A DNA stretch of 64,000 bases from a virus, in the IMG/VR virus record IMGVR_UViG_3300036985_006248, positions 64,001 through 128,000 of that record. One strand, 5' to 3'. Positions 1-64,000 of this stretch are shown piece after piece. Below the pieces are notes generated by a model that had not been told where the DNA came from, searched no databases, and was given only the letters and a program-made list of their open reading frames with translations. Both the position numbers and the translations under genes were made by a program. Every line of letters begins with the position of its first letter. Positions within the stretch are counted from its first letter, which is position 1.

Positions 1-144
1 TTGTGTGGTGTCTTGCTTCTCACGTAGCAACTTACGAATATCTTTGCGAAGCTTTGTTTCTTCGGTTAATTCTTGTTTTTGCTGGCGCTTGATACTACGC
101 AGTACATTACGGACATATAATCTTAAAGTATCTAATTCTTGCAT
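1..144 (-). CDS. hypothetical protein, 5' part only (MQELDTLRLYVRNVLRSIKRQQKQELTEETKLRKDIRKLLRE...), runs off the window
   Basis: ATG at 144 directly after the stop of the upstream gene; frame is open to position 1. Confidence 0.7.
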   Translation of the reverse strand, partial: MQELDTLRLYVRNVLRSIKRQQKQELTEETKLRKDIRKLLREKQDTTQ

Positions 145-145
145 T

Positions 146-2272
146 TTAGTTTTGCTCCGATTCTTTTCCTAATGGTGCCGCATAGCCACCAACTGCACCA
201 GCACCCATACTTTCTTCTTTGGCGTGCTTAAAATATTGAACTTGTTTTTCTCTTTTTTCTGCGCCAGATTTATTTGGATAGCAACCTAATTTCTTATTAG
301 ATTTCTTAGACACTAAACAATACTTACTTCCTGTCTTTATAATATGCTCAGTAATTATATCATATATTTGTTTTTCTTCTAATTTTTGTGAAGAAGAACC
401 AAACATAGCAAGTATCTCTGCCGCGACTTTTGTTTTATTGACAGAATCAGGTAAAAACTTAACAAGATTTTCTTTGTTTTCCTCTGAAATAGCCTTACGC
501 ATATCCGTTGCGCTTATTTTGCCCAAAGATGCCATAGGTTTAACAAGTGTCTTCACGCCCTCACGCGCATATTTGGTAATATCTTTTGCGAAACGTTCCT
601 CGTCTCCACCTTTGGTACTAGTGCCTAAAATAACAGTTTGGCCGGGTTGAGCAAACTCTGGATTGTTATCTTTATTACCAACAAATTCATATGCTGCCCT
701 TACAGGAGAACTGAAAGGGGAATTCATAACAACTACTTTTTCTGAAAGTCCTTCCGCGTCCAAATATAAATCCCAAATCTTTTTCGATATATCAAATGTA
801 ACTGGTTGACCATTAGGTAAGTCTCTAGCCAATGGTGAAATCATAATAACTACTTTATCGGCTACTTTTGCATATGATTTAATCATAGCCATATGGCCTT
901 TATGGGGAGGTTTAAAAGCACCGGGCACAACCGCAATTGTTTCCCCGTTCTTCTTAGACTCATCTAATTTCTGCATAGCAGGAACATTGCCACGACCATA
1001 TTTAAATAATCCAAGAATTTGGTTGACAGGAGCAAAGTTGCCGGTAAACTTATAAGTCATACCATCATAATCAAATACGAATCCTTCTGCGGCTGCGTCA
1101 ACGTTATCGGCGCTACGTAGCTTAATCATTTGTCGTTTTAGAATATTCATTGCATCTTCATTACCGGAAGATTCTATTGCGCTGATTGCTGTTTGGACTT
1201 CCTTTTTCAGACGCTTAACTTCCTTGTCATTATCCAAAACGAATGCGCTTTGTAAACCCTTCAACATTTCAACGGCGAAATCGCTTACAATTGATTCAAG
1301 AGGTAAAATAGCAGTTTTTAATATTTCTTTTTTGCTTGTTTCGTTTAAAAGGTTTTCTTTAACGAATTCTAATTGCTCTTTAGAAATCTTTGCAGATATA
1401 TCTTTAACTGATATTCCTTTGACTCCTAGAATTCTTTTTGCTATATTCATTTTAGCCACAGGATCAAAATTCTTTATTCCACCTCTTTGCAATATTGAAT
1501 TAATTAGAATATATACACGAGCGGCCATATAATCAGCAATTGTGGAATCTTCTCCCAAACTTAATTCTTTATTTTTTACTAGAGTATTAACTGTTGCCAA
1601 TAAAGAATTAATCTTGCTTATAGAAGTATTTAATGGCTTTTTATCGGATAGAGCTTTAAGTTTTTTAACAGCGTTTACTTGAACACTATAGTTGTCGCTC
1701 TTTGATTGTTCTTGAGCATCTGAAATTACTTTTTCTAATTTTGCAGCAGGTTCAGATAAATCTCTTGTTGATGCTTGTTGTTTTTCTCTGTCATATTCAA
1801 AGTGACCTGCGCGATGAATCACTAGAGCTTTTGTATCATAGTTAATAACATTTGGAGTACGTGGATCCATTACTTCTGCGTTATAAAATATGTTAGTCTC
1901 TGGACCAAATATCTCTATTTGTTCTTCGTGGCTCAACCCTTGAACTGCCTTCTCAAACGCCTTAAGGGCATCGCTAAACGTTTCTTTCAATGCAGGGTTA
2001 GCCCGGTCAGCAAACTTAGCTGCTAATTGTTCTGGGGTCAATCCGCCACTTTTTACATCACCTTTGTTTCTAACACCTTTCGCTCTGCCATCTTTGACAG
2101 AAAAAGAAATCATTAAGTTTTGTCCATCAGTTTTTTCAGTGCCTTCAAGTTTGCCACCAGCCGCCGCCGTGAATATTTCTTTTAGTTTGGCGAATGTCAA
2201 ATCACTATTATCATATAAATGATTCATATGACCAGCCACTCCACCTTCTAATAATATTTCTTGATCTGACAT
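146..2272 (-). CDS. multidomain protein: N-terminal ligase-like nucleotidyltransferase (EKxDG) domain plus HxGH cytidylyltransferase-like domain
   Basis: 708 aa ORF; motifs TEKTDGQNL, AEGFVF and VPGAFKPPHKGH ... ISATDMR. Confidence 0.7.
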   Translation of the reverse strand: MSDQEILLEGGVAGHMNHLYDNSDLTFAKLKEIFTAAAGGKLEGTEKTDGQNLMISFSVKDGRAKGVRNKGDVKSGGLTPEQLAAKFADRANPALKETFSDALKAFEKAVQGLSHEEQIEIFGPETNIFYNAEVMDPRTPNVINYDTKALVIHRAGHFEYDREKQQASTRDLSEPAAKLEKVISDAQEQSKSDNYSVQVNAVKKLKALSDKKPLNTSISKINSLLATVNTLVKNKELSLGEDSTIADYMAARVYILINSILQRGGIKNFDPVAKMNIAKRILGVKGISVKDISAKISKEQLEFVKENLLNETSKKEILKTAILPLESIVSDFAVEMLKGLQSAFVLDNDKEVKRLKKEVQTAISAIESSGNEDAMNILKRQMIKLRSADNVDAAAEGFVFDYDGMTYKFTGNFAPVNQILGLFKYGRGNVPAMQKLDESKKNGETIAVVPGAFKPPHKGHMAMIKSYAKVADKVVIMISPLARDLPNGQPVTFDISKKIWDLYLDAEGLSEKVVVMNSPFSSPVRAAYEFVGNKDNNPEFAQPGQTVILGTSTKGGDEERFAKDITKYAREGVKTLVKPMASLGKISATDMRKAISEENKENLVKFLPDSVNKTKVAAEILAMFGSSSQKLEEKQIYDIITEHIIKTGSKYCLVSKKSNKKLGCYPNKSGAEKREKQVQYFKHAKEESMGAGAVGGYAAPLGKESEQN

Positions 2273-2281
2273 TTTGGTTTC

Positions 2282-2536
2282 TTATCCTTGGGTACTTGTG
2301 GTAGAAGTTTGGTATGGTACTGTGTTATTTCTCAAAGAAATAGGACCACCTATTTGTTGTGCGATTGGAGTGTGGCGAATTATTCCTGAAGGAGCAGTAA
2401 CTGTTGCCAAAAGGTCATTCGGGTCACCGATTACTTGCGGAAGCGTCACCATGTAGCCATTAATCTGGACTACATAAGCTGCTGTAAGCGTTTTGTTTCT
2501 ACTATCGTCATTCTGTATAGTAAAATCTCTAGCCAT
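2282..2536 (-). CDS. hypothetical protein
   Basis: 84 aa ORF tightly packed between neighbours. Confidence 0.65.
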   Translation of the reverse strand: MARDFTIQNDDSRNKTLTAAYVVQINGYMVTLPQVIGDPNDLLATVTAPSGIIRHTPIAQQIGGPISLRNNTVPYQTSTTSTQG

Positions 2537-2540
2537 ATTA

Positions 2541-3350
2541 TTATTTAACGAAACGACGCATTAGTTCTTGATAAACAAGTTCTTCTTTCTTATTAAATAA
2601 TTCCTTACAAACGCGATCCTTTTCCGTGAATAGTTGTGGATATGGATGAACAATCTGTTCTTCTTCTTCCTTACCTTCTTGTAACTTCTCTACATGTTCC
2701 TGTTCGCTCATATCTTTACCGTGACGTGCTTTCATATCATGTGCCGCTTGTTCGGTGGCCTCTTGCTTTATTGACTTTTTAGCTTTCTTTATTTTATTGT
2801 CTTTCTTCTTCTTTACAGGTGCAGTATTACTTGCGTTGCCAAGTGGATCTGACATTTGACGCAGCGCCGCGATTCTGTCTTCTGCCGTTTCTTTTGAATT
2901 TACCTTCTTCTCAGCCATTAGATTTTTCCTCTCAATTTTCTTTGTATCTGTCCAATCTCTAAAAATCATATTGCCGCGCTCAAAAGCATCGCGTTCCATT
3001 TCCCTTAAACCATTATCATGCAATGAATAAGATTCATCGCTTGCAATTTTGCTTAAGTCTATTTTTTCATCAAAACCTTTTAGCTTCTGTGCATGATGTA
3101 TTAGCTCGTGAGAAAAAGAACGAATTATATCTTTCGCATGCCTATCCGTTATATATAAATGTATTTCTTGTCTTTCGGGATCATATCCACCAGTTTTTCC
3201 TAGTAGATCGCTAGCATTATTTTTATCTTTTTTTAAGAAAACACGAGGAGGAATATCTATATTTAGCTCTTTAGAAGCATAATTATAGAACTCTTTCATA
3301 TATTTCTTAAGGTCATTGTGACTAATATTTTCGTTTAGGAGTTGTATCAT
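2541..3350 (-). CDS. HExxH metallopeptidase-like protein
   Basis: SHELIHHAQ with a downstream ERDA motif. Confidence 0.6.
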   Translation of the reverse strand: MIQLLNENISHNDLKKYMKEFYNYASKELNIDIPPRVFLKKDKNNASDLLGKTGGYDPERQEIHLYITDRHAKDIIRSFSHELIHHAQKLKGFDEKIDLSKIASDESYSLHDNGLREMERDAFERGNMIFRDWTDTKKIERKNLMAEKKVNSKETAEDRIAALRQMSDPLGNASNTAPVKKKKDNKIKKAKKSIKQEATEQAAHDMKARHGKDMSEQEHVEKLQEGKEEEEQIVHPYPQLFTEKDRVCKELFNKKEELVYQELMRRFVK

Positions 3351-3419
3351 AGAAATAAAAAAACTACTTATGAGCGTTATGTCATAAGTAGTTTCTTAAA
3401 GCTTATTTTTTCTAAATAA

Positions 3420-3581
3420 TTAGAATATTTGGATTTGGATTACTCTTGGTGAAGGCTTTTCTTCTTTTTTGTTTTTAATATATTCTTCGTATTCTTGCTC
3501 ATAATCGGGAAGCTGCAAGCGTTTTTCTTCTACAATTTGTTGTTCACGCTTTTTCTTTTCTTCAAGTGCAGGAAGAAACAT
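3420..3581 (-). CDS. hypothetical protein (start re-assigned to MFLPALEE)
   Basis: AAGGAG SD upstream of ATG at 3581. Confidence 0.55.
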   Translation of the reverse strand: MFLPALEEKKKREQQIVEEKRLQLPDYEQEYEEYIKNKKEEKPSPRVIQIQIF

Positions 3582-3624
3582 GGCATTCTCCTTGATGGGC
3601 ACAAAGCCCGTTGTGATAAATAGT

Positions 3625-3852
3625 TTACCAATCTTCGAAAGTCGTAATCTTAAAGACCGAAGTTTCTTTGAACAACATCGTTTTCTCTTTAGACACAGTG
3701 GAAGATTCAAATAAAAACATCCAAATAGCAACATATGAGGAAGGGACACTCAATAATCTTATCAATGCTGAATCAGAATTTTCTACTAATATACCGCGCC
3801 CAAACACTGTGCCATCTTTATTATTTACTCTAACTAAATCTCCCACTTTCAT
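3625..3852 (-). CDS. small GDL-family (SH3/KOW/Tudor-like) protein
   Basis: MKVGDLVRV...G.G.LV...W pattern. Confidence 0.6.
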   Translation of the reverse strand: MKVGDLVRVNNKDGTVFGRGILVENSDSALIRLLSVPSSYVAIWMFLFESSTVSKEKTMLFKETSVFKITTFEDW

Positions 3853-3855
3853 GGC

Positions 3856-4047
3856 CTACGCCCTTGCAATAAAATTATTATGTGCCTTGCCAATAGCATT
3901 GGTAATCTTAATATAATGTTCCGGGTGTTTCATCATCAGCGATGCTAAAAATTCTTGCTTTGTCAATATAGCCATATGTCCAAAGACATAAACAATACTA
4001 TCAATATCTTTGTCTGAAAGATTCTCGGGCATTTGCATTTGGGTCAT
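3856..4047 (-). CDS. hypothetical protein
   Basis: 63 aa ORF with AAGGA SD. Confidence 0.6.
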   Translation of the reverse strand: MTQMQMPENLSDKDIDSIVYVFGHMAILTKQEFLASLMMKHPEHYIKITNAIGKAHNNFIARA

Positions 4048-4151
4048 TGTTATCCTTGGGTGAGAGATGGGTAGGTTTTGATGCTACCTGCTATACTATA
4101 ACCGTTCATAAGTTGTATGTCAAGAAAAGTATATTTGTTTCAAACAATGTT

Positions 4152-4724
4152 TTATCTTTCTAGATAGAATCTCCAAGCAATTGGCACACTTTTTTCTATA
4201 TTATAATAGCCGTCTGTGGCTTCCTGAAGATATGGTAATTTATTCGGCTTCTTGGGTTGCTTGACGAGTTTGAAGCCAGATTCTTTTAACGACTTATTGG
4301 CTTTTTTCTGATTACACCCATAACAGCAGGTGATAACGTTTTCCCACATTGTTTTTCCACCAGACGTTTTAGGAATTATGTGGTCAATCGTAAAAGTTGC
4401 AAAGGTGACATGATTTTGACAATATTGACACCTGCCCTCGTCACGGGTCCAAACATTCTTACGAGAAAAACGAATAGCCGAGTTTCTTCTCTTACCTATA
4501 GCATTGTTCTTAAATATAACAACGGCTGGTACTCTCATAGACATTGAGGGTGACCGAATTACTTCATCGTATTCTTCTAGCGTTGTTACTTTATTAGAAT
4601 AGATAAGTGTAACAGCACGAGCCCAAGAAATAACACCAAGAGGCTCATAATTGGTGGATAAAGCTAATACTTTCATTTTTGAAACTCCGTTGGAAGTTTC
4701 ATCATACATGACCTTTTCTCCCAC
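4152..4724 (-). CDS. HNH endonuclease (McrA-like)
   Basis: RDEGRCQYC...TIDHIIP...WENVITCCYGCNQKK. Confidence 0.9.
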   Translation of the reverse strand: MGEKVMYDETSNGVSKMKVLALSTNYEPLGVISWARAVTLIYSNKVTTLEEYDEVIRSPSMSMRVPAVVIFKNNAIGKRRNSAIRFSRKNVWTRDEGRCQYCQNHVTFATFTIDHIIPKTSGGKTMWENVITCCYGCNQKKANKSLKESGFKLVKQPKKPNKLPYLQEATDGYYNIEKSVPIAWRFYLER

Positions 4725-4736
4725 GTCAAACGAGAC

Positions 4737-4955
4737 TTATTTTTTAGTTAAACCTAAATCTACTGTGAAATTTTCATTAACATGGTTACAACTATTGCAT
4801 GCAAATACTGGAACAGGAATAAACGTGTCCTTCCCATCTTCCATCAGTAAGCCAGAAATACTCTTTATAACAAATACTTGCTTCAAAAATTCACAGCCAC
4901 ATTTTTCACAAGCTATAGTCTTTGCGTTATCAAGTTGCATTTTATTTAATTTCAT
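4737..4955 (-). CDS. small zinc-ribbon protein
   Basis: CEKCG...CNSCNH. Confidence 0.65.
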   Translation of the reverse strand: MKLNKMQLDNAKTIACEKCGCEFLKQVFVIKSISGLLMEDGKDTFIPVPVFACNSCNHVNENFTVDLGLTKK

Positions 4956-4964
4956 TTTTATCCT

Positions 4965-5288
4965 TTATAAACTCATGGTAATCATACCAACAAATACTAA
5001 TATCAACCCTATCATTTTATGCCCATGTAACTCGTTATTCAAAATGAAATAAGCAGTTGTATACCAAGCGGCATGAAAAAAGAATGTCTGAAATGCCGAC
5101 ATTAATGTTAATGGTAACATTTTTGCACGTAATTGATAAGCAAAAATACTAGCACTAATGAAACTAGTTAAATAAGTCCAATACCAAGCCATGTTACCCG
5201 CTCGTATTGACTTAGCCATAAATGCTGCCATTACGCCGTTTGCTATTAATATTAACGCTACGATTACAACTTTTATTTGATTGTTCAT
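4965..5288 (-). CDS. small 4-TM membrane protein (SMR/EamA-like)
   Basis: 107 aa with four hydrophobic segments, ending GLILVFVGMI. Confidence 0.6.
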   Translation of the reverse strand: MNNQIKVVIVALILIANGVMAAFMAKSIRAGNMAWYWTYLTSFISASIFAYQLRAKMLPLTLMSAFQTFFFHAAWYTTAYFILNNELHGHKMIGLILVFVGMITMSL

Positions 5289-5299
5289 TTTGTCTTTTC

Positions 5300-6001
5300 T
5301 TATGCTTTACAAATTTCATATTTTCCAACCATTTTTATTATTTGTTGTAATTTTGAATTAGGGTGATTAGTTTTAATAACTGCCCAATAGGCACCTTTAT
5401 CGATAGCTATTGATTCATATCTACGTATTTGTTTTGTAAGTATTTTTATTCCACACGATAAATTATTATATGGATTGAGTATCGTCTTTCGTTTATCATC
5501 GTCTGAAAGCTTAGAATCTTTCGACCAATCAAAGCTACAATTATGGTATAGGGAATCTATGTAGCCGACCTGCAACAATCCTTCACTTATCAATGGTGCG
5601 CTAGTAACAGGGTCTATAGAATTTGAAACACTCGCTATTCTCGCACTGGGGTTGAATGTGCTTTCATAAAATGACATTGATGCAATGAGTTGCCCCCAGA
5701 CATTTATCTTTTGATTTTTATTCAAGTTTTTATAATTAGGACAAAAATGCTTTATATCTTTGGCGCTATTTAAAATTTCAAAGTTATTTTCTATTTGTAA
5801 GAATACATACTCGCTCCACCTTTTCCTACTTGGATTGTTTTTTTCCCATTCTAGTGGGAGCATTGTTTCCTCTATTTTTTCTTCTTCTTCAATCATTATT
5901 TCTGGAATTATTACAACTTGTGGAGTATGACAAGCGAGTTTATGCCCAACAAACAACACACTGTTTAATAATAGAAACATATATAATATTTTTGTTTTCA
6001 T
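5300..6001 (-). CDS. SLT-family lytic transglycosylase with N-terminal signal/anchor
   Basis: YESTFNP (catalytic Glu), SEGLLQ and NLSCGIKIL motifs. Confidence 0.8.
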   Translation of the reverse strand: MKTKILYMFLLLNSVLFVGHKLACHTPQVVIIPEIMIEEEEKIEETMLPLEWEKNNPSRKRWSEYVFLQIENNFEILNSAKDIKHFCPNYKNLNKNQKINVWGQLIASMSFYESTFNPSARIASVSNSIDPVTSAPLISEGLLQVGYIDSLYHNCSFDWSKDSKLSDDDKRKTILNPYNNLSCGIKILTKQIRRYESIAIDKGAYWAVIKTNHPNSKLQQIIKMVGKYEICKA

Positions 6002-6156
6002 AGTTTATTTTTAACAAAATTTAAATAATATATTAAATTTAGCTTTAACCTTTGTGGGTCTTAGTATACTCTTATTTCTGAGTATTTTATACTGCCACAT
6101 CTATTTCCCCAAACAGGATGTTTCCATCAACCGCTTGAGATAATGGATTATTGATG

Positions 6157-6357
6157 CTACTCTTTTATTAATTTAACGATTACTAGCTCATCATCATAAA
6201 AATATAAGGGGTCTGCTTCCTCGTCATAAGCAATCTCTATGTAATAATCTCCATTATTCCCCATTGTATCGATATACGTGACAAAGCCATATAGAGTGTC
6301 GCTATCACGAACTCTGACAAAATCATCGATATCAACCAAACATTGTCTTCTGGCCAT
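6157..6357 (-). CDS. small GDL-family-like protein
   Basis: DIDDFVRV...GFV...YYIE. Confidence 0.55.
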   Translation of the reverse strand: MARRQCLVDIDDFVRVRDSDTLYGFVTYIDTMGNNGDYYIEIAYDEEADPLYFYDDELVIVKLIKE

Positions 6358-6484
6358 AGTATTATAAATAGTATTGCAAATGATAAAGCCCCACCAGCGC
6401 GGGGCAACACAACCGCGAAGCGGGGGAGAATTTTTTTGCCTTTCCTACCATACCACCCTTCCCCCTGCCCGTGTGGATTGTTTT

Positions 6485-7045
6485 TTACTTTATTGTGGTA
6501 TTGTGACGTTCAAGAAACGCATAGAACTTCTTACGCAAGAAATTCGGGAACGGAAACATCCATAGATACTCAGAAGAACTAAAAAGAGATATATAATATT
6601 CAATAACTGCTTTGTTGATATAACCATAACGGTCACGTTCAGCTATCATACTTTCACAGTAACCACGATATTCCCAATATGCGCGCATTGTAAAAACAAA
6701 CGGCAGCGGAAAGAACAGGTAACTCAATTCAAAAAGTACAGGCCAACGTCGCGCATCGCGTAGATGAACAAGTTCGTGACGCAATACGTCGTATCCAATC
6801 GCAGTACCAATCAAACGTCGTGGCATATAGACTTTGCCAAACACGGCAGTTATATAATTGGTCATAAAAGATTTATTCCAGAATGTCATCAAAGTAACGG
6901 CATAAAGTGCTCTCATAAAAAAAGATTCATCCTTTGGCACTACTTTGAAGCGTGGAAACTCTTTTGATATGTTTATAACAAGTTCATTATATTTGAGGTA
7001 ATCATCGCCATAATACTCAGTCATCTTTTTTATCTCCTTTCTCAA
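6485..7045 (-). CDS. HExxH-containing hypothetical protein
   Basis: LRHELVH...WEYRGY. Confidence 0.65.
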   Translation of the reverse strand: MRKEIKKMTEYYGDDYLKYNELVINISKEFPRFKVVPKDESFFMRALYAVTLMTFWNKSFMTNYITAVFGKVYMPRRLIGTAIGYDVLRHELVHLRDARRWPVLFELSYLFFPLPFVFTMRAYWEYRGYCESMIAERDRYGYINKAVIEYYISLFSSSEYLWMFPFPNFLRKKFYAFLERHNTTIK

Positions 7046-7265
7046 TAATTAATAATTGTATTTCTTCAGGATATGCAATGTAAAATTTATTTGTTTTTAT
7101 ACCATAAAGCCTATACCAACTGTTTTCCACCAACCCATAATTACATTCAACAACAACAGCTAACTCAGGCGGGCGGCTTAATATTTGAACCTCCACCAAA
7201 GCACCCACCGGAATTTTTTTCTTTAGATATTGACCTTTTTTCTTCCTTTTGCCTTTACCTCGCAT
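7017..7265 (-). CDS. small GDL-family-like protein
   Basis: IPVGALVEV...AVVV...WY. Confidence 0.55.
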   Translation of the reverse strand: MRGKGKRKKKGQYLKKKIPVGALVEVQILSRPPELAVVVECNYGLVENSWYRLYGIKTNKFYIAYPEEIQLLIIEKGDKKDD

Positions 7266-7423
7266 ATTATAAATAGTTTTATACTATTATATAAACGCAA
7301 TATTAGCATAGTATTTTGTGACGCTCTAGGAGGCTCTAGAAACGCGATGTGAGAAAAGAGGTGGCCACCGTCTGCCCTATGGGCAGAAATGCGCGTAGGA
7401 GGCAATACAGGCGCTACAATAGC

Positions 7424-7446
7424 AAAAAGGGATGCATAGCATCCCC
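7424..7446 (-). terminator. intrinsic terminator after paralogue array 1
   Basis: GGGATGC-TAT-GCATCCC followed by TTTTT on the minus strand. Confidence 0.7.
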
Positions 7447-7449
7447 TGA

Positions 7450-7665
7450 TTACCAAATAGTTGATTTGCGGATGTCATCGACGTTAAGCTTTAAAAAAAA
7501 TAGTTGGCTTGGTGCAATATCTTGTGGAGAACTTTTGTCACTCCATTGAATCCGATATTCAGGAGACGCACCCGAAACAATTAACCCAAAGATGTACCCA
7601 CCGTTGAGAGTTGTGCATGCAACGAGGTCGCCTACATTGTATTCCATGTTCTGTTGTGTTTTCAT
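7450..7665 (-). CDS. GDL-family paralogue
   Basis: YNVGDLVAC...GLIV...YRIQW; start placed at the ATGA overlap with the upstream stop. Confidence 0.7.
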   Translation of the reverse strand: MKTQQNMEYNVGDLVACTTLNGGYIFGLIVSGASPEYRIQWSDKSSPQDIAPSQLFFLKLNVDDIRKSTIW

Positions 7666-7952
7666 AATCCCAAGTTTTGTTTTAAACGGAAAAATGATTC
7701 CCGATATCTCCAAATCATCCATTCGGATAATCTCCTGCTTTCTTCGCCGTTTGCCCAATCGATATTGTATAGTGGCGTTACCTGTCCCTCAACAACAGTC
7801 CAGTCAAGAGATTGTATCCACCCAAGAAGCACTTCATCCCGTGTATCTACATAGTATGCAGCAACAAGGTCACCAATATTGTGTTTATGGCAAACTACAT
7901 CTTTTTTCACAGGCACATCTTTTTTCTTTCTTTTAGGTAAACTCTTCGCCAT
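7662..7952 (-). CDS. GDL-family paralogue
   Basis: HNIGDLVAA...GWI...YNIDW. Confidence 0.7.
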   Translation of the reverse strand: MAKSLPKRKKKDVPVKKDVVCHKHNIGDLVAAYYVDTRDEVLLGWIQSLDWTVVEGQVTPLYNIDWANGEESRRLSEWMIWRYRESFFRLKQNLGL

Positions 7953-8197
7953 GTGTCAATTAAGTTTTCGTCATATTTATAGAATTGTTCGCCGGGTGCT
8001 GCATGGCTCCAACATACAAGGTATAAGGTAGAATCGCTTTGCTTCTGTGCTCGACTAGAACGTTTGGTTCCTTTTACTATACCAGTAATCCACCCAATAC
8101 GGTAGTCTTGTTTAATATATAAATCGGATTGATATTGAGCACCGGCAGTTGTCCAAAGCATCAATAGGTCACCAATATTGTGTTTATATTTTTTCAT
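7907..8197 (-). CDS. GDL-family paralogue
   Basis: HNIGDLLML...GWI...YLVCW; ATGA overlap. Confidence 0.7.
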   Translation of the reverse strand: MKKYKHNIGDLLMLWTTAGAQYQSDLYIKQDYRIGWITGIVKGTKRSSRAQKQSDSTLYLVCWSHAAPGEQFYKYDENLIDTWRRVYLKERKKMCL

Positions 8198-8457
8198 GGG
8201 CTGCATTTCTTTTTTATTTTTAAAGCATTATTCTTCCACACTCTGACCGAGTTCTCGTCGTGCTGTCGCGGTGGCCAACCTTCTCTGTCATCACTCCATA
8301 CCACAGAATAAAGTGTAGAAAGTTCATCGTCATATGGATTATATTTTACCTTAACAACCCACCCAATCAACGTCGAAGCCGCAATCGAACCGACGATTAT
8401 AAGCAGATCACCAACCTTGATATCTTGATCACCAACCTTGATATCTTGTTTTTTCAT
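8194..8457 (-). CDS. GDL-family paralogue
   Basis: IKVGDLLII...GWV...YSVVW; ATGA overlap. Confidence 0.7.
   Translation of the reverse strand: MKKQDIKVGDQDIKVGDLLIIVGSIAASTLIGWVVKVKYNPYDDELSTLYSVVWSDDREGWPPRQHDENSVRVWKNNALKIKKKCSP
8406..8447. repeat. exact 21-bp tandem duplication (GATCACCAACCTTGATATCTT x2) duplicating QDIKVGD
   Basis: read directly from the sequence. Confidence 0.9.
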
Positions 8458-8720
8458 AAGCCAAATTCCTTTTTTAATTTCAAAGCGTGTCTGTGCCATT
8501 TATCAATATGATACTCAGAATACTCTTTCGGTCTTCTCCCCCCTTCATCACTCCAAGCTGCTTTATAACACATTTCTAAAGAGCCATCTGGTGGCACAAG
8601 CTCAGTAATCCATCCACAGTGAAGCGCCTTGCGCGCCAGCGGTGACGCTCCAATGTAAATATCTTGTATCACCAATAAATCACCAACTTTGTATTTATGT
8701 TTTCGAGTTTTATTTTTCAT
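8454..8720 (-). CDS. GDL-family paralogue
   Basis: YKVGDLLVI...GWI...YKAAW. Confidence 0.7.
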   Translation of the reverse strand: MKNKTRKHKYKVGDLLVIQDIYIGASPLARKALHCGWITELVPPDGSLEMCYKAAWSDEGGRRPKEYSEYHIDKWHRHALKLKKEFGL

Positions 8721-8968
8721 AGACCCATCCTAGCGCGTTCTTGCAAGTAGTTAAAGCGCCATGATTCTATATCTACTTCACGGTAAGAACCCACCATCTT
8801 TTCCCCGTTGGGACTGAATATATTTAACCACTCTATATCATAGATAAATGAGTGGGGGTGGCGCTCGACCGGATGATAAGACACCATGATTACCATGGCA
8901 AGACGGCAACCTTCGACTCCAAAAGTGCTCCATAACAGATCGCCAACGCTATACTGTGGAGGTTTCAT
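8717..8968 (-). CDS. GDL-family paralogue
   Basis: YSVGDLLW...YDIEW...WRFNYL. Confidence 0.7.
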   Translation of the reverse strand: MKPPQYSVGDLLWSTFGVEGCRLAMVIMVSYHPVERHPHSFIYDIEWLNIFSPNGEKMVGSYREVDIESWRFNYLQERARMGL

Positions 8969-9234
8969 AGACCCATGTTACCACGGTGCGCGAGGTAGTG
9001 CAAGCGCCACTCTGTTACATCCACTTCTCCATAACTCCCATATCTCTCAAGAAACGGAAAATTTTTTTCTGTATTAAGCCATTCTATAACATAATATTTA
9101 TCCCCTTCTACAACTCCATGCACTCCAACAATCATTGCAAGCGAAAAAAATGGCACACCGTCGTTATGGGCTTTTGTCCACTCGCGTTCAATCAACAGGT
9201 CACCAACTTCCAAATTTGTATATTTCTTTTTCAT
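8965..9234 (-). CDS. GDL-family paralogue
   Basis: LEVGDLLI...YVIEW...WRLHYL. Confidence 0.7.
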   Translation of the reverse strand: MKKKYTNLEVGDLLIEREWTKAHNDGVPFFSLAMIVGVHGVVEGDKYYVIEWLNTEKNFPFLERYGSYGEVDVTEWRLHYLAHRGNMGL

Positions 9235-9572
9235 TTGATTTGCTTTTTAATCATCAAGTAGATGTCACGCCAGCCACTCAGTGTTCTATATTTGTAGAAA
9301 AAAGTTTGGTTTGGAATATTGTTCCATTCAACCGCATACCAAATCTTTTCAATGGTTTTGAATTGCTCAATCATATAACCGGGTGGTGTCGCATTCACGT
9401 CCACAATCCAACCAACATTGTATTGTTGAATTTCCGATTCATCTTCATCATAATCGTCGGGATCGGGAAACTCATCGCGGTCATCGGGCCAAGGAGCACC
9501 GCGTGGTGAAGTATTGGGATAGGGTTTTATTTTCACAAACAGCAGGTCGCCAATCGATAACTTCGCGTTCAT
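9231..9572 (-). CDS. GDL-family paralogue with acidic insertion
   Basis: LSIGDLLF...GWI...YAVEW...WRDIYL. Confidence 0.7.
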   Translation of the reverse strand: MNAKLSIGDLLFVKIKPYPNTSPRGAPWPDDRDEFPDPDDYDEDESEIQQYNVGWIVDVNATPPGYMIEQFKTIEKIWYAVEWNNIPNQTFFYKYRTLSGWRDIYLMIKKQIK

Positions 9573-9802
9573 ATACTGTTCTCGTTTCTGTAATCCAAAT
9601 ATGCGTTACGGAGTATTAATATGAGGTTGTCATCGTATATCATGGTATCCACCAATGCATTATTATCATTGTGTGGGTTTAACCAAAGCACTTCGGCTTC
9701 GTTGGTGAATATTCGCATCACTGCACCAATCATTGTCGATTGGTCTATGTTAACAAGCATCACGAGGTCGCCAACTTTGATGTCTTCAAAGGAAATTGTC
9801 AT
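9569..9802 (-). CDS. GDL-family paralogue
   Basis: IKVGDLVM...EVLW...AYLDYR; start uncertain. Confidence 0.65.
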   Translation of the reverse strand: MTISFEDIKVGDLVMLVNIDQSTMIGAVMRIFTNEAEVLWLNPHNDNNALVDTMIYDDNLILILRNAYLDYRNENSI

Positions 9803-9968
9803 AAATTTTTTTGGGAAATTTTTTCTCCGTGCCCAATTGTACACCATTTTGAAATGGGTAGCAAGAAGTGAAATTTCGGATTTTTATCTGGGGTTGGCGG
9901 GTGACCCTAGCCCGTTTCCCCAGCAATATCAGCCGGTTACCAGACATACATTCCGGCCATATCCCCCC

Positions 9969-10352
9969 CTATACGGGGAGGGAGGGGAGGGGGGCACCCC
10001 TATAGCCAAGCATGAAAGTCTCACTGCACTCTTTATTAAACAGTTTCATGTCATATGCATGCAAACATTCGGGCAGGTTAAACATCAATGCTTGACCCGC
10101 ATCCTTAAACAGCCTGCTCCATTCGGCAGGTGGTTCACCGTGTAACTCCACCACTTCCCCAACACGCGCAGCGAGGCAACCATATGCGCGCACAGCTAAC
10201 AGCAAGGCTTCCCATTCTCTGGGAGCGTCTACCTTAAGAAAGAACTCGACACGCCAATCCAACTCCTCACCAGTGAACGACCACATGCCGTTCAACCTTG
10301 AGAGGGTCAGCTTGACTTTATTTATTTCGTGCCGAATCATTTTGTCAATCAC
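9969..10352 (-). CDS. hypothetical early protein
   Basis: 127 aa ORF coupled to the upstream gene. Confidence 0.55.
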   Translation of the reverse strand: MIDKMIRHEINKVKLTLSRLNGMWSFTGEELDWRVEFFLKVDAPREWEALLLAVRAYGCLAARVGEVVELHGEPPAEWSRLFKDAGQALMFNLPECLHAYDMKLFNKECSETFMLGYRGAPLPSLPV

Positions 10353-10738
10353 GCCTCGTTCATATCAAGCATCGCGGTAACATGGTCGCGGTCACGCTCT
10401 GCCGTTGCATATGCTTCCATTGCACGGTTAACGAGGTCCACATATTCCTGAGTTGCCTCAAGAAAGGTTGCGAAGTTAACAGCAACGGCGGCAGCTTCCT
10501 CCGCTTCCTGAATGTCCTCCGCGATGCCTTCACGGGCGGCGAGGTCGGCATCACTGAAAGCATTGTCAAGCTCAGTTGGGAATTCCATGTCTTCGTTCTC
10601 CTCAGTCACCACGTTAACTTCCTCGCCAATTTCGTACACGTCAGACTCTCCGGTGTAAATATCTTTCTCATGGACAAACAGTCTGCCCATCACCTCGCCC
10701 GTCACCACCTCACCCGTCAAGATGTTTTGCGCTTGCAT
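10349..10738 (-). CDS. acidic hypothetical early protein
   Basis: 129 aa, AAGGA SD. Confidence 0.7.
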   Translation of the reverse strand: MQAQNILTGEVVTGEVMGRLFVHEKDIYTGESDVYEIGEEVNVVTEENEDMEFPTELDNAFSDADLAAREGIAEDIQEAEEAAAVAVNFATFLEATQEYVDLVNRAMEAYATAERDRDHVTAMLDMNEA

Positions 10739-10747
10739 CTTTTCCTT

Positions 10748-11008
10748 TCAGTCTACCCACGTCCAACCACGAGCGGGAAGCATATCCATGAGGTCAGTCG
10801 GTGCGGCTGACATGATGACATAGGGAGCGATTTCCGCTCGCGAGATGTCGCCCGCTTCCTGTTCATATCCGTCAACAAGAGCAAAGCGAATATCCGACTC
10901 GCGTTTATTATCAAGCAGGAAATACTCCCAACGGTTCCGGGTCATAAGCCACCCATACACCTCAACGGACTGCGACCCATCCAGACGCTTCATAGTGCGG
11001 GGCTTCAT
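10748..11008 (-). CDS. hypothetical early protein
   Basis: 86 aa, GGAGG SD. Confidence 0.7.
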   Translation of the reverse strand: MKPRTMKRLDGSQSVEVYGWLMTRNRWEYFLLDNKRESDIRFALVDGYEQEAGDISRAEIAPYVIMSAAPTDLMDMLPARGWTWVD

Positions 11009-11010
11009 AA

Positions 11011-11238
11011 TTACGCCTCCTGAATCTTGGTGACAGTGAGATTGAACTTCGGGAGCGCCGAGGCAATGTCCTTGGCGTGAATCTTCGACATGGCCCAGAT
11101 GCGGAACGGTTCACCTTCGTCGTCCACAGCATCGACGCAGTGCGTTGCAGTGCGGCACTCAATTTCGAGGAACGCGGTGAGCAGCGGGTCACGGGTGAGC
11201 ATCTTCTTCGTGGAATTCGTCGCGTTGGTGTCGTTCAT
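11011..11238 (-). CDS. hypothetical early protein (MNDT start, leaderless)
   Basis: ATG 7 nt after a -10 box. Confidence 0.7.
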   Translation of the reverse strand: MNDTNATNSTKKMLTRDPLLTAFLEIECRTATHCVDAVDDEGEPFRIWAMSKIHAKDIASALPKFNLTVTKIQEA

Positions 11239-11300
11239 GTGAAGTAGTATCTCATGGCAGAGGGTTTACGGCAACAACTATTTCGATGAATGATTCTTAT
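11239..11300 (-). promoter_or_regulatory. sigma70-type early promoter with upstream TTCAT box
   Basis: TTGCCG-N17-GATACT-N7-ATG. Confidence 0.7.
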
Positions 11301-11503
11301 TCCAGTTCGGCCAACAACGCCAGCAGCTTATCCATGAGAGCGCCATGCTCCCGATTGACACGCTCGCGATAATAGCGGTTCGCCATATCATGAAACTCGG
11401 GCGGGTTGTTATCAAGGTGTTCGATTGTCGCAGCCAGCATTTCCTTGCACTTTGTAAGCTGACTTTCCATCGTCGCAATATATGCGCCATCGGCCATCGA
11501 CAT
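11297..11503 (-). CDS. hypothetical early protein
   Basis: 68 aa, AGGAG SD. Confidence 0.65.
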   Translation of the reverse strand: MSMADGAYIATMESQLTKCKEMLAATIEHLDNNPPEFHDMANRYYRERVNREHGALMDKLLALLAELE

Positions 11504-11504
11504 A

Positions 11505-11660
11505 TTAGCTCTCCTGATTCGAGGTGGACTTGTTCGCGCGGCGGTTCATGCGGGTGATTTCGCGCTTGAGGAAACGGACGGTGGAAGCCTTCACCACGAG
11601 CCACTTGCGGTCAGACTTGAGATAACCGCGCATCGTCTTCGCTCTGCTCGTCGTATCCAT
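11505..11660 (-). CDS. basic 51-aa early protein (MDTTSRAKTMRGYLKSDRKW...), below the ORF-track cutoff, leaderless
   Basis: ATG 7 nt after TATTAT; stop abuts the next gene. Confidence 0.65.
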   Translation of the reverse strand: MDTTSRAKTMRGYLKSDRKWLVVKASTVRFLKREITRMNRRANKSTSNQES

Positions 11661-11720
11661 GAGACACATAATACACCCGCTCAGTCCCTACGTCTACATC
11701 TTTCAGCATGAAAGAATCTG
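11661..11720 (-). promoter_or_regulatory. sigma70-type early promoter
   Basis: AGATTCTTTCATGC...TAGACG-N17-TATTAT-N7-ATG. Confidence 0.75.
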
Positions 11721-11741
11721 ATACTTGCCCCACCCCGCCAG

Positions 11742-11813
11742 TAGATTCTTTCACTGGATATTAGTTTTCGGGTGTGATATAATGGTGCCAGCCGCGCGAA
11801 AGCGCGGCTGGGT
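11742..11813 (+). repeat. promoter-hairpin cassette copy 1
   Basis: TGGATA-N17-TATAAT followed by CCAGCCGCGC-GAAA-GCGCGGCTGG. Confidence 0.85.
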
Positions 11814-11848
11814 AGCCACTGTTATTAGCTGGTACCCACGCGCATTTA

Positions 11849-12109
11849 TTAGCGGGTCAAATCTTCCACATAAGCGGTCTTGGCCTTTGTCTCAGCGAGC
11901 AGCTTTTCCACCTGAGCGGTAATCTTTTCGAGGTTGCCCTTCATACCGTATTGCTTACGGGCAATTGTCGTCGCCTGTGGAATTTTGCTTGACATTCGCA
12001 TACCGTGCGCCTGCATTTTCAGACCCTGCAACAGCGAGGCGAGACGATAAACCTCAATGCCGTTTCCGGTCATGATAACGCCACCATTACCAAAAGCTTC
12101 AATGGACAT
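11849..12109 (-). CDS. hypothetical early protein (start MSIEAF)
   Basis: AGGAG SD before ATG at 12109. Confidence 0.65.
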   Translation of the reverse strand: MSIEAFGNGGVIMTGNGIEVYRLASLLQGLKMQAHGMRMSSKIPQATTIARKQYGMKGNLEKITAQVEKLLAETKAKTAYVEDLTR

Positions 12110-12137
12110 TTTTTTCTCCTGAATTTGTAAGAGGTTT

Positions 12138-12380
12138 TTACAGGTCGGCAATCATTTGGTCAAGCTCATCACAATCAAGCGTCTCGTCAGCATAAGAAAC
12201 ATCGTCTGGGGTCTTCGTTGCCCCACACATTTCCCACATGGCGTAACGAAAGTCGTTGTAGGGATTCCTACGGTTCCGAAACGACCTTGCGAGTCGGTAA
12301 AGACCCTCCTCGTTCTGAATATAGAGCGCGACGTTCCACGTTTCATAATTCGCCCATCCCTGATAAGTCGTGTCGTTCAT
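12138..12380 (-). CDS. conserved-type phage hypothetical (YQGWANYETWNVALY), MNDT start, leaderless
   Basis: motif recalled from phage hypotheticals; ATG 7 nt after TATAAT. Confidence 0.75.
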   Translation of the reverse strand: MNDTTYQGWANYETWNVALYIQNEEGLYRLARSFRNRRNPYNDFRYAMWEMCGATKTPDDVSYADETLDCDELDQMIADL

Positions 12381-12440
12381 GTGGCCTATTATACATGAGG
12401 GAGGTCTAGACGTCTACGCTTTTCTGTATGAAAGGTTTTA
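12381..12440 (-). promoter_or_regulatory. sigma70-type early promoter
   Basis: TTTCAT...TAGACG-N17-TATAAT-N7-ATG. Confidence 0.75.
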
Positions 12441-12470
12441 CTAGTGGACCCACCGCCCATTAGAATAAAA

Positions 12471-12543
12471 CAGTAGATATTCTTTTTTAGGTGTGATATA
12501 ATAGTGCCAGCCGCGCGAAAGCGCGGCTGGGTCACCCCAGACC
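12471..12543 (+). repeat. promoter-hairpin cassette copy 2
   Basis: TAGATA-N17-TATAAT, identical hairpin, then GTCACCCCAGACC. Confidence 0.85.
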
Positions 12544-12724
12544 ACGCAAGACTTACCCGCTTCCTTCTGTACAGAGGGTGAAGATTAGCAAACCGAATAC
12601 GGGAAAAAACACAATCAAAAAGAGAACGTCCATATTCACACCTGCTCGAAAAGGTCAACAATCATATAGCTGAAAAAGAAAGTGGTGGCAGCGAAGATTG
12701 AATAGAAAATGATAGTTTCCATTA

Positions 12725-13093
12725 TTAAATCACCCCCATGCGGACAAGAATCGACGGGCACCCATGCTCACAGTGACCGTCAGGTTCAACCTGACACCCA
12801 TCCTTGCAGAGTGCAGGCACAGCGTCATCGGTAGCCCATTGCTCAAGAGCGGTCATCATTTCGGAACCATTCTCGATACAATGTTCATTGCGGAATTCTT
12901 GAAGAGTTAAACTCATGTCAATACCCTTTCCATATTTCGAGTAATCAGCAGCTTCCCAATCAGCTTCAGTCACAACGTCTTTTTTTGCTACTTTGTGCGC
13001 CCCGGCACCCTTTCGGGCAATCGCTGCAATAGCGTTGCCGTTTCGGCGGCGGGGTGAAGGCATGCTGGCTTTGATGTTCTTTGGTCTGCTCAC
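12725..13093 (-). CDS. hypothetical protein with Cys/His-rich C-terminus (CKDGCQVEPDGHCEHGC)
   Basis: GTG start overlapping the upstream stop (GTGA). Confidence 0.65.
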   Translation of the reverse strand: MSRPKNIKASMPSPRRRNGNAIAAIARKGAGAHKVAKKDVVTEADWEAADYSKYGKGIDMSLTLQEFRNEHCIENGSEMMTALEQWATDDAVPALCKDGCQVEPDGHCEHGCPSILVRMGVI

Positions 13094-13251
13094 TGTTCGT
13101 CCCGTGAGAACATCGCGGCAATCTCGTGACGGTCTTCGTCGTCGCGACACGCCTTGCAAACCGGCGCGCCGAAGCCTTCGTGCTCAATCAGGAGGGTCGC
13201 GGGTTCGTCAATGCAGCGGGAGCAAATGCAGTCGTAAGCGGTGTCGTTCAT
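13090..13251 (-). CDS. 53-aa Zn-binding-like early protein (MNDTAYDCICSRC...CKAC), leaderless, not in the ORF track
   Basis: translated by hand; ATG 7 nt after GATAAT. Confidence 0.65.
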   Translation of the reverse strand: MNDTAYDCICSRCIDEPATLLIEHEGFGAPVCKACRDDEDRHEIAAMFSRDEQ

Positions 13252-13312
13252 GTGGGCTATTATCTCACGGGAATGACTTTACGTCTACATCTTTCAGCAT
13301 GAATGATTCTTA
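13252..13312 (-). promoter_or_regulatory. sigma70-type early promoter
   Basis: AGAATCATTCATGC...TAGACG-N17-GATAAT-N7-ATG. Confidence 0.75.
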
Positions 13313-13318
13313 TACTCT

Positions 13319-13516
13319 TCAGTAGTCTGATTCGATGCGCTCACCATCGGTGCTGTAATCCGAGTTTACAAAGATGTCGGGGCGGTACTTCGCCAAACGC
13401 ATCGCCTTGCACTTTCCGCACACTCGCGCGACGGGAATCCCGCGAGCGTCGTTCACCCAGTAACTGCCGTCAAACTTAGTGTGGCGCTTGCAATCCGTCT
13501 CGGTCGTGTCGTTCAT
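13319..13516 (-). CDS. hypothetical early protein (MNDT start, leaderless)
   Basis: DARGIPVARVCGKC; ATG 7 nt after the -10 box. Confidence 0.7.
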   Translation of the reverse strand: MNDTTETDCKRHTKFDGSYWVNDARGIPVARVCGKCKAMRLAKYRPDIFVNSDYSTDGERIESDY

Positions 13517-13576
13517 GTGAGGTAGTATCTCATGGCCATGCTGTTATGACCAGCTTTTTCTTCATGAAACGTTCTA
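13517..13576 (-). promoter_or_regulatory. sigma70-type early promoter
   Basis: TTTCATG...TGGTCA-N17-GATACT-N7-ATG. Confidence 0.65.
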
Positions 13577-13597
13577 ACGTTCCCCCCGTCCACCTAG

Positions 13598-13680
13598 TAG
13601 ATTCTTTCACTGGATATTCTTTTGTGGACCTGATATAATAGTGCCAGCCGCGCGAAAGCGCGGCTGGGTCACCCCAGACC
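13598..13680 (+). repeat. promoter-hairpin cassette copy 3
   Basis: TGGATA-N17-TATAAT, identical hairpin, then GTCACCCCAGACC. Confidence 0.85.
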
Positions 13681-13700
13681 GCTCGTCACCATATCTTTTC

Positions 13701-13895
13701 TTATGTCACCCCATAGCGCAGCTTCAATGCCGCATCGTACATCTCAGAAAGAATATTAATACCTTCGTTGATTTGAATTTGTGTAGCTTCTGGATTCAAG
13801 GTGACATATGTTTTAATCAACGCGGAAATTTCTTTGATTTCGCTTTCACTCCATGGTCTATGAGGAACATTAATATAAACTTTTGATTCATTCAT
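13701..13895 (-). CDS. hypothetical protein
   Basis: 64 aa ORF. Confidence 0.55.
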   Translation of the reverse strand: MNESKVYINVPHRPWSESEIKEISALIKTYVTLNPEATQIQINEGINILSEMYDAALKLRYGVT

Positions 13896-13949
13896 TTTAT
13901 TTGTTTTCCTTTGTTAGTCCCAAGTATCTCAGAGAGTGTTTTCAAGACG

Positions 13950-14615
13950 TCACGCGAAATAATCCTTCTGAGCGGGAGTCATTTTCTTGACGCCGTGATA
14001 AACCAGACCGATATTAACAACACCTTCGATTGCAGGCATATCGCTAACGTTTCCGTCTTCGTAGCCTGCGCTGATGCGGTCACTGTCAGTCGCAAAGATG
14101 CGCGCGTGAGATTGAGTCAGGTTAACCTTATCGTCAAACTTTCCACCAAGCGATTGCACGATGCGGAGATTTGCAGGTCGGTCAGTTTCAATGTCAAGGT
14201 GCAAACTCTTAGTGTAGGCATAAAAGGTTACATTAGGAGTGAAAAGGGCAATAGCCTTCCATGCGTTCAAGTAGTCTTGTGAGAAGAAATCGCCAGAGTC
14301 ATGGATACGGACAACATTATACCGCTTGCCAAGCTTCAAGAGGTCTTCAATTGCCATGCCAACGAAACCCATCGCCCCCACGGTGAGAAAGAGATTAAGA
14401 TTATGGTTTCGCGCATTGAAGACGCTTGCCATACCGTAACGACCTTGCTTAGCGTAGCAGACACCTCGGCAAGCGCCAGCACCGGGGCAAGTATTACCCA
14501 CCCCGTCAATCTTGAAGTCTGCCGGAATTCCGTAGCCCAGTACGCGCAGAGTTTCACCACCAGTCTTAACAAGCTTCGCGTTGCCTTCGGTCCATTTGAG
14601 GTTATAGGCGGTCAT
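13950..14615 (-). CDS. GP88-like protein (Cys-cluster, radical-SAM-like)
   Basis: GNAKL...TCPGAGACRGVCYA...RIHDSGDF...FYAYTK; AAGGA SD before ATG 14615. Confidence 0.75.
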   Translation of the reverse strand: MTAYNLKWTEGNAKLVKTGGETLRVLGYGIPADFKIDGVGNTCPGAGACRGVCYAKQGRYGMASVFNARNHNLNLFLTVGAMGFVGMAIEDLLKLGKRYNVVRIHDSGDFFSQDYLNAWKAIALFTPNVTFYAYTKSLHLDIETDRPANLRIVQSLGGKFDDKVNLTQSHARIFATDSDRISAGYEDGNVSDMPAIEGVVNIGLVYHGVKKMTPAQKDYFA

Positions 14616-14664
14616 GGTTTTTTCCTTTGGTGTGGGTCTGTTTGTTTCCCTATCGACTTCACAC

Positions 14665-14718
14665 ATACTACACCCTACACGCCCACAGGTCTAGCTTTTT
14701 TTGCATGAATGAATCTAA
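14665..14718 (-). promoter_or_regulatory. sigma70-type early promoter
   Basis: AGATTCATTCATGC...TAGACC-N17-TAGTAT. Confidence 0.7.
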
Positions 14719-14818
14719 TGTTGGGGCGGCTAGCATAAGAGCAGCTAATAGGTAAAGACTCTTGACAAAAGGATTCCGTTGACCTTTCTGTAAAGTCGTG
14801 CTACAATGACAGTCAAGG

Positions 14819-15097
14819 TCAGAGCCAGACAACGGCACCACAGTCACTGTGGAATAACACGCATGATGACGTTTGTACTGTATCGTGCTTAATATCATAT
14901 GTCAGATACTTCCATCTGTTAGCATATACGTTTTTAAATACATCAGTGATTAGTGTGAGTGATACCGCTATCGCTTCCTCTGACTCTCCCAAGCTGGAGT
15001 CATAACAAAGCCTCCCAATGTACTTCCGGTAGAAGGCTTCGTCTTGTTCGTCGCCGTCTTGTTCGTCACTCACAGGAAAGTAACTCCTTGCAACCAA
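14819..15097 (-). CDS. GDL-family-like paralogue (YRKYIG subtype)
   Basis: YRKYIGRL...ITDV...WKY. Confidence 0.55.
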   Translation of the reverse strand: MVARSYFPVSDEQDGDEQDEAFYRKYIGRLCYDSSLGESEEAIAVSLTLITDVFKNVYANRWKYLTYDIKHDTVQTSSCVLFHSDCGAVVWL

Positions 15098-15294
15098 AGG
15101 TCATCAGCTATGGTGTAATGGGTCGATCCATTTGTGAGCGAGTGATATATAAAATAAAATCTATGTTCCCCAAGAGTGGCACTCGGTTGCATACCGATAA
15201 TCATATACAAGGGCCACCGGGGTTGCCCAAGAACATCGATGAGGCGATGCTTATAAAACAGTTTGCCAATGTATTTCTTTAATACTTCTTGCAT
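15070..15294 (-). CDS. GDL-family-like paralogue (KYIG subtype)
   Basis: KKYIGKLF...MIIG. Confidence 0.55.
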   Translation of the reverse strand: MQEVLKKYIGKLFYKHRLIDVLGQPRWPLYMIIGMQPSATLGEHRFYFIYHSLTNGSTHYTIADDLWLQGVTFL

Positions 15295-15497
15295 ATGCCC
15301 TCATGTGTGCGCGCACGCCCACCCCTACCCTAGCACGGTAGTACCACAGTGTCAACAGGATTCCCAGCCCCCGAAGGGGGGAATATTACATATATAAACA
15401 ACAAAATACCGCCTTATATACTATAAGGCGGCTGGCTATACCTATATTAATAGAGTTACAGTTTTTCATGACCCCCCCCTCCCACACTGGAAGGGCG

Positions 15498-15710
15498 TTA
15501 CCTACTGTGCCCTCCTAGTACCTTAAGATTGGTACCGGCCAACCAATACGGTGCGGTAGTGAATGGGCTATTAGCTGGAAGAATAAGATATGCATCTACC
15601 TTGTATCTGCACTGCAACACTGTAGCAACATAGTCAATGCACTCATCTAGTCTGCTTAACGTTAGAATCTTAACGAGGTCACCTTTTTTAATTGCTCGCT
15701 TCCCTGACAT
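15498..15710 (-). CDS. GDL-family paralogue
   Basis: IKKGDLVKI. Confidence 0.55.
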   Translation of the reverse strand: MSGKRAIKKGDLVKILTLSRLDECIDYVATVLQCRYKVDAYLILPANSPFTTAPYWLAGTNLKVLGGHSR

Positions 15711-15742
15711 AGCTTTATCTCTCCACGTCCAATTGGTACAGA

Positions 15743-15928
15743 TTACGGAGGACTAATACAGCCAAGTCCTCTTCCAAGACAGTAGATGAGCATCATCAGG
15801 GGAAGTAAGAGCAGGCCATTACCGCCTGAACCTGTATCGCTTGTGCTAGCACCTAGGGGTCGAGTACAGAAGGGACAGATATAAGCACTAAACGGAATCG
15901 AGCTACCACACTTCAAGCAGGTTTTCAA
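15743..15928 (-). CDS. small zinc-ribbon membrane protein
   Basis: CLKCG...CPFC plus C-terminal hydrophobic helix; AAGGAG SD. Confidence 0.6.
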   Translation of the reverse strand: MKTCLKCGSSIPFSAYICPFCTRPLGASTSDTGSGGNGLLLLPLMMLIYCLGRGLGCISPP

Positions 15929-15956
15929 AGCTTTCTCCTTCAGGGTTAGTTACATA

Positions 15957-16208
15957 CTATTCTAGTTCTGCCCGAAAGTCAAGGTAGTTTTTTCGGTAAA
16001 CCATGATGCGGGTATTAAAGACGGTACCAATGCTTTCCACGGCGAGTGGCGGTGGACAGCCTGTAATCCAATGAACGTTGTGGCTGCCTTTGAAATCATA
16101 GGAGTTTGGTTGAATGACCATTCCAATATCTCCATAATGATTTCTGATAAGCATGCCAAGGGTGACTTGTTTGCCCGCTTCTTCATCAACAGTCGAAGTC
16201 TTATGCAT
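15957..16208 (-). CDS. GDL-family paralogue
   Basis: LGMLI...GDIGMV...VHW...YRKNYL. Confidence 0.6.
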   Translation of the reverse strand: MHKTSTVDEEAGKQVTLGMLIRNHYGDIGMVIQPNSYDFKGSHNVHWITGCPPPLAVESIGTVFNTRIMVYRKNYLDFRAELE

Positions 16209-16251
16209 AGAACCGATAGTAGCATGCCTCTGGCGGAAGTCAAGAAAAAAG

Positions 16252-16324
16252 CAGAGGCACTAGGGCTTGAACCTAGAACATCCAGATTCAAAGTCTGGCG
16301 CTCTACCAATTGAGCTATGCCTCT
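16252..16324 (-). tRNA. tRNA-Gln(UUG)
   Basis: full cloverleaf; anticodon arm CCAGA-CT-TTG-AA-TCTGG. Confidence 0.9.
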
Positions 16325-16330
16325 ATACTA

Positions 16331-16452
16331 CCGTAACATGGCGGGGAATTGAACCCTGCTATAAGGGCGTTACTCGGAATCTACTCGGAGCTTTGCACTC
16401 CAATTATCCACCCTCATTCACCAGACCTGTGATTCCCATACAGCATGTTACG
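16331..16452 (-). ncRNA. ~121-nt tRNA-like structured RNA of unknown type
   Basis: 9-bp terminal stem CGTAACATG/CATGTTACG, T-loop GTTCAATTC and further internal stems; no canonical D or anticodon arm. Confidence 0.6.
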
Positions 16453-16454
16453 TG

Positions 16455-16525
16455 AGCGATGCATCGGTTTCGAACCGATAATATCAACTTGGAAGGATGA
16501 TGTGTTACCGTTACACTAGCATCGC
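16455..16525 (-). tRNA. tRNA-Gly(UCC)
   Basis: cloverleaf; CT-TCC-AA loop. Confidence 0.85.
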
Positions 16526-16585
16526 CTATCTTTTGCGCCTATCGTCTTTTTTATGGCATCTGAGTTAATTCCGCATATACACTTG

Positions 16586-16665
16586 TGGGCAAGGTGGGAA
16601 TTGAACCCACAATGCTTGCGCGGCGCATTTTGAGTGCGCTAGATTTACCGTTTTCCTACTTGCCC
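16586..16665 (-). tRNA. tRNA-Leu(CAA)
   Basis: GCGCA-CT-CAA-AA-TGCGC; variable arm present. Confidence 0.88.
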
Positions 16666-16744
16666 ATGTTTCTTAATCGATTAATCCTTATATATATGAG
16701 GTGTTCCAGTTGTTCCATGGAAAGATGCTTAATTGTCATATTTG

Positions 16745-16818
16745 TAGCAGCGGCGGGATTCGAACCCGCACTGTAGAGATTTTAAGTCTCCTGCCTCCTG
16801 CCTTTGGGCTACGCTGCC
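16745..16818 (-). tRNA. tRNA-Leu(UAA), short variable loop
   Basis: GGAGA-CT-TAA-AA-TCTCT. Confidence 0.88.
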
Positions 16819-16873
16819 TTCTCTGTCTCTACTCATTCTACACTGCTTTTGATTCTACGTCTACAACTATTTG

Positions 16874-16945
16874 TGCCCTCAGAGAGATTCGAACCCCCGA
16901 CCTACGGTTTACAAAACCGTTGCACTACCGCTGTGCTATAAGGGC
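16874..16945 (-). tRNA. tRNA-Thr(UGU)
   Basis: ACGGT-TT-TGT-AA-ACCGT. Confidence 0.9.
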
Positions 16946-16957
16946 GTACTGATTTCA

Positions 16958-17242
16958 TCACAACAACTTCCTTGCATCATATTGACAGACGTAGTATTTA
17001 TCCACTTCTCCATTCCAATCATTCCCATCGGCAGTATAAAAAGCGTGCCGTCCGAGGCGGCTATTGTACCACCAAACAATAAAGCTGTTAGCCTTTCTTA
17101 TTGTTACTATCCCAAACCCCCAACGCTCATCATAAAGCAGCCTGCCGACGTATTGGTTATTTGCCATGTTTCCTTTAGGGTTTGGGCGTCCAACCAAATC
17201 ACCGACTGAGTGAACACTCTTTTTCATCTGTGTCCCTCGCAA
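16958..17242 (-). CDS. GDL-family paralogue
   Basis: VGDLV / YVGRLL...GIV...IVWW. Confidence 0.55.
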   Translation of the reverse strand: MRGTQMKKSVHSVGDLVGRPNPKGNMANNQYVGRLLYDERWGFGIVTIRKANSFIVWWYNSRLGRHAFYTADGNDWNGEVDKYYVCQYDARKLL

Positions 17243-17423
17243 GAAGATTCAAGATGTTTTCCTTGAACAATTCAATATTACTACAACGATAGTTCCTTAT
17301 GACTTGCCCATCGTTCCATTCTATAGTGTATACCCATATTCCACAGTCTTCCTTGACATCTGTGAGGATGCCCGTCTCGCCGTAGTGCGTCATCATCAGG
17401 TCGCCAACATAATGAATCGCCAT
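17199..17423 (-). CDS. GDL-family paralogue
   Basis: YVGDLMM...GIL...YTIEW. Confidence 0.65.
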   Translation of the reverse strand: MAIHYVGDLMMTHYGETGILTDVKEDCGIWVYTIEWNDGQVIRNYRCSNIELFKENILNLLARDTDEKECSLSR

Positions 17424-17459
17424 AGACTCATCCTATCATCGATTGTAGCTACCGTCAAG

Positions 17460-17535
17460 CGCATCCGGCAGGGGTCGAACCTGCATGGGTCCAATTAGCT
17501 TTCTCTCGCTTAGAAGGCGAGCGGCATACGGATGC
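17460..17535 (-). tRNA. atypical tRNA-Arg(UCU) lacking a D-arm
   Basis: acceptor GCATCCG/CGGATGC, anticodon arm CTCGC-CT-TCT-AA-GCGAG, T arm GCAGG-TTCGACC-CCTGC; only 7 nt where the D arm should be. Confidence 0.7.
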
Positions 17536-17541
17536 ATTTAG

Positions 17542-17612
17542 TGACCCTAAGCGGTATCGATCCGCTGTTCAAGCCTTGAAAGGGCTTTGTTCTACCATTA
17601 AACTATAGGGCC
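17542..17612 (-). tRNA. tRNA-Glu(UUC)
   Basis: AAGCC-CT-TTC-AA-GGCTT. Confidence 0.85.
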
Positions 17613-17807
17613 AATTCTCTTTTTCAGCTTTTGATAATCATTGATGTACAACTGCATGCTCCGCTGGGTCATATAAACAATTCTTCCGGTATTCCACTCT
17701 ATGTCCCAATCATCATGTTCGTAATCATTACTGTTGTTCCAATTGTGTTTTCTAATGACCATGCCAACTTTACCAGAGAATACATCAAACAACATTGTTC
17801 CAATCAT
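17598..17807 (-). CDS. GDL-family paralogue (3' end overlaps tRNA-Glu)
   Basis: IGTML...VGMV...WDIEW. Confidence 0.6.
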   Translation of the reverse strand: MIGTMLFDVFSGKVGMVIRKHNWNNSNDYEHDDWDIEWNTGRIVYMTQRSMQLYINDYQKLKKRIGPIV

Positions 17808-17808
17808 A

Positions 17809-17880
17809 TGGGTTGTCTGGGAATCGAACCCAGTTCTATCGATTAAGAGCCGATTGCTTCACCACATAAGCTTACAACCC
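17809..17880 (-). tRNA. tRNA-Lys(CUU)
   Basis: ATCGG-CT-CTT-AA-TCGAT. Confidence 0.88.
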
Positions 17881-17899
17881 AAAACCGTATTGTCCATAA

Positions 17900-17986
17900 C
17901 GGAGTGAGGTGGATTTGAACCACCGATACTATTTCTAGTATGCAGATTTAGCAAACCTGTGCCTTAAGCCCCTCGGCCATCACTCC
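17900..17986 (-). tRNA. tRNA-Ser(GCU)
   Basis: CAGGT-TT-GCT-AA-ATCTG; long variable arm. Confidence 0.9.
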
Positions 17987-18074
17987 AACTAATGCAGTGC
18001 CGCTCTATCTTTTAAGCTACTCCCCCTTAGTCGTTTCTAATACCGTTCACATCTTCGGTTTATACTGCTAAAAA

Positions 18075-18151
18075 TGGTAGGGGATGTGGGATTCAAACCC
18101 ACGATCTTTCGCTCCCAAAGCGAACGCGATATCAGGCTTCGCTAATCCCCT
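18075..18151 (-). tRNA. tRNA-Pro(UGG), CCA encoded
   Basis: TTCGC-TT-TGG-GA-GCGAA. Confidence 0.88.
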
Positions 18152-18171
18152 ATATTATCAAACACTTAATG

Positions 18172-18243
18172 CTCCCAAGGTAAGATTCGAACTTACATAT
18201 TCAAAGTTAACAGCTTTGTCCTTTACCGTTAAGGTACTTGGGA
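18172..18243 (-). tRNA. tRNA-Asn(GUU)
   Basis: CAAAG-CT-GTT-AA-CTTTG. Confidence 0.88.
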
Positions 18244-18260
18244 ATACAACAACAAAAATG

Positions 18261-18386
18261 ACCTGAAAACTGGACTAGCATATCCTGCGATAACCTCGTC
18301 ACTCAAGCGCGCGGTGACCATGCGGTCGGGCGCTCTCAAGACAACAAGGTTCATGTATTCAGGACACCTTACCAGCTTTCTAAGGT
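18261..18386 (-). ncRNA. ~126-nt rod-like structured RNA within the tRNA cluster
   Basis: nested stems GAAAGCTGG/CCAGTTTTC, TGTCCTG/CAGGATA, AACCTTGTT/GACGAGGTT, GCGC/GCGC, GACC/GGTC. Confidence 0.55.
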
Positions 18387-18411
18387 GGGTGTGATCGGCA
18401 CCGCTTATTAG

Positions 18412-18498
18412 TGGGAGTGAAGGGAATCGAACCCCCTTATGCTTATTAGGCACGTCAGGTTTACAGCCTGATGTTCAGTCCAGTAGAACATCACTCCC
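18412..18498 (-). tRNA. tRNA-Tyr(GUA)
   Basis: TCAGG-CT-GTA-AA-CCTGA; long variable arm. Confidence 0.88.
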
Positions 18499-18558
18499 AT
18501 TATAAGATGTTTTTTTAATCTATTCAGTTTTCAAGTTGTCAAAGAACAAGCTATACTG

Positions 18559-18631
18559 TGGAACCTGTGGGAATCGAACCCACAACCTACTGATTAAAAG
18601 TCAGTTGCTCTGCCAATTGAGCTAAGGATCC
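18559..18631 (-). tRNA. tRNA-Lys(UUU)
   Basis: ACTGA-CT-TTT-AA-TCAGT. Confidence 0.9.
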
Positions 18632-18640
18632 ATACAACAT

Positions 18641-18714
18641 TTGCAGGGGTGGGATTTGAACCCACAACGGGGAGATTATGAGCCTCCTGAACTACCGGAT
18701 TGTTCTACCCTGCG
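18641..18714 (-). tRNA. tRNA-Met(CAU), initiator-like (C1:A72 mismatch)
   Basis: GGAGG-CT-CAT-AA-TCTCC; 5' CGCAGGG. Confidence 0.85.
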
Positions 18715-18728
18715 TTAATATTTAATTA

Positions 18729-18814
18729 TCGGCTCGCTAGGGATCGAACCTAGTCTGGACCCCAATCTAGGGTAAGGAAATTATAAGTCTCCCCCGCGTC
18801 CAACGCCCGAGCCG
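18729..18814 (-). tRNA. atypical tRNA-Ile(UAU) with minimal D loop and long variable arm
   Basis: acceptor CGGCTCG/CGAGCCG, anticodon arm GGAGA-CT-TAT-AA-TTTCC, T arm CTAGG-TTCGATC-CCTAG. Confidence 0.7.
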
Positions 18815-18847
18815 TTTTGTTTCTTGCTACTCACTGCTTCTTCATCA

Positions 18848-18876
18848 ATACTACACCCGTTTCGCTTCTACGTCTA
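18848..18876 (-). promoter_or_regulatory. promoter for the tRNA cluster
   Basis: TAGACG-N17-TAGTAT; a second one, TAGACG-N17-TAGAAT, lies at ~16835-16863. Confidence 0.7.
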
Positions 18877-19043
18877 CCACTTTCTTCACTTTCTTTTTCT
18901 ATTCTTTTGTGTAAAGCAACTGTACAGGCGGCTAGTATAGCACCAATATCTAGTGTTGTCTACTTCTTTTTTGATATTTTTTTTTATACCCGCTCTAAAC
19001 GGCAGCACGGTGCTGCCGGGTCATGCAACTAAAAAGGCGGCGC

Positions 19044-19709
19044 TTAGCCGGTCGTCGCCAGCTTGTTAACGATGCTGTCACGATAAAACAGCAACTCACT
19101 TTCAGCAACATTCTGAAGCTCTGCTTCTCCAACAATGTTGATTGTGTAACACCTGCTGCCCTTTGCCCAACTAGCGGGCATGCCTACTTCAACAACAGTT
19201 GACAGGAAGTAACAACCATGTTTCTTGTATACAACAAGCTGTCCCCTCTTATACTTAGCAGCAACCTTATGCTGATTGATATATTTTACTGCATACTTGT
19301 TTTCACACACAGACTTATATTCAGCCTCTGTGGGAATATATTTGGGATCCTTCGCTTTCCTAATGGCATAGCCATAATAAGGAGTAGTTGAATAATACTC
19401 GGTAAGAGTCTTCCAATTGGTAGCAAGCTCATGATTCCAAGCAGCCAACCAACTATCACGCGCAGCAATTGCGGCACCATCATATCGCTGCTCGACCTTG
19501 AGCATGGTATCATATTGCCCTTTGGTCAAGCTCTTATACTTCTGGAATCCTTCTTTGATAGAGGTGAGAAAGTTCTTTTCCCAATCGTTGATAAGACCAT
19601 TACTAAGCAGAATATCAATGCGTGCCGGAATGGTTGCGTCTGCCACCTTTTCTACTGGGGTGTTATAGCGGTGGACGTTCATGCAGTTCATTCTCCATGT
19701 CGAGGTCAT
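19044..19709 (-). CDS. hypothetical early protein, possibly leaderless, with C-terminal SH3/Tudor-like segment
   Basis: TTGACG-N17-TAGTAT-N6-ATG; YKRGQLVVY. Confidence 0.75.
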   Translation of the reverse strand: MTSTWRMNCMNVHRYNTPVEKVADATIPARIDILLSNGLINDWEKNFLTSIKEGFQKYKSLTKGQYDTMLKVEQRYDGAAIAARDSWLAAWNHELATNWKTLTEYYSTTPYYGYAIRKAKDPKYIPTEAEYKSVCENKYAVKYINQHKVAAKYKRGQLVVYKKHGCYFLSTVVEVGMPASWAKGSRCYTINIVGEAELQNVAESELLFYRDSIVNKLATTG

Positions 19710-19747
19710 ACACTGATACTAGCAGGGAAGTCGTTAGTCGTCAACAA

Positions 19748-19996
19748 CTATTTGGGTACAGACTTAATATACTCGGTGGCTGGTATCCAACGCCCCTGAC
19801 GTATAAGAGTCAATATTCTGGTACCAGTCATTTGCCGACTTGTTTTACTAGTGAGTCGTTGATTACAATATTCTACGTCCATCATCCAAGATTTGCCAGT
19901 TCTCCATAAACTAGTTATATATACTAAGTCGTTTCTTCTCACCGACCAGAACAAGCAACCAATATACTTTCTATACTTTTTCTCGGTTGGAGTCAT
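19748..19996 (-). CDS. GDL-family-like paralogue (KYRKYIG subtype)
   Basis: KKYRKYIGCLF...DVEY. Confidence 0.6.
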   Translation of the reverse strand: MTPTEKKYRKYIGCLFWSVRRNDLVYITSLWRTGKSWMMDVEYCNQRLTSKTSRQMTGTRILTLIRQGRWIPATEYIKSVPK

Positions 19997-20159
19997 TGGG
20001 GTTGTCTTGGAATTCGTCTGTATGCCAAATCTGTTTCATCGCTGTATCTGGGGCACACTCAAAACAGAAAATCGTTTCATGCAACTCATCGATTGGAACA
20101 AAGACAAAATCATCTTCAAGACCTGCCTTGTCACAATTGCTGCACCTCCACAAACTCAT
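19971..20159 (-). CDS. small Zn-finger protein (CSNC...CFEC)
   Basis: AAGGA SD before ATG 20159. Confidence 0.6.
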   Translation of the reverse strand: MSLWRCSNCDKAGLEDDFVFVPIDELHETIFCFECAPDTAMKQIWHTDEFQDNPNDSNREKV

Positions 20160-20250
20160 ATTGTTTTCCTTGTAAGTGTTGCCGAAACTAAAGACAGAAG
20201 CGGGTGTCAGTTGGGAGCAGCCCGCTTCTGTCACTATCGCTGCTCCATCA

Positions 20251-20580
20251 TCAGGCAACGGAACTAACAGCCTGCTCCGCTGACTCGATTTGTTCAGCAG
20301 CGCCAACCTCAACTGCCGCCTTCGCCTTCTTCGCCGCGTGCTCAGACCGCTTCAAGACGATATCCGAACCCGGCAGGGCAAGACCACCGTTGCGCCCGCG
20401 AAGGCCAAGCAACACACCCGACCCCTTCAACTCGTCAACCACATCAAGCACATCAATGCCGAACTTCTCGGTGAGGAAATGCGACGGGCAGGGACGCTTG
20501 TTATCAGCAACGAAGACAGAAACCGCAGCGAGAACGTCCGACTTGGAAACGGCAACAACAGTGTTAGTAGCGGTAGTCAT
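20251..20580 (-). CDS. winged-helix (Rrf2-like wing) DNA-binding protein
   Basis: LKGSGVLLGLRGRNGG; own promoter TTGACG-N17-TAGTAT. Confidence 0.6.
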   Translation of the reverse strand: MTTATNTVVAVSKSDVLAAVSVFVADNKRPCPSHFLTEKFGIDVLDVVDELKGSGVLLGLRGRNGGLALPGSDIVLKRSEHAAKKAKAAVEVGAAEQIESAEQAVSSVA

Positions 20581-20699
20581 ATTGTTTGTGTCCTTAGATG
20601 GAGTGAACAGCGTTTGGTTGGGGGTTGAACTTCCTACTTCGCCTCGACTTCTGATATCCATACTATTCTACTTTCTGCCTTACGTCAACATCTTTTTTT

Positions 20700-21017
20700 C
20701 TATTCCGGCTCTTTTCCACTAAGGTCAACGGGTCTATGCAAAAAGCCTTGACATGGTATATTCTTGGTGCCTTCGCTGCTCCATCCGGTACAACGCATAC
20801 GCACTTTTTCTCTATCTGCACAAACAAGCATCAAGCGATAACGATAAATTCTGCCACCGCGATAGATACCAGTAATCATTGAAATGGCATATTCTGGAAC
20901 ATACCGTTCTAATGTATTATCCCAAACAGCATATTTATGCCAATGCAACATGCCCACTCGCTTACCATATTCCCTCGCTGTGGCTGAAGTCTTTGTCTTT
21001 TTGTCTTTCGCGTCCAT
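20700..21017 (-). CDS. hypothetical protein (GDL-family-like), leaderless
   Basis: ATG 7 nt after TAATAT; YGKRVGML...MITGI...Y. Confidence 0.55.
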   Translation of the reverse strand: MDAKDKKTKTSATAREYGKRVGMLHWHKYAVWDNTLERYVPEYAISMITGIYRGGRIYRYRLMLVCADREKVRMRCTGWSSEGTKNIPCQGFLHRPVDLSGKEPE

Positions 21018-21104
21018 GAAAACCATATTACCACAACGATGGGTTAAGTCGAATGATTCTTTCTTATGCCCTTCTGCCCCACTATTAGTTCTTTTCACTT
21101 GACC

Positions 21105-21163
21105 CGGCAGCTGGATATGATATAATAGGGGATTTGTCTTCCACGTATCATATCCAGCCGCCG
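21105..21163. repeat. 18-bp inverted repeat containing the GGC(A/G)GCTGG motif
   Basis: CGGCAGCTGGATATGATA ... TATCATATCCAGCCGCCG. Confidence 0.75.
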
Positions 21164-21222
21164 CAGATCATACATATATCAGGAAGGGCGTCTATCATTA
21201 CCGCCCTTCCAACCTATACTAT

Positions 21223-22440
21223 TTAATCAACAGCAATCACGCGCTCATGGGTCTTGAAAGGCATACCATTCAGGCAATCCCTTGTAGTCATCCACATACG
21301 CTGACACTTGCTGCTGACAGGTTTCTCAGCCTGCATATCAGTCAAGACAATATGACCGTCAAACGACTGCTCATTGACATACTTAGTCGGAGCATTGAAG
21401 TCAGTACCGCCATGCTTGACACGCTCTTTCTTCTTATTCATACCCTTCTTCCAAGTGTAGACAAGCTCCTTAGCGACCTCAGTATCGAAAGGAATAACAG
21501 TGAACGTTGCAATCTTTGCAAGGTTATTCAACTCAGAGAAGAAAGACTCAAGCATCTGGTCAGACACAGAGCCAGACTGGTCGATGCTAATAGCAATCTT
21601 AGCATGACGGAGAACCTTCTTACCCGGATGAATATAAGCATACCGCTTATTGATACGCTTGACAGTCGAGGTCTTCGCAGACCGCTGCGAAGTCTTGATG
21701 AAATAGCGCAGGACAGAACGCCAATCAATCTTGCCGCTAATCCTGTCCATGATATCCTTGCGGACACTCTGGGACACAGTACCCCAACCTTGCGAAGACT
21801 TGTTGGCTTGGTCTGCCGCGTCACGCATCATTTCACGCAGGCGTTCCTTTGCCATTTCACGCAAGGTAGGGTCCAACTTCTCAGCATTCTCACCCCAACC
21901 ACTATGGTCGTCAAACGAGTCACCCTCGCCTTCACCATCTTCACCCGGCTCACCTTTGCCCTTGTCCTTGTCTCCCTTGCTCTTGTTGTCATCGGTCAGC
22001 TTGTTGTAATACCATTCGGCGCTCTCATAGAGAGGATAATCAGCGAATGGACCAACACCCGGCACACAAGCAATAGCAGGAAGCTCAGAGGCAATAAAGC
22101 TATTAATTGCAAGGTCGGCAGCAATATTCCACTTCTTAGTCATCTTGCCTTCTGGCATACGCTCAGTGACGTGACCCAAGACAAGATGATAAAACTCATG
22201 CTTGAGAACACCTGCGCGCTGCTCTCGCGTCAGCTTGTGAAAGAAGGAAGGGTTGTAAAGCATTTCAAAATGACCTTCGCTGGTAATACGAACGCCAGCG
22301 GTGGGCAGATTGGTCGAGGAACGCTTCTCGACATGACGAGAAATCTCTGCAAAGAAAGGCTCACTCTGCAAAAGGTTGTAGACGTAAATGTCAAGGTCAA
22401 ACGACTCAGCGATGACGGATTCAGTAACTTCGTTGCTCAT
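21223..22440 (-). CDS. metallopeptidase-like + VWA domain protein (DUF2201 type)
   Basis: HEFYH, NIAADLAIN, MIDAS DQSGS, GGTDF, LTD. Confidence 0.85.
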   Translation of the reverse strand: MSNEVTESVIAESFDLDIYVYNLLQSEPFFAEISRHVEKRSSTNLPTAGVRITSEGHFEMLYNPSFFHKLTREQRAGVLKHEFYHLVLGHVTERMPEGKMTKKWNIAADLAINSFIASELPAIACVPGVGPFADYPLYESAEWYYNKLTDDNKSKGDKDKGKGEPGEDGEGEGDSFDDHSGWGENAEKLDPTLREMAKERLREMMRDAADQANKSSQGWGTVSQSVRKDIMDRISGKIDWRSVLRYFIKTSQRSAKTSTVKRINKRYAYIHPGKKVLRHAKIAISIDQSGSVSDQMLESFFSELNNLAKIATFTVIPFDTEVAKELVYTWKKGMNKKKERVKHGGTDFNAPTKYVNEQSFDGHIVLTDMQAEKPVSSKCQRMWMTTRDCLNGMPFKTHERVIAVD

Positions 22441-22511
22441 TGGTGGAACCTCCTACTGCGAGTGATAGACCTATTATGCCAGAAGACGCAGGGAAGTCCA
22501 ATGAAAGGTAC

Positions 22512-22835
22512 TTATACTGGGCTTGCCCACCGACGTCGCTTTTTCATAGCTTCTTCGCTTGACATGGGCGGCTGGTTATGATATGATGCCGCGCTCACTG
22601 GTATTGCCTGCTTATCAAACAGCTTAGAAGATACATTCTGGTTATGTCGCATTACTTCTGGATGATTCAAATACTCTACTTGGTAATGCCACCAACCACT
22701 AATCTTTTTCACATCAACAGGCATTACAAGTATCTCAGTCGTTACAAACTCTCCTGTGGCACTTATAAATCTCCTACCGTTCATAATAAAAAGCTTACCA
22801 ATGTTCTTTCTGTATTTATCCTCTACTGTAGACAT
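22512..22835 (-). CDS. GDL-family-like paralogue (KYRKNIG subtype)
   Basis: KYRKNIGKLF...YQVEY. Confidence 0.6.
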   Translation of the reverse strand: MSTVEDKYRKNIGKLFIMNGRRFISATGEFVTTEILVMPVDVKKISGWWHYQVEYLNHPEVMRHNQNVSSKLFDKQAIPVSAASYHNQPPMSSEEAMKKRRRWASPV

Positions 22836-22877
22836 TCCTTTTGAGTCTCCGCGCTATATGAAATGATTGCACAAACA

Positions 22878-22910
22878 ACAAAAAGCAGGGGAGTGTGTTC
22901 TTCCCCTGCT
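22878..22910 (-). terminator. intrinsic terminator
   Basis: AGCAGGGGA...TCCCCTGCT followed by a T tract. Confidence 0.7.
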
Positions 22911-22919
22911 CAAAGGCTA

Positions 22920-23975
22920 TCACTTCTTGGCAGGAGTGCTAGGATTCAGAATCTGAATGATACGGTCAGACAGACGGTCATGAATGCGAACCGTGTTCTT
23001 GACGTTCTCACCAGACACCTGACGCCAGAATTTCATGCACACTTCGCTAGGCATGGTGAGCACATACGCGCACACAGCAGCCAGCTTGTTATCGGGCAGT
23101 TCATTCTTGAACAGACCAGAAGCGATAAGCTTGTCAGCCATACCAGTGTGGTCGTTGATGCCCCACTGAGCAGTCTTCTCAAGACGACCCTCAAAGATAT
23201 CATCAACAGTCACCTGACGCTCATACTTGTCAACGAAGTCGCGGAAGGCAACCGCAGCTTCAAAGCCAAGGAAAGCACACCCGACCTCATAGGTCGAAGA
23301 CAAGTGAGCCTTTGCATCGTTGCCAAGGAAGGCGGCAGCAGTGACGCACTCGTTGAACCGCGCCCAGCTACGGCGCGAAGGATACACCTTATTGGGTTCA
23401 AACTCTCCCTTGTGCTCAAGGTGCCCGCGATTCTGGTTGATGAAATCCCAGATGATACCATCGCAGTTGGTCTTCGCCCAAGCAAGCCAATCCTCGACAG
23501 AAGGCTCAAGGTCGAAGGTGGTCCAACGGTCAAGCTCTGCCGGGTCCATTTCGCCAACCTGATACTGCGCGCCGTGGGCACCACCATTGACAGCGGCGAA
23601 GATGATAGTATCAGGGTGCAGAGTGTGACCGTTCAGCTTGCGCGAGTCGGTCAATTCAAAGATGCCCTGACGGACCTCAAGAGTAGCACGGTCAACCTCG
23701 TCAAGAAAGAGCACACGCCCATGGTCGCAGCAATCCTTAAACCAGTCAGGCGGATTGAAGCGGGTCGAGTTACCCTCGACAGACGGCAAACCAATAAGGT
23801 CACCTTCCGTCATCTGCGAGGCGCGGCGCTCAACAACACGCATGCCCACAGAAGCCGCATACTGATAGACAGTCTCACTCTTACCAAGACCGTGACGACC
23901 GCGAATCAGTACAGGCTTCTTGACAGCAGTGATGAAAGGAACAATCTTGAGAAAGGTCTTAAAGTCAACGGCCAT
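22920..23975 (-). CDS. MoxR-like AAA+ ATPase
   Basis: Walker A GRHGLGKS, Walker B LFLDEVDR, MDPAELDRW. Confidence 0.88.
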   Translation of the reverse strand: MAVDFKTFLKIVPFITAVKKPVLIRGRHGLGKSETVYQYAASVGMRVVERRASQMTEGDLIGLPSVEGNSTRFNPPDWFKDCCDHGRVLFLDEVDRATLEVRQGIFELTDSRKLNGHTLHPDTIIFAAVNGGAHGAQYQVGEMDPAELDRWTTFDLEPSVEDWLAWAKTNCDGIIWDFINQNRGHLEHKGEFEPNKVYPSRRSWARFNECVTAAAFLGNDAKAHLSSTYEVGCAFLGFEAAVAFRDFVDKYERQVTVDDIFEGRLEKTAQWGINDHTGMADKLIASGLFKNELPDNKLAAVCAYVLTMPSEVCMKFWRQVSGENVKNTVRIHDRLSDRIIQILNPSTPAKK

Positions 23976-24048
23976 GTGTGTTACCTCGGTGTTCAGCGAG
24001 TTATGGATAGATACTACAGGAGGTTCGGCTTTACGTCAACATCTATTT

Positions 24049-24669
24049 TTAACTTCTACGCGACCTCTTTCCCTTGAAGATATTTTCAATGCCGCTGGAA
24101 CCGTCAAGCCAATTCTTAGGGACGCTAGCGCGAATTTCGTCTGCGGGGCGGCGCGTCAAGACTCTGACACCGTGGTCCTCATTTGCTTTATTCTTCGCGT
24201 TGACAGCGTTCGCTCGGAATGAATAACCGTATGAACTGTTACTGGTAAGGCCACGTCCCATAAGCGGACGTGAATAACAATTTTTTGATTGAATGTCATC
24301 CCAGCTAATAGATTCAAGTAGATACAGGTCGTCAGAAGCCAACCCTTCCAATGTATCAAAGTCTTGGACTACACCACCGAGGTTCTTGTAATATTTGTCA
24401 TAGAGGGTAATCAATGAACCAACCCCTAAACCATTCTCAGCCATATTATCAAGCACTCGCGCTCTGAATGCGGCGTTTTCCTTGATATAGTTAATCTTGT
24501 TGCCTTTGAGAACAATACAGGTGGGTCGGGTATGACCAGAGTCCCCGCAGTAACTACAGGTACGCACCTTAGCGGTCAGCTTGGTAATAGCCTTTTGTTC
24601 TGGCGTGAGCAGGTGGCAGGTACGTCTGTTATGACCCTTAGCTCCACAATATCTGCAATGTCGCATCAT
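24049..24669 (-). CDS. protein with two CCHC zinc knuckles
   Basis: CRYCGAKGHNRRTC and CSYCGDSGHTRPTC. Confidence 0.75.
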   Translation of the reverse strand: MMRHCRYCGAKGHNRRTCHLLTPEQKAITKLTAKVRTCSYCGDSGHTRPTCIVLKGNKINYIKENAAFRARVLDNMAENGLGVGSLITLYDKYYKNLGGVVQDFDTLEGLASDDLYLLESISWDDIQSKNCYSRPLMGRGLTSNSSYGYSFRANAVNAKNKANEDHGVRVLTRRPADEIRASVPKNWLDGSSGIENIFKGKRSRRS

Positions 24670-24720
24670 GATATAAGCCCGTTCCCTTCTTGACTGCGCG
24701 GTTCCCCTACTGATATACCT

Positions 24721-24775
24721 ATAATACACCCACCTTGCCCACACGTCCACATCTTTTTGCATGAACAGTTCTAAT
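24721..24775 (-). promoter_or_regulatory. sigma70-type early promoter
   Basis: AGAACTGTTCATGC...TGGACG-N17-TATTAT. Confidence 0.7.
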
Positions 24776-24842
24776 CGATGCCCTCGTGCCTATTAGCCTT
24801 TTTTACTAGGACATGGCGGCTAGCTATGATATGGTGGATAAT

Positions 24843-24899
24843 TTATCCATTTAGCCCAGACCCAGACCCAGACCAAATAAAGCAGCGAGTAATTCTCAC
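24843..24899 (-). CDS. Ser-X peptide 4 (MRITRCFIWSGSGSGLNG)
   Basis: GTG overlapping the previous TGA; same leader as peptides 1-3. Confidence 0.5.
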   Translation of the reverse strand: MRITRCFIWSGSGSGLNG

Positions 24900-24991
24900 G
24901 TTTCACCAGACCCAGACCAAGACCCAGACCAAGACCAAGACCAAGACCCAGACCTAGACCTAGACCAAATAAAGCAGCGAGTAATTCTCAC
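24896..24991 (-). CDS. Ser-X peptide 3 (31 aa)
   Basis: MRITRCFIW-(S[RGW])9-SGET; GTGA coupling. Confidence 0.6.
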   Translation of the reverse strand: MRITRCFIWSRSRSGSWSWSWSGSWSGSGET

Positions 24992-25215
24992 GTTTCACCA
25001 GACCAAGACCTAGACCCAGACCAAGACCAAGACCAAGACCTAGACCAAGACCCAGACCCAGACCTAGACCAAGACCCAGACCTAGACCCAGACCTAGACC
25101 AAGACCCAGACCAAGACCCAGACCAAGACCCAGACCAAGACCCAGACCTAGACCCAGACCTAGACCAAGACCCAGACCAAGACCCAGACCAAATAAAGCA
25201 GCGAGTAATTCTCAC
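24988..25215 (-). CDS. Ser-X peptide 2 (75 aa)
   Basis: MRITRCFIW-(S[RGW])31-SGET; GTGA coupling. Confidence 0.65.
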   Translation of the reverse strand: MRITRCFIWSGSWSGSWSRSGSRSGSWSGSWSGSWSGSWSRSGSRSGSWSRSGSGSWSRSWSWSWSGSRSWSGET

Positions 25216-25403
25216 GTTTCACCAGACCCAGACCAAGACCCAGACCTAGACCCAGACCTAGACCAAGACCAAGACCCAGACCCAGACCCAGACCCAGACC
25301 CAGACCTAGACCCAGACCTAGACCCAGACCAAGACCCAGACCCAGACCCAGACCAAGACCCAGACCTAGACCAAATAAAGCAGCGAGTAATTCTCATTGT
25401 CAC
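25212..25403 (-). CDS. Ser-X peptide 1 (63 aa)
   Basis: MTMRITRCFIW-(S[RGW])24-SGET; GTGA coupling to the upstream gene. Confidence 0.65.
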   Translation of the reverse strand: MTMRITRCFIWSRSGSWSGSGSGSWSGSRSGSRSGSGSGSGSGSWSWSRSGSRSGSWSGSGET

Positions 25404-25684
25404 TTCATGCGGATAAGTGCAGTGCCGCCTCGGTCAATAACCATTTCAAAAGCGCCTTCATGCTTCTGAACATCTTTCCCTTTGCCTGAGAAAAACTCCT
25501 TGTAGGTGCCGCTTTCGTAAACAGTGGCGGTATCAGTAAAGACAAACACTGTTCCGGTAACAGAATTCAATGTACCAGTATAGTGCAAAGTAGGAGTGCG
25601 AATATAATACTTAGCGCCAATCTTAAAGATTCCTTCTGACAATTCACCATCAGCAGCGACTTCGCGGGCATCATTGACGTTCAT
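25400..25684 (-). CDS. small beta-rich (Sm-like?) protein heading the Ser-X operon
   Basis: FKIGAKYYIRTPTLHYTGTL...; AAGGA SD. Confidence 0.75.
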   Translation of the reverse strand: MNVNDAREVAADGELSEGIFKIGAKYYIRTPTLHYTGTLNSVTGTVFVFTDTATVYESGTYKEFFSGKGKDVQKHEGAFEMVIDRGGTALIRMK

Positions 25685-25713
25685 GTGTTTTCCTTTGGTT
25701 AGTTACTTAAGAC

Positions 25714-25768
25714 AGAATACACCCCTTCTGGCAGTACGTCGAGAGCTTTTTGCATGAACAGTTCTAAT
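25714..25768 (-). promoter_or_regulatory. early promoter of the Ser-X operon
   Basis: AGAACTGTTCATGC...TCGACG-N17-TATTCT. Confidence 0.65.
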
Positions 25769-26098
25769 GTCACATGCTATACTATAAGAGGTTTTACTTG
25801 ATAGTTGGCGGCTAGGTCACTCCCACACCCCGCGAGTATAGTATACCATAGGGTGCTGGGGATATCCAGTGAAAGAATCTACTAGAAGGGTCACGCGCTA
25901 TAAGAGCTATTAATGCACGCCAGCCGCCCGCATGGTCCTATTATAGCATGGCGCTAGCGAGACGTCAATTGAATCTTTCTTATAGGAGCTATTAATACTT
26001 CTATCAGTAGACAGCCTTATTGAATATCGATATACATATTATTCTTTCTTGTAGCCCTGTATATGTTCCCGTGGTACTGTAGTTTGTGGATGAAGAGC

Positions 26099-26196
26099 GT
26101 AACCCCTTGATTTTGCAGGGATATTTGTAACATATTGTTATATAAGGGCTTTCTGTAACCCCTTGATATATAAGGGATATTTGTAACCCCTTGATA
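26099..26196. repeat. three copies of GTAACCCCTTGAT (each matches the IHF consensus on the minus strand)
   Basis: at 26099, 26155 and 26183; reverse complement is WATCAAGGGGTTA. Confidence 0.75.
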
Positions 26197-26331
26197 ACAC
26201 GAAAAATATTCCCGGATGGGGGCGTAACTTCCTCCCTCCCAACCTCAATTTTTCACTACCTTATAAGCTGTTGTATACAGTTAAATGAGTAGCCAACCTA
26301 TTAATCGAGACATAGAGTCTACATGACCTAT

Positions 26332-26517
26332 CTATCTACCACCAAACCACACATCTTTTATGCTATACCCTTTGGGTATATAGGACATTGCTTTCTTATG
26401 TTTGCTATCTATAAAGCAAATAGACAAAACAAGTAATATCATACTAGAGATATATATTATATACACTATCCTATCCAGTATCTGTTCACTTGTCTTTTTG
26501 CTTTTCTCTGGAATCAT
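26332..26517 (-). CDS. small membrane protein
   Basis: 61 aa with one TM helix. Confidence 0.5.
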   Translation of the reverse strand: MIPEKSKKTSEQILDRIVYIIYISSMILLVLSICFIDSKHKKAMSYIPKGYSIKDVWFGGR

Positions 26518-26974
26518 CCCTTAATTCTTCATATAGTTGTTGTGCATCTAATATAACTATATCCTTAAGGGGGATTAAGCTCCATTCATCTTCAAAATGA
26601 TTGAACTGTTTTTCTTTTGATTGCCACGATATAACATATCCTATCAGGTTTGGGTCTGTTGTGGGCCACGCTTTTTTACGAGGGGGTAGGGGGTGGGTAG
26701 AGGATGAGTGGGGGGTACCGGGGTAGGTACCTCCTACTCTAGCTCCTAGTACATACCCTATATAGGTTGTTGATATAGTGAATAAGTCACCAGTGCTTTT
26801 TTTCTTTATTACTGCCGATGCATCTATATGTGATGTATGATAACTTATCCAAGCTTCTTTTGGGCTCATGTAGCTATGTGTATGGAAGAAGGCTTTTGTT
26901 TTTTGTCTGTTGATTGGCCCAAAGGTCTTGTATACCATTTCACCTTCTTGCAAGATTGGTTGATTTGTGTTCAC
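26486..26974 (-). CDS. extended GDL-family-like protein
   Basis: LQEGEMV...IGYV...YVISW. Confidence 0.6.
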   Translation of the reverse strand: MNTNQPILQEGEMVYKTFGPINRQKTKAFFHTHSYMSPKEAWISYHTSHIDASAVIKKKSTGDLFTISTTYIGYVLGARVGGTYPGTPHSSSTHPLPPRKKAWPTTDPNLIGYVISWQSKEKQFNHFEDEWSLIPLKDIVILDAQQLYEELRDDSREKQKDK

Positions 26975-27267
26975 TTGACCTTCTTTAACATGTTTTCTAC
27001 TTTGTTTATCAACGTTCCTTCTGCTCTTGCCTTTTCATAATTGTTTAACCATTCTTCTATCAAGTAGGTATAATAATAATGTTTGTTGAATAGACCGAAC
27101 TCTGCTATTCCATTAACATGGCTTTTAGCTGTTAAATTAAATAACCAACTAATTGAATATTTATTATATCTTTCGAGGGCACGCTCAGTATCAATTACAT
27201 CATAACCTTCAATTATTCCCAAGTCTCCTTCTTCTGATAATACTAACATACCCGGCATTAATTTCAT
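26971..27267 (-). CDS. GDL-family paralogue
   Basis: PGMLV...GDLGII...YSISW. Confidence 0.7.
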   Translation of the reverse strand: MKLMPGMLVLSEEGDLGIIEGYDVIDTERALERYNKYSISWLFNLTAKSHVNGIAEFGLFNKHYYYTYLIEEWLNNYEKARAEGTLINKVENMLKKVK

Positions 27268-27479
27268 AATGTCTTTCTAAAAGCTTCGTAATGTGTTCTC
27301 ATCATTAATACATAATCAATTGGATAAGTAAGAACTCTTTCATCTAGGAGTATCATATCTTTATATTTGTAGCTGCATAGATATATCATGCTAGCATCGA
27401 TGTCAGATATGGCCACTATATAACTGAGCCAGTCACCGTCGCTTGTCATCAACAAATCACCAATCTTTAATGATATCAT
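27264..27479 (-). CDS. GDL-family paralogue
   Basis: LKIGDLLM. Confidence 0.7.
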   Translation of the reverse strand: MISLKIGDLLMTSDGDWLSYIVAISDIDASMIYLCSYKYKDMILLDERVLTYPIDYVLMMRTHYEAFRKTL

Positions 27480-27721
27480 AGTTTATGCTTCTTTCTATGT
27501 TCAATGAAGGTCACTCTCATTTCAGCAGCCCATTCTAAATCGTATGTAAAGGTATTATATCTTTTTTTCCATTCAGCGTCGTAGCACCATCGTATACATG
27601 CGTCTCTTTCAGTAATTTTTTCTACACATCCCAATACTTTTTGTGATGACATCACGAGGTCGCCAATCTTCACCTTGACTACTACCTTATCATACATTGG
27701 CATAGTGTCTATACTCTTCAA
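27476..27721 (-). CDS. GDL-family paralogue
   Basis: VKIGDLVMS...LGCV...IRW. Confidence 0.7.
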   Translation of the reverse strand: MKSIDTMPMYDKVVVKVKIGDLVMSSQKVLGCVEKITERDACIRWCYDAEWKKRYNTFTYDLEWAAEMRVTFIEHRKKHKL

Positions 27722-27950
27722 GATTATGAATCATTTTTTCTACTTCACCAAAAAAAAGTAGGGTATCCTGCGTGCCGATGGATGAAGGTCTACTTAACCA
27801 CTCTACTCGATATCCTAGCTGTTCAAACCCTGTTATAATGCCCAAATTTTTGTCTTCAGATAATATCAGTTTTCCTAAAAACCTTTTTTTGACCCTAGCC
27901 ATTGGATTCTTCTCGGGCTTTCCACAATAAATAATTTCTTCGATAGGCAT
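27690..27950 (-). CDS. GDL-family paralogue
   Basis: FLGKLILS...LGII...YRVEW. Confidence 0.7.
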   Translation of the reverse strand: MPIEEIIYCGKPEKNPMARVKKRFLGKLILSEDKNLGIITGFEQLGYRVEWLSRPSSIGTQDTLLFFGEVEKMIHNLEEYRHYANV

Positions 27951-28149
27951 GTATCGTAGGCATAGTATAACATACTCGTTCTGAGCTTATGAGCTTATGG
28001 TACCATTCGATTTTGGTCCCGAAAGGACCAATGTAGCCGCGCCGTACATCTATTTCTATAACCATGCCAAGACTTCCTAGAGGTGACATCACCAAATCTC
28101 CAATTTCAGGGTTCGCTATACCACAATTTTCCATTTTTAAATTCGTCAT
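27895..28149 (-). CDS. GDL-family paralogue
   Basis: EIGDLVMSPLGSLGMV...KIEW...YRRNYL. Confidence 0.7.
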   Translation of the reverse strand: MTNLKMENCGIANPEIGDLVMSPLGSLGMVIEIDVRRGYIGPFGTKIEWYHKLISSERVCYTMPTIHAYRRNYLLWKAREESNG

Positions 28150-28336
28150 ATAGTTGAAGCATACTGGTTAATTCGGTTACATGATGTTTTGTTTCTTCTT
28201 GAAAAATCGTCCATTCTATTATGTACATAGGATATATTGATGAAACATTACATATTTTCATTATCATTCCCAACTGTACGGGAGGAAAGTAATATGATCG
28301 TTTTGCCACCATCTTGCCGATATACTTGTCTGTCAT
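28106..28336 (-). CDS. GDL-family paralogue
   Basis: KYIGKMV...LGMI...YIIEW. Confidence 0.7.
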   Translation of the reverse strand: MTDKYIGKMVAKRSYYFPPVQLGMIMKICNVSSIYPMYIIEWTIFQEETKHHVTELTSMLQLYDEFKNGKLWYSEP

Positions 28337-28581
28337 AGCTTAAGATTCCTTTTATATCTCAAATATACTGGTATAAGAGCTTGGATTTCTCTATCTGTAT
28401 GCCAAAGTGATTTTGGCTCTCGATTAAAGTTTGTTTGGCACCATTCCACACGCCAAACATGATAACAATCTGTCATGTCTTTTCTGCCATGACCTTCTAC
28501 TATCATACCAAAAATTGGTGGATTGTCTCTACTAATAAGTGCCTGACCGACTTTTATATTATATTTTCTTTTAATCGTCAT
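28333..28581 (-). CDS. GDL-family paralogue
   Basis: IKVGQALI...FGMI...WRVEW. Confidence 0.7.
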   Translation of the reverse strand: MTIKRKYNIKVGQALISRDNPPIFGMIVEGHGRKDMTDCYHVWRVEWCQTNFNREPKSLWHTDREIQALIPVYLRYKRNLKL

Positions 28582-28841
28582 AATCGAATATTTTTCTTAT
28601 ATTTTGACAGCAGTTTTAACATGATCTTTATTTCATTTTCTGAATAATGGGTTCTGAACCCGAATTCATGTTGTGAATTATCATATAGCCATTCAACTAT
28701 ATAAATTTGATATGGTCCACTGGATTCATAAAATCCGGGTTCTCCCATACCATTAGAAATACATTTTATCATTCCCAAGTCACCAGTGACAGACATAACG
28801 AGACGACCAACTGGTGATTTTAGCTGTTTCGCTTTTTCCAT
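28578..28841 (-). CDS. GDL-family paralogue
   Basis: PVGRLVMS..GDLGMI...YIVEW. Confidence 0.7.
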   Translation of the reverse strand: MEKAKQLKSPVGRLVMSVTGDLGMIKCISNGMGEPGFYESSGPYQIYIVEWLYDNSQHEFGFRTHYSENEIKIMLKLLSKYKKNIRL

Positions 28842-29044
28842 GAAAGAAATTTCTTCCTGTATTTGGAGAGGTGTCCCCCATGGACATCATACCTCGTATT
28901 TTTTGCTACGTCAATACCGGGTTCATACCACTCAATATTATAATAAAGTAATGTGCCTATATGTATTATCATCCCAAGTGTACCTTGAGGAGACATGATC
29001 AAATCACCAACGTTATAATTCGATTTTCTCATTGCCTTTTTCAT
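28820..29044 (-). CDS. GDL-family paralogue
   Basis: YNVGDLIMSPQGTLGMI...YNIEW. Confidence 0.7.
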   Translation of the reverse strand: MKKAMRKSNYNVGDLIMSPQGTLGMIIHIGTLLYYNIEWYEPGIDVAKNTRYDVHGGHLSKYRKKFLSWKKRNS

Positions 29045-29276
29045 TTAGTTTTTTAGTTACCAAATTATAAAAGTACCTTAAATCACTTTCACGATATTGT
29101 TGATACTCCGTGGTTCCATCTGGGTTGAACCATGCTATGCTATAAAACTTCGGAAGAAGCTGACTTTGTGTGTACCTGTTCCTACGTGCCACTATCCCAA
29201 AAAGAGTTTCTGATGTTGATGCCGTGGAAAAGCGTATAACTAATTTACCGATATGTTTATCTTTCTGGTCGGGCAT
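29013..29276 (-). CDS. GDL-family paralogue
   Basis: HIGKLVI...FGIV...YSIAW. Confidence 0.7.
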   Translation of the reverse strand: MPDQKDKHIGKLVIRFSTASTSETLFGIVARRNRYTQSQLLPKFYSIAWFNPDGTTEYQQYRESDLRYFYNLVTKKLNEKGNEKIEL

Positions 29277-29286
29277 ACAATCTTTC

Positions 29287-29697
29287 TTACACTAAATTCT
29301 TCTCACAATCAAGACAGATATTCTGGATCCAGTGTCCAAGCTTGCTTTGCGGGCACTTATTAAGACTAGTCAGTTCTACTCCACAAGTCTCACAAATACG
29401 CACACTCTTCTCTTCGGTATCAGTTATGAACTGATAAATGTCTGTAATAGTTTGTTCATCAACAAGACACACACCACCCTCATCATAGCTAAATTCCACA
29501 TAGAAACGCAGTCCACCAAATTTCTCCTTCACTTGTACTGCACGGCAATGCTTTGTTTTGTTAGAAATAAAGCTTGCTATCTCGGTTATAAGTTTAATCC
29601 ACCCATCACCGCATTCAAAAAACAAATTTTCACCAAATACGGTTGGAAATTCTACTCCTAGCTGCTTTTCACTTTTTTCAGTCATTTTGTTCTCCAT
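29287..29697 (-). CDS. conserved-type phage hypothetical (ECGDGW...QVKEKFGGLRFY...CETCG)
   Basis: motif recalled as a common phage family. Confidence 0.75.
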   Translation of the reverse strand: MENKMTEKSEKQLGVEFPTVFGENLFFECGDGWIKLITEIASFISNKTKHCRAVQVKEKFGGLRFYVEFSYDEGGVCLVDEQTITDIYQFITDTEEKSVRICETCGVELTSLNKCPQSKLGHWIQNICLDCEKNLV

Positions 29698-29700
29698 ATG

Positions 29701-29739
29701 AAAATGCCCCCTAGCTTGTGCTAGGGGGCATGTGTTTTT
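29701..29739. terminator. bidirectional terminator-like hairpin
   Basis: ATGCCCCCTAGC-TTGT-GCTAGGGGGCAT. Confidence 0.7.
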
Positions 29740-29770
29740 CAACTATTCAATTTTTGTTATCGCTTTTAAT

Positions 29771-30025
29771 TCAGCGAGCGCGATACTGCAACTCTTTGCT
29801 AAGGAATGACTGGAAAGCACGAGCTTCAGCCAGTGTCATTACGAATCGACGTGCAGGGCCACTATCATCGGTAGGCTTCCACAAAACCACATCCGACGTA
29901 CCACCGTGGCGCGTGTCACCGCGACGGATACCCATACCGATACGGCGAAGTACATGCTCACGCTTGTAGTTACCATTCTCGGTTACGTTGTAAACGCTGC
30001 GTGAATTACGGGTACGGTTAGTCAT
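29771..30025 (-). CDS. basic hypothetical protein with own promoter and a 5' GAAA hairpin
   Basis: 84 aa, AAGGA SD, own terminator. Confidence 0.7.
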   Translation of the reverse strand: MTNRTRNSRSVYNVTENGNYKREHVLRRIGMGIRRGDTRHGGTSDVVLWKPTDDSGPARRFVMTLAEARAFQSFLSKELQYRAR

Positions 30026-30111
30026 TTTTTATCCTTTGGTTGGGGAGTCTTTCGACTCGGCTACATTTCTACTATACACCTACTTCGTTCTGCGGTATAC
30101 AACTTTGTTTT

Positions 30112-30363
30112 TTATCTTCTATTCAATTTTCGGGATCCATATTTGTGCTCTCTGTGTTTCTCCCAATATACTTGTATACGTACTGCTGCTACATCACAAT
30201 CTTCTGGGAGTGGCTTTGCTGCTCCAATAATCACTGGAAATGGTTTGCGTTTGTTATGAAGATATGGTCCACCACCCGCGCCACAGATATTGCATATATA
30301 GAATGTCTCTATTCCATACAGGCCAAAATCAATGTCTTCCAACTCCCAGACATGTGCTTTCAT
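30112..30363 (-). CDS. hypothetical protein
   Basis: 83 aa ORF. Confidence 0.55.
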   Translation of the reverse strand: MKAHVWELEDIDFGLYGIETFYICNICGAGGGPYLHNKRKPFPVIIGAAKPLPEDCDVAAVRIQVYWEKHREHKYGSRKLNRR

Positions 30364-30366
30364 TTT

Positions 30367-31362
30367 TTATATTTTGTTAGGACTTTCTGACCAGTGGATT
30401 TTCACTTCTGGGACTTGTTCTGCTATCCACTCCTTCATCATACTCTCACTATTGAAGGAAAGCAAGCTTCCTTTTTTATCGTAGGCTTTCCATACTCCTA
30501 AGCTACGAAGAATATCAACCTTATTAACCACGAGATCGGTTACACCATTGATATCAATAGCCTTTTTTAAGAGTGACACATTTATCCAGTTGCATTGACG
30601 AGGGCGACCCGTGGTTGCACCGTACTCATTTCCTAATTCACGAATCTTTTTGAAGATTGGCTCGTCTGGTTCATATTTTTTGCCACCGACGTAGGTTTCA
30701 TACATTTTAGTAACACCCCAAACTTTACTGATTTTCCTAGGTGGCACTCCATTGAGAATAGCGGCTCCAACTGTACATGAGGAACTGGTTACATAAGGAT
30801 AGTCACCCCAATCTATATCTAAACCAAAGCCTTGAGCCCCTTCAAATAGAATGCGGTGCTTGTCTTTGCTAGAATATAATTCTTCATATAGGTCTATCAG
30901 ATAAGGTTTAAGTATTTCAACTTGTTCTGCTCTTAGCCCTTGTCTTGAATACTTATCAGCATAAGCTGGCCCGTTGCCGCGTTTAGTGGTGCCAATCTTA
31001 ACATCTTTTCTATCTTGCTCTAAATGTTCTTCCGTGATGATATGTACGTTCTTAGCGATGTAAACCAAGCCTTCAGTTTTAACACCCGCTTCAGTCAGCT
31101 CTTTCAATTCATCAAAGAACTGTTTAACATTCATAACACAACCGGGGCCAATGATAGACTTTATACCCATCACTACACCAGTTGGTATTGAATGAGTTAC
31201 AATCTTCTTTCCTTCATGGTATATTGTGTGGCCTGCGTTATTCGAACCTTGAAACCTTATACAATGTGTATATTCACCGCTTTTACAAAGCTGATGACAT
31301 ACTTTACCTTTACCGCTATCACCATACGCCAAATCTACTATTACGTCTGCAAACTCAATCAT
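30367..31362 (-). CDS. purA: adenylosuccinate synthetase (short form)
   Basis: GDSGKGK, NAGHT, EGAQG, YPYVTSS, EYGATTGRPR. Confidence 0.93.
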   Translation of the reverse strand: MIEFADVIVDLAYGDSGKGKVCHQLCKSGEYTHCIRFQGSNNAGHTIYHEGKKIVTHSIPTGVVMGIKSIIGPGCVMNVKQFFDELKELTEAGVKTEGLVYIAKNVHIITEEHLEQDRKDVKIGTTKRGNGPAYADKYSRQGLRAEQVEILKPYLIDLYEELYSSKDKHRILFEGAQGFGLDIDWGDYPYVTSSSCTVGAAILNGVPPRKISKVWGVTKMYETYVGGKKYEPDEPIFKKIRELGNEYGATTGRPRQCNWINVSLLKKAIDINGVTDLVVNKVDILRSLGVWKAYDKKGSLLSFNSESMMKEWIAEQVPEVKIHWSESPNKI

Positions 31363-31456
31363 GTTGAACCCTTTATAGTCATATGAACAACTAGTTTTTT
31401 CATTTGCTTAGGCTTTCCTGCTTCCTTAATATTTTTGTTTTTAATCTTAATTTTCA

Positions 31457-31738
31457 TTAACTTTCTTCAAATGGTTCATCTTCGGCAGCAATATAATCAT
31501 CGCTGTATTCTGCTTCGTTAACCGCCTCATCGTTGTCTTCATAATCTTCAAATTTGCGTGTGCTGATTTTTGCTGAAGCCCAGTAATATTCTTCTTCTTC
31601 TATCTCTGCAATATGAGCTTCGACAATTTCTTGGTGTTCTTCATCTAACAAATCTAATTCTACAAACTCTTCAAGCTTTTCACGAGCATCTTCTGGAGCT
31701 AATTTGCCGCTCTCTAGACCTTTACAAATCATGCACAT
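31457..31738 (-). CDS. acidic hypothetical protein
   Basis: AAGGAG SD before MCMIC. Confidence 0.65.
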   Translation of the reverse strand: MCMICKGLESGKLAPEDAREKLEEFVELDLLDEEHQEIVEAHIAEIEEEEYYWASAKISTRKFEDYEDNDEAVNEAEYSDDYIAAEDEPFEES

Positions 31739-31802
31739 AGATAATACTCCTTTTAAAATAAAACTAACTAGTAGTTGTTTATAGCAAAGGAAAAAGGTCT
31801 TG

Positions 31803-32549
31803 TTAAGTATTAAGTGAAGTTCTTTGACTGGAATATAAGAGTATACCGGCATCTAACAATACATCGCGTAGCATATCTTCGTTCCACATATCATCAGTGG
31901 CAGCAGAGGCTTTCTTCAAAGCTTCTTCGCCTTTTTGTATAAGTGCATCTGTGTCTATGGATGGATCTTTATATATATATACTTTGTTAAGTATCTCCGC
32001 ATCTTCATCGGTATGAATGGGACAATCATCTTTTTTACTTTTTGTCTTTGGAGCTTCAACATTGTCCAGACTGTCTAATGTTTCACCAGTATCTGGATCT
32101 TTTATAACTTTAATGTCAGCAAGTTTGGCTAATCTCTTAGCCATTGCGCGAGCAGACAAACTAACTGAACCTCTGTCAGACATTATCCCTTCTGGGTAAA
32201 ATGCAAACACTGCTCTGGCTAAATATTCGCCAAGCTTACTGCCTTTAAAACTGGGATTAAGACCCGCGTAGTTTCTTTCTGCTGCGCCCATGCACTCACA
32301 TCCATGTCTAGCTTGCACTTCGCTATTTGAAATGATTCCAATATAAGATATAGCTATATTATTTTTCATTAAGTCTTCTTTGTCGAAGTCTGGATTGTCC
32401 TTTGGGAGCGCACCACAAAATTCTATAAGCTTATTAGGATCAAACAAAACATGCTGTCCGTCAGACTTTAGCATAGCAAGAGAAGATTTATCTATTGATG
32501 GTATAGATTGTTCTCTCAAAGACTTCTTTATTTTAACCTTGCATTTCAT
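31803..32549 (-). CDS. hypothetical protein, weak GNAT-like motif
   Basis: GLNPSFKGSKLGEYL. Confidence 0.6.
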   Translation of the reverse strand: MKCKVKIKKSLREQSIPSIDKSSLAMLKSDGQHVLFDPNKLIEFCGALPKDNPDFDKEDLMKNNIAISYIGIISNSEVQARHGCECMGAAERNYAGLNPSFKGSKLGEYLARAVFAFYPEGIMSDRGSVSLSARAMAKRLAKLADIKVIKDPDTGETLDSLDNVEAPKTKSKKDDCPIHTDEDAEILNKVYIYKDPSIDTDALIQKGEEALKKASAATDDMWNEDMLRDVLLDAGILLYSSQRTSLNT

Positions 32550-33445
32550 TTGTCTTTTTCCTGACCAACCATATGAATATTAAAAGATAACTTATCGGTA
32601 AATTCTTCTGTATAATCTTCTGCCTTATCTTCTTGGTCTTCCCACATAATTAATTGCTTGACATTTGGAAGCTTGTCGATTATTCTATAGATTGTTTTTG
32701 TTTTGTATTCTACAGTATCGCCACCGAATTCATTGAAATGGGTTTCGGCAAAGAATATATTCTTATCATTCAAAAGAGTATTTATCTTATCTTCAAATAT
32801 ATTTCCAATTCTGCCTGTCATCATGACACAATAAATATTTGGATTAGAACATAGCTCTTGTGCTTTATATACCACTTCTAAATTCCAATCTGACTCTTTG
32901 GCTTTATCTGGTATCGAATCAGGACTTAGATGAGAGTCAGTTCCAAGTCTTTTTGATGCCTCTGTACTTTTAAACAGTGTATCATCAAAGTCAAATACGG
33001 CAAGAGTCTTAACAATTGCGAGGTTACGTTTTTCTTTATCTTTTTGTTCTTTTACTGTATTGGGCTTTATGCGAGTTAAAAAAGAATTATACCAATCTTT
33101 TCTTAAGACCGGTATTGTTTTGCCTCTCTGTATTTTATCTTCTTCGGAGGGTTCTCTTGCCGCTTCTTCTTCAGGATGAGAGAAATCAAAGAACTGTTCT
33201 TGGCCTTCACCGTATGGAACAAAAAACTTTAACGGTCCTGTGCCCATCTGACTATCTTGAAATACCTCTTTATATCTTTCAAAAGCGAAGTCTAGGACAC
33301 CATGTGATACTATGTTGTTCTTTACACGTTCTGGCAAGCCATCAATAAACTTTTCGGGCAAGAAAGTGCTGTCAATCCATTGCATTTCTTTGAGAACTTT
33401 CTTTTCATTAAGGAAGCCCCTCCACTTTTTGAATATGTCTTGCAA
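32546..33445 (-). CDS. protein with C-terminal HAD-family phosphatase domain
   Basis: VFDFDDTLF, MMTGR, MWEDQ. Confidence 0.75.
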   Translation of the reverse strand: MQDIFKKWRGFLNEKKVLKEMQWIDSTFLPEKFIDGLPERVKNNIVSHGVLDFAFERYKEVFQDSQMGTGPLKFFVPYGEGQEQFFDFSHPEEEAAREPSEEDKIQRGKTIPVLRKDWYNSFLTRIKPNTVKEQKDKEKRNLAIVKTLAVFDFDDTLFKSTEASKRLGTDSHLSPDSIPDKAKESDWNLEVVYKAQELCSNPNIYCVMMTGRIGNIFEDKINTLLNDKNIFFAETHFNEFGGDTVEYKTKTIYRIIDKLPNVKQLIMWEDQEDKAEDYTEEFTDKLSFNIHMVGQEKDK

Positions 33446-33457
33446 GATTAAGTCCTT

Positions 33458-33793
33458 TTATTTTTTACCTGTTACTTTATTATACTTTAAATAATCTGCA
33501 ACACTTCCTATCATTTCTGTTGCTACGGCAATCTTTTCTTCAACCCAAGGTTCAAGGTTTTCATTATCCTCTATAATGTTATGTAACATAGTTGCAGCCT
33601 CGGCCATCTTAAATAAATTACCTTTTGCCATTCTTCCTTCTTCTTCTGGTAGGCTCATAGAGTTACCCATTTGTTGCATAGGAAAAGGTGCATTAGGAGT
33701 GGCATTAGCCATATTGCTAACAGTCTGTTCATAGCTCATGTCATTTATACACTCTAAAACTAGATCACGTAAATATTTTTTAGTCACTTTCAT
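33458..33793 (-). CDS. hypothetical (possible head-internal) protein
   Basis: MKVTKKYLRDLVLE; LEPWVEEKIAVA. Confidence 0.7.
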   Translation of the reverse strand: MKVTKKYLRDLVLECINDMSYEQTVSNMANATPNAPFPMQQMGNSMSLPEEEGRMAKGNLFKMAEAATMLHNIIEDNENLEPWVEEKIAVATEMIGSVADYLKYNKVTGKK

Positions 33794-34341
33794 TTTACCT
33801 TTTCCTTATGTTCTTCCATGAGGGCACCAGCGGAAGGACCAATTGTTTCGCCGGGGGCAGCGGCGGCTCCACCGAGTTTTTTAGCAGCTTTTTTATAATA
33901 TCCACTAACCGTTTCTCCTTTTTTATGAGGAGGGTAGGGCTTAGAAAGAGATTTCTTTTTCTTCATTCTATCTTGCGGTTTCATTAATTTAGCTGCTTCG
34001 CGCTTTAATTTTAATTGTTTTCGTTGAGATTTTATTTTACGCATTACGCCTGCAATATCATCTACCATTTCTTCTGAATCTTCTAATTCTTTTTCAAATA
34101 GTTTTTGTATAGAGCCATTGATTGCTTGACTTTTTTGTTGTTCGCCTAATGCCCAGTTTCTATCCGTCTTGTTAGGCCATGGGCGCTCGGTGTTTTTAGC
34201 TCGGTTTTTAGCTCGGTGCTTCCAATATTTGCTTAATTTGGCTTCAATGAGCAAACCATTTTGTTCTTCAGTAATTTCTTTTTTTGTTTCATGATTCAAA
34301 TTCAACCATTCAATAAACTGTTCGTGATTATAATTATCCAT
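33790..34341 (-). CDS. hypothetical protein
   Basis: 183 aa ORF. Confidence 0.65.
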   Translation of the reverse strand: MDNYNHEQFIEWLNLNHETKKEITEEQNGLLIEAKLSKYWKHRAKNRAKNTERPWPNKTDRNWALGEQQKSQAINGSIQKLFEKELEDSEEMVDDIAGVMRKIKSQRKQLKLKREAAKLMKPQDRMKKKKSLSKPYPPHKKGETVSGYYKKAAKKLGGAAAAPGETIGPSAGALMEEHKEKVK

Positions 34342-35456
34342 TATTTTTTACCGGTTGTTTTCTTCTTTGAAAATGCATTTCTGGAAAGTTGGGCTTTTTT
34401 AGCTTTCTCATAGCCTGCGCGAACATCTAATCCTCTTTCTTGTTGTAGCCGATTAATAATCTGTTGTGTTACACTTATAAGTGCGGTAACATCTGCAATC
34501 GCTGTATGCCAATCCTTATTATTAATGTTAAGTGCATTGGTAAGAGTGCCCATAGTAAATGAAATTTTGCCATATGACGACTTCAATTTACTCAATAGGT
34601 TTTCTTTATCGGCAACAATCAACAATGGATAAAAGAATTCGTAAACTAAGTCCAGTGTGTCAATGGTTTTATTATTTAGTTTCTCCAGACCATATTTTTC
34701 TGAGCGCACTGAAACATGTTTACGATCAAACTGAGCGTTGTGTGCCAACAATACTACTTCACCCTGCTTCTCAAGACCTTTTATATATTCTATAAAACCT
34801 TTTAAAGCCGAGGCTTCGTCAACCTTCTCCCCTTTACTGGTAAAGTATTGGGTCATTTGTAAAATTTCTTTGGGAGATTTGTCGCGGGCATTTTTTGGAG
34901 TATAAGGTTTTTCTAACCCCGCTTTAGTCTCAGGGGTTAGTTCTATTTTTTTATGGTATTGGCTTATTGTTTGTGCATTGCCACCTGAGAAATCAGGCTT
35001 AACGGCCATAGCAGCTATTTCGGTTAGCTGTCTGCTATGAGGGTCGATGCCAGTTGTCTCTGTATCAAAGAAAACCCAAATTTTATGGGAATGTATTTCC
35101 AACTGTTTCATCAATTCGCCCATCATTACAGCAGCCTTTTTTTCTTCTTCATGCAATTGCATATATTCATCTAGACTGGCTGCCTTTAATTTAATATAAT
35201 AATCCGGGTCATTGGTTAAATGGTCTTTCGCAATTTCTTTGCCTATTTGCTTATCAGGCGTGTGTTCGCCCGTTTCATCTTCAATCCCGGTAGCTAGTTG
35301 TTTTTGATCGAATGCAGAATCGGGGCGATTATCACCTGCTCCACCTTTAAGTTTCTCGCGTTCTTCCATAGGCGCTTCCATACGGTCGGGTTGCCCACGA
35401 TCCATTTGTCCACCCATATTTATGTCGCGTTCTTTTAACTTAAACTTAATCTTCAT
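34341..35456 (-). CDS. DEDDh 3'-5' exonuclease with N-terminal DUF5661-like segment
   Basis: FFDTETTG, AHNAQFD, HTAIADV; EHT...EIAKDHL...YY. Confidence 0.8.
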   Translation of the reverse strand: MKIKFKLKERDINMGGQMDRGQPDRMEAPMEEREKLKGGAGDNRPDSAFDQKQLATGIEDETGEHTPDKQIGKEIAKDHLTNDPDYYIKLKAASLDEYMQLHEEEKKAAVMMGELMKQLEIHSHKIWVFFDTETTGIDPHSRQLTEIAAMAVKPDFSGGNAQTISQYHKKIELTPETKAGLEKPYTPKNARDKSPKEILQMTQYFTSKGEKVDEASALKGFIEYIKGLEKQGEVVLLAHNAQFDRKHVSVRSEKYGLEKLNNKTIDTLDLVYEFFYPLLIVADKENLLSKLKSSYGKISFTMGTLTNALNINNKDWHTAIADVTALISVTQQIINRLQQERGLDVRAGYEKAKKAQLSRNAFSKKKTTGKK

Positions 35457-35471
35457 AATACATAAATAGTA

Positions 35472-35510
35472 TAAAAACAAAAGAGGAGAAGGTATTTCTA
35501 CCTTCTCCTC
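35472..35510 (-). terminator. intrinsic terminator
   Basis: GAGGAGAAGGTA-GAAA-TACCTTCTCCTC-TTTT. Confidence 0.8.
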
Positions 35511-35559
35511 ACTAATCTAGCATACTTTTATTTACAGTTAAAATATATGGCAGACCATT

Positions 35560-35946
35560 TTAATTAAGTATCGTCGAGAAACCATATACCTTGTTTATAT
35601 ATTCTTTTGCATCTTCAAAATTATTAATCAAAGCAGACAAAAGTGCCAATTCTTCTTTAGTCAGCAACAGACCTTCAAGCTTATTTTTCTTTAAATATTC
35701 TGCAACCTTTTCATCAGGTTCGGTAATGAGCTTTTGAAGAAAATCCTTTAAGACTTTTGCATTAAGATATGCGTCCATATAATCTGGAGTTGGGGTATTG
35801 TGCCAAGTATCAGTATCATTTTTTTCTACCAATTCTTTAACAGTGGTAGAAAACATACGCATACTTCTGTCAGCATCAGTCATAAGGCTCCATGACCTTT
35901 TTAATGATAGAATATAATATTGGCCATCTGTTGTTTTTTTAGACAT
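35560..35946 (-). CDS. hypothetical protein
   Basis: 128 aa ORF. Confidence 0.65.
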   Translation of the reverse strand: MSKKTTDGQYYILSLKRSWSLMTDADRSMRMFSTTVKELVEKNDTDTWHNTPTPDYMDAYLNAKVLKDFLQKLITEPDEKVAEYLKKNKLEGLLLTKEELALLSALINNFEDAKEYINKVYGFSTILN

Positions 35947-36515
35947 TAGTAATACTTCTCTCCTTCACCCCAGAAATATTCACATTTTCTGTCATCTGTG
36001 GTGAATAAAAATATTGCAACTTCATGGTCAAACTTGTTTATGAACTTCGCTTCTTCTCTAAAAAGCTTAAGTCTGCCATACTTTGGTGTAGCTTCCTTCT
36101 TGGCAAATTTCTTTTTTGGTTCAACGGCGTTTAAGTAATTCAAGCAATTCTGCAAGATTTGCGGATTAGTAAGCCCTAGTAGCCGATGCTTCTCAAAATC
36201 CGCCTTAAGATAAGAAATGATTACCCACCGATCATTTTTAAATTCATCTATCTTATACATAGAAGTAGAATAAATGCCAAGCTTCTTTTCGCCAGCTTGG
36301 TAATTTGTAATTTCATACTTAGGAATAGGCATGAATTCACATTCAATCATCGTGGTGTGGTCTACAACAATCGGTATCGGCAGCGGTTCAGGGGCAGCCT
36401 TTTCGGCAGCTACAGCAGGGGAATCAATACTAAATACGGTTCCCGTTGTATCTGCCTGTGGATTCTTTGGCGGTCTACCTAAACGCTTACCAGTCTTAGA
36501 AAATCTAGGAGCCAT
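35946..36515 (-). CDS. hypothetical protein with AT-hook-like N-terminus
   Basis: KRLGRPPK. Confidence 0.65.
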   Translation of the reverse strand: MAPRFSKTGKRLGRPPKNPQADTTGTVFSIDSPAVAAEKAAPEPLPIPIVVDHTTMIECEFMPIPKYEITNYQAGEKKLGIYSTSMYKIDEFKNDRWVIISYLKADFEKHRLLGLTNPQILQNCLNYLNAVEPKKKFAKKEATPKYGRLKLFREEAKFINKFDHEVAIFLFTTDDRKCEYFWGEGEKYY

Positions 36516-36521
36516 ATTAGT

Positions 36522-36836
36522 TTATCCCTTCAAAGCCTTTCTTTTACCATCAAGCTCTTGACTAAACAGATTTGAAATATGTTCCAAATCTCCAATCACT
36601 ACAATATCTTGACCAATATTACCACGGGAAATTGAAATGCGGGTGAACTTCTGTTCTTTATTTAAAACTTCAGGCAATCTTCCATCCTTTAGATATGACG
36701 ACATTACTGCATCGTCTCTCATGAAAGCAATGAAATGCTTATTAATCACAACATCACGCATACTATAAAACTTTTGTCCTTCAACCTTGCCGTGGTGCAT
36801 AACCTCTTCATAAACTTCAATAAGTTTAAGAAACAT
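36522..36836 (-). CDS. hypothetical protein
   Basis: 104 aa ORF. Confidence 0.65.
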   Translation of the reverse strand: MFLKLIEVYEEVMHHGKVEGQKFYSMRDVVINKHFIAFMRDDAVMSSYLKDGRLPEVLNKEQKFTRISISRGNIGQDIVVIGDLEHISNLFSQELDGKRKALKG

Positions 36837-37174
36837 TATCGCTTTCCTTTCGTGGTGATAAGCGTCATATCTTCTTTTTTAATTAAGTATTCGTTTTGCC
36901 CAATTGAAACAGAATAAAAATCTCCAAGCTGTTTTCTCATTATAAGTCCGACCGCCACATCGCTAACGGCTTTTTCTGGTATTGCATAGTCGGCAGCGGC
37001 TTCGTAGAGCATGACTCCCTTCGGAATATGTACTAAATCCCCTATTGCAAATGGATTATCCATTTGACTGTTTATCATTATTTTGCTCCTGTTGTGTGCC
37101 CTGTTGATTCTTCTGGGCTTCGTACTTTGCATATCCGAGAAGTATAGTGTAACAGTCTTCATAGGTGAAGTCAA
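36836..37174 (-). CDS. GDL-family-like protein (true start probably near 37063)
   Basis: FAIGDLVHI...VGLI...YSV. Confidence 0.55.
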   Translation of the reverse strand: MTSPMKTVTLYFSDMQSTKPRRINRAHNRSKIMINSQMDNPFAIGDLVHIPKGVMLYEAAADYAIPEKAVSDVAVGLIMRKQLGDFYSVSIGQNEYLIKKEDMTLITTKGKR

Positions 37175-37373
37175 CAGAGCTTAACCTTTTACGAATGTTG
37201 TCAATGACTTGAATCTTTCCAAGAATGTCGTCGCTGCTGGCACACTCTTTTGTCGTGTACAATAAGTCTTCTAATTCCATAGCAACATCATCTAGCAATC
37301 TATTAACTTCTCTAGGAATTTTTTCCATTGGTACGGTTAATGTTATTTTTGCGTTCATTGGTTCTTTCTCCAA
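37056..37373 (-). CDS. hypothetical protein
   Basis: 105 aa ORF. Confidence 0.6.
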   Translation of the reverse strand: MEKEPMNAKITLTVPMEKIPREVNRLLDDVAMELEDLLYTTKECASSDDILGKIQVIDNIRKRLSSVDFTYEDCYTILLGYAKYEAQKNQQGTQQEQNNDKQSNG

Positions 37374-37402
37374 AAAAAAGGAACGGAGTCAATCCGTTCC
37401 TT
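37372..37402 (-). terminator. intrinsic terminator
   Basis: GGAACGGA-TTGAC-TCCGTTCC followed by T8. Confidence 0.75.
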
Positions 37403-37431
37403 CACTATACCATGGCTTTGGTGTAGTTAAA

Positions 37432-37776
37432 CTATTTTATTAATAGATCCATTAACATATTTAGAACTACTGTTAAAGTCGCACCACCCAATAGCCACAA
37501 TACCCTTGTAAAGTTTGATTGTGTTTGCTTTATTAAAGCCATATCTTCTATAAGGTTAGCAGGTACAACTTGCTCTAATATAGTTAAACGTTTCTCTTGC
37601 TCTGATTTTGAAACATGTAGGTCTTCCACTCTCGCCTCTAGCTTCTCAATATTAATATTGACTTGTTCTAATTTGGTCACAAGTATTTTTGTGTTTATTC
37701 TTATTTCGTGTATGCTGTCCGACAATTCTCCTATTAACTCTTTTTGTTCCTTAAAATCCACCGGAAGTACCTCCAC
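37432..37776 (-). CDS. coiled-coil protein with C-terminal TM helix (XhlA/holin-like)
   Basis: heptad repeats plus hydrophobic C-terminus. Confidence 0.55.
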   Translation of the reverse strand: MEVLPVDFKEQKELIGELSDSIHEIRINTKILVTKLEQVNINIEKLEARVEDLHVSKSEQEKRLTILEQVVPANLIEDMALIKQTQSNFTRVLWLLGGATLTVVLNMLMDLLIK

Positions 37777-37818
37777 ATGAAATAGCCAAATAAATTGGCT
37801 GTAATATAATAATTAGTT

Positions 37819-39399
37819 TTATATTTCGATAATAGCATGTGAGGTAGTCAGCAAGGTAGAAGCTGCACTAACTGCATTTTGTAAGGCACACCGCGTTACT
37901 TTGGCAGGGTCTATTATTCCTGCGTCTCCCATGTTAACATATTCTCCTGTTGCGAAGTTCATTCCTTCCCAGAAGCTTTCTGATTTTGTTGACAAATTGT
38001 GTATTATAACATCAGCTTTTAACCCACCATTTTCTGATAGTTTTCTGACTGGTTCTTCGCAAGCCTTCATAACAATTTCAATACCAAACTTCTCATCTTG
38101 GTTGCTTGCTTCCACGTCTTTGTCCAAGTCACGAGATAACTTCAGTAAAGCAGTTCCACCTCCCGGTAAGATACCCTCTATCTGGGCGCTCTTAACGGCT
38201 TCTAGGGCATCTTCAATACGATGCTTACGTTCTACCATATCTACCTCCGTTAATCCACCTACGCGAACTATGGCGATTCCAGAGGCTAATCTGCTGATAC
38301 GTTCCTGTATGCGTTCACACTCTCTTAAATCACTAGTGCTGGCAATCTCGGCTTTTAGGGCTTCAATACGCTTTTCTACTTCATCATAGTTGCCACCACC
38401 GCCGACAATTGTTGTCCACATCTTTAAACTGTCAATTGTTTTTACGGTTCCCAAGTGTTGACGCTTCACTTCACTAATAAGCATGCCACTTTCACGAGAA
38501 ACGAAAGTAGCGCCTGTTGCAAGAGCTAAGTCGTTAAGGATGTTTTTACGTTCCTCACCATATCGTGGAGCTTTTAAAGCAACAATCCGCATACTACCGC
38601 GTGTATTATTGAGTATGAGTGCCGCTAACAACTCTCCTTCAACCGGGTCACCAATTATAATAAACGGCTTATTCTCACGTTGGACTATCTCTAGTAACGG
38701 GAATATCTCTGTGATACTTGATAGGCTGTGGTCCGTAACTAATATAAGGGCGTTTTCATGTCTTACAGAGCCTCGCCGCTCATCATTGATAAACTCTCTT
38801 GAGATAAAACCACTGTCAAATTGAAAACCTTCAACAATATCTAATACAGTCTCAAGCGACTTGCCTTCTTCGATTGTTACAGCACCATCTTTACCAACCT
38901 TATCAACGGCTGTTGCTATAAGTTTGCCAATTTTATTATCACCATTTGCTGATATCGTTGCAATGTTTTCTACATCAGCAAGACTTGTTACCGGCTTGCT
39001 TACTAGTTTTATAGCTTCAACCAACTTTGCTGTGGCTTTTTCCATACCTCTTTTTAAGTCCGTTGGTGAAGCACCAGCAATAATATAACGCTGCGCTTGA
39101 TTGACTATTGCCCTTGCTAAGACAGTTGCCGTGGTGGTTCCGTCTCCAGCTTCAGTGGCTGTAACGGAAGAAGCCTGCTTTAATACTTGGGCTCCTGCAT
39201 TTTCGAACGGGTCATCAAATAATACTGCATTAGCTACCGTGATTCCATCCTTACTGATTACAGGGTTCTTGCCCTTGCTATGAATAATAACATTTCGTCC
39301 CTTGGGACCAAGTGTACAACTCACTGCATCAGCTAGCTTATTTACACCGGCTACAATCTTGGAATTTAGTGATTGTCCGTTATCATATACTTTCTTCAA
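37819..39399 (-). CDS. groEL: chaperonin GroEL
   Basis: TLGPKGRNV, GDGTTTATVLA, GIIDPAKV. Confidence 0.97.
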   Translation of the reverse strand: MKKVYDNGQSLNSKIVAGVNKLADAVSCTLGPKGRNVIIHSKGKNPVISKDGITVANAVLFDDPFENAGAQVLKQASSVTATEAGDGTTTATVLARAIVNQAQRYIIAGASPTDLKRGMEKATAKLVEAIKLVSKPVTSLADVENIATISANGDNKIGKLIATAVDKVGKDGAVTIEEGKSLETVLDIVEGFQFDSGFISREFINDERRGSVRHENALILVTDHSLSSITEIFPLLEIVQRENKPFIIIGDPVEGELLAALILNNTRGSMRIVALKAPRYGEERKNILNDLALATGATFVSRESGMLISEVKRQHLGTVKTIDSLKMWTTIVGGGGNYDEVEKRIEALKAEIASTSDLRECERIQERISRLASGIAIVRVGGLTEVDMVERKHRIEDALEAVKSAQIEGILPGGGTALLKLSRDLDKDVEASNQDEKFGIEIVMKACEEPVRKLSENGGLKADVIIHNLSTKSESFWEGMNFATGEYVNMGDAGIIDPAKVTRCALQNAVSAASTLLTTSHAIIEI

Positions 39400-39470
39400 T
39401 TCTGTACCACACCTTTCTTATAAGCCTAAAGTTCTTTTAATTTGTTCTTCTAATGTAGACTGCGCGTGAA

Positions 39471-40718
39471 TTACCTAGTCTTTATTTTCAAATTCTGCTT
39501 GTCGCCGCTCAACATATTACTATGAAATTTAACACTGTGTATCGTTAGTGGGTCTAGCCCCGGTATATCTATTACTATATTACTATCTTCTTGTTTTACA
39601 AGATCGGTTTTGTTCATGCCACTGGCTTTAATCTTTTGTATGTCCGGTTTTCCGCCACCTTGAGCTTCTAACTTAACACCATCGCTTGTGCTTGTTAAGA
39701 CAAAGAAGCTATCATATCCTTCACGTTCTTCTTCGCCGCCCAATTGTGCCTCTTGAACCATGCTTACTAATTCTTTTAGTTTAAGTCGTCTTAAGTTGGT
39801 TGTCAAGATATCCCGTACTTTTTCATATACTTCGCTCATCGCTTCTTTATATAAGTCAGGATGGGTTTCTTTAGCTTTTTCCATCCATGCTGGCGGTTCA
39901 TAATCTTCTACGCCGGGATTATATTTGCGTGGTCCAACCTTGCTTGCAAATATTTGTCGGCCAACTATCCACCAAGGTTTACCACTTGGATTTTTTACAA
40001 GATTGTCGTCTGTTTCGTCCCCATAACCAAGATTTTTGTTATATGTAAATCTGACGCCACGACCTTCTTCGGTAACCAGTTTAATAGATAGGCCAACCTT
40101 TTTACCATCTTGAGTAGTTAATATTAAGTCTGCTTTATTGTTTGCGCTGCCAACGCTTTCTGCGTTAACTACCTGACCAATGTGTTTTTCAATTAGTTTC
40201 TTACCCTTTAATGCAACGTCTAAACTATCAGCAAAGTCGCCTTTTAATTTCTGCTTTACTTCTTCTTTGCTTGCCTCTGCTGGTAAATCAAGACGATTCT
40301 TTAGCTCGTCAGTTATCTTTCTGGTTAGCAAAAACTGCATAACGTGTTCTAATGCTAAACCTTCGCGTGAACCAATATCATATTTATAAACGACATAAAC
40401 ACGTCCAGAGCCATCGCTATATTCTGCTATAGTGCATTCAATGCTTGGATCGTATTTGGCAACTAGTTTGTCTTCAAGGGTCATTCCTTCACCCTTGAGT
40501 GCCGCCCTGACGCTTTTTCTAGTGGCATCTATATCTTCTTTGTCGTCTACACGAACAACAAGTGCCATATCACCTTTGTTTGAAGTTGTAACAGAGATAC
40601 CCTTAACGTCTGATAATAAGTCCTTGACGTGAGACATTAACTTTTCTTGATTGGCTAATTCTTCTTCTAGACCATGCTGTATTTGCTCTAGAAGATATTT
40701 AGTAAATTTATTTTTCAC
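39471..40718 (-). CDS. hypothetical protein with PD-(D/E)xK-like motif
   Basis: KADLIL...GLSIK. Confidence 0.6.
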   Translation of the reverse strand: MKNKFTKYLLEQIQHGLEEELANQEKLMSHVKDLLSDVKGISVTTSNKGDMALVVRVDDKEDIDATRKSVRAALKGEGMTLEDKLVAKYDPSIECTIAEYSDGSGRVYVVYKYDIGSREGLALEHVMQFLLTRKITDELKNRLDLPAEASKEEVKQKLKGDFADSLDVALKGKKLIEKHIGQVVNAESVGSANNKADLILTTQDGKKVGLSIKLVTEEGRGVRFTYNKNLGYGDETDDNLVKNPSGKPWWIVGRQIFASKVGPRKYNPGVEDYEPPAWMEKAKETHPDLYKEAMSEVYEKVRDILTTNLRRLKLKELVSMVQEAQLGGEEEREGYDSFFVLTSTSDGVKLEAQGGGKPDIQKIKASGMNKTDLVKQEDSNIVIDIPGLDPLTIHSVKFHSNMLSGDKQNLKIKTR

Positions 40719-42417
40719 TGAATTCGTATACCTCTACTGTTAATTGCGTCCCACCTTTAAATCTAAAATTGAGTGAAGTTTCATAAAGCTTTGGATTACT
40801 TTTATCATCAACACCCATTTCTGTTACAAACTTAAATTTGAATCCCGAATAGTCATCAAAGTCTTCTATCGTTGCCTTATTGGCTCCCATCTTTAAACGT
40901 TCCTGTCCACTGAATTTTATAATATGTCCTGCTTCGCCTGTCGAAGAACCTTGTACTTTATAAAAGGTTGGGTTGAACCCGTGTATGCTAACGGCATATG
41001 CGGTTAACGCTAATAATGGATTTTTTTCATTCTCCATCGCCTTAGAAAACTTTTTTATTTTCTCAAATTGCTCTAGATAAGTTTGTAAAAATCTATAGCA
41101 TTCATATTTTTTAATTGTTCTATCAGCAGAAGCATTTAATTTATTTTGCAATTCTGGATTTACTTTTTCTTCTAATTTCTTTTCGGCAGTGGTTACATTC
41201 ATTATCTGATATTTCTTAAGTGTATCGAAAGCTTTTTTCTTCTGAACCTTTAGTTTGCCTGACCATTTGCTTAAAGTTTTTTCATTCACTTTGGCAACGC
41301 CACTCTCTAAGTTTTTAATGCTTTTTTTAGACTCATCATCAATCTTGTATTGTTGAATATTTTCGTTTGGGAATATAGAAGAAGCAAACTTAGTAATTCC
41401 TAGAGCCTTTCCGTGTTGTGCATCTTCTTGTTTTAATGATACACCGACAATTGTTTTTTGCATTTCTCCAAACAATTCATTTATTCCCGCGCTCTTAAGC
41501 TTTTCTTCAACATATACAGAGACAACAGCATTATTTTCTTTAGCACTTTTTAAAACACTTTCTATTGTAGAGACAGAATCTTTTTCGTATAGATAGACAT
41601 CTGATGGGTTCCACTTATCTTTTTCACCACCGGTTATTACGCTAGCAGTTTCTCTGACTTTATTAAATAAGCCACCGCGATCAATGACAGTATTTTTGCT
41701 TGGGGGGCGCAATTGGTAAACTGCTCTCGCACAGGAGATCGCATTTAAAAATAATTCTTTTTGTTTTTTATCCAATTGATTATTATTTAAAAACATTATT
41801 GCTAATGGAATATTTTCCCGCGTAGATTGACCATAAAGTTGTGGGCTCTTTTCCATGAGGTGTGCTGGCAGCTTTAAGATATTATTTTGCTTAGTTTCAT
41901 CATTAAACTTTTGTAATACAGTGTCTATCAGTGAATTTCCTGTTTTTTCACGCATTAAACCATAAAAATAACAAACCATTCCTTCTTTAAAATTTTCTGA
42001 GCCGGTGTCCATCAAAGCGCCTTTGGATAGGTCATCACCAACACTCTTATGTATTTTCTTAAAGCTGTCCTTGCTCACCTGTGAAAGACTATATTTTTCT
42101 CCATCAATTGTTTCTATATTTGGTATATATTTGGTACCAACTTTAAATATTTTATCTATTTCTTTAGGATCCTTGCCTGATTGACTTAAGAGCTTTAATA
42201 CATTTGGATGAATTTTTTTTGGACGGCCATCTATTATGAAAGGCTCACCTTTTTTAATTTTCTCAATCCAATCATCATAATACTTTGATAGTTCATTGCT
42301 ATTAAAATCCTTTTCAAGTAATACAGATTCTTTGATTAACTCATTTAGCTCGTCTACTGAAAATGTCTTTTCTTTCTTATGAAAGAAGTTTTCAATTAAC
42401 TTATTATAATCAGCCAT
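40708..42417 (-). CDS. hypothetical protein with PD-(D/E)xK-like motif
   Basis: KWNPSDVYL...GVSLKQ. Confidence 0.6.
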   Translation of the reverse strand: MADYNKLIENFFHKKEKTFSVDELNELIKESVLLEKDFNSNELSKYYDDWIEKIKKGEPFIIDGRPKKIHPNVLKLLSQSGKDPKEIDKIFKVGTKYIPNIETIDGEKYSLSQVSKDSFKKIHKSVGDDLSKGALMDTGSENFKEGMVCYFYGLMREKTGNSLIDTVLQKFNDETKQNNILKLPAHLMEKSPQLYGQSTRENIPLAIMFLNNNQLDKKQKELFLNAISCARAVYQLRPPSKNTVIDRGGLFNKVRETASVITGGEKDKWNPSDVYLYEKDSVSTIESVLKSAKENNAVVSVYVEEKLKSAGINELFGEMQKTIVGVSLKQEDAQHGKALGITKFASSIFPNENIQQYKIDDESKKSIKNLESGVAKVNEKTLSKWSGKLKVQKKKAFDTLKKYQIMNVTTAEKKLEEKVNPELQNKLNASADRTIKKYECYRFLQTYLEQFEKIKKFSKAMENEKNPLLALTAYAVSIHGFNPTFYKVQGSSTGEAGHIIKFSGQERLKMGANKATIEDFDDYSGFKFKFVTEMGVDDKSNPKLYETSLNFRFKGGTQLTVEVYEFSEK

Positions 42418-42418
42418 A

Positions 42419-43144
42419 TTAAAATACCTCGTCGGCAATACCGTATTTAACTGCTTCTTCGGCTGATAAATAAACATTGACGTGCTTCTCAAGCAAATCC
42501 TTCATTGACTTAGCTGTTAAGTTTGTTTCTTTCGTTAACGCCTTTGTATATCTCTCTTGTACAAAACGGATTTCATTCATTTCATTTTCAAGATTGAATA
42601 ACGGTCCTTCGCTACCACCCAAGACTGAATGAATCATCACGCGGGCATTAGCACCAATCTTACGCTTACCCTTTGTACCTGCTGCTAATATTAATACACC
42701 AGCACTCATAATCTTTCCAACGCCTATTGTTTGGACTTCACAGTTCTTTTTTGCAACGCGCATCATATCATAAATCGCAAACATATCACCGGCAGATCCA
42801 CCATGCGTATTAAGATAAAATTCAATAGGAGAATGTGTATATTTGTCTTTACGTTCATTTTTTGGTATTTCTCCTTGTTTACTTAACACTAATAGATTTT
42901 GTATTACCTCTGCACAGGTTTGTTCGTTAACATCACCAAAAAGACCTATAACGCGCATAGCAGCCGCAGGTTCGTGTTCTAGCTGAAACAATGGGCTATC
43001 TAATAGTTTTTCTAGCTCTGAACTCTGTGGCTTTTCTTGTCCTTCGGGAAGCTTCTTTTCTTGCTTGGTCGTCTTGGTTTTAGTGATCATTTTTAGTTCT
43101 CTAAGCGTATGTCCGAATAAAACTGGCTCTTTTACCTTATTCAA
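42419..43144 (-). CDS. clpP: ClpP-like protease
   Basis: YLNTHGGS, IMSAG, RVMIH, YLSAEEAVKYGIAD. Confidence 0.9.
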   Translation of the reverse strand: MNKVKEPVLFGHTLRELKMITKTKTTKQEKKLPEGQEKPQSSELEKLLDSPLFQLEHEPAAAMRVIGLFGDVNEQTCAEVIQNLLVLSKQGEIPKNERKDKYTHSPIEFYLNTHGGSAGDMFAIYDMMRVAKKNCEVQTIGVGKIMSAGVLILAAGTKGKRKIGANARVMIHSVLGGSEGPLFNLENEMNEIRFVQERYTKALTKETNLTAKSMKDLLEKHVNVYLSAEEAVKYGIADEVF

Positions 43145-43526
43145 TGTTATCGCCTTTCTTAATTAGTTGCTCAACATATACTCGTGCAGTTTTCCAGTCA
43201 GTATATTCAGTTTTATATGGTAGCTTATCTATTAAGCTTTCAATCCATGAATCTCCAAAACCATCAAATTTCTCATGAATTTTCGCTACTATCTTTTTAC
43301 ATTCTTCTAATTTGCTAGGATCTTTCTCGGCGGCTTCAGCATATGTTAATTCTAATATCATTATCGCATGATGCTTGTATTGAATTAAACTCATAGCTCC
43401 CAAAAGAAACTTTAATTCCATACTTCTAAAGCTATAAGCGATTGCCACTCTCTGGGTTAGTTTAAACAACATTGAACAGCAGAATGCACCAAACAAAAAA
43501 CTTAACATTTCCATGGGTATCCTCAA
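43137..43526 (-). CDS. hypothetical protein with N-terminal TM
   Basis: 129 aa ORF. Confidence 0.6.
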   Translation of the reverse strand: MRIPMEMLSFLFGAFCCSMLFKLTQRVAIAYSFRSMELKFLLGAMSLIQYKHHAIMILELTYAEAAEKDPSKLEECKKIVAKIHEKFDGFGDSWIESLIDKLPYKTEYTDWKTARVYVEQLIKKGDNIE

Positions 43527-43592
43527 ATAAAAAACCTGCTGTACCCCATTCTATCAGAAGGTAAGCAGGTTTTCATAAGATTTGTTATCTTT

Positions 43593-43877
43593 TTATTCTT
43601 CGCTGTTATTGTCTACTACTTCTTTCAGAAGCGGAATAGAAATATTTTCTGGGAGGTTATCAACAAATGCTTGGAATGCACTAACTGGAATTTGTGTTTC
43701 TTCTAAAACTTCCAAAAAGTCCATTAGGGCTTCTTTTGAAACTGTTTCATTAGTCACACCATATCCTGCCACATATCCTTCTAGAAGAGTATCTAATTGA
43801 TCTTTTTCTTCAGATACTGTTTCCATTTCTTCGGAAATAATTTGTTTTAATTGCTTTTTAGAGATTTGCATTTTCAT
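43593..43877 (-). CDS. acidic hypothetical (possible head-internal) protein
   Basis: MQISKKQLKQIISEE. Confidence 0.7.
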   Translation of the reverse strand: MKMQISKKQLKQIISEEMETVSEEKDQLDTLLEGYVAGYGVTNETVSKEALMDFLEVLEETQIPVSAFQAFVDNLPENISIPLLKEVVDNNSEE

Positions 43878-43890
43878 TCCTTATAAACCT

Positions 43891-43926
43891 AAAACACCGG
43901 CACACCTTTTTACGGGGATGCCGGTG
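43891..43926 (-). terminator. intrinsic terminator
   Basis: CACCGGCA...TGCCGGTG-TTTT. Confidence 0.65.
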
Positions 43927-43952
43927 AGCTTAGGAAATAATACTATGATTTG

Positions 43953-44759
43953 TTATACCTTCTTCTTGTTGCCGCCCAACGTTGCTAAATTCTTTCCACC
44001 GTGCGTTACGGAGTGTACTGCCTTGGCCGGAAGGTCTTCCATCTTGTGACCACCACTTCCACCTTTTTCGCCCTTGCCCATCTTCATATCGGCATGACCC
44101 TTAAACGTATCGTGCTTATTCTTGCCTTGTTTCAAGAGAGGACCACCACCTTTTGCATCCGTGGCTTCATCTAACTCTTCTTTTTTTTCTTTCTTCTTTT
44201 TGTCCTTCTTTGCCTTCATCTTTTCCTTAACGGACATTTTCTTTTTTTTTGCTTCAGAGATAAGACGTGCAGTAACGCGGGCTAGAACTGTTTCAACAAG
44301 GTTATCTTCTGATAATTCTTGTGTTTCTTCCATTTCATCTTCTTCGCCTTCTTCTTCGCCTTCTTCTTCGCCTTCTTCTTCGCCTTCTTCTTCGCCTTCT
44401 TCTTCGCCGCCTTCAAGGTCGTGCATTTCTTCACCACCTTCTTCAGCGTTTTCTTCTTGGCTTTCTAATTCAACTTCAATGCCCATTGAGTCGGCTAGAG
44501 CTTGGACAGCAGCTTCAAATGCTGCTTGCTTTTCCGGGTCTGCTTCGCCACCAACTTCAATTGTCTCGCCACCCATTTCATCGCCCATACCCATTTCTTC
44601 GCCTGCTGGTAAGGCTGCGGGAGCGGCTTCTGGACCCATTTCTTCCGGTGGAGCCATCGTGTTCATTTCATCGATGCGTGTTTTACCGAGTGATTCTATG
44701 TTAGCTAACTTCATAAAACGACGGATTTGTGTTTCCGACAGTAATTGTTTCTTGTTCAT
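43953..44759 (-). CDS. acidic/basic low-complexity protein (scaffold or internal-protein-like) with (EEEG)n repeat
   Basis: 12-bp tandem repeat at ~44339-44408. Confidence 0.7.
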   Translation of the reverse strand: MNKKQLLSETQIRRFMKLANIESLGKTRIDEMNTMAPPEEMGPEAAPAALPAGEEMGMGDEMGGETIEVGGEADPEKQAAFEAAVQALADSMGIEVELESQEENAEEGGEEMHDLEGGEEEGEEEGEEEGEEEGEEEGEEDEMEETQELSEDNLVETVLARVTARLISEAKKKKMSVKEKMKAKKDKKKKEKKEELDEATDAKGGGPLLKQGKNKHDTFKGHADMKMGKGEKGGSGGHKMEDLPAKAVHSVTHGGKNLATLGGNKKKV

Positions 44760-44848
44760 GTATTATCTCCTAAAATAATTTGTTGGAACAAATTTAAAAT
44801 AAATAGTCATATTAACTACAAAACGTACATATTTTTACAGATATATTA

Positions 44849-45097
44849 CTACTTTAACTTAGCACCAAGCCGTATATTGAGCTTGTTTAAAGCACCTTCT
44901 TCTAGCTGTTTCACTCTAACAAACGAACAATTTAGTCGCTTTGCTACGTCTCTCAGAGTCAGGTCATCATTTTTGTCTATTGTAATTAGTGAACAGTTTA
45001 GATCTTCTTCATAATTTATCCATTTTCTACAATCTTTGTTTGGACATGAAACATTTAACTTGGTGCAAGCATCTACACAACTCTTATGTACAGTCAT
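44849..45097 (-). CDS. small protein with sigma70 region-4-like HTH and N-terminal Cys cluster
   Basis: LTLRDVAKRLNCSFVRVKQLEEGALNKL. Confidence 0.75.
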   Translation of the reverse strand: MTVHKSCVDACTKLNVSCPNKDCRKWINYEEDLNCSLITIDKNDDLTLRDVAKRLNCSFVRVKQLEEGALNKLNIRLGAKLK

Positions 45098-45414
45098 AAA
45101 TCAGGATTCTCGCTTTCAATTAGGTCAAATATGTTTTCAATCTCTTCTTCGTTAAGCGCAAAGTTCTTAATAGTTTGTCCTTCTTCTTTTCTATCGCGCT
45201 TTCTAGAATGTTTCTTAGCTTTGCTTAAGTCTTTTGCTAATATTTCATCCATGAAATTTCTTAAATGGACATTGTTTGTAAGGTACGCTGCAATAATATG
45301 CTTAATGAAAGTAGATTGCCCCATACGATCATAAAATAATGCTATCTTAAAACGAGCATGGACGTCATCGTCTATACTGAATATAAGCTGCTTTTCTTTA
45401 CTATTATCTCGCAT
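45094..45414 (-). CDS. hypothetical protein (RHH-like N-terminus)
   Basis: QLIFSIDDDVHARFKI. Confidence 0.6.
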   Translation of the reverse strand: MRDNSKEKQLIFSIDDDVHARFKIALFYDRMGQSTFIKHIIAAYLTNNVHLRNFMDEILAKDLSKAKKHSRKRDRKEEGQTIKNFALNEEEIENIFDLIESENPDL

Positions 45415-46426
45415 GGTTTAGTATGTGTGGGGAACTTTCTAATTGGCCCGCTGAACTTTGTTTAATAAAAGTTGCTTTGCAACGTAATTCTTTTATATTT
45501 CTGGATCCGCTATAGGAAAATCCACTGCGGACATTTCGCAGAAGGTCGTCCAATACATCTTTTACTTTCCCCTTATTTTGTACTCTATGAGATACACCCT
45601 CGAAAGAAGAATAGCTACCTTTCCAATCAATTTGCGCTTCTTTACTAGCCATTCCTCTATAAGTTTTATGATAACCCATAGAGTCCATATGTAGTTCACC
45701 GGGAGTTTCATCAGTGCCCGCTAAAAGAGAGCCCAACATTACAAAATCTGCTCCAGCGGCCAAAGACTTTACTATATCGCCAGACGTTTTTATTCCCCCA
45801 TCAGCAATGAGAGCCGATTCATTAGCCGCATTGGAACAAAGCATCACGGAACTTAACGTTGGAATCCCATGACCAGTTTGAATTCTGGTCGAGCAGATAC
45901 TTCCCCCGCCTATACCTACACGTACACTGTTTGCCCCCCAGTGACTTACACGCTCAAACCCTTCCAGAGTAGCCACATTCCCGGCCATTATGTGGATAGA
46001 AGAACCTAACTTGTTTCGTAAGTTCTTTAGAGCGTTCTTAACACTTATATGATCTCCATGTGCTACGTCTACACATATAACATTTGCGCCGTCCTGAACG
46101 AGTGCAGCGGCTCTTTCTAGATAATCTCCCGTGACGCCTATAGCAGCCCCGACGTTCTTAGCCCCAAGCAAGATAGCACTAACAACTAAATCTGCCTGCT
46201 CTTCAAGGGTGTTGTAACGATGAATAACTCCTAGACCGCCCGCTGCACTTAGTGCTACTGCCATGGTGGCAGAGGTCACTGTATCCATGGGACTCGATAT
46301 AATTGGGATCTCAAGTTTTATATTTCCAAGATAAGAAGATAAATCTACTTCGCTTCTTGAAGAGATATCGCTATATTTTGGTTCTAGTAGCACGTCGTCG
46401 AAGCAAACAGTTTCTTGGAAAGTCAT
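45404..46426 (-). CDS. IMPDH/GMP reductase family protein without CBS domains
   Basis: FDDVLL, SSPMDTVT, GIGGGSICSTR, IADGGI, YRGMAS. Confidence 0.9.
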   Translation of the reverse strand: MTFQETVCFDDVLLEPKYSDISSRSEVDLSSYLGNIKLEIPIISSPMDTVTSATMAVALSAAGGLGVIHRYNTLEEQADLVVSAILLGAKNVGAAIGVTGDYLERAAALVQDGANVICVDVAHGDHISVKNALKNLRNKLGSSIHIMAGNVATLEGFERVSHWGANSVRVGIGGGSICSTRIQTGHGIPTLSSVMLCSNAANESALIADGGIKTSGDIVKSLAAGADFVMLGSLLAGTDETPGELHMDSMGYHKTYRGMASKEAQIDWKGSYSSFEGVSHRVQNKGKVKDVLDDLLRNVRSGFSYSGSRNIKELRCKATFIKQSSAGQLESSPHILNHAR

Positions 46427-46471
46427 TTTTTGTCCTGTTCTAAAGTACGTTTGAGATGTCCTGCTATAAAA

Positions 46472-46723
46472 TCAAATACCGGAGTTTCTTGAAATTTCAT
46501 CGGCTCTCCGTCCTTCACTGCACTTAGGACAATATAGGTCTACCCGCTTATCAGCATTAAATACCTCTACATACCACGTCATCACCATCATTTTATTTTT
46601 CTTGTCGAAAGGCTCATTACATTCCTTGCAAGAAGTTGGCATACTGAGAATTAAAGCTGCCGACGTTGCCAACTTCTGTTCTAGCTTTTTCTTTTTGTTA
46701 CCCGTTCTTGATCGGTTACCCAT
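46472..46723 (-). CDS. small Zn-binding protein
   Basis: CKEC...YCPKC. Confidence 0.65.
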   Translation of the reverse strand: MGNRSRTGNKKKKLEQKLATSAALILSMPTSCKECNEPFDKKNKMMVMTWYVEVFNADKRVDLYCPKCSEGRRADEISRNSGI

Positions 46724-46770
46724 GTTTTGTCTCGTATTCTTTTGGATTATAGAAGGACTTCCTGTTTAAT

Positions 46771-47580
46771 TCATATTTCATTATTTTTTTCTATTGTAAC
46801 AGTTTCTTTTGGCTCTGGCAAGGGAATAAGACTGAATGTTATAATGGCTTTTGATGCATCAACAACCTTTAGTTTGTTTCCAGAGCTATCATAAATATTA
46901 TAATTTTCATTAACATATTTTTCAAATTCTTTTGCTAGTTGATTTTTTTCTTCTGTCGATAATACTTCAATACCTTTTGATTTTTTATAAGCTTTGACAT
47001 ATTCAACTTCAGCAATGTTGATATGAGCTATGGCTGCTTTATAACCGGGTTCAACCATTTCTTTTTTCGTATAAATACTTGGCGGATATATTTTAGATTT
47101 AAAAACCAATGGCTCTTTGGAAGCCTTTAAATAGTCCTTTGTAGCTTCTTCTTTTTTAGCTATTGGATACTTTTGTGGCTCTTTTTTTACTGATTTATCA
47201 TATTGACCTGATATCGCATATCCACTTTTAATAAATTCACTATAATTAATATTAGAAATTCTAATAATTACAGTATTCGTGGCATTTTCGCCATTCTTTA
47301 TTATATTTGCGAATGCTCTATGTCTACCTTCGTGTGAAGTAACTGTTCCTATTTCATTTATGTTTAGTAAAAGTTCTCCTGCTCGTGCTTCAGAATATTC
47401 CAATGGTCGTGTTTTTTGATCGTGCCTTAGCATATCCATAACATCTTCGTTGGTAGTTAATTCAAGAAAATCTCTAGAAGGCATTCTTACTAAAATTTCA
47501 TCATATCTTTCATTTTCTTTAAGAATGCCTTCTAATTCTTCTTTGATAACTTGTTTCAAATACTTTTTTGAAATTTTCAT
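46771..47580 (-). CDS. hypothetical protein with ParB/Srx-like motif
   Basis: MKISKKYLKQVIKEE; HEGRHRA. Confidence 0.6.
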   Translation of the reverse strand: MKISKKYLKQVIKEELEGILKENERYDEILVRMPSRDFLELTTNEDVMDMLRHDQKTRPLEYSEARAGELLLNINEIGTVTSHEGRHRAFANIIKNGENATNTVIIRISNINYSEFIKSGYAISGQYDKSVKKEPQKYPIAKKEEATKDYLKASKEPLVFKSKIYPPSIYTKKEMVEPGYKAAIAHINIAEVEYVKAYKKSKGIEVLSTEEKNQLAKEFEKYVNENYNIYDSSGNKLKVVDASKAIITFSLIPLPEPKETVTIEKNNEI

Positions 47581-47593
47581 ATTTTATCTTGAA

Positions 47594-48034
47594 TTATTTA
47601 TGTCCTGTACTCCCGAAGCCTCCTGCGCCACGGGCATTATTAGGAATGTCAAAGACCTCAACCAATTCCAATTCGCTTTCATATACACGATTAACTGTGA
47701 ACTGAGCAACTTTATCGTGATGCTTTAAGTCAATATCTCTATCGGTGCCGTTATACAATATTACCCCCCACGGTCCTGTATAAAATGCATCAACTAGTCC
47801 AAGAGCAACAATTTTGCCTTTGCTGCTCATTCCACTACGACCACGAATGTCACACGACCAACCCTCTGGTGGCATAATAGAAACTCCTGTGGGGATAATA
47901 GCAGTTTGACCCTTCAATAATACCATATCACCATTTGGTAAATCAGCAAACAAATCATATGCTGCATCTTGTTGATGAGCCTTTACGGGAGGTTTTGCAG
48001 TGTTACTTAACGGCTTCCATTGTAGTTTTATCAT
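47594..48034 (-). CDS. dut: dUTPase (trimeric)
   Basis: AAYDL, RSG, GLVDAFYTG, RGAGGFGSTG. Confidence 0.95.
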   Translation of the reverse strand: MIKLQWKPLSNTAKPPVKAHQQDAAYDLFADLPNGDMVLLKGQTAIIPTGVSIMPPEGWSCDIRGRSGMSSKGKIVALGLVDAFYTGPWGVILYNGTDRDIDLKHHDKVAQFTVNRVYESELELVEVFDIPNNARGAGGFGSTGHK

Positions 48035-48043
48035 TATATCCTC

Positions 48044-48229
48044 TTATTTAGTTCTTACAACATCGTAAAGTTGCTGATGAGTGGGTATGCCCCATCTTAA
48101 CGTTTCAAACTGAAAATATCCTGAATGTAATCCTTCATGTCCTTCAGCTTTGGCACAAAGTAATGTATCATACATGGGGTGGACTGTGCAACAGGTTTTA
48201 TTTTGTTTTAGTTTGTCTTTATTTTCCAT
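48044..48229 (-). CDS. hypothetical protein
   Basis: 61 aa ORF. Confidence 0.5.
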   Translation of the reverse strand: MENKDKLKQNKTCCTVHPMYDTLLCAKAEGHEGLHSGYFQFETLRWGIPTHQQLYDVVRTK

Positions 48230-48473
48230 ATTTTCTCTCGTATTCTTGAATGGTTATTAACGTCAGATGTTCGAAAGCATATTTATCATAGTCCCCCGTG
48301 TACACATTTCTTTTCGAAAAATATAACTGGACATATCTATCAGCTAAAAGCTCATTATGCTTCCAATCTACAAACCCCATTACTAATACTGGCTCAGGGT
48401 AAGCTGGTTCCGCCACATGCAAAAATAACTCGCCAATTTTGATATCTTCAAAGGATATAGAATTATAACTCAT
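48219..48473 (-). CDS. GDL-family paralogue
   Basis: ISFEDIKIGELF, matching ISFEDIKVGDLV of the 9569 gene. Confidence 0.6.
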   Translation of the reverse strand: MSYNSISFEDIKIGELFLHVAEPAYPEPVLVMGFVDWKHNELLADRYVQLYFSKRNVYTGDYDKYAFEHLTLITIQEYERKYGK

Positions 48474-48655
48474 TTTGCTCGTCTTTTTCTTTCCATGCCC
48501 CGCGTATATCTTTTCATTGATTCTTGAACAAACTCAAGATTTTTGATTGTGAGAACATCATGCTTCAAATCTTCCTTCAAATCGCTCATATCAAAAAGGA
48601 TGTCTGTTCTTAGAATGTCTAAACGGCGAGGACGATAATTATTTTGGTAACCCAT
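48470..48655 (-). CDS. hypothetical protein
   Basis: 61 aa ORF, GGAG SD. Confidence 0.55.
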   Translation of the reverse strand: MGYQNNYRPRRLDILRTDILFDMSDLKEDLKHDVLTIKNLEFVQESMKRYTRGMERKRRAK

Positions 48656-48676
48656 TATTTAGCTCCGCTGCTGCCT

Positions 48677-51600
48677 TCAGCCTAACAATTTAAACGTATG
48701 CTTAATACTTCTTGTACTAAATCCCCAAGTATCATCGTATTGTAACTTTCCTAGATATGGTCGGTTAAGCCAAATCTTATCACGCTTTGGGTCAACCCCC
48801 CAGCATTTAATATTGGTAAGTTTATTTGTAATATCTGTAGTTTCTAGAATCCAGAATATCTTGCCGTTTTTTGTTTTCTTCTCAGTAATTTTACGTGGGA
48901 TAAACCATACTACCTCACCCAATGATGGGTCATAATCACCAATCGGTGGAATATATTTATCTTCAATGCTTTTTAAAGTCGCCGGGTCGAGCACAAGATT
49001 AATTGGATAAACTCCCGATAGCGAGACAAGATTTTCAATAGTTTCTTCCGTAGTAAAACTGCCTTCTGGCTTGTACTTGTCTATGTTCTCCAGCAGCTTC
49101 TTTGGTGTCTTTGGACGGTCAACCACTACTGCCGACCAAAAGTGTTTTAACCCAGTGAATCTCTTATCAACCAAAGAAGGCAAAGCGTTGCTTCTTGTTA
49201 AAGCGTCAAGGGCTTTTTTGTTTAACTTACTATAAATTATCTCTTCATTAAACAGCAGTTCCTCGACTGTCTTGAAAGGTCGATATTTCATTATTTCTGT
49301 CATGGCTGTATCTCCAAGTCCCTTAATAGATGACAGAGGTTGAATAAGTGTTTTATCGTCTAGGTTATCGACTTCCCATTTCGTACCTGAATTGTTGATA
49401 TCGAGTGGCTTGATGTTAAACCCATAGTATTTTGCTAGAGAAATAGCAGCTTCCTTTTTTTCCTCCGGTTCTTTATCGAGAAACGCCGCCGCCCATTCTG
49501 CTGGATGATGATGGAACAGGTAAGCACACTGATAAGAAATTATAGAATAACAGATAGCGTGTGATAAATTGAAACCGTACCCTGAAAAGAATTCCATAGT
49601 CTTCCAGAGATCGATACCGTTTTCTTCTGTTAATCCCTTCTCCACACACCCGTCAATAAACTTCTGATAAAGCTTAAGCTTGACTTGTGCTTCCTTGCCA
49701 GTTCCTTTCTTGGTGAGAACCTTCCGTAGTTCATTACCTTCATCTAGGGAAATGTTTTTACCAAGTTTGTGCGCTAACATGCTTAATTGCTCTTGGAAAA
49801 CTATGAATCCATGGGTTTCTTGCGTCACTTCTTTAATTAATGGATGAGCATATTTTATAGACTCAGGATTATTCTTAGCTAAGATATAATTCTCATGTAC
49901 GTTTGCCGATAAAGGACCGGGACGGAAGATAGAAGTAATGGCCGCGATATCTATGATGTTTTTTGGTTTAGCTAACATGCAGAATTTCTGAGCATTTTTG
50001 CTAGTGAACTGGAATGTTCCACAGAAGTTTCCTTCTTGGAAAATGTGTTCATAGACACCTTGGTCGTCTAGATTGATCTTTTCTGGATGGAGATTATCAT
50101 TGTAATACTTCTTGATATCCTCAAAGGTGGGCGTAGCAATGCCGTGGTGTCTTTTAAGAATGTGTTCAATCGCTGTTTCAATCATACGAAGAGAAGCAAG
50201 ACCAAGAATATCAAACTTGATAAACCCAAGTGGCTCTAAATGACGTACTGTTTGTCCTTCAGTCCAAGGGGTTTGTACAGTGCCACCACTATTGATTAGA
50301 GGCATCTTTTCATTGATATTATCTGCAAACAAAACTCCACCAGCATGGCGCGAAATAGAACGTACTTGCTTCTGCAAGTTTTCAACGTGTGTCGCAACAT
50401 GGGGATACTTTTTGATGTAAGCATTGAGTGCGGGACTGTGTTCCTTTAACTCTTCCCAAGTCGGTTCATATACACCAGCTATAATGCCGTGTATTTTCTT
50501 GCAAATAGGAGTAGCTTCGTTGAGCATCTTAGAAGTGACTTCGTTCACGTCTGTAAAAGGGATTTCGTATAACTTGCTAATATCTTTTACTAGAGAACGT
50601 GGCTTTAGAGTATTGTAGTTGGAAATAGGAACTACCGAGTTTTCTCCATACTCTTTGATAAGCAATTCCTTAATTGCCATAGGGTCGGAAACGTCAAAAT
50701 CGATATCGGGCATATCACTAAGATCTGTTTTGCGGATAAAACGTGAAAACTGTAATTTATACTTGATAGGGTCTATTTCTGTAATATTTAGCAAATATGA
50801 TACAAGAGAACCCGCTCCAGAACCACGGCCACCACCGCATAACTGTACTTCTTTGGACTTGTCGCTAATCTTCTTCATAGTCAAGAAGTATTTTGAGAAT
50901 CCACGGTCTTTAATGGTGTGAAGTTCTTCTTTTAATCTCTCAACGTAAGCGTTGTCTTTATAAAGCCCAGTGCTCTTTAACTTATCGACTGCCATTTTGG
51001 CTAATGCGGTATCTGCGGTTTCACCTTCGGGAACAACGAATGAAGGCAACTTAATGCTCGTATCGGGAATATAATTCTCAATACGGTTCTTAAGAATATC
51101 GTCTGTACGAGCAATAGACTCTTCGATAAGCTTATCATCATAGGAAAAGCCAAGGTTTTTTGAGAATAGTTTATAGGAGGCAAACAATTCATCGCCGTTC
51201 TTGGGATAAAGCTGATATTCCATCGCTTCTAGAGTAGAAGGCAGTGCGTCGATTTTAATTTCATTTCCACCCTTACCAGCCCAACCGAGCATCTTATAGA
51301 TTTCGCGGTCCTTCCACATATCCGGTGAAGGAAAGTGTGCATCACACGTACTGATGAGCTTGAAGCCTAGCTGTTTAGAAATATTGATGATATATTGATT
51401 AACAATGTGTTGCTCTTTGTAATTCGCCCACTGTAATTCACCATAAAAGCGATCACCAAAGATATCCATCATAGACTTAACAGTCTTTTCCATGGCAGCG
51501 TAAACAGCCCTTTCTCCCTTGTCGATATTATCCCAATAATCATTGGCTAACACTCCACCCAGACAGGCAGAACTGGCGATGAGTCCTTCGTTGTGCTTCT

Positions 51601-52114
51601 TGAGCATTTCATAATCCATACGTGGGTAGCGATAAAAGTTATCACCACGATATGAATCACTAACCAACTTGAAAAGATTGTTTAAACCAATCTGGTTTTG
51701 GGCTACCAACACCAAGTGCGAACGACGATTTAAGGTTGAACGAATGCCTTTCTTAGTTTCGCTTTCATTTTCGACAACTAGTCCAACATCGTCGTCAACA
51801 TGCTTTGCAAGCTTGGCGTCATCTTTGTGCTTGCTGTGTTCTCCCTTCCATTGAATTATGGATGGGTGGACGTATGCCTCAATACCATACATAACGCGAA
51901 AATCTTTACCTTCTTCTTTCATCTTCTTCGCCTTCATAAAAGCATAGCTAAAGCTATTGCAATTTCCATGCTCTGTAAAAGCAATACCTTGCAGTCCATT
52001 TTGAAAGCCGAAATCGATATGTTCTTCGGGATACCCGAGGCCATCAAAAATAGAATATGTAGTGTGCGTATGCAGGTTCACGAAAGGAATACTGGTCTTC
52101 TTGCGCTCTGACAT
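48677..52114 (-). CDS. dnaE: DNA polymerase III alpha subunit
   Basis: PHP domain LHTHT.YS..DG, GRGSGAGSLVSY, PDIDFD, HAGGV, KFDILGL, YGFNLSHA. Confidence 0.96.
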   Translation of the reverse strand: MSERKKTSIPFVNLHTHTTYSIFDGLGYPEEHIDFGFQNGLQGIAFTEHGNCNSFSYAFMKAKKMKEEGKDFRVMYGIEAYVHPSIIQWKGEHSKHKDDAKLAKHVDDDVGLVVENESETKKGIRSTLNRRSHLVLVAQNQIGLNNLFKLVSDSYRGDNFYRYPRMDYEMLKKHNEGLIASSACLGGVLANDYWDNIDKGERAVYAAMEKTVKSMMDIFGDRFYGELQWANYKEQHIVNQYIINISKQLGFKLISTCDAHFPSPDMWKDREIYKMLGWAGKGGNEIKIDALPSTLEAMEYQLYPKNGDELFASYKLFSKNLGFSYDDKLIEESIARTDDILKNRIENYIPDTSIKLPSFVVPEGETADTALAKMAVDKLKSTGLYKDNAYVERLKEELHTIKDRGFSKYFLTMKKISDKSKEVQLCGGGRGSGAGSLVSYLLNITEIDPIKYKLQFSRFIRKTDLSDMPDIDFDVSDPMAIKELLIKEYGENSVVPISNYNTLKPRSLVKDISKLYEIPFTDVNEVTSKMLNEATPICKKIHGIIAGVYEPTWEELKEHSPALNAYIKKYPHVATHVENLQKQVRSISRHAGGVLFADNINEKMPLINSGGTVQTPWTEGQTVRHLEPLGFIKFDILGLASLRMIETAIEHILKRHHGIATPTFEDIKKYYNDNLHPEKINLDDQGVYEHIFQEGNFCGTFQFTSKNAQKFCMLAKPKNIIDIAAITSIFRPGPLSANVHENYILAKNNPESIKYAHPLIKEVTQETHGFIVFQEQLSMLAHKLGKNISLDEGNELRKVLTKKGTGKEAQVKLKLYQKFIDGCVEKGLTEENGIDLWKTMEFFSGYGFNLSHAICYSIISYQCAYLFHHHPAEWAAAFLDKEPEEKKEAAISLAKYYGFNIKPLDINNSGTKWEVDNLDDKTLIQPLSSIKGLGDTAMTEIMKYRPFKTVEELLFNEEIIYSKLNKKALDALTRSNALPSLVDKRFTGLKHFWSAVVVDRPKTPKKLLENIDKYKPEGSFTTEETIENLVSLSGVYPINLVLDPATLKSIEDKYIPPIGDYDPSLGEVVWFIPRKITEKKTKNGKIFWILETTDITNKLTNIKCWGVDPKRDKIWLNRPYLGKLQYDDTWGFSTRSIKHTFKLLG

Positions 52115-52133
52115 TGTTTCTCCTATACAAATA

Positions 52134-52841
52134 CTATACCACGTTAGTTTCTTCTTTCCAAATTTTTTTATTTATCAAAAGATAAATTGTGGTGCAAGAT
52201 ACATCATATTTTTTAGATAAAGATTTTGTTGTATTTCCTGATTCGTGTAATTGTCGTATTTCCCTAGCCTTACCCCAATCTAATTTAGACATAGGATTTA
52301 TTCTTTTTTTGGCTTTTTTTCTCATTAATTCTATAGTTTCGGCAGAGTGTTTTTTTCCATACATTGGATTCTTCTCGTTCTGTCTATTGCCTATAGCTTC
52401 TCTGATTTTTTGTTTGGTTGCATTCGTGAGCTTCTTGCCGTATGCCGGTGCGAGATGTCCCTTTTTTCCATACATCGGATTCCTCTCCCCAGAAACGTCT
52501 GCGTGATTTTCGCTTATTCTTTTTTTGGCATCTTCACTGTATTTAATGCCCAAAGTAGAACTCGCAATTTTACAGATGTTATATTCCGGCGTTAGAATGT
52601 CTAGAAAGTGCTGCTCTCTTAGTAACAAGCTATTGATATCAATTATTTCTTCTAGGACTTCGAATATAAAGTTTTCTTTTCCGTATTTGTCCCAAGCTCT
52701 TTGTAAATGATAATTACTATGGGTTTTGTTTTTTAATTCGCTAACGTGAGTAGAAAATCTATTTTTTATATCCACCGCGCTACCAATATAAAATTTACCA
52801 TTAATACGATTTGTTATTTTATAAATGCCAGATTTTTTCAT
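52134..52841 (-). CDS. free-standing GIY-YIG homing endonuclease with NUMOD3 repeats
   Basis: GIYKI...FYIGSA; NPMYGKKH repeats. Confidence 0.92.
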   Translation of the reverse strand: MKKSGIYKITNRINGKFYIGSAVDIKNRFSTHVSELKNKTHSNYHLQRAWDKYGKENFIFEVLEEIIDINSLLLREQHFLDILTPEYNICKIASSTLGIKYSEDAKKRISENHADVSGERNPMYGKKGHLAPAYGKKLTNATKQKIREAIGNRQNEKNPMYGKKHSAETIELMRKKAKKRINPMSKLDWGKAREIRQLHESGNTTKSLSKKYDVSCTTIYLLINKKIWKEETNVV

Positions 52842-52858
52842 GTTTCCAAGCCGCTAAA

Positions 52859-53185
52859 TTAATCTTCTCCAAACAACTTTTTTAGACGTAAGTATTCCTT
52901 TAATTCTTTCTTCTTTGCCATCTTTTTTTGCTTCTCGGCATCCATTTTTTGTTTTTCTATACGCTTCAAGCGATTTGCATATTCTTCATCGCTCTCTACA
53001 CGTTCCCCAGATAAATTATAGCTATTTACACCTCCAATATAATAATCAGCGTTAACGGTAAGATTAGAAAAATTAGAATATATCTTTTTATATTCTGCGA
53101 GCATAGAGACTACAGTCTCTAAAGAACCCTCAAAATAATCTTCAGGAATCCTACAAAGCCCAACTTTAATTTTTAGTTTACTCAT
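52859..53185 (-). CDS. hypothetical protein
   Basis: 108 aa ORF. Confidence 0.65.
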   Translation of the reverse strand: MSKLKIKVGLCRIPEDYFEGSLETVVSMLAEYKKIYSNFSNLTVNADYYIGGVNSYNLSGERVESDEEYANRLKRIEKQKMDAEKQKKMAKKKELKEYLRLKKLFGED

Positions 53186-53370
53186 ACTTTAATCCACTCT
53201 CTTAGATCAATTATTTCATACCATTCGATAAGACGACGGTTCTTGTCCTTAACTGTTTTAATCTTCGCTTCGGCTTCTTCATGGGTTTCAAATGTTCCAA
53301 TCCAATCTCTTGTTCCTCTGTTTGGATAATAATTTTCTCCCGCTATCAAAAGATAATATTTATTTTTCAC
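53182..53370 (-). CDS. hypothetical protein
   Basis: 62 aa coupled ORF. Confidence 0.6.
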   Translation of the reverse strand: MKNKYYLLIAGENYYPNRGTRDWIGTFETHEEAEAKIKTVKDKNRRLIEWYEIIDLREWIKV

Positions 53371-53600
53371 TGTTCAGTCTCCTTGAGAACTGCATCGCGC
53401 AATTCTTCTAATCGTGAAGCATCTTGCAAATCCTCTTTGGTGCATAAATCTCCTGATCCGACGACGCGCAGATCCATTTGCTCTAGAGCATCACGTAATA
53501 GCTTAACATGTCTCTTCAATCTGTCGATTTCCGCCACGGGATTACAATCGCATTCTCCATGTACCCACCAACCACAAGATTCCGAGTGCGAGTAACTCAT
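53367..53600 (-). CDS. hypothetical protein
   Basis: 77 aa coupled ORF. Confidence 0.6.
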   Translation of the reverse strand: MSYSHSESCGWWVHGECDCNPVAEIDRLKRHVKLLRDALEQMDLRVVGSGDLCTKEDLQDASRLEELRDAVLKETEQ

Positions 53601-53974
53601 TATATTTCCTCGTGGGATAATGCGTCAATTACCAGTTTATCACACACTAATGTCTTCTGTCCACATTCTTCATACAAAGTCTCTAAGGCTTTACGGAGCA
53701 TATATGACACGCGCTCCATATGAGCTAGCCTGACACGTAGAACCGAGGTGGCACTATCGACTCCTTTTGGAACATCAAGAGGCGATGCCCTAGGAGGTAC
53801 GCTGCAAGCTCCTATCGCAAACTCATCAAGATAGAAGTCACATTGGCGCAAGGCATTTAAAGCATTATCGCGCTCTGCCGTTAATTCATCCAGAGCGGCA
53901 CATACAGCTTCGTTGAGCACCTTGATACACTTATCATAGGCTGTTTCACCTATGGATTTGTCTTTTTTCTTCAT
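53600..53974 (-). CDS. hypothetical protein
   Basis: 124 aa ORF. Confidence 0.6.
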   Translation of the reverse strand: MKKKDKSIGETAYDKCIKVLNEAVCAALDELTAERDNALNALRQCDFYLDEFAIGACSVPPRASPLDVPKGVDSATSVLRVRLAHMERVSYMLRKALETLYEECGQKTLVCDKLVIDALSHEEI

Positions 53975-54037
53975 TGTTTGATCTCCATTGACGTTACATA
54001 GAAAACAGTATAACAGATGCTTTTTGAAACATCAATG

Positions 54038-54418
54038 CTAAACTTGGGTCTTTAAAACATCTTTTAAACCATTTACCGCTTTATCAACTACTTTTGAGCA
54101 CAGATCTAATTCCTGAGTATATTTGTACATGCCAGCTTGCATTGCTAGTAATTCCTGATTAGACATATTCTCTCTAGTTAATGAGGTCTTTAAAATGGAA
54201 TCAATCTTCATTGAACCTTTTTCCAAGGATGCAATAATTGAAGAAATGGTGCTTGAAATTTTTGAAGTTGATTCAATCTTGTTTACATGATGATTATCAT
54301 GTTGTTTATTGATTGTCACATCAAATTTACTTGGTGCTGTTTTTTCTAATTGTGGACGTGGATGTTCAACAACTTTTTGTAAGCCCGCTGCTGCTATGTT
54401 AGAAAGTGGACCCGCCAT
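54038..54418 (-). CDS. type III secretion inner-rod (SctI/PrgJ/HrpB2)-like protein
   Basis: C-terminus MSNQELLAMQAGMYKYTQELDLCSKVVDKAVNGLKDVLKTQV fits the rod-family pattern. Confidence 0.72.
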   Translation of the reverse strand: MAGPLSNIAAAGLQKVVEHPRPQLEKTAPSKFDVTINKQHDNHHVNKIESTSKISSTISSIIASLEKGSMKIDSILKTSLTRENMSNQELLAMQAGMYKYTQELDLCSKVVDKAVNGLKDVLKTQV

Positions 54419-54419
54419 A

Positions 54420-54899
54420 TTATCTGATATTGCTAATGGAGTTTTTTGCTGTGTCGTGTTTTGTCTTTAAAACATTTGATATTGATGAAAACATTGTATT
54501 TTCACGCTGCATAGCCATTTGAACCTGTAGCATTTGTGAGTTCTGAGCTGACATGCTGGCTATATCAGTATTATACTGACCTATACCGCCTGTAGCTGCC
54601 CCAGCAATTAAGTTTGGACCGCTACCACTGCCAGAGCTACCATTTAATCCTACAACGCCTGTAGCGGCGTATGAAGCACCAGAAGTGCCCCCGACTAGAT
54701 TGTTAATCGATGACACTGCTGCTGAAATAACCGCTCCACCGGGTAATGCGCTTCCCAGCAATGCAGCGCCTTGTGATACGGCAGAAGCTCCAGAATATAA
54801 AGCATCATTGACCTTTTCACCAAAGTTTTTTCCCTGTGTTTGTTTTGGTAACGTTACGTTCATTGAGAGACGATTTGGCATACTGATTACATTACTCAT
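54420..54899 (-). CDS. type III secretion needle/pilin (SctF)-like protein with Gly/Ala/Ser-rich extension
   Basis: C-terminus MLQVQMAMQRENTMFSSISNVLKTKHDTAKNSISNIR fits the needle-subunit C-terminal helix. Confidence 0.68.
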   Translation of the reverse strand: MSNVISMPNRLSMNVTLPKQTQGKNFGEKVNDALYSGASAVSQGAALLGSALPGGAVISAAVSSINNLVGGTSGASYAATGVVGLNGSSGSGSGPNLIAGAATGGIGQYNTDIASMSAQNSQMLQVQMAMQRENTMFSSISNVLKTKHDTAKNSISNIR

Positions 54900-54965
54900 A
54901 ACTGTTTCCTTTAAAAAAAAAGTACCTATAGTAATTATCGGAGAATCATTGAACTAGTTGCTTAA

Positions 54966-55175
54966 TTACAATATTTTTTTTAATTCTAGTTTCCATCCCA
55001 AGGCTGTATACTCATCAACCCAATTACGTCTATTATCGTTCCAATATATTATCCATCGTCGATCATGATGTCCGGTTTCTTCTACGACGATACCAAATTT
55101 CTTTCTCAAATCGTCCCAAAGCAAATCACCTGTTTTTATACTCAAGATATTACTTCTTTCTAGTGGAGATATCAA
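54966..55175 (-). CDS. GDL-family paralogue
   Basis: IKTGDLLW...FGIV...WIIYW. Confidence 0.65.
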   Translation of the reverse strand: MISPLERSNILSIKTGDLLWDDLRKKFGIVVEETGHHDRRWIIYWNDNRRNWVDEYTALGWKLELKKIL

Positions 55176-55422
55176 TATTTTCTTTTATCTCTTCGCCTAT
55201 AGTAACATCAATTTTATGCAGCGTCCAATATACGGAATCATATTTTTGTTTTATGTACTGAAGCTCAAAAAGATAATCTAGATTCATGTTTTCTGAAAAT
55301 GTCTCTCGTATATCACCATCGCTATCTATAAAAGCATACATCTTTCTCTTGCAAGTGCATTGTTGGTCAGGATATCCCGCGTCACAATACGCACAATTAT
55401 ACCATTTGGTTGCATCGTTCAT
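55150..55422 (-). CDS. hypothetical protein
   Basis: 90 aa ORF. Confidence 0.55.
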   Translation of the reverse strand: MNDATKWYNCAYCDAGYPDQQCTCKRKMYAFIDSDGDIRETFSENMNLDYLFELQYIKQKYDSVYWTLHKIDVTIGEEIKENIDISTRKK

Positions 55423-55628
55423 TAAAGAACCTTTACTTGCATATATTCGTATTCTTCTGCCTTAATAAATTCATCAAAAGAGTATGTTCTAACTTCTTCG
55501 GACTCGGTATCTAAATACGTAATATACGCATCCTTAAGAAAAGTCATCAGCTTTTTCTTATTTGAAAAATACCACTCTTCGGTAGATGGATAATGATAAA
55601 GTTTATAGATTTTCATTTGGCTGCTCAC
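55422..55628 (-). CDS. hypothetical protein
   Basis: 68 aa coupled ORF. Confidence 0.55.
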   Translation of the reverse strand: MSSQMKIYKLYHYPSTEEWYFSNKKKLMTFLKDAYITYLDTESEEVRTYSFDEFIKAEEYEYMQVKVL

Positions 55629-56086
55629 GACGCGACCTCCGTGCGGAAGACCTCATTGTGCGCCCGCTTCCACGTTGAGCGGGAAGGCACCTCCTCCTCG
55701 GACTCACACACGAGGTCACGAAGCGCCTCCCGCGGCCGGTCAATCTCAGCCAGCAGCACCTCGATGGCGGACGCCATCTCCTTCGGAACCGGGTGGACGA
55801 AGCCTCGCACCTGCACCATTGCCTCGGGGTCGCTGTGCTTCTTCGGGAAACAGCCTTTCGTCGGGCAGTAGAAGCCGACAGAGCCACCGTCAACCTGCGC
55901 CGCACCGCACCGCTCGCAGCCACCATCAGCCGCATCAACCTCGGGAATGGCTGCGATTGCGTCGAGGTAGCCGTTCAGCTCGGCGTTCTTGGCCTCCAGT
56001 TCCGCGACGCGGGCTTGTAACGCCGTAACCCACGGTGTGCCGTCCAAGCAGTCTTCACATATGCAATCGCTAAAGTGTTTGCTCAT
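55625..56086 (-). CDS. hypothetical protein, mostly encoded by a high-GC segment
   Basis: 153 aa; third codon positions almost all G/C. Confidence 0.65.
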   Translation of the reverse strand: MSKHFSDCICEDCLDGTPWVTALQARVAELEAKNAELNGYLDAIAAIPEVDAADGGCERCGAAQVDGGSVGFYCPTKGCFPKKHSDPEAMVQVRGFVHPVPKEMASAIEVLLAEIDRPREALRDLVCESEEEVPSRSTWKRAHNEVFRTEVAS

Positions 56087-56182
56087 AATTTTTAGTCCTT
56101 AAAGTAAATGTTATTGCGATCCATCCACGACCAGACAAGCAACAAAACTAAAATAGCTGTATCAATTCCAGCAGTATAATAA

Positions 56183-56455
56183 TCAATATCCATATCTTTC
56201 TCTATCTAGGTCGCCTGCCGTTTCTGGCGAAGCGAGTCTAAGTTTATACAATTCAGCACGCGCTTCATCGCGTTCTCTCATAAATCTCTCATCATTTTCT
56301 TCTTTTGCCTTTTTATATGAATCGCGTTCCTTACGCATAGTTTCATAATCATTAAGCAAATCAGATAAGTGTTTCTCGTCTGCAATATTCATAGTGCCGC
56401 GAGCTACCATGTTAATACAATTTTCATAAGCTGAAAGCTTTATCTTAGGAGTCAT
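56183..56455 (-). CDS. hypothetical coiled-coil protein
   Basis: ERDEARAE. Confidence 0.6.
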   Translation of the reverse strand: MTPKIKLSAYENCINMVARGTMNIADEKHLSDLLNDYETMRKERDSYKKAKEENDERFMRERDEARAELYKLRLASPETAGDLDRERYGY

Positions 56456-56697
56456 ATCACATCCTCTATAATCAAGGGGGTATCAAGTACAATCTTTCTA
56501 CAAGACTTTGACACGTTGTTCGAACCCTTAAAGCTCAATGAACAAGCCATTCTTTGTTGGTTTGCTACTTGATTAAGTAAATCACTATTTTCCTGCTTGA
56601 GATCATTGATATACATCATAAACTGATCTCGTGAAACAAAAAAATCATTTCCATTACATTCTTCCGCTACAAGGAAATGAATATCTTCATATTTCAT
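56452..56697 (-). CDS. hypothetical protein
   Basis: 81 aa, AAGGA SD. Confidence 0.6.
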   Translation of the reverse strand: MKYEDIHFLVAEECNGNDFFVSRDQFMMYINDLKQENSDLLNQVANQQRMACSLSFKGSNNVSKSCRKIVLDTPLIIEDVI

Positions 56698-56865
56698 GGT
56701 TTTATCCTTTTTAGCCTACCAGATGCTTAGTGCTTTTCCACTCAGTAATAATTTTCCAGAAGAGGTGCAGTAAGGTGTCTCCAATATACATGTAGTTTGT
56801 ATGCCATGCAACCCAAATCTTTTTTTCTTTATATATAAGAATACTGCCGATGGTAAAATCAGTTT

Positions 56866-57156
56866 TCATAACTTTAACCACTCCTCTAAATATTCTTTAA
56901 ACGCACTGATTTCTAACTCGCTATGTGAGCGTACTCTGTTTTCTTTATTATGAATAAAGTTATCGTGCCAATAGACTTTATATACCCCCGTTTCCGCATC
57001 GACATAGACTATTGTTCCACAGCAGAAATGATCTGTATTCCATCTTGAGTGGTATTTTGCTCTGACAACCATTTCACTCACTTTGTGCGTCATTGCCTTA
57101 TTCTTCTCCAATCCTTTTTCTATGATTGCCTTTGAATAAAGTTTTCGGCTTGTCAT
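56866..57156 (-). CDS. GDL-family-like protein (true start probably near 57093)
   Basis: HKVSEMV...GTIV...YKVYW. Confidence 0.55.
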   Translation of the reverse strand: MTSRKLYSKAIIEKGLEKNKAMTHKVSEMVVRAKYHSRWNTDHFCCGTIVYVDAETGVYKVYWHDNFIHNKENRVRSHSELEISAFKEYLEEWLKL

Positions 57157-57934
57157 AAAGAGAACTTTGCTCAGATGCTATATATTTTTTGTAGCTTTCC
57201 CAACTACTAATTTCATGATACCAAGGTAAGTCTATCACGGTAGCATCAGTTCTATCAAGACCTTTAAATACAGCAGCCAAATCATAATATCTTGCACTTT
57301 TTTCTGCCCATTCTTCTGCCTGTTTATGCTTAACAATATCGCGACAACGGAAAAAATCTTCAGCACCAAACGTAAATGGTATATGCAGATTATCTTTTAC
57401 AGTTTGTCCGTTATGCGAATATATGACATTCTTCTTTGAAGACAATAAGGCTCTATTTTCTCGGATGGATTCGTCTGGCATAATACCATATGGAAACGAA
57501 CAAAAGAACTTCTCTGGGGCTATCCATTTGCTTATAAAGTTTGATATACGGTAAGCACTATCGGCACCATATAAAACACTCCATCCAAGACAGTCGCGTT
57601 TTATCCTATCTTTTGGATGAATAGGAACATAATATATACTAATTTCTTTAACTTTCTTATAAGCCGTGGGCGTCATAATAAGATAGCATGGATCTAATAT
57701 TACGTCTCCGACTCGCTTTCTTACTATGGGCTGCGTACCCATATGTCCAACTACCCAAATTGTTTCGCACCCAGCCAGCGCACATTGAAATACTGCTCGT
57801 TCAACTGCTAGATAATCTTTTGATATTGGTATCATACTATCATGCCAAGGCATATTGAAGTCTAGTGGCTGTCCACCAATCGGTACAATGCCAGCTAAAT
57901 GCTGAATGTTGTTTTGTTTGTCTATTATTTCCAT
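57098..57934 (-). CDS. degenerate sugar-nucleotidyltransferase (GT-A / NTP_transferase-like) protein
   Basis: LAGIVPIGG...CALAGCETIWVV. Confidence 0.6.
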   Translation of the reverse strand: MEIIDKQNNIQHLAGIVPIGGQPLDFNMPWHDSMIPISKDYLAVERAVFQCALAGCETIWVVGHMGTQPIVRKRVGDVILDPCYLIMTPTAYKKVKEISIYYVPIHPKDRIKRDCLGWSVLYGADSAYRISNFISKWIAPEKFFCSFPYGIMPDESIRENRALLSSKKNVIYSHNGQTVKDNLHIPFTFGAEDFFRCRDIVKHKQAEEWAEKSARYYDLAAVFKGLDRTDATVIDLPWYHEISSWESYKKYIASEQSSLYDKPKTLFKGNHRKRIGEE

Positions 57935-57937
57935 AAA

Positions 57938-58684
57938 TTAGTATAGCATACTAATGCTGCTGGGCAAGTCTTTATAGATGTTTTTTCCTAAAGGGTATAT
58001 GTCACGTCTTAAAGGTGTTAACTTAGGAGGTAAGAAACATTCATTTGTTTTATCCCATTTACCTTTTATACCAGAAGCTTTCATGCTTTTGATAGTTTTT
58101 AATCTTACGATGCTTTGGTCATAATCACTATTGAGTAAATCAGCATCACTTATCTTCGATACTGCCAATAAATCTTTTTTGGTGATATTCTTATAAAACC
58201 GTGTTGATGGATAAAAATAGATCTTTTTAACAAAGTCTTCTTTTTCGTCAACTATAAAATCAAGCGGGTGTAAAACTCCGCGATTTACATCAAACCAATC
58301 GATTACCCAATTTTTATCATCTGTTTTACCAGTTGGCGGCGGTAGACCTTCGACTCCATAATCATCGCTGATTACTAAATGATTAAATTTTATTTTGCAG
58401 ACTAAGCTATATCTTGTGACAGCTTTTAAAATATTATCTTCTTGTAAGCGCAAAGAGACTATCTTATCACTAAATGGCAGCAACTGAGACATAGATAGAG
58501 CATATGCCATTTCATCCCATATAGCAATACTTCTTTGCCAGTTTTCTCTTTCATTGTACTTATAAGGTCTTAAAACTCTGGAATAAATTGCTGGGCATTG
58601 ATGTTCATAACAATAAGCCAACGCACCCAAATCGCTACCAATAACCAAACGGTCATAAGATAGTTCAAGGGTGCGCTGTATCAT
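57938..58684 (-). CDS. hypothetical protein (degenerate Rossmann-like N-terminus)
   Basis: YDRLVIGSDLGAL. Confidence 0.6.
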   Translation of the reverse strand: MIQRTLELSYDRLVIGSDLGALAYCYEHQCPAIYSRVLRPYKYNERENWQRSIAIWDEMAYALSMSQLLPFSDKIVSLRLQEDNILKAVTRYSLVCKIKFNHLVISDDYGVEGLPPPTGKTDDKNWVIDWFDVNRGVLHPLDFIVDEKEDFVKKIYFYPSTRFYKNITKKDLLAVSKISDADLLNSDYDQSIVRLKTIKSMKASGIKGKWDKTNECFLPPKLTPLRRDIYPLGKNIYKDLPSSISMLY

Positions 58685-58692
58685 GTGTGTTA

Positions 58693-59517
58693 TTATAATT
58701 CTTTCTCAGATCTTTGTTTATACATGTGTAGGGCAAAATCTACTGGCTTGGCCAACGAACCATTTGAGTATTCTTCACCTTCAGGAGCTTCGCTAATAAG
58801 ACCTGCCTTATCATAAAACATTAAAATCATCTCTTTTGGAATAAAGTTTTGTTTTTTTAAGAGTCTTCTTATGATAATATAGTCATTACCAGCTTTGCAC
58901 TTCTCAAGCATCTTATAAAGAAGTTCCGTCTTCGTCTCTTCATTAACAGAGTATTCTTTGGTGAGATATTTTTCTATCCGTCTCAACAAAAAATCTCCAG
59001 AATAATTATCTATACGAATATTCTTTTCTGTTTCTATTTTTTCCCAATCTTCAACCATCCAAACCTTCTTACCATCTGTTGCAATCTTACAATTAGAGAT
59101 ATCAAACCGGTTTAATACAGTTGTTGGACAACCAACGTTCTTGAAAATAAATTGGTGTTTGACACCATAAAGCATACCCTCGTATGCAAACCCACCAAAA
59201 CTGTTTGGCACACAAGGGCGAGGAGCAAGTTTTCCGTATACGTTGTCTAACTGACCTCCTAGCGCGAGAAACTTATCGACTGCTTTTTCACAATCTTTTT
59301 GTGTATAATAGAAGAAGTCAATGTCTCCCTTCTTAAGATTTTGTAAGTCCATAAGAGCAGTCTGTGCCGACGCATTCAAAATTACTTTTCTAAGGAACCC
59401 TCCAGCGATATAACCATTATCAAATAAGTGTTTGTAGCCGCTTCCATTATCAAAAAAATGAGGAAAGTCTGGAACGCTTTTAATCAACCAACTAATGTCT
59501 TTTTCAATGATGTTCAT
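58693..59517 (-). CDS. nucleotidyltransferase (poly(A) polymerase / CCA head-like)
   Basis: YIAGGFLR...DIDFF...RFDIS. Confidence 0.65.
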   Translation of the reverse strand: MNIIEKDISWLIKSVPDFPHFFDNGSGYKHLFDNGYIAGGFLRKVILNASAQTALMDLQNLKKGDIDFFYYTQKDCEKAVDKFLALGGQLDNVYGKLAPRPCVPNSFGGFAYEGMLYGVKHQFIFKNVGCPTTVLNRFDISNCKIATDGKKVWMVEDWEKIETEKNIRIDNYSGDFLLRRIEKYLTKEYSVNEETKTELLYKMLEKCKAGNDYIIIRRLLKKQNFIPKEMILMFYDKAGLISEAPEGEEYSNGSLAKPVDFALHMYKQRSEKEL

Positions 59518-59543
59518 GTAACCTCCAAGGAATAGACTATCGT

Positions 59544-59575
59544 AAAAAAAGAAACCCGTCAAGCTCAAAGACGGG
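59544..59575 (-). terminator. intrinsic terminator
   Basis: CCCGTC...GACGGG-TTTCTTTTTTT. Confidence 0.65.
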
Positions 59576-59603
59576 CTTTAAAAAGATAATTGTTGCACAT
59601 TCA

Positions 59604-60314
59604 TTACTTGATTCTTAATTCATTATATGCTTTGATTGTTTCTGGAAAAAGATCTTCAGATATCTTTAAGCATGCATTCGCTACTTGTGTTATTTCCCAT
59701 TGCGCGCCTTCATGAGAACGCAGTTCAATAAACTTGAATAAATTATTTAAGTTGACTGTCCCATAATATTCAGTATATAAGTTCTGCGGCAATACTCCCC
59801 GTGCCTGTTCTCGACAAACACCTGCTTTCATTAAATCTTCATATAGCTCAACTGACTGCCGATTGTGGTAAACCACCAACTCGTTAGCATACATCCCGAG
59901 ATTTTTGTTTCCTTCCAAAATGATTGGGTTAACAAGCTGTTGTGAGTTGCTAGCCTGCCGGTTGTTGGCGTGTTGAGTACGAAAAGACTTTGGTTCATAG
60001 AATTGCAGGTTTTCATCAGTATAACGACGAGAAATTTCGTTATAGCTCCAAGTGCGGTGCCTGTGATGCTGTGAACGAATAAACAACGGAACAACAAACT
60101 TGAAAGTAATCAAGTTGTGCTCAAGAGTTGAAGTGTGTCGATGTTTGATGAGATATCGAATAAGCTTTTTATCTTTTTCATCAAGAGCATTGTCATTATC
60201 TTGACCAAAACTAACTCGCGCACTGTTCACAATTTTTTTATCATTTCCCATATGCTCAACATATTGTACTCTACCGATGTTGTCGCCATATAAATAGATT
60301 GTATCGTTTATCAT
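59604..60314 (-). CDS. thyX: FAD-dependent thymidylate synthase
   Basis: RHRTWSYNEISRRY, REQARGVLP, AQWEI. Confidence 0.96.
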   Translation of the reverse strand: MINDTIYLYGDNIGRVQYVEHMGNDKKIVNSARVSFGQDNDNALDEKDKKLIRYLIKHRHTSTLEHNLITFKFVVPLFIRSQHHRHRTWSYNEISRRYTDENLQFYEPKSFRTQHANNRQASNSQQLVNPIILEGNKNLGMYANELVVYHNRQSVELYEDLMKAGVCREQARGVLPQNLYTEYYGTVNLNNLFKFIELRSHEGAQWEITQVANACLKISEDLFPETIKAYNELRIK

Positions 60315-60589
60315 CGATAGAATACTCCATATATTGCCGCTTCTGGCACAAGCAGGTAAACATTACCAAAAGCCTTTATTTCTTCAACCATGTTAGCTGG
60401 AACTAAAACGAGATTATTAACTGAATCGACATAAGGAGATCCGCTTGACGCAGCAAGCAGCCTTACAACTTTGTGAAGTTCTTTAGTCTTGTAGTCGTCT
60501 GGCAGAATGAAGCCAGAGGATTGACCCTCTGGCTTTTTTTCTTCTACCATTTCGACCAAGAGATACTTATTTTTTGGACGAAATTGCAT
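60311..60589 (-). CDS. groES: co-chaperonin GroES-like protein
   Basis: FRPKNKYLLVE...GFILP...YLLVPEAAIYGV. Confidence 0.7.
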   Translation of the reverse strand: MQFRPKNKYLLVEMVEEKKPEGQSSGFILPDDYKTKELHKVVRLLAASSGSPYVDSVNNLVLVPANMVEEIKAFGNVYLLVPEAAIYGVFYR

Positions 60590-60602
60590 TTTATATCCTT
60601 CT

Positions 60603-60863
60603 TTACTTGACTTTATTAAACATGTCTACAAACTTATCAATGTCGAGGTCACCATGCTTGGCGAAGTTATAAGCCTTGGACACATACTTCATATCTTCCT
60701 TCGACAGCCAATCATTCTCAACATAATTCTTCTTCAAATCAGTCTTCTGCTCCTTAAAAGGTTGCATAGCCTGCTCAACAGCAGCAATAGCACGAACAAA
60801 ATCCTTAATACGTTCTTCCTTGGACTTCGGCTTATCTGTTACATTATCAACGCTGTATGACAT
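60603..60863 (-). CDS. small DNA-binding protein (T4 DsbA / GapR-like)
   Basis: helical 86-aa protein, FVRAIAAVEQAMQPFKEQKTDLKK. Confidence 0.45.
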   Translation of the reverse strand: MSYSVDNVTDKPKSKEERIKDFVRAIAAVEQAMQPFKEQKTDLKKNYVENDWLSKEDMKYVSKAYNFAKHGDLDIDKFVDMFNKVK

Positions 60864-60873
60864 AGTGTTTTCC

Positions 60874-61128
60874 TTATGGGGTTATATGCTTCTGAATTTC
60901 TCCAGAAAGTTCGTTGTACTTCTCCTCTAATGTACCATGTGCTTCTGCTTCTTGCAACAGATCTAAATCTATTTTAATTCCCACTTCTTTATTATCCACT
61001 AGGAGCTTACGGAAGAAAACAAAGTCATCGGGCGAATAATAAGTTTCATATGAAAATCTTACAGTGTGTTTAGAACGTTTTGATAATTCATTTTCTAATA
61101 CTTTTTGATTAAACATAGAACTCTCCAA
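60874..61128 (-). CDS. hypothetical protein
   Basis: 84 aa ORF. Confidence 0.55.
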   Translation of the reverse strand: MESSMFNQKVLENELSKRSKHTVRFSYETYYSPDDFVFFRKLLVDNKEVGIKIDLDLLQEAEAHGTLEEKYNELSGEIQKHITP

Positions 61129-61224
61129 AATAAAACAGCACTACGGTATTGTTGTACCATAGTGCTGCTCACCAGTTAAGGAGAAATAATATTAGCTTTT
61201 CTTTTTGCGATTACTGGTTCAGAC

Positions 61225-61473
61225 TTATTCTTCTTCTTCCGACTCATTCATATCGTCTGCTGCTTCTCTGTCAGCGCGGTAATCGTTATCTTCATGGTCA
61301 GAATCTGGGTTGCTTGGTGTTTTTGTCCCATAAGTTGCCGATACTTTCTTCCCGTAACGCATTTTTACTGGCTTCTTTGAAGGAACGGGCGCTTGTTCTT
61401 TTTCGCTTTCCTCGATGGCTTTTTGCATTTCTTCTTTAATAAGGTTCTTCAAATAGTCTTTTGTAACTTTCAT
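61225..61473 (-). CDS. acidic hypothetical (possible head-internal) protein
   Basis: MKVTKDYLKNLIKEE. Confidence 0.7.
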   Translation of the reverse strand: MKVTKDYLKNLIKEEMQKAIEESEKEQAPVPSKKPVKMRYGKKVSATYGTKTPSNPDSDHEDNDYRADREAADDMNESEEEE

Positions 61474-61497
61474 TTTTTTATTTTCCTTTGTTATTTC

Positions 61498-64000
61498 TTA
61501 ATAACACTTACTCCACCCACAACCGTCCTTACAAGTAGCACATCCATCTTGATATACTAATTTGCTATTGCATTCTGGACAGTTGGAAGTTGAACCTGTA
61601 ACTTCTTCGCCTTCTTTAATATATAGTTTTAACACCCTTGCAACTGCCTTACTAAATGTAGTCATACTTGTTGTTTCGCTCTTTAAAATTTGCTCTACAA
61701 CAAATTTGACATCAGCACCATGACGTAATGAAAGAGATACCAAGCGAGTTAAGTCAGAATATTGTGTATTCTCAAATGCTTCCTTAATATCTACTGCTTC
61801 GACAGCTATATCATCAACCTGCAATAGATAATGACCTGATTTTTTCTTTATGATTTCGCCAATTTTTATATTTGTGGGAATCTCAATCTTATCAGCTAAT
61901 CCACCAAATACTTCGTATGGCTTACCATCGAATAACCCAACAAGGATTAACCACTTTTCACCCTTGACTGATACATGATGTATACCACAATTCAATGATT
62001 GCTTGCGCTTAATAGCCGCGTGTTGCTTAAAAGTATCTTTTTTAGTTTCTGTCGTTATGAGAACACCATCACGGCTGCCATCTACATATACTGTGATTCC
62101 CTTAAGACCCAAACGCCATCCATTCATATACAATTCACCAACAACTTCTGGTGTGGTTCCCTTTGGTAGATTAATGGTAGAAGAAATTGAATGGTCGATA
62201 TATTTTTGTATAGTTGCTTGTATTCTTACTCTGTTTTGCCAATTGATATTGTCGCTCTCTACGAAAAAATCAGGAGTTATATCTGTGTTGGCAAATTTCA
62301 AATATTCTTGAACGTTCTTATGATAAACCTTGAAGTTTATCCATCGATCTCCCATGTCATCAACAAAATCTGGCTTTGTATCTTGCTCAGAATGGTCGAG
62401 TTTTCTGCGACGGGTATAAGAATTCTTAAAAACTGGCTCTATGCCAGAAGACGTTTGCGATTCAATAGACACTGAACCAGTGGGCGCATTTGTCAAAAGA
62501 GCGATGTTTCTACGTCCAGCTTTTGCCATCTTTTCTTTAATTTCTTCTGGAAGGCGCTGAATAAAATCATTATTCTTTTCCAACTCCCAATCAAAGATTG
62601 GAAAGGCTCCCCGCTCTTCAGCTAAATCAACGCTAGTCGAATAGGCAGCGTCACGGAAACAGTTATAGATTTTATCTATTAAGGCAATTCCCTCTTCGGA
62701 ATCATAGCGTATTCCGCATCGTGCAACAGCATCAGCCAAACCATGAGTTCCTAAACCAGTTCGACGGCCATTTCGGCATGCATTCAGTAATTTATTCCAA
62801 AGTTCTTTCTCGCTTTCTGTGTCACATAAATTGATTATATTAACCAGTTTTTCAATTTCTAAATCAATTAAATCATCCGATAGGCGCATTGCCATTTTCG
62901 TTACTCGCTCTAACTTTTCCATATCCATCTGAGCATCTTTAGTAAAAGCATTTGTTACTAAGTGTTTCAGATTTATACTTATCAAGCGACAGCTATCGTA
63001 AGCAGAGAGGGGAATTTCTCCACAGTTTTTTACACAGAAACCCGAAGTAACAACTCCCTTTTCATCACTTACTTTGGTTATAACATGATAATTGTGATTG
63101 TCATCGACTGTTATATTATATACGTCCTCTTGCCCAACATATTCTACAGAAACCACTTTATGGATATTCGATTCAAAAGAATTAAATGGATAAAGGCTGT
63201 CACCGGGCTTTAAATCTTTTAATTGAGTGTAAGACAAATCTCTCTTTAAAATGCGGTGGTCGGGTGTCGCTCTAAATGTGGAACCGTCATCGAGAGTTAA
63301 TTTCCAGATTTCCTTTGCTTGACCTGTCAAACGAGGATTTCTACCCATCTTTATTTCCACTTGTCCTGATACTAAATTAGTAGAATAAACAGGAACATCT
63401 TTTCCCTCTTTAGTGAGTTGTCCGATTGAGACATAATTTCGTCCATCTGCGACGGCAATCAAAGTATCACTTGTTATGCAAGGGTTCGTGGTAAGAGTCT
63501 TAAATGATGGATAGCAGTGTGCAGGAAGATTATTAATGATATTATCCCACATCAACAAACCCGGCTCTGCTGATTTAGTAGCAGAGTTGATTATTACATT
63601 CCATAGGTCTTTAGCCTTAATGGTCTTAGTAAAAGTAGGAGCGGTTGAACCAACGGGATAGTGCAAGACAAAATCTGAATCTGTCTCAACAGCTTTCATA
63701 AAGTCATCAGTTACACGGATAGAGACATTAGCACCAGTAACTTTCTTTAAATCCTGCTTCATAAGCGCAAACTTCTCTACGTCTGGGTGCCGAACATCGA
63801 TGGAAATCATCAATGCTCCACGACGACCGTTTTGTCCTATCATACGGCAGACATAAGAATAGAAATCCGCAAAGGACCATGCACCTGTAGTAGTGCCTGC
63901 ACTATTATTAACCTTGGCGTTTTCTGGGCGTAATGTCGTTATGTCTACACCAACGCCGCAACGACGCTTGAATAAGTTAGCTAAATCTTTCCCAGCATCC
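61498..64000 (-). CDS. nrdJ: class II (AdoCbl-dependent) ribonucleotide reductase, 5' end beyond the window, intein-containing
   Basis: QNGRRGA, TNP|CGE, RRTGLG, APTGS, SSGIEP, C-terminal Zn ribbon; frame open to 64000. Confidence 0.93.
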   Translation of the reverse strand, partial: DAGKDLANLFKRRCGVGVDITTLRPENAKVNNSAGTTTGAWSFADFYSYVCRMIGQNGRRGALMISIDVRHPDVEKFALMKQDLKKVTGANVSIRVTDDFMKAVETDSDFVLHYPVGSTAPTFTKTIKAKDLWNVIINSATKSAEPGLLMWDNIINNLPAHCYPSFKTLTTNPCITSDTLIAVADGRNYVSIGQLTKEGKDVPVYSTNLVSGQVEIKMGRNPRLTGQAKEIWKLTLDDGSTFRATPDHRILKRDLSYTQLKDLKPGDSLYPFNSFESNIHKVVSVEYVGQEDVYNITVDDNHNYHVITKVSDEKGVVTSGFCVKNCGEIPLSAYDSCRLISINLKHLVTNAFTKDAQMDMEKLERVTKMAMRLSDDLIDLEIEKLVNIINLCDTESEKELWNKLLNACRNGRRTGLGTHGLADAVARCGIRYDSEEGIALIDKIYNCFRDAAYSTSVDLAEERGAFPIFDWELEKNNDFIQRLPEEIKEKMAKAGRRNIALLTNAPTGSVSIESQTSSGIEPVFKNSYTRRRKLDHSEQDTKPDFVDDMGDRWINFKVYHKNVQEYLKFANTDITPDFFVESDNINWQNRVRIQATIQKYIDHSISSTINLPKGTTPEVVGELYMNGWRLGLKGITVYVDGSRDGVLITTETKKDTFKQHAAIKRKQSLNCGIHHVSVKGEKWLILVGLFDGKPYEVFGGLADKIEIPTNIKIGEIIKKKSGHYLLQVDDIAVEAVDIKEAFENTQYSDLTRLVSLSLRHGADVKFVVEQILKSETTSMTTFSKAVARVLKLYIKEGEEVTGSTSNCPECNSKLVYQDGCATCKDGCGWSKCY
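63025..63480 (-). mobile_element. 152-aa mini-intein (no endonuclease) at the RNR catalytic Cys
   Basis: TNP/CITSDT...TPDH...VYNITVDDNHNY...VKN/CGE. Confidence 0.92.

Follow-up and report, generated by a model that had tools for sequence, protein, structure and literature searches.

The 64,000-nt window analyzed here, part of the 174-kb genome of an uncultured phage from freshwater or sediment, carries a lineage-specific expansion of one undescribed mini-protein family. A single small beta-barrel is present in about 25 very divergent copies, most of which lie in two operon-like tandem arrays, and the family accounts for about 7% of the genes in the phage. Its members are stand-alone mini-proteins of about 65-110 aa, with pI values ranging from 4.6 to 10.3 across 26 members, and therefore the member surfaces are not uniformly basic. 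No model covering the family was found in Pfam, PHROG, or NCBIfam, and about 300 representatives were identified in metagenomes. From the fold class and the evolutionary pattern, we tentatively favor the reading, at slightly under an even chance, that the cassettes are loop-specified binders, made together, which block or redirect varied host macromolecules.

An HMM seeded only with the eight array-1 ORFs (7662-9847) detected array-2 members at E values of 3e-10 to 1e-4 and also matched 56866-57156, 17199-17423, and 7450-7758, so that the profile of one array finds both the other array and singletons. The iterated HMM search converged on 26 ORFs in the window, and extending the search to the entire 174-kb genome returned the same 26, with none beyond the window at E≤0.01. 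The foreign-only HMM, which was built solely from metagenomic relatives from outside the window, recovered 25 of the 26 ORFs at E values of 1.6e-15 to 1.7e-5; the exception was 19748..19996 (-), a borderline member detected by the window-trained HMM only (foreign-only HMM E 0.4). The preliminary description had counted about 35 paralogues. A single homologous family was borne out, but the count was lowered to about 25, because the foreign-only HMM recovers 25 and the remainder, 19748-19996 together with about 6-10 further ORFs, is borderline. The eight extra candidates proposed there (3625-3852, 6157-6357, 7017-7265, 15070-15294, 15498-15710, 22512-22835, 36836-37174, and 48219-48473) gave hhalign P values of 4e-4 to 0.06 versus 0.06-0.8 for 16 control ORFs; they scored better than the controls, yet not significantly, and were not accepted as members. 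The borderline candidate at the left edge, 3625..3852 (-) (hhalign P 4e-4 over 41 columns; HMM E 0.05-0.5), resembles the family only in its N-terminal GDLV...G.GI half.

Array 1 comprises nine members between 7450 and 9847, all on the (-) strand. Cassettes 1 to 9 are located at 9569..9847 (foreign-only HMM E 6.2e-12), 9231..9572 (2.8e-9), 8965..9234 (4.8e-11), 8717..8968 (2.6e-11), 8454..8720 (3.3e-13), 8194..8499 (1.9e-15; a modelled member), 7907..8206 (1.6e-15), 7662..7952 (1.8e-14), and 7450..7758 (2.8e-11). The likely start of cassette 1 is an internal ATG near 9802, the beta1-beta2 loop of cassette 2 contains a long acidic insertion, and the called gene product of the last cassette is 71 aa. 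A promoter-like site precedes the array and a terminator-like hairpin follows it. The former is a sigma-70-like candidate upstream (9836..9864 (-), TTGCTA-17-TACAAT) with 9 of 12 matches in a consensus scan, a pattern match only, and the latter is a 9-bp stem with a T run at 7427..7447 (-), immediately 3' of the last cassette.

Array 2 comprises ten members between 26971 and 29276, likewise all on the (-) strand: 29013..29276 (cassette 1; foreign-only HMM E 2.3e-9), 28820..29044 (cassette 2, the other modelled member; 6e-15), 28578..28841 (cassette 3; 7.8e-13), 28333..28581 (cassette 4; 1.1e-11), 28106..28336 (cassette 5; 4e-11), 27895..28149 (cassette 6; 8e-13), 27690..27950 (cassette 7; 2.2e-9), 27476..27721 (cassette 8; 4.8e-13), 27264..27479 (cassette 9; 1.7e-5), and 26971..27267 (cassette 10; 2.9e-7). 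Conserved non-family genes form its upstream (29287..29742 (-)) and downstream (26486..26974 (-)) boundaries. The homologue of the former (L011:11614-12042) borders the one-cassette locus of the relative L011, and the counterpart of the latter (L011:12532-13002), matched by position and size rather than by formal alignment, follows the single cassette there. A strong terminator-like hairpin (29704-29731) was found within the upstream boundary gene. Both arrays run head-to-tail, with ATGA stop/start overlaps at 13 cassette ends, as between cassette 2 of array 1 and its neighbours; these overlaps suggest that the array cassettes are co-transcribed and translationally coupled.

Four other members lie in or beside the tRNA cluster (16251-18814). 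One (15957..16208 (-); foreign-only HMM E 4.7e-7) is situated at the cluster edge, just downstream of tRNA-Gln (16251-16324), and three are within the cluster (16958..17242 (-), E 7.9e-6; 17199..17423 (-), E 4.8e-13; 17598..17807 (-), E 7.2e-8). Two singletons were found at 54966..55175 (-) (E 3.9e-6) and, at the right edge, 56866..57156 (-) (E 9.7e-10).

One member of each array was modelled with AlphaFold2, and the two predictions show the same fold, four strands (beta1-beta4) followed by a C-terminal helix. The model of 8194-8499 (pLDDT 81.5) has strands at residues 32-36, 43-53, 62-68, and 78-81 and a helix at 82-99, and that of 28820-29044 (pLDDT 90.1) has strands at 15-17, 23-29, 34-39, and 48-53 and a helix at 58-73. 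At the fold level both are SH3-like small beta-barrels, of a predicted generic type whose closest counterparts are the Tudor, chromo-barrel, KOW, and CarD domains. Foldseek returned chromo-barrel and Tudor at E 0.2-0.9, and VIA-align gave Z values of about 5-6 for Tudor, chromo-barrel, NusG KOW, UvrD/PcrA Tudor, and CarD, generic values below 8; a de novo SH3 barrel (Z 5.2-5.7) was among the top SH3-fold matches. These results agree with the earlier assignment of the proteins to a shared SH3/KOW/Tudor-like small-barrel fold. The further claim of a fixed scaffold with diversified loops also held. The scaffold consists of IGDLV in beta1, LGMI in beta2, Y-x-(I/V)-E-W in beta3, a Tyr in beta4, and R-x-N-Y-L-x-Y-R-K in the helix, and the three connecting loops vary in sequence and in length (6-26, 7-22, and 7-23 residues). 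As regards the surface aromatic cage with which Tudor and chromo-like domains bind methylated Lys or Arg, strand periodicity suggests that the conserved Tyr and Trp of Y-x-I-E-W are probably buried, because they lie on the same strand face as the core Ile/Val.

At E≤1, ten window members matched HAS-barrel and CdiI alone in Pfam, and the sole Tudor-type match of 82 family members at E≤0.05 was one Tudor_5 (E 0.045). No member reached the Pfam threshold for Tudor/Agenet (PF00567, PF05641) or Chromo. A window-only profile run against 1.84e9 proteins matched P0145 of the diatom Nitzschia (eight repeats; Pfam PTM_DIR17_Tudor, Agenet, TUDOR) and P0108 of the grass Aristida, an Agenet protein, at E values of about 2-6e-5, with scores that are sums over repeats of 7-9 bits each; the alignment runs via the Y-x-I-E-W...Y...N-Y pattern. 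The best PDB profile match, the MPP8 chromodomain, was not significant (E 0.44). An Sm/LSm-like fold, including the T4 GoF family, was rejected, because the helix of both models is at the C-terminus and none is present at the N-terminus.

Another reading, possible but doubtful, has the cassettes bind nucleic acid, whether as RNA chaperones, as regulators of mRNA stability or translation, or as proteins that coat DNA. They would act in the Sm/LSm, KOW, or PWWP manner and like T4 GoF, MotB.1, and Frd.2, with different paralogues for different transcripts or sites. In favor of this, the fold class takes in KOW (NusG, Z 5.6-5.7) and an ssDNA-bound PWWP, Lys and Arg are abundant in the N-terminal tail of many members, whose C-terminal helix is also basic, four members lie in or beside the tRNA cluster, and a few LSm-like early proteins of T4, themselves a small family, are suspected to have a role involving RNA (PMC12152347). 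However, the pI of 9 of the 26 members is acidic or close to neutral (4.6-6.7), and the Lys/Arg of the tails partly coincides with the purine-rich ribosome-binding sequence of the next overlapping cassette. Moreover, the helix is C-terminal rather than N-terminal as in the Sm fold, and no member reaches the Pfam thresholds for KOW (PF00467) or LSM, which leaves the KOW likeness a structural one.

Bacterial Tudor-like domains dock on RNA polymerase or its partners (CarD/Mfd RID, UvrD/PcrA C-terminal Tudor, NusG KOW), and the cassettes could in the same way retune host transcription. CarD, CdnL, UvrD-RNAP-lobe, and NusG rank with the top structural matches (Z 4.7-5.7), but these values are no higher than those for unrelated barrels. 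CarD_TRCF_RID (PF02559) was touched by one foreign family member at E 0.0045, a match that is about what chance would give among the 82 proteins scanned, whereas the whole 174-kb phage genome gave no match to it at E≤10 and 12 of 14 control genomes did. It would also be hard to explain 25 different proteins for a single target, and this docking role is considered improbable.

Turnover of the repertoire proceeds by whole cassettes, which are gained, lost, replaced, or fused. The syntenic locus that follows the PurA-like gene holds 1 cassette in L011, 10 in the window, 13 in L006, 18 in L010, and 22 in L013. More distant relatives have 0-4 copies, five relatives of 162-211 kb (estimated to be 65-100% complete) have 0-1, and two partial records have 23 and 25. 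Strain L001, which is 98% identical to the window, has one additional cassette and one in-frame fusion of two cassettes. The fusion joins cassette 1 of array 1 (9569..9847) to the next, and the additional cassette lies immediately downstream of 8717-8968, between copies of the 11-nt direct repeat GGGTCTATGAA; at least one turnover event is thus flanked by short repeats where cassettes join. The arrays persist across several diverged lineages, and no paralogue pair exceeds 42% identity, a value reached by the closest pair, 8965-9234 and 8717-8968, which indicates that the expansion is old, with no ongoing amplification. The "gene accordion" of the preliminary description accordingly holds for changes in copy number (1-22 cassettes at one locus, and one cassette present or absent between strains of 98% identity), but not for recent amplification (closest pair 42%, orthologue dN/dS 0.2), no trace of which was seen. 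The cassettes do not qualify as targets of a diversity-generating retroelement: RVT_1 had no match in the genome, and within the arrays only repeats of 14-28 nt were found.

The retained cassettes are real genes under ordinary purifying selection. Between orthologous cassettes of L010 and L013, dN/dS was 0.04-0.39 (pooled 0.20), compared with 0.21 for neighbouring genes and 0.94 for a spurious overlapping ORF, and on this longer time scale the rate of cassette evolution does not exceed that of the neighbours. Among near-identical strains, the family had 8 synonymous and 37 nonsynonymous changes (pN/pS 1.18) and the neighbours 51 and 54 (0.28), a significant contrast (Fisher p 4.6e-4). A binomial test did not place the value of 1.18 significantly above 1 (p 0.42), and the underlying 45 changes come from three metagenomic contigs, with some of them close to indels. 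In these strains, 31 of 38 amino-acid changes fell in loops or tails and none in motif cores. A pN/pS of about 1, the gain and loss of whole cassettes, and the single cassette at the locus of a close relative would fit dispensable or selfish filler of little or no phage function, short ORFs tolerated in plastic regions, but this is very improbable, given that none of the 25 ORFs is disrupted and the scaffold motif is kept at 15-40% identity, that orthologue dN/dS is far from that of the spurious ORF, that strain differences spare the motif cores, and that several diverged lineages maintain the arrays.

In the favored reading, that of loop-specified binders, each cassette would be an independent binding module whose loops determine specificity. 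The whole set would be made together, probably early in infection, a timing suggested by one weak consensus promoter match, and would bind various host macromolecules and thereby block or redirect them. The targets would most likely be proteins of takeover or defense, and the sets would differ between phage lineages because their hosts differ. Against this reading, the structural matches are generic, and RNA and DNA are also ligands of small barrels. It is unlikely, though conceivable, that the family amounts to a germline-encoded "binder library" on one scaffold, in which every Tudor/KOW-like mini-binder neutralizes its own target in host immunity or takeover; the operon repertoire, maintained by a clade of uncultured phages from freshwater or sediment, would then be a rapidly exchanged one, with up to 25 or more members per genome and 1 to 22 per locus. 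If so, compact binding scaffolds could be drawn from the family as a natural source. Should the targets turn out to be host proteins of defense or takeover, the arrays would preserve in compact form a record of the conflict between phage and host, and would offer a natural mini-binder scaffold. The majority of phage genes are small and unannotated; the present analysis supplies a family definition absent from Pfam, PHROGs, and NCBIfam, and about 25 natural variants in a single genome, with hundreds more in relatives, form a tractable set for finding the targets of small phage barrels.

Among known systems, the Royal family (Tudor, Agenet, and the chromo-barrel/Tudor-knot of MRG15, MSL3, and Eaf3) shares the SH3-like barrel of four to five strands, and the chromo-barrels, which are among the best structural matches, also have a C-terminal helix after the barrel; however, these are modules of eukaryotic chromatin proteins, whereas the phage proteins stand alone. 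The bacterial Tudor/KOW-like adaptors (CarD/Mfd RID, PF02559; UvrD/PcrA C-terminal Tudor; NusG KOW) belong to the same barrel class (VIA-align Z 4.7-5.7) and have a similar N-terminal G-D-x-V...G-x-G-x-I strand pair, but the phage proteins are free-standing and carry the C-terminal helix. YorP of the Bacillus subtilis SPbeta prophage (PDB 2heq; Z 5.0) is a free-standing small barrel of similar size, but it is present in a single copy, and no sequence similarity to the phage family was detected. The T4 early proteins GoF, MotB.1, and Frd.2 form an LSm-like fold family (PMC12152347) and are likewise small, sequence-divergent beta-barrels, which a large phage encodes among its early or plastic genes; they differ in having three members versus about 25, no tandem coupled arrays, and an N-terminal rather than C-terminal helix. 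Lineage-specific small-domain expansions also occur in other large phages; in Bacillus phage G, roughly 35 zinc-ribbon copies, for which a role as specific transcription factors or DNA binders was proposed (PMC7824862), likewise multiply one small domain dozens of times within a single phage lineage. The present family, of another fold and previously unnamed, is one for which turnover, a syntenic locus, and selection are documented.

An HMM built from array 1 only (8 ORFs, 7662-9847) and run against the 344 ORFs of the window matched the ORFs of array 2 with E values of 3e-10 to 1e-4, and it also recovered 56866-57156, 17199-17423, and 7450-7758. One array thus retrieved the other, in agreement with the kinship proposed in the preliminary description. 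The iterated search converged on 26 ORFs. When the complete genome was searched in six frames, the identical 26 were returned, with no member outside the window; a single ORF past the window end is borderline in a separate search (E 0.007). A foreign-only HMM, trained on metagenomic relatives that all shared less than 70% identity with every window protein, recovered 25 of these 26 ORFs (E 1.6e-15 to 1.7e-5), the sole failure being 19748-19996 (E 0.4). Further candidates, including 3625-3852, gave better hhalign P values (4e-4 to 0.06) than 16 control ORFs (0.06-0.8), though not significantly so. The count of about 35 paralogues given previously was therefore lowered, on these profile comparisons, to a firm membership of about 25, beside which perhaps 6-10 more ORFs would be very divergent or degenerate relatives.

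All plausible genes of the window lie on the minus strand. Array 1 comprises nine cassettes, each a gene of the family (9847 down to 7450, minus strand), and array 2 comprises ten (29276 down to 26971, minus strand); four dispersed members lie inside and beside the tRNA cluster, and singletons were found at 54966-55175 and 56866-57156. At 13 cassette ends the stop codon overlaps the start of the next gene in an ATGA-type arrangement. A sigma-70-like match (9864-9836; a consensus match only) precedes array 1, and a hairpin with a T run (7447-7427) follows it immediately; given these overlaps and flanking signals, array 1 looks like a single translationally coupled operon. The C-terminal tails of the cassettes in both arrays (7450-9847 and 26971-29276) are rich in Lys, Arg, and Gly (...RARMGL, ...KKEFGL) and encoded by purine-rich codons (AGG/AAG/GGA), which fall at the place where the overlapping cassette that follows should have its ribosome-binding site; the final Leu is a necessary outcome of xTA-TGA overlapping with ATG. 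Because of this, the apparent conservation of the tails may partly reflect a dual-coding constraint.

The window covers bases 64001-128000 of a 174,280-bp IMG/VR virus record, whose completeness is put at 96%. Among the products of this phage are a DnaE-type polymerase, a GroEL-type chaperonin, a GMP-reductase/IMPDH-type enzyme, and a short PurA-like protein. The large subunit of ribonucleotide reductase (61498-63843) is split by an intein (Intein_splicing and HINT matches), and a free-standing HNH endonuclease gene occurs at 4152-4724. The 14 tRNA genes, clustered at 16251-18814, fall within a GC-rich island (10000-25500; GC 0.44-0.52 versus about 0.36 elsewhere), which also carries a DUF2201 VWA/metallopeptidase gene (21223-22440) and, beside it, a putative ATPase (22920-23975) recognized by eye from the ORF of a relative. 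Between tRNA-Pro and tRNA-Asn (18154-18166), one sediment-metagenome strain (run X2) contained 519 additional bases, and several tRNA-sized skips of 60-124 bases were seen at other places in the cluster in other runs. Four island ORFs (14819-15097, 15070-15294, 19748-19996, and 22512-22835) share a K-Y-I-G-K-L-F-type N-terminus and may form a sister group that has diverged very far from the family. Ser/Gly/Arg/Trp hexamer repeats (SGSWSGS..., after an MRITRCFIW leader) make up nearly all of two overlapping ORFs at 24988-25403, and metagenome contig depth peaks over these ORFs, which points to a repeat common to other DNA.

In the family alignment, the columns IGDLV, LGMI, Y-x-(I/V)-E-W, one Tyr, and R-x-N-Y-L-x-Y-R-K are conserved, while the three inter-strand loops vary in length (6-26, 7-22, and 7-23 residues), which bears out the earlier picture of a fixed scaffold with highly variable loops. 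The pairwise identity of the paralogues is 15-42%. The pI of the cassettes spans 4.6 to 10.3, and the idea of a family consisting wholly of basic nucleic-acid binders was consequently rejected. AlphaFold2 models calculated with family alignments for one member of each array (8194-8499 of array 1, pLDDT 81.5; 28820-29044 of array 2, pLDDT 90.1) have a common topology, in which a C-terminal helix comes after four strands, so that one fold is predicted in both arrays. Homodimer prediction for two copies of 28820-29044 scored 0.30 (mark 0.42), which speaks neither for self-association nor against it.

Foldseek returned no significant match, its top rows, at E 0.2-0.9, being Tudor domains and the chromo-barrels of MRG15, MSL3, and Eaf3. 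In VIA-align against 48,161 chains, Tudor domains (Tbtudor, PHF20L1, SMN, TDRD3), chromo-barrel, CAP-Gly, NusG KOW, UvrD/PcrA Tudor, CarD, HspQ, VapX, and YorP were obtained at Z 5-6, which by the calibration of the tool denotes a shared small-barrel architecture without pointing to any one family. A search of predicted structures gave weak rows (TM 0.57-0.62), including clusters of PcrA/UvrD Tudor, KOW, DUF4314, and DUF3104. A window-only profile matched two eukaryotic proteins at library-wide E values of about 2-6e-5, one from a diatom, with eight Tudor/Agenet repeats, and the other an Agenet protein from a grass, both aligned through the Y-x-I-E-W...Y...N-Y pattern, suggesting a weak relationship in sequence with the Tudor/Agenet group; the top PDB profile match, the MPP8 chromodomain, was non-significant (E 0.44). 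No member exceeded the threshold of any Pfam, PHROG, or NCBIfam model, and phrog_1690 (function unknown) was touched by one of 82 members. PF02559 (CarD/Mfd RID) had no match in the genome at E<=10. Homologue search with the family alignment found only 17 unnamed small proteins, and a language-model feature search found unnamed clusters only (score 0.89). The designation SH3/KOW/Tudor-like is thus correct at the level of fold class, and the family itself is previously undescribed. An unannotated metagenomic protein of 2293 aa (P0085) carries at least nine repeats (K-I-G-D-x-V-I-D-x-x-G-K-L-G-x-I) whose similarity to the family is confined to the beta1-beta2 hairpin.

At E<=1e-3, the full scan of 1.84 billion representatives yielded 315 proteins, of which almost all are unannotated and 60-100 aa long. 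GenBank phages provided no DNA match to the window and no near relative, nor any tblastn match to the cassettes, and the DnaE-like and PurA-like proteins are at most 37% identical to any record. Near-identical DNA is known from sediment, lake, and freshwater metagenomes (18 listed datasets, all DNA metagenomes, with no RNA dataset among them). Tandem arrays occur on other metagenomic contigs, with at least 13 cassettes in L002-L005, 13 in L006, and 6 in L008. The array 2 locus, downstream of the PurA-like gene and flanked by two conserved non-family genes, holds 10 cassettes in the window and 13 in L006, and 1, 18, and 22 in L011, L010, and L013, respectively, at a PurA-like identity of 75-76%. 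Two partial records have 23 and 25 copies, relatives with a PurA identity of 69% or less have 0-4, and five records of 162-211 kb, estimated to be 65-100% complete, have 0-1. Between L010 and L006 the flanks share 68-82% DNA identity; the arrays are unalignable.

The strain contig L001, 98% identical to 1-11297, contains one additional cassette, inserted between its counterparts of 8717-8968 and 8454-8720, with GGGTCTATGAA on either side of the extra copy. In the same contig, a single 201-aa two-domain ORF (L001:2466-3071) fuses cassettes 1 and 2 of array 1 (9569-9847 and 9231-9572) through a minor change close to where stop and start codons overlap; the metagenomic protein P0036 (144 aa) likewise has a two-domain form. 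Short repeats recur between cassettes at the GDL-coding segment, such as an identical 22-base stretch shared by 7867-7888 and 8166-8187, and could mediate such gain and fusion events. No cassette-skipping joint in array 2 was found in the contigs of four runs on 15500-31500, where cover was only patchy. Diversification by a DGR was rejected because the genome has no reverse transcriptase. As for the proposed gene accordion, the differing copy number at one locus and the one-cassette indel are supported, but recent amplification was rejected, since the maximum paralogue identity is 42%. The lack of near-identical paralogues argues that the expansion is old and of the birth-and-death type, without current amplification.

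In 14 orthologous cassettes of L010 and L013, dN/dS was 0.04-0.39 (pooled 0.20; dS about 0.3-1.2), equal to that of 14 neighbouring genes (0.21), versus 0.94 for a spurious overlapping ORF, indicating that the cassettes are real genes under constraint. Among strains (the window versus three contigs, 98-99.4% identical), differences in the cassettes numbered 8 synonymous and 37 non-synonymous (pN/pS 1.18, not significantly above 1, with small counts and some changes near indels), and those in the neighbours 51 and 54 (pN/pS 0.28; Fisher p 4.6e-4). Loop columns, insertions, or tails accounted for 31 of 38 amino-acid changes and motif cores for none. The contrast between cassettes and neighbours is robust, and may result from relaxed or diversifying selection on surfaces.

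The cassettes would accordingly be described as free-standing binding modules, in which a fixed barrel-plus-helix scaffold carries loops that determine specificity, coupled operons would yield the proteins together, and the phage clade would swap modules as cassettes. The leading ligand candidates, although tentatively so, are proteins with a part in host takeover or defence. Binding of nucleic acid by the cassettes is a good deal less probable, and docking on RNA polymerase seems improbable. Non-functional filler is unlikely because of the purifying selection on orthologous cassettes.

A precedent for the multiplication of a single small domain by a large phage is Bacillus phage G, with its approximately 35 zinc ribbons (PMC7824862), and the present family resembles these in this respect. 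T4 encodes three LSm-like early proteins of divergent sequence (PMC12152347), and bacterial chromo-like domains have been reported only as secreted, multi-domain proteins (PMC5906684). In view of these precedents, the family is new, but one-small-domain expansion in large phages is an already known phenomenon and not a new kind of system; the family described here is a well-documented new example of it.

Follow-up and report, generated by a model that had tools for sequence, protein, structure and literature searches.

A phage-borne gene pair related to small type III secretion proteins of Myxococcota, preceded by a host-type promoter-like motif

[quoted passage not shown] This question is raised by two genes, here called A and B, within a stretch of 64,000 nt (in the following the window), i.e., bases 64001-128000 of a viral IMG/VR record that is 174,280 bp long and has a CheckV completeness of 96%. 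An earlier note had read A as a needle-like and B as an inner-rod-like gene of a jumbo phage. The record shows hallmarks of tailed phages, namely a major head protein (phrog_138, 1e-69), a T4-type baseplate wedge subunit and PhoH, and encodes a 1145-aa DnaE-like polymerase (window 48677-52114). With its 174,280 bp it is below the usual threshold of 200 kb, such that the term jumbo has to be dropped.

The features of the locus are listed in Table 1. Both genes are present as previously described, that is, as adjacent, co-oriented reading frames on the minus strand, and their C-termini read as quoted in the earlier note. A single base (54419) separates the stop codon of A from the ATG of B. Since B starts 1 nt past the stop of A and shows no promoter of its own, the two are probably co-transcribed and translationally coupled. 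The AT-rich, phage-like composition stated before is confirmed by GC contents of 43% (A) and 34% (B), compared to 38% for the phage genome and 63-67% for the bacterial homologues.

Table 1. Features of the A-B locus (window coordinates).
Feature	Position	Strand	Description
Gene A	54420-54899	(-)	159 aa, ends ...SNVLKTKHDTAKNSISNIR; conserved N-terminus, Gly/Ala/Ser-rich middle, SctF-like C-terminal helix
Gene B	54038-54418	(-)	126 aa, ends ...ELLAMQAGMYKYTQELDLCSKVVDKAVNGLKDVLKTQV; putative phage copy of the T3SS* inner-rod protein SctI
Shine-Dalgarno-like AAGGAAA before gene A	54905-54911	(-)	read from sequence
Promoter-like motif GCAACT-N15-CGATAA	54935-54961	(-)	sigma-28/FliA-type layout; ends 36 nt before the ATG of A

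The neighbours of the pair are small non-structural genes; the replication genes are close by, the head and tail genes far away. No match of the A-B region to cultured phages was found by blastn, and a tblastn search with the DnaE-like polymerase returned phages of unrelated hosts at 27-31% identity only, which gives no clue to the host. Three further features of the surroundings were recorded. First, window positions 10000-26000 form a block of 44-54% GC, which contains a tRNA cluster, in a genome of otherwise 32-42% GC. Second, a 153-aa reading frame with 63% GC (55625-56086, minus strand) is found three genes upstream of A in the 38% GC phage. It matches no family, is absent from the five candidate host genomes searched, and may be a recent gain from a high-GC source. 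Third, a 235-aa reading frame (52134-52841, minus strand) adjoins the 3' side of the DnaE-like gene and resembles a GIY-YIG-type homing endonuclease, a call based on motifs.

To which proteins are A and B related? Their likeness to T3SS proteins goes beyond chance. The closest relatives of both (E-values down to 1e-57) are encoded in T3SS loci of Myxococcota in the order A, B, sctJ. The earlier note had suggested to look for best hits in such loci and in the same order, and this is what was found. The order sctF-sctI-sctJ is the canonical one; sctI-sctJ is seen in the plasmids pCD1 and pINV. Two kinds of loci can be distinguished. The main locus has the order 96-aa gene, A, TPR protein, 136-aa gene, sigma factor, B and sctJ, which mirrors yscE-F-G-H-I-J of pCD1; the best match of its sigma factor is FliA/WhiG. 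The second kind (locus L097, G001:C1:776000-794000) is compact and comprises genes for a patatin-like phospholipase and a 268-aa protein, followed by A2, B2, sctJ, sctQ, sctR, sctT, sctU and sctV. Here, the order A2-B2 matches the needle-rod adjacency of Mxi/Prg-type systems. The T3SS loci with relatives of B are complete ones from Myxococcota metagenome-assembled genomes (MAGs) and have a GC content of 66-67%.

Family A is large, with 777 close clusters and 2128 representatives at 50% identity. Among 201 evenly sampled Myxococcota genomes, 161 have a match to family A, often two per genome; the tally takes in one unpublished genome (G199), on which none of our claims depends.

The identity of B can be stated best. 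Its homologues are Myxococcota proteins (E-values to 1e-26 and beyond) that are found on long contigs directly upstream of sctJ in T3SS loci, i.e., in the position of SctI. Beyond the B homologue and sctJ, these loci hold a FliG-like gene, sctL, sctN, sctO, sctP, sctQ, sctR, sctS and sctT as well as a sctK-like gene. The phage copy itself has no sctJ beside it. Phage B matches the SctI profiles of Pfam (PF17001, T3SS_basalb_I; E 7.6e-4, 20.3 bits) and NCBIfam (NF038054; E 1.8e-3, 18.4 bits) below the respective curated cut-offs of 32.4 and 39 bits. PF17001 is also matched by 24/27 members of the B family, with a best E-value of 3.3e-5 and again all below the cut-off. Furthermore, a review names SctI as one component of the M. 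xanthus (Myxococcus xanthus) T3SS* cluster MXAN_2434-2464 (PMC10433427). Given the synteny and the consistent sub-threshold profile matches, we assign B to the SctI family of the myxobacterial 'needleless' T3SS* as a divergent member, and the inner-rod label of the earlier note thus holds.

A PDB profile search with the B family gave no T3SS match, and aligning the family profiles with single YscF or YscI sequences was not informative. No paralogy between A and B was detectable by hhalign.

When phage and bacterial copies of B are compared, an N-terminal MAGPL...PSKFD block and the last ~45 residues are conserved. The Gln-rich middle of the bacterial proteins is missing in the phage copies. 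Among 51 columns conserved within both groups, six are fixed for different residues (M61I, K74A, N77K, E112D, S116N, T121V), three of them within the C-terminal helix, and in the tree the phage B proteins are set off by a long stem branch of 1.12 changes per site. For A, there is not a single fixed difference among the 66 columns that are conserved in both groups. Its conserved N- and C-termini flank a variable middle, and the Gly-rich variable part is shorter in phage A.

The identity of A is less clear. In the bacterial loci, family A occupies the position of a needle gene, that is, before sctI/sctJ and together with a TPR-type chaperone. A has no significant match to a curated family. Its match to the Pfam needle profile PF09392 (residues 113-158, E 0.17, 12.5 bits) stays below the cut-off of 29.4 bits, and short members of the family reach E 1e-3 with 17-19 bits. 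We also compared the C-terminus of A, represented by an alignment of 84 family members, with eight canonical SctF proteins (YscF, AscF, MxiH-type and SsaG-type) taken from annotated plasmids. Using hhalign, 40 columns align from C-end to C-end with a probability of 58% (P 9.6e-5); a second hhalign comparison of the A family with SctF yielded P 9.4e-4. For B aligned with SctF, P was only 0.08. In the PDB, the top match of the A-family profile is a needle fragment of 43 residues (7y6c_F, E ~0.03), aligned to the last residue. A search of the ESM Atlas with A returned needle clusters with a score of 0.85, which serve as leads only. Annotated plasmids were chosen as the source of SctF because a PF09392 search over 300 Gammaproteobacteria genomes returned one sub-threshold needle, a homologue search with this needle gave three proteins, and tblastn with one of these found nothing in plasmids.

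The overall build of A departs from that of a needle. Homologues of A are 159-185 aa long compared to ~70-90 aa for needles, and A does not have the form of a helix-turn-helix hairpin of 70-90 aa. AlphaFold2 monomer models (from alignments of 23 and 84 sequences) place helices at residues 26-48, 56-69 and 106-158 around a disordered middle with a mean pLDDT of 54-60, where the C-terminal helix is the sole confident part. Residues 44-62 form a Gly/Ala segment of borderline hydrophobicity (KD19 1.59). The needle label of the earlier note is thus supported only in part, by a C-terminal helix that resembles that of SctF, and is weakened by the missed Pfam cut-off, the doubled length and the Gly/Ala segment. 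Furthermore, the T3SS* has been described as needleless, i.e., without needle, secretin and translocon (PMC12075869, PMC10433427). By its position and its C-terminal helix, A is needle-like and not a demonstrated SctF.

It is possible that A is instead a translocator-like or another exported substrate. In its specific form, i.e., that A is a membrane-active (translocator- or toxin-like) exported protein which shares just the C-terminal helix with needles, such that the phage carries a rod together with an effector-like protein, we consider this rather unlikely. It would account for the Gly/Ala segment and for the missed PF09392 cut-off. The TPR protein next to A matches the translocator chaperone class LcrH/SycD best (1.4e-10), ahead of the needle chaperone CdsG (8.7e-8), with SctY also among the best matches, and a divergent A homologue in the IMG/VR contig L009 has a weak match to microcin V. 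On the other hand, both kinds of loci have A in the place of sctF, the C-ends of A and SctF coincide in the alignment, conserved termini around a variable middle are the typical layout of axial proteins, and A and B share one common promoter motif.

Next, we turn to what the phage does not carry. The earlier note had found no export apparatus in the window, and this extends to the whole record: tblastn of the 174-kb phage with every gene of two Myxococcota T3SS loci (among them sctJ, K-like, L, N, O, P, Q, R, S, T, U, V, the chaperone and the sigma factor) identified A and B only. Likewise, HMMs of both families detected no further A or B copies in the phage. Since the phage lacks chaperone, sigma factor and apparatus, A and B would act only through the machine of the host.

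A connection to this machine is suggested by the promoter-like motif. GCAACT-N15-CGATAA is found upstream of both A and B in 7/7 Myxococcota T3SS loci and nowhere else in these loci; it is absent from L097. In three host genomes of 8-9 Mb, the strict motif occurs 3-4 times per genome, two of these at A and B, compared to 0 for the reversed control. Within the 174-kb phage, both strands considered, it occurs exactly once (expected 0.024), and the site listed in Table 1 is the only one in the window with up to 1 mismatch. Related phages show similar sites: L007 and L008 have GCAACT-N15-AGATAA 40 nt before A, and L006 has GCAACT-N15-CGACAA (1 mismatch) 30 nt upstream of a PG_binding+CHAP gene, the first gene of a cassette CHAP-A-B. 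In L009, a site with 2 mismatches, which is weak alone, precedes the 272-aa gene at the head of the cassette by 38 nt. Because the motif is conserved ahead of host A and B as well as phage A, the T3SS* regulon of the host appears to include the phage cassette. The remaining one or two strict sites per host genome (L105-L108) precede unrelated genes, namely those for a 109-aa acidic, a 503-aa, a 634-aa and a kinase-like protein. These may be further members of the regulon or chance matches.

Does the pair belong to the phage lineage, and from where was it obtained? The contig L006 is syntenic with the window phage (65-88% amino acid identity) and carries A-B. In the related phages L007 and L008, the pair is located elsewhere in the genome and on the strand opposite to its neighbours. 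It is also present on a JGI contig, which is low in GC and phage-like as are L006-L008, and a more distant copy is found in two IMG/VR contigs (L009 and L010). That is, at least four related phage contigs and one independent lineage carry the pair as well. For both genes, the comparison of the window with L006 yields dN 0.19 and dS of about 2.7, i.e., a dN/dS of about 0.07. The pair is under purifying selection, which answers the dN/dS check proposed in the earlier note. At third codon positions, the likeness of phage and bacterial copies is no better than chance (0.17-0.29); the last 45 residues are 82-93% identical. An assembly chimera was considered and is excluded by the phage-like composition, the recurrence in other phage contigs and the purifying selection.

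Two of these contigs contain an additional protein whose C-terminus is like the needle-like helix of A. In L006 (9196-9777), a 193-aa protein follows B (tblastn E 0.005 to the C-terminus of A), and in L009 (5293-6111), the 272-aa protein precedes A (PF09392 E 0.27).

In the trees, the low-GC phage copies nest inside a clade of freshwater 'Archangium sp.' MAGs with SH-aLRT values of 82 (A) and 99 (B), and the phage copies of B form one clade with 99% support. The copy of L009 falls into another, deep clade, and we thus count at least two putative captures from hosts. With its location in a phage genome, its nesting within a host clade and its purifying selection, the pair has the properties of phage auxiliary genes or morons.

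Given the trees, the tRNA set for AT-type codons, the Shine-Dalgarno usage and the fit of the promoter motif, the host is most likely an uncultured freshwater member of the Myxococcota ('Archangium sp.' MAGs). The 14 tRNA genes are clustered at window positions 16251-18814, many of them reading A/U-ending codons; together with the use of Shine-Dalgarno sequences, they are consistent with a low-GC phage that infects a high-GC host outside the Bacteroidota. The GC gap of 30 points between phage and host is unusual, however, and counts against a myxobacterial host. A Bacteroidota host, which would match the low GC and the mosaic proteins described below, is disfavoured by the Shine-Dalgarno usage, the myxobacterial promoter motif and the trees.

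What could the pair do for the phage? The reading we prefer, with a probability of roughly 0.6, is that of a host-derived, moron-like cassette, in which captured genes for late T3SS* substrates are transcribed by a host sigma factor, exported by the host and serve to supply or retune its apparatus. Here, the phage lineage would have captured the inner-rod gene (B, SctI) and the gene in sctF position (A) from the T3SS* of a host. The T3SS*-specific sigma factor of the host would then transcribe the cassette only where a T3SS* is being built, in analogy to flagellar class-3 control. In T3SS substrates, the signals for export and for chaperones lie in the N-termini, and axial proteins assemble via C-terminal helices. 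Both parts are kept in phage A and B, such that the host apparatus could export the two proteins through their conserved N-termini, and the C-terminal helices, which are conserved as well, could mediate their entry into rod or filament. In the weakest step of this chain, the phage would thereby supply exported subunits that are consumed stoichiometrically, including an altered rod protein, at a time when host gene expression fails. Contact-dependent lysis of prey and the resulting nutrient supply might thus continue, or be retuned, during infection. We favour supply or retuning because A is unchanged at its 66 conserved columns and B combines six fixed differences with a long stem.

A stronger claim can be made only tentatively, and we regard it as doubtful. 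That is, the virus would control the killing machine of a predator by means of subunits that are switched on by the T3SS* sigma factor, exported, and used to rebuild or retune the host machine, e.g., via the ratio of rod to filament, the length or the switching of substrates. If true, infection would alter how, or whether, a myxobacterium lyses its prey. It would also follow that the supposedly needleless T3SS* does have a filament or needle protein, namely family A.

The same differences between phage and host copies can be read as sabotage. Phage subunits could co-assemble with those of the host and jam, cap or re-surface rod or filament, such that the T3SS* is turned off or a receptor is masked (superinfection exclusion). 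This we hold to be distinctly unlikely. The long stem of phage B, its six substitutions with half of them in the C-terminal helix, and the loss of the Gln-rich middle would all fit, as would the shorter Gly-rich middle of phage A, a region that in axial proteins would be expected to lie exposed. Peptides derived from A and B within proteins of other phyla (see below) suggest in addition that both are targets of inter-bacterial conflict. However, a poison subunit is not expected to remain without any fixed difference at 66 columns, which counts against plugging by A. The exposure of a receptor is moreover unproven, as the T3SS* has no known outer-membrane channel (PMC10433427).

The peptides in question are near-identical cassettes derived from A and B that we observed in hundreds of secreted or outer-membrane-anchored proteins, where they are placed between unrelated beta-rich scaffolds. 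Carriers are, e.g., P0199, P0237, P0238, P0225, P0263, P0241, P0244, P0281 and P0313, encoded in loci L047-L090 (for instance L048 5869-6597), and belong to Flavobacterium (including cultured isolates), Paludibacter, Lysobacter, Thermomonas and others. Pieces of A stem from its N-terminus (MPNRISMNVTVPKQTQG.TFGEKVN), its middle (LPGGAIISAAVSSV) and its C-terminus (KTKHDTAKNSISNIR), and the piece of B stems from its C-terminus (EKATSGLKDTLKTQV). The N-terminal cassette of A is repeated 8 times in P0241, and one RHS protein holds several cassettes. Such proteins could be decoys or mimics in a conflict between predator and prey.

A role in opening the cell wall appears improbable. Here, the rod- and needle-like proteins would position or export a phage peptidoglycan hydrolase for local opening of the wall or for lysis, as EtgA acts with EscI and FlgJ with the flagellar rod. 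The idea draws on L006, where a PG_binding_1+CHAP gene (7590-8261) is located directly upstream of A-B and behind the promoter-like motif with 1 mismatch; such a gene also directly precedes A-B in the JGI contig. Yet no CHAP homologue is encoded anywhere in the phage of the window, and none beside the pair in L007, L008 and L009. The hydrolase is thus optional, and PG_binding+CHAP is the ordinary layout of an endolysin.

Finally, an assembly chimera, contamination with host DNA or a role as virion structural proteins is highly improbable: we found no support for any of these, the GC content is phage-like with third codon positions random relative to the bacterial copies, at least four independent phage-like contigs contain the pair, which occupies two different positions in the genomes and carries a host-type promoter motif, and its location near replication genes and far from head and tail genes disfavours a virion role.

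The locus is informative in several respects. It connects predatory Myxococcota with a group of uncultivated phages. It provides independent evolutionary evidence that both small proteins of the T3SS* locus matter, since a phage has long kept both, A without change at its conserved sites. The motif and the FliA-like sigma factor point to a compact regulon, which can be tested in M. xanthus. The question of how a 'needleless' T3SS* moves its substrates is sharpened as well, with family A as a candidate filament or adaptor, and the phage versions of A and B offer natural minimal variants for experiments.

In the literature searched, we found no report of T3SS rod or needle subunits encoded by a phage, and in the searched passages of a 2026 preprint on 790 myxophages there is no mention of T3SS genes. 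Also new here is the motif GCAACT-N15-CGATAA that is common to host A and B and phage A.

How does the locus compare with known systems? With regard to SctF (YscF, MxiH, PrgI, SsaG, EscF; PF09392), the likeness of A lies in its place before the rod gene and sctJ, in the TPR chaperone gene that follows it and in the alignment of its last 40 residues. In contrast to SctF, A has no clear P-x-x-P hairpin turn, its middle is rich in Gly, Ala and Ser and partly hydrophobic, and the system of the host is described as needleless. With SctI (YscI/LcrO, PrgJ, MxiI; PF17001, NF038054), the B family shares small size, a gene that abuts sctJ, a conserved N-terminus and a C-terminal helix. Phage B differs by its sub-threshold scores, the missing Gln-rich middle and the six fixed substitutions, and by being encoded in a virus without the apparatus.

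The proposed regulation resembles flagellar class-3 control by sigma-28 (FliA), i.e., the host locus encodes a FliA/WhiG-like sigma factor, and a CGATAA -10 element with 15-nt spacing precedes genes of exported, axial-type proteins. The sigma-28 promoter has the form TAAA-N15-GCCGATAA, with TAAAGTTT as the enterobacterial -35 element. The -10 element and the spacing of the motif agree with this form. The -35 element GCAACT of host and phage is unlike the enterobacterial one, no anti-sigma factor was identified, and the regulation of A and B is a prediction from the motif.

Phages are known to carry genes for T3SS effectors (sopE on SopE-phi) and for metabolism (psbA in cyanophages). The supply of subunits that are consumed would follow a logic comparable to that of phage-encoded host proteins with high turnover. 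As for morons such as psbA and sopE, A and B are host-derived, kept under selection and would act via host machinery that the phage does not encode. Unlike these, the A-B cargo would consist of exported structural subunits rather than effectors or enzymes, and it comes with a promoter motif from the regulon of the machine itself.
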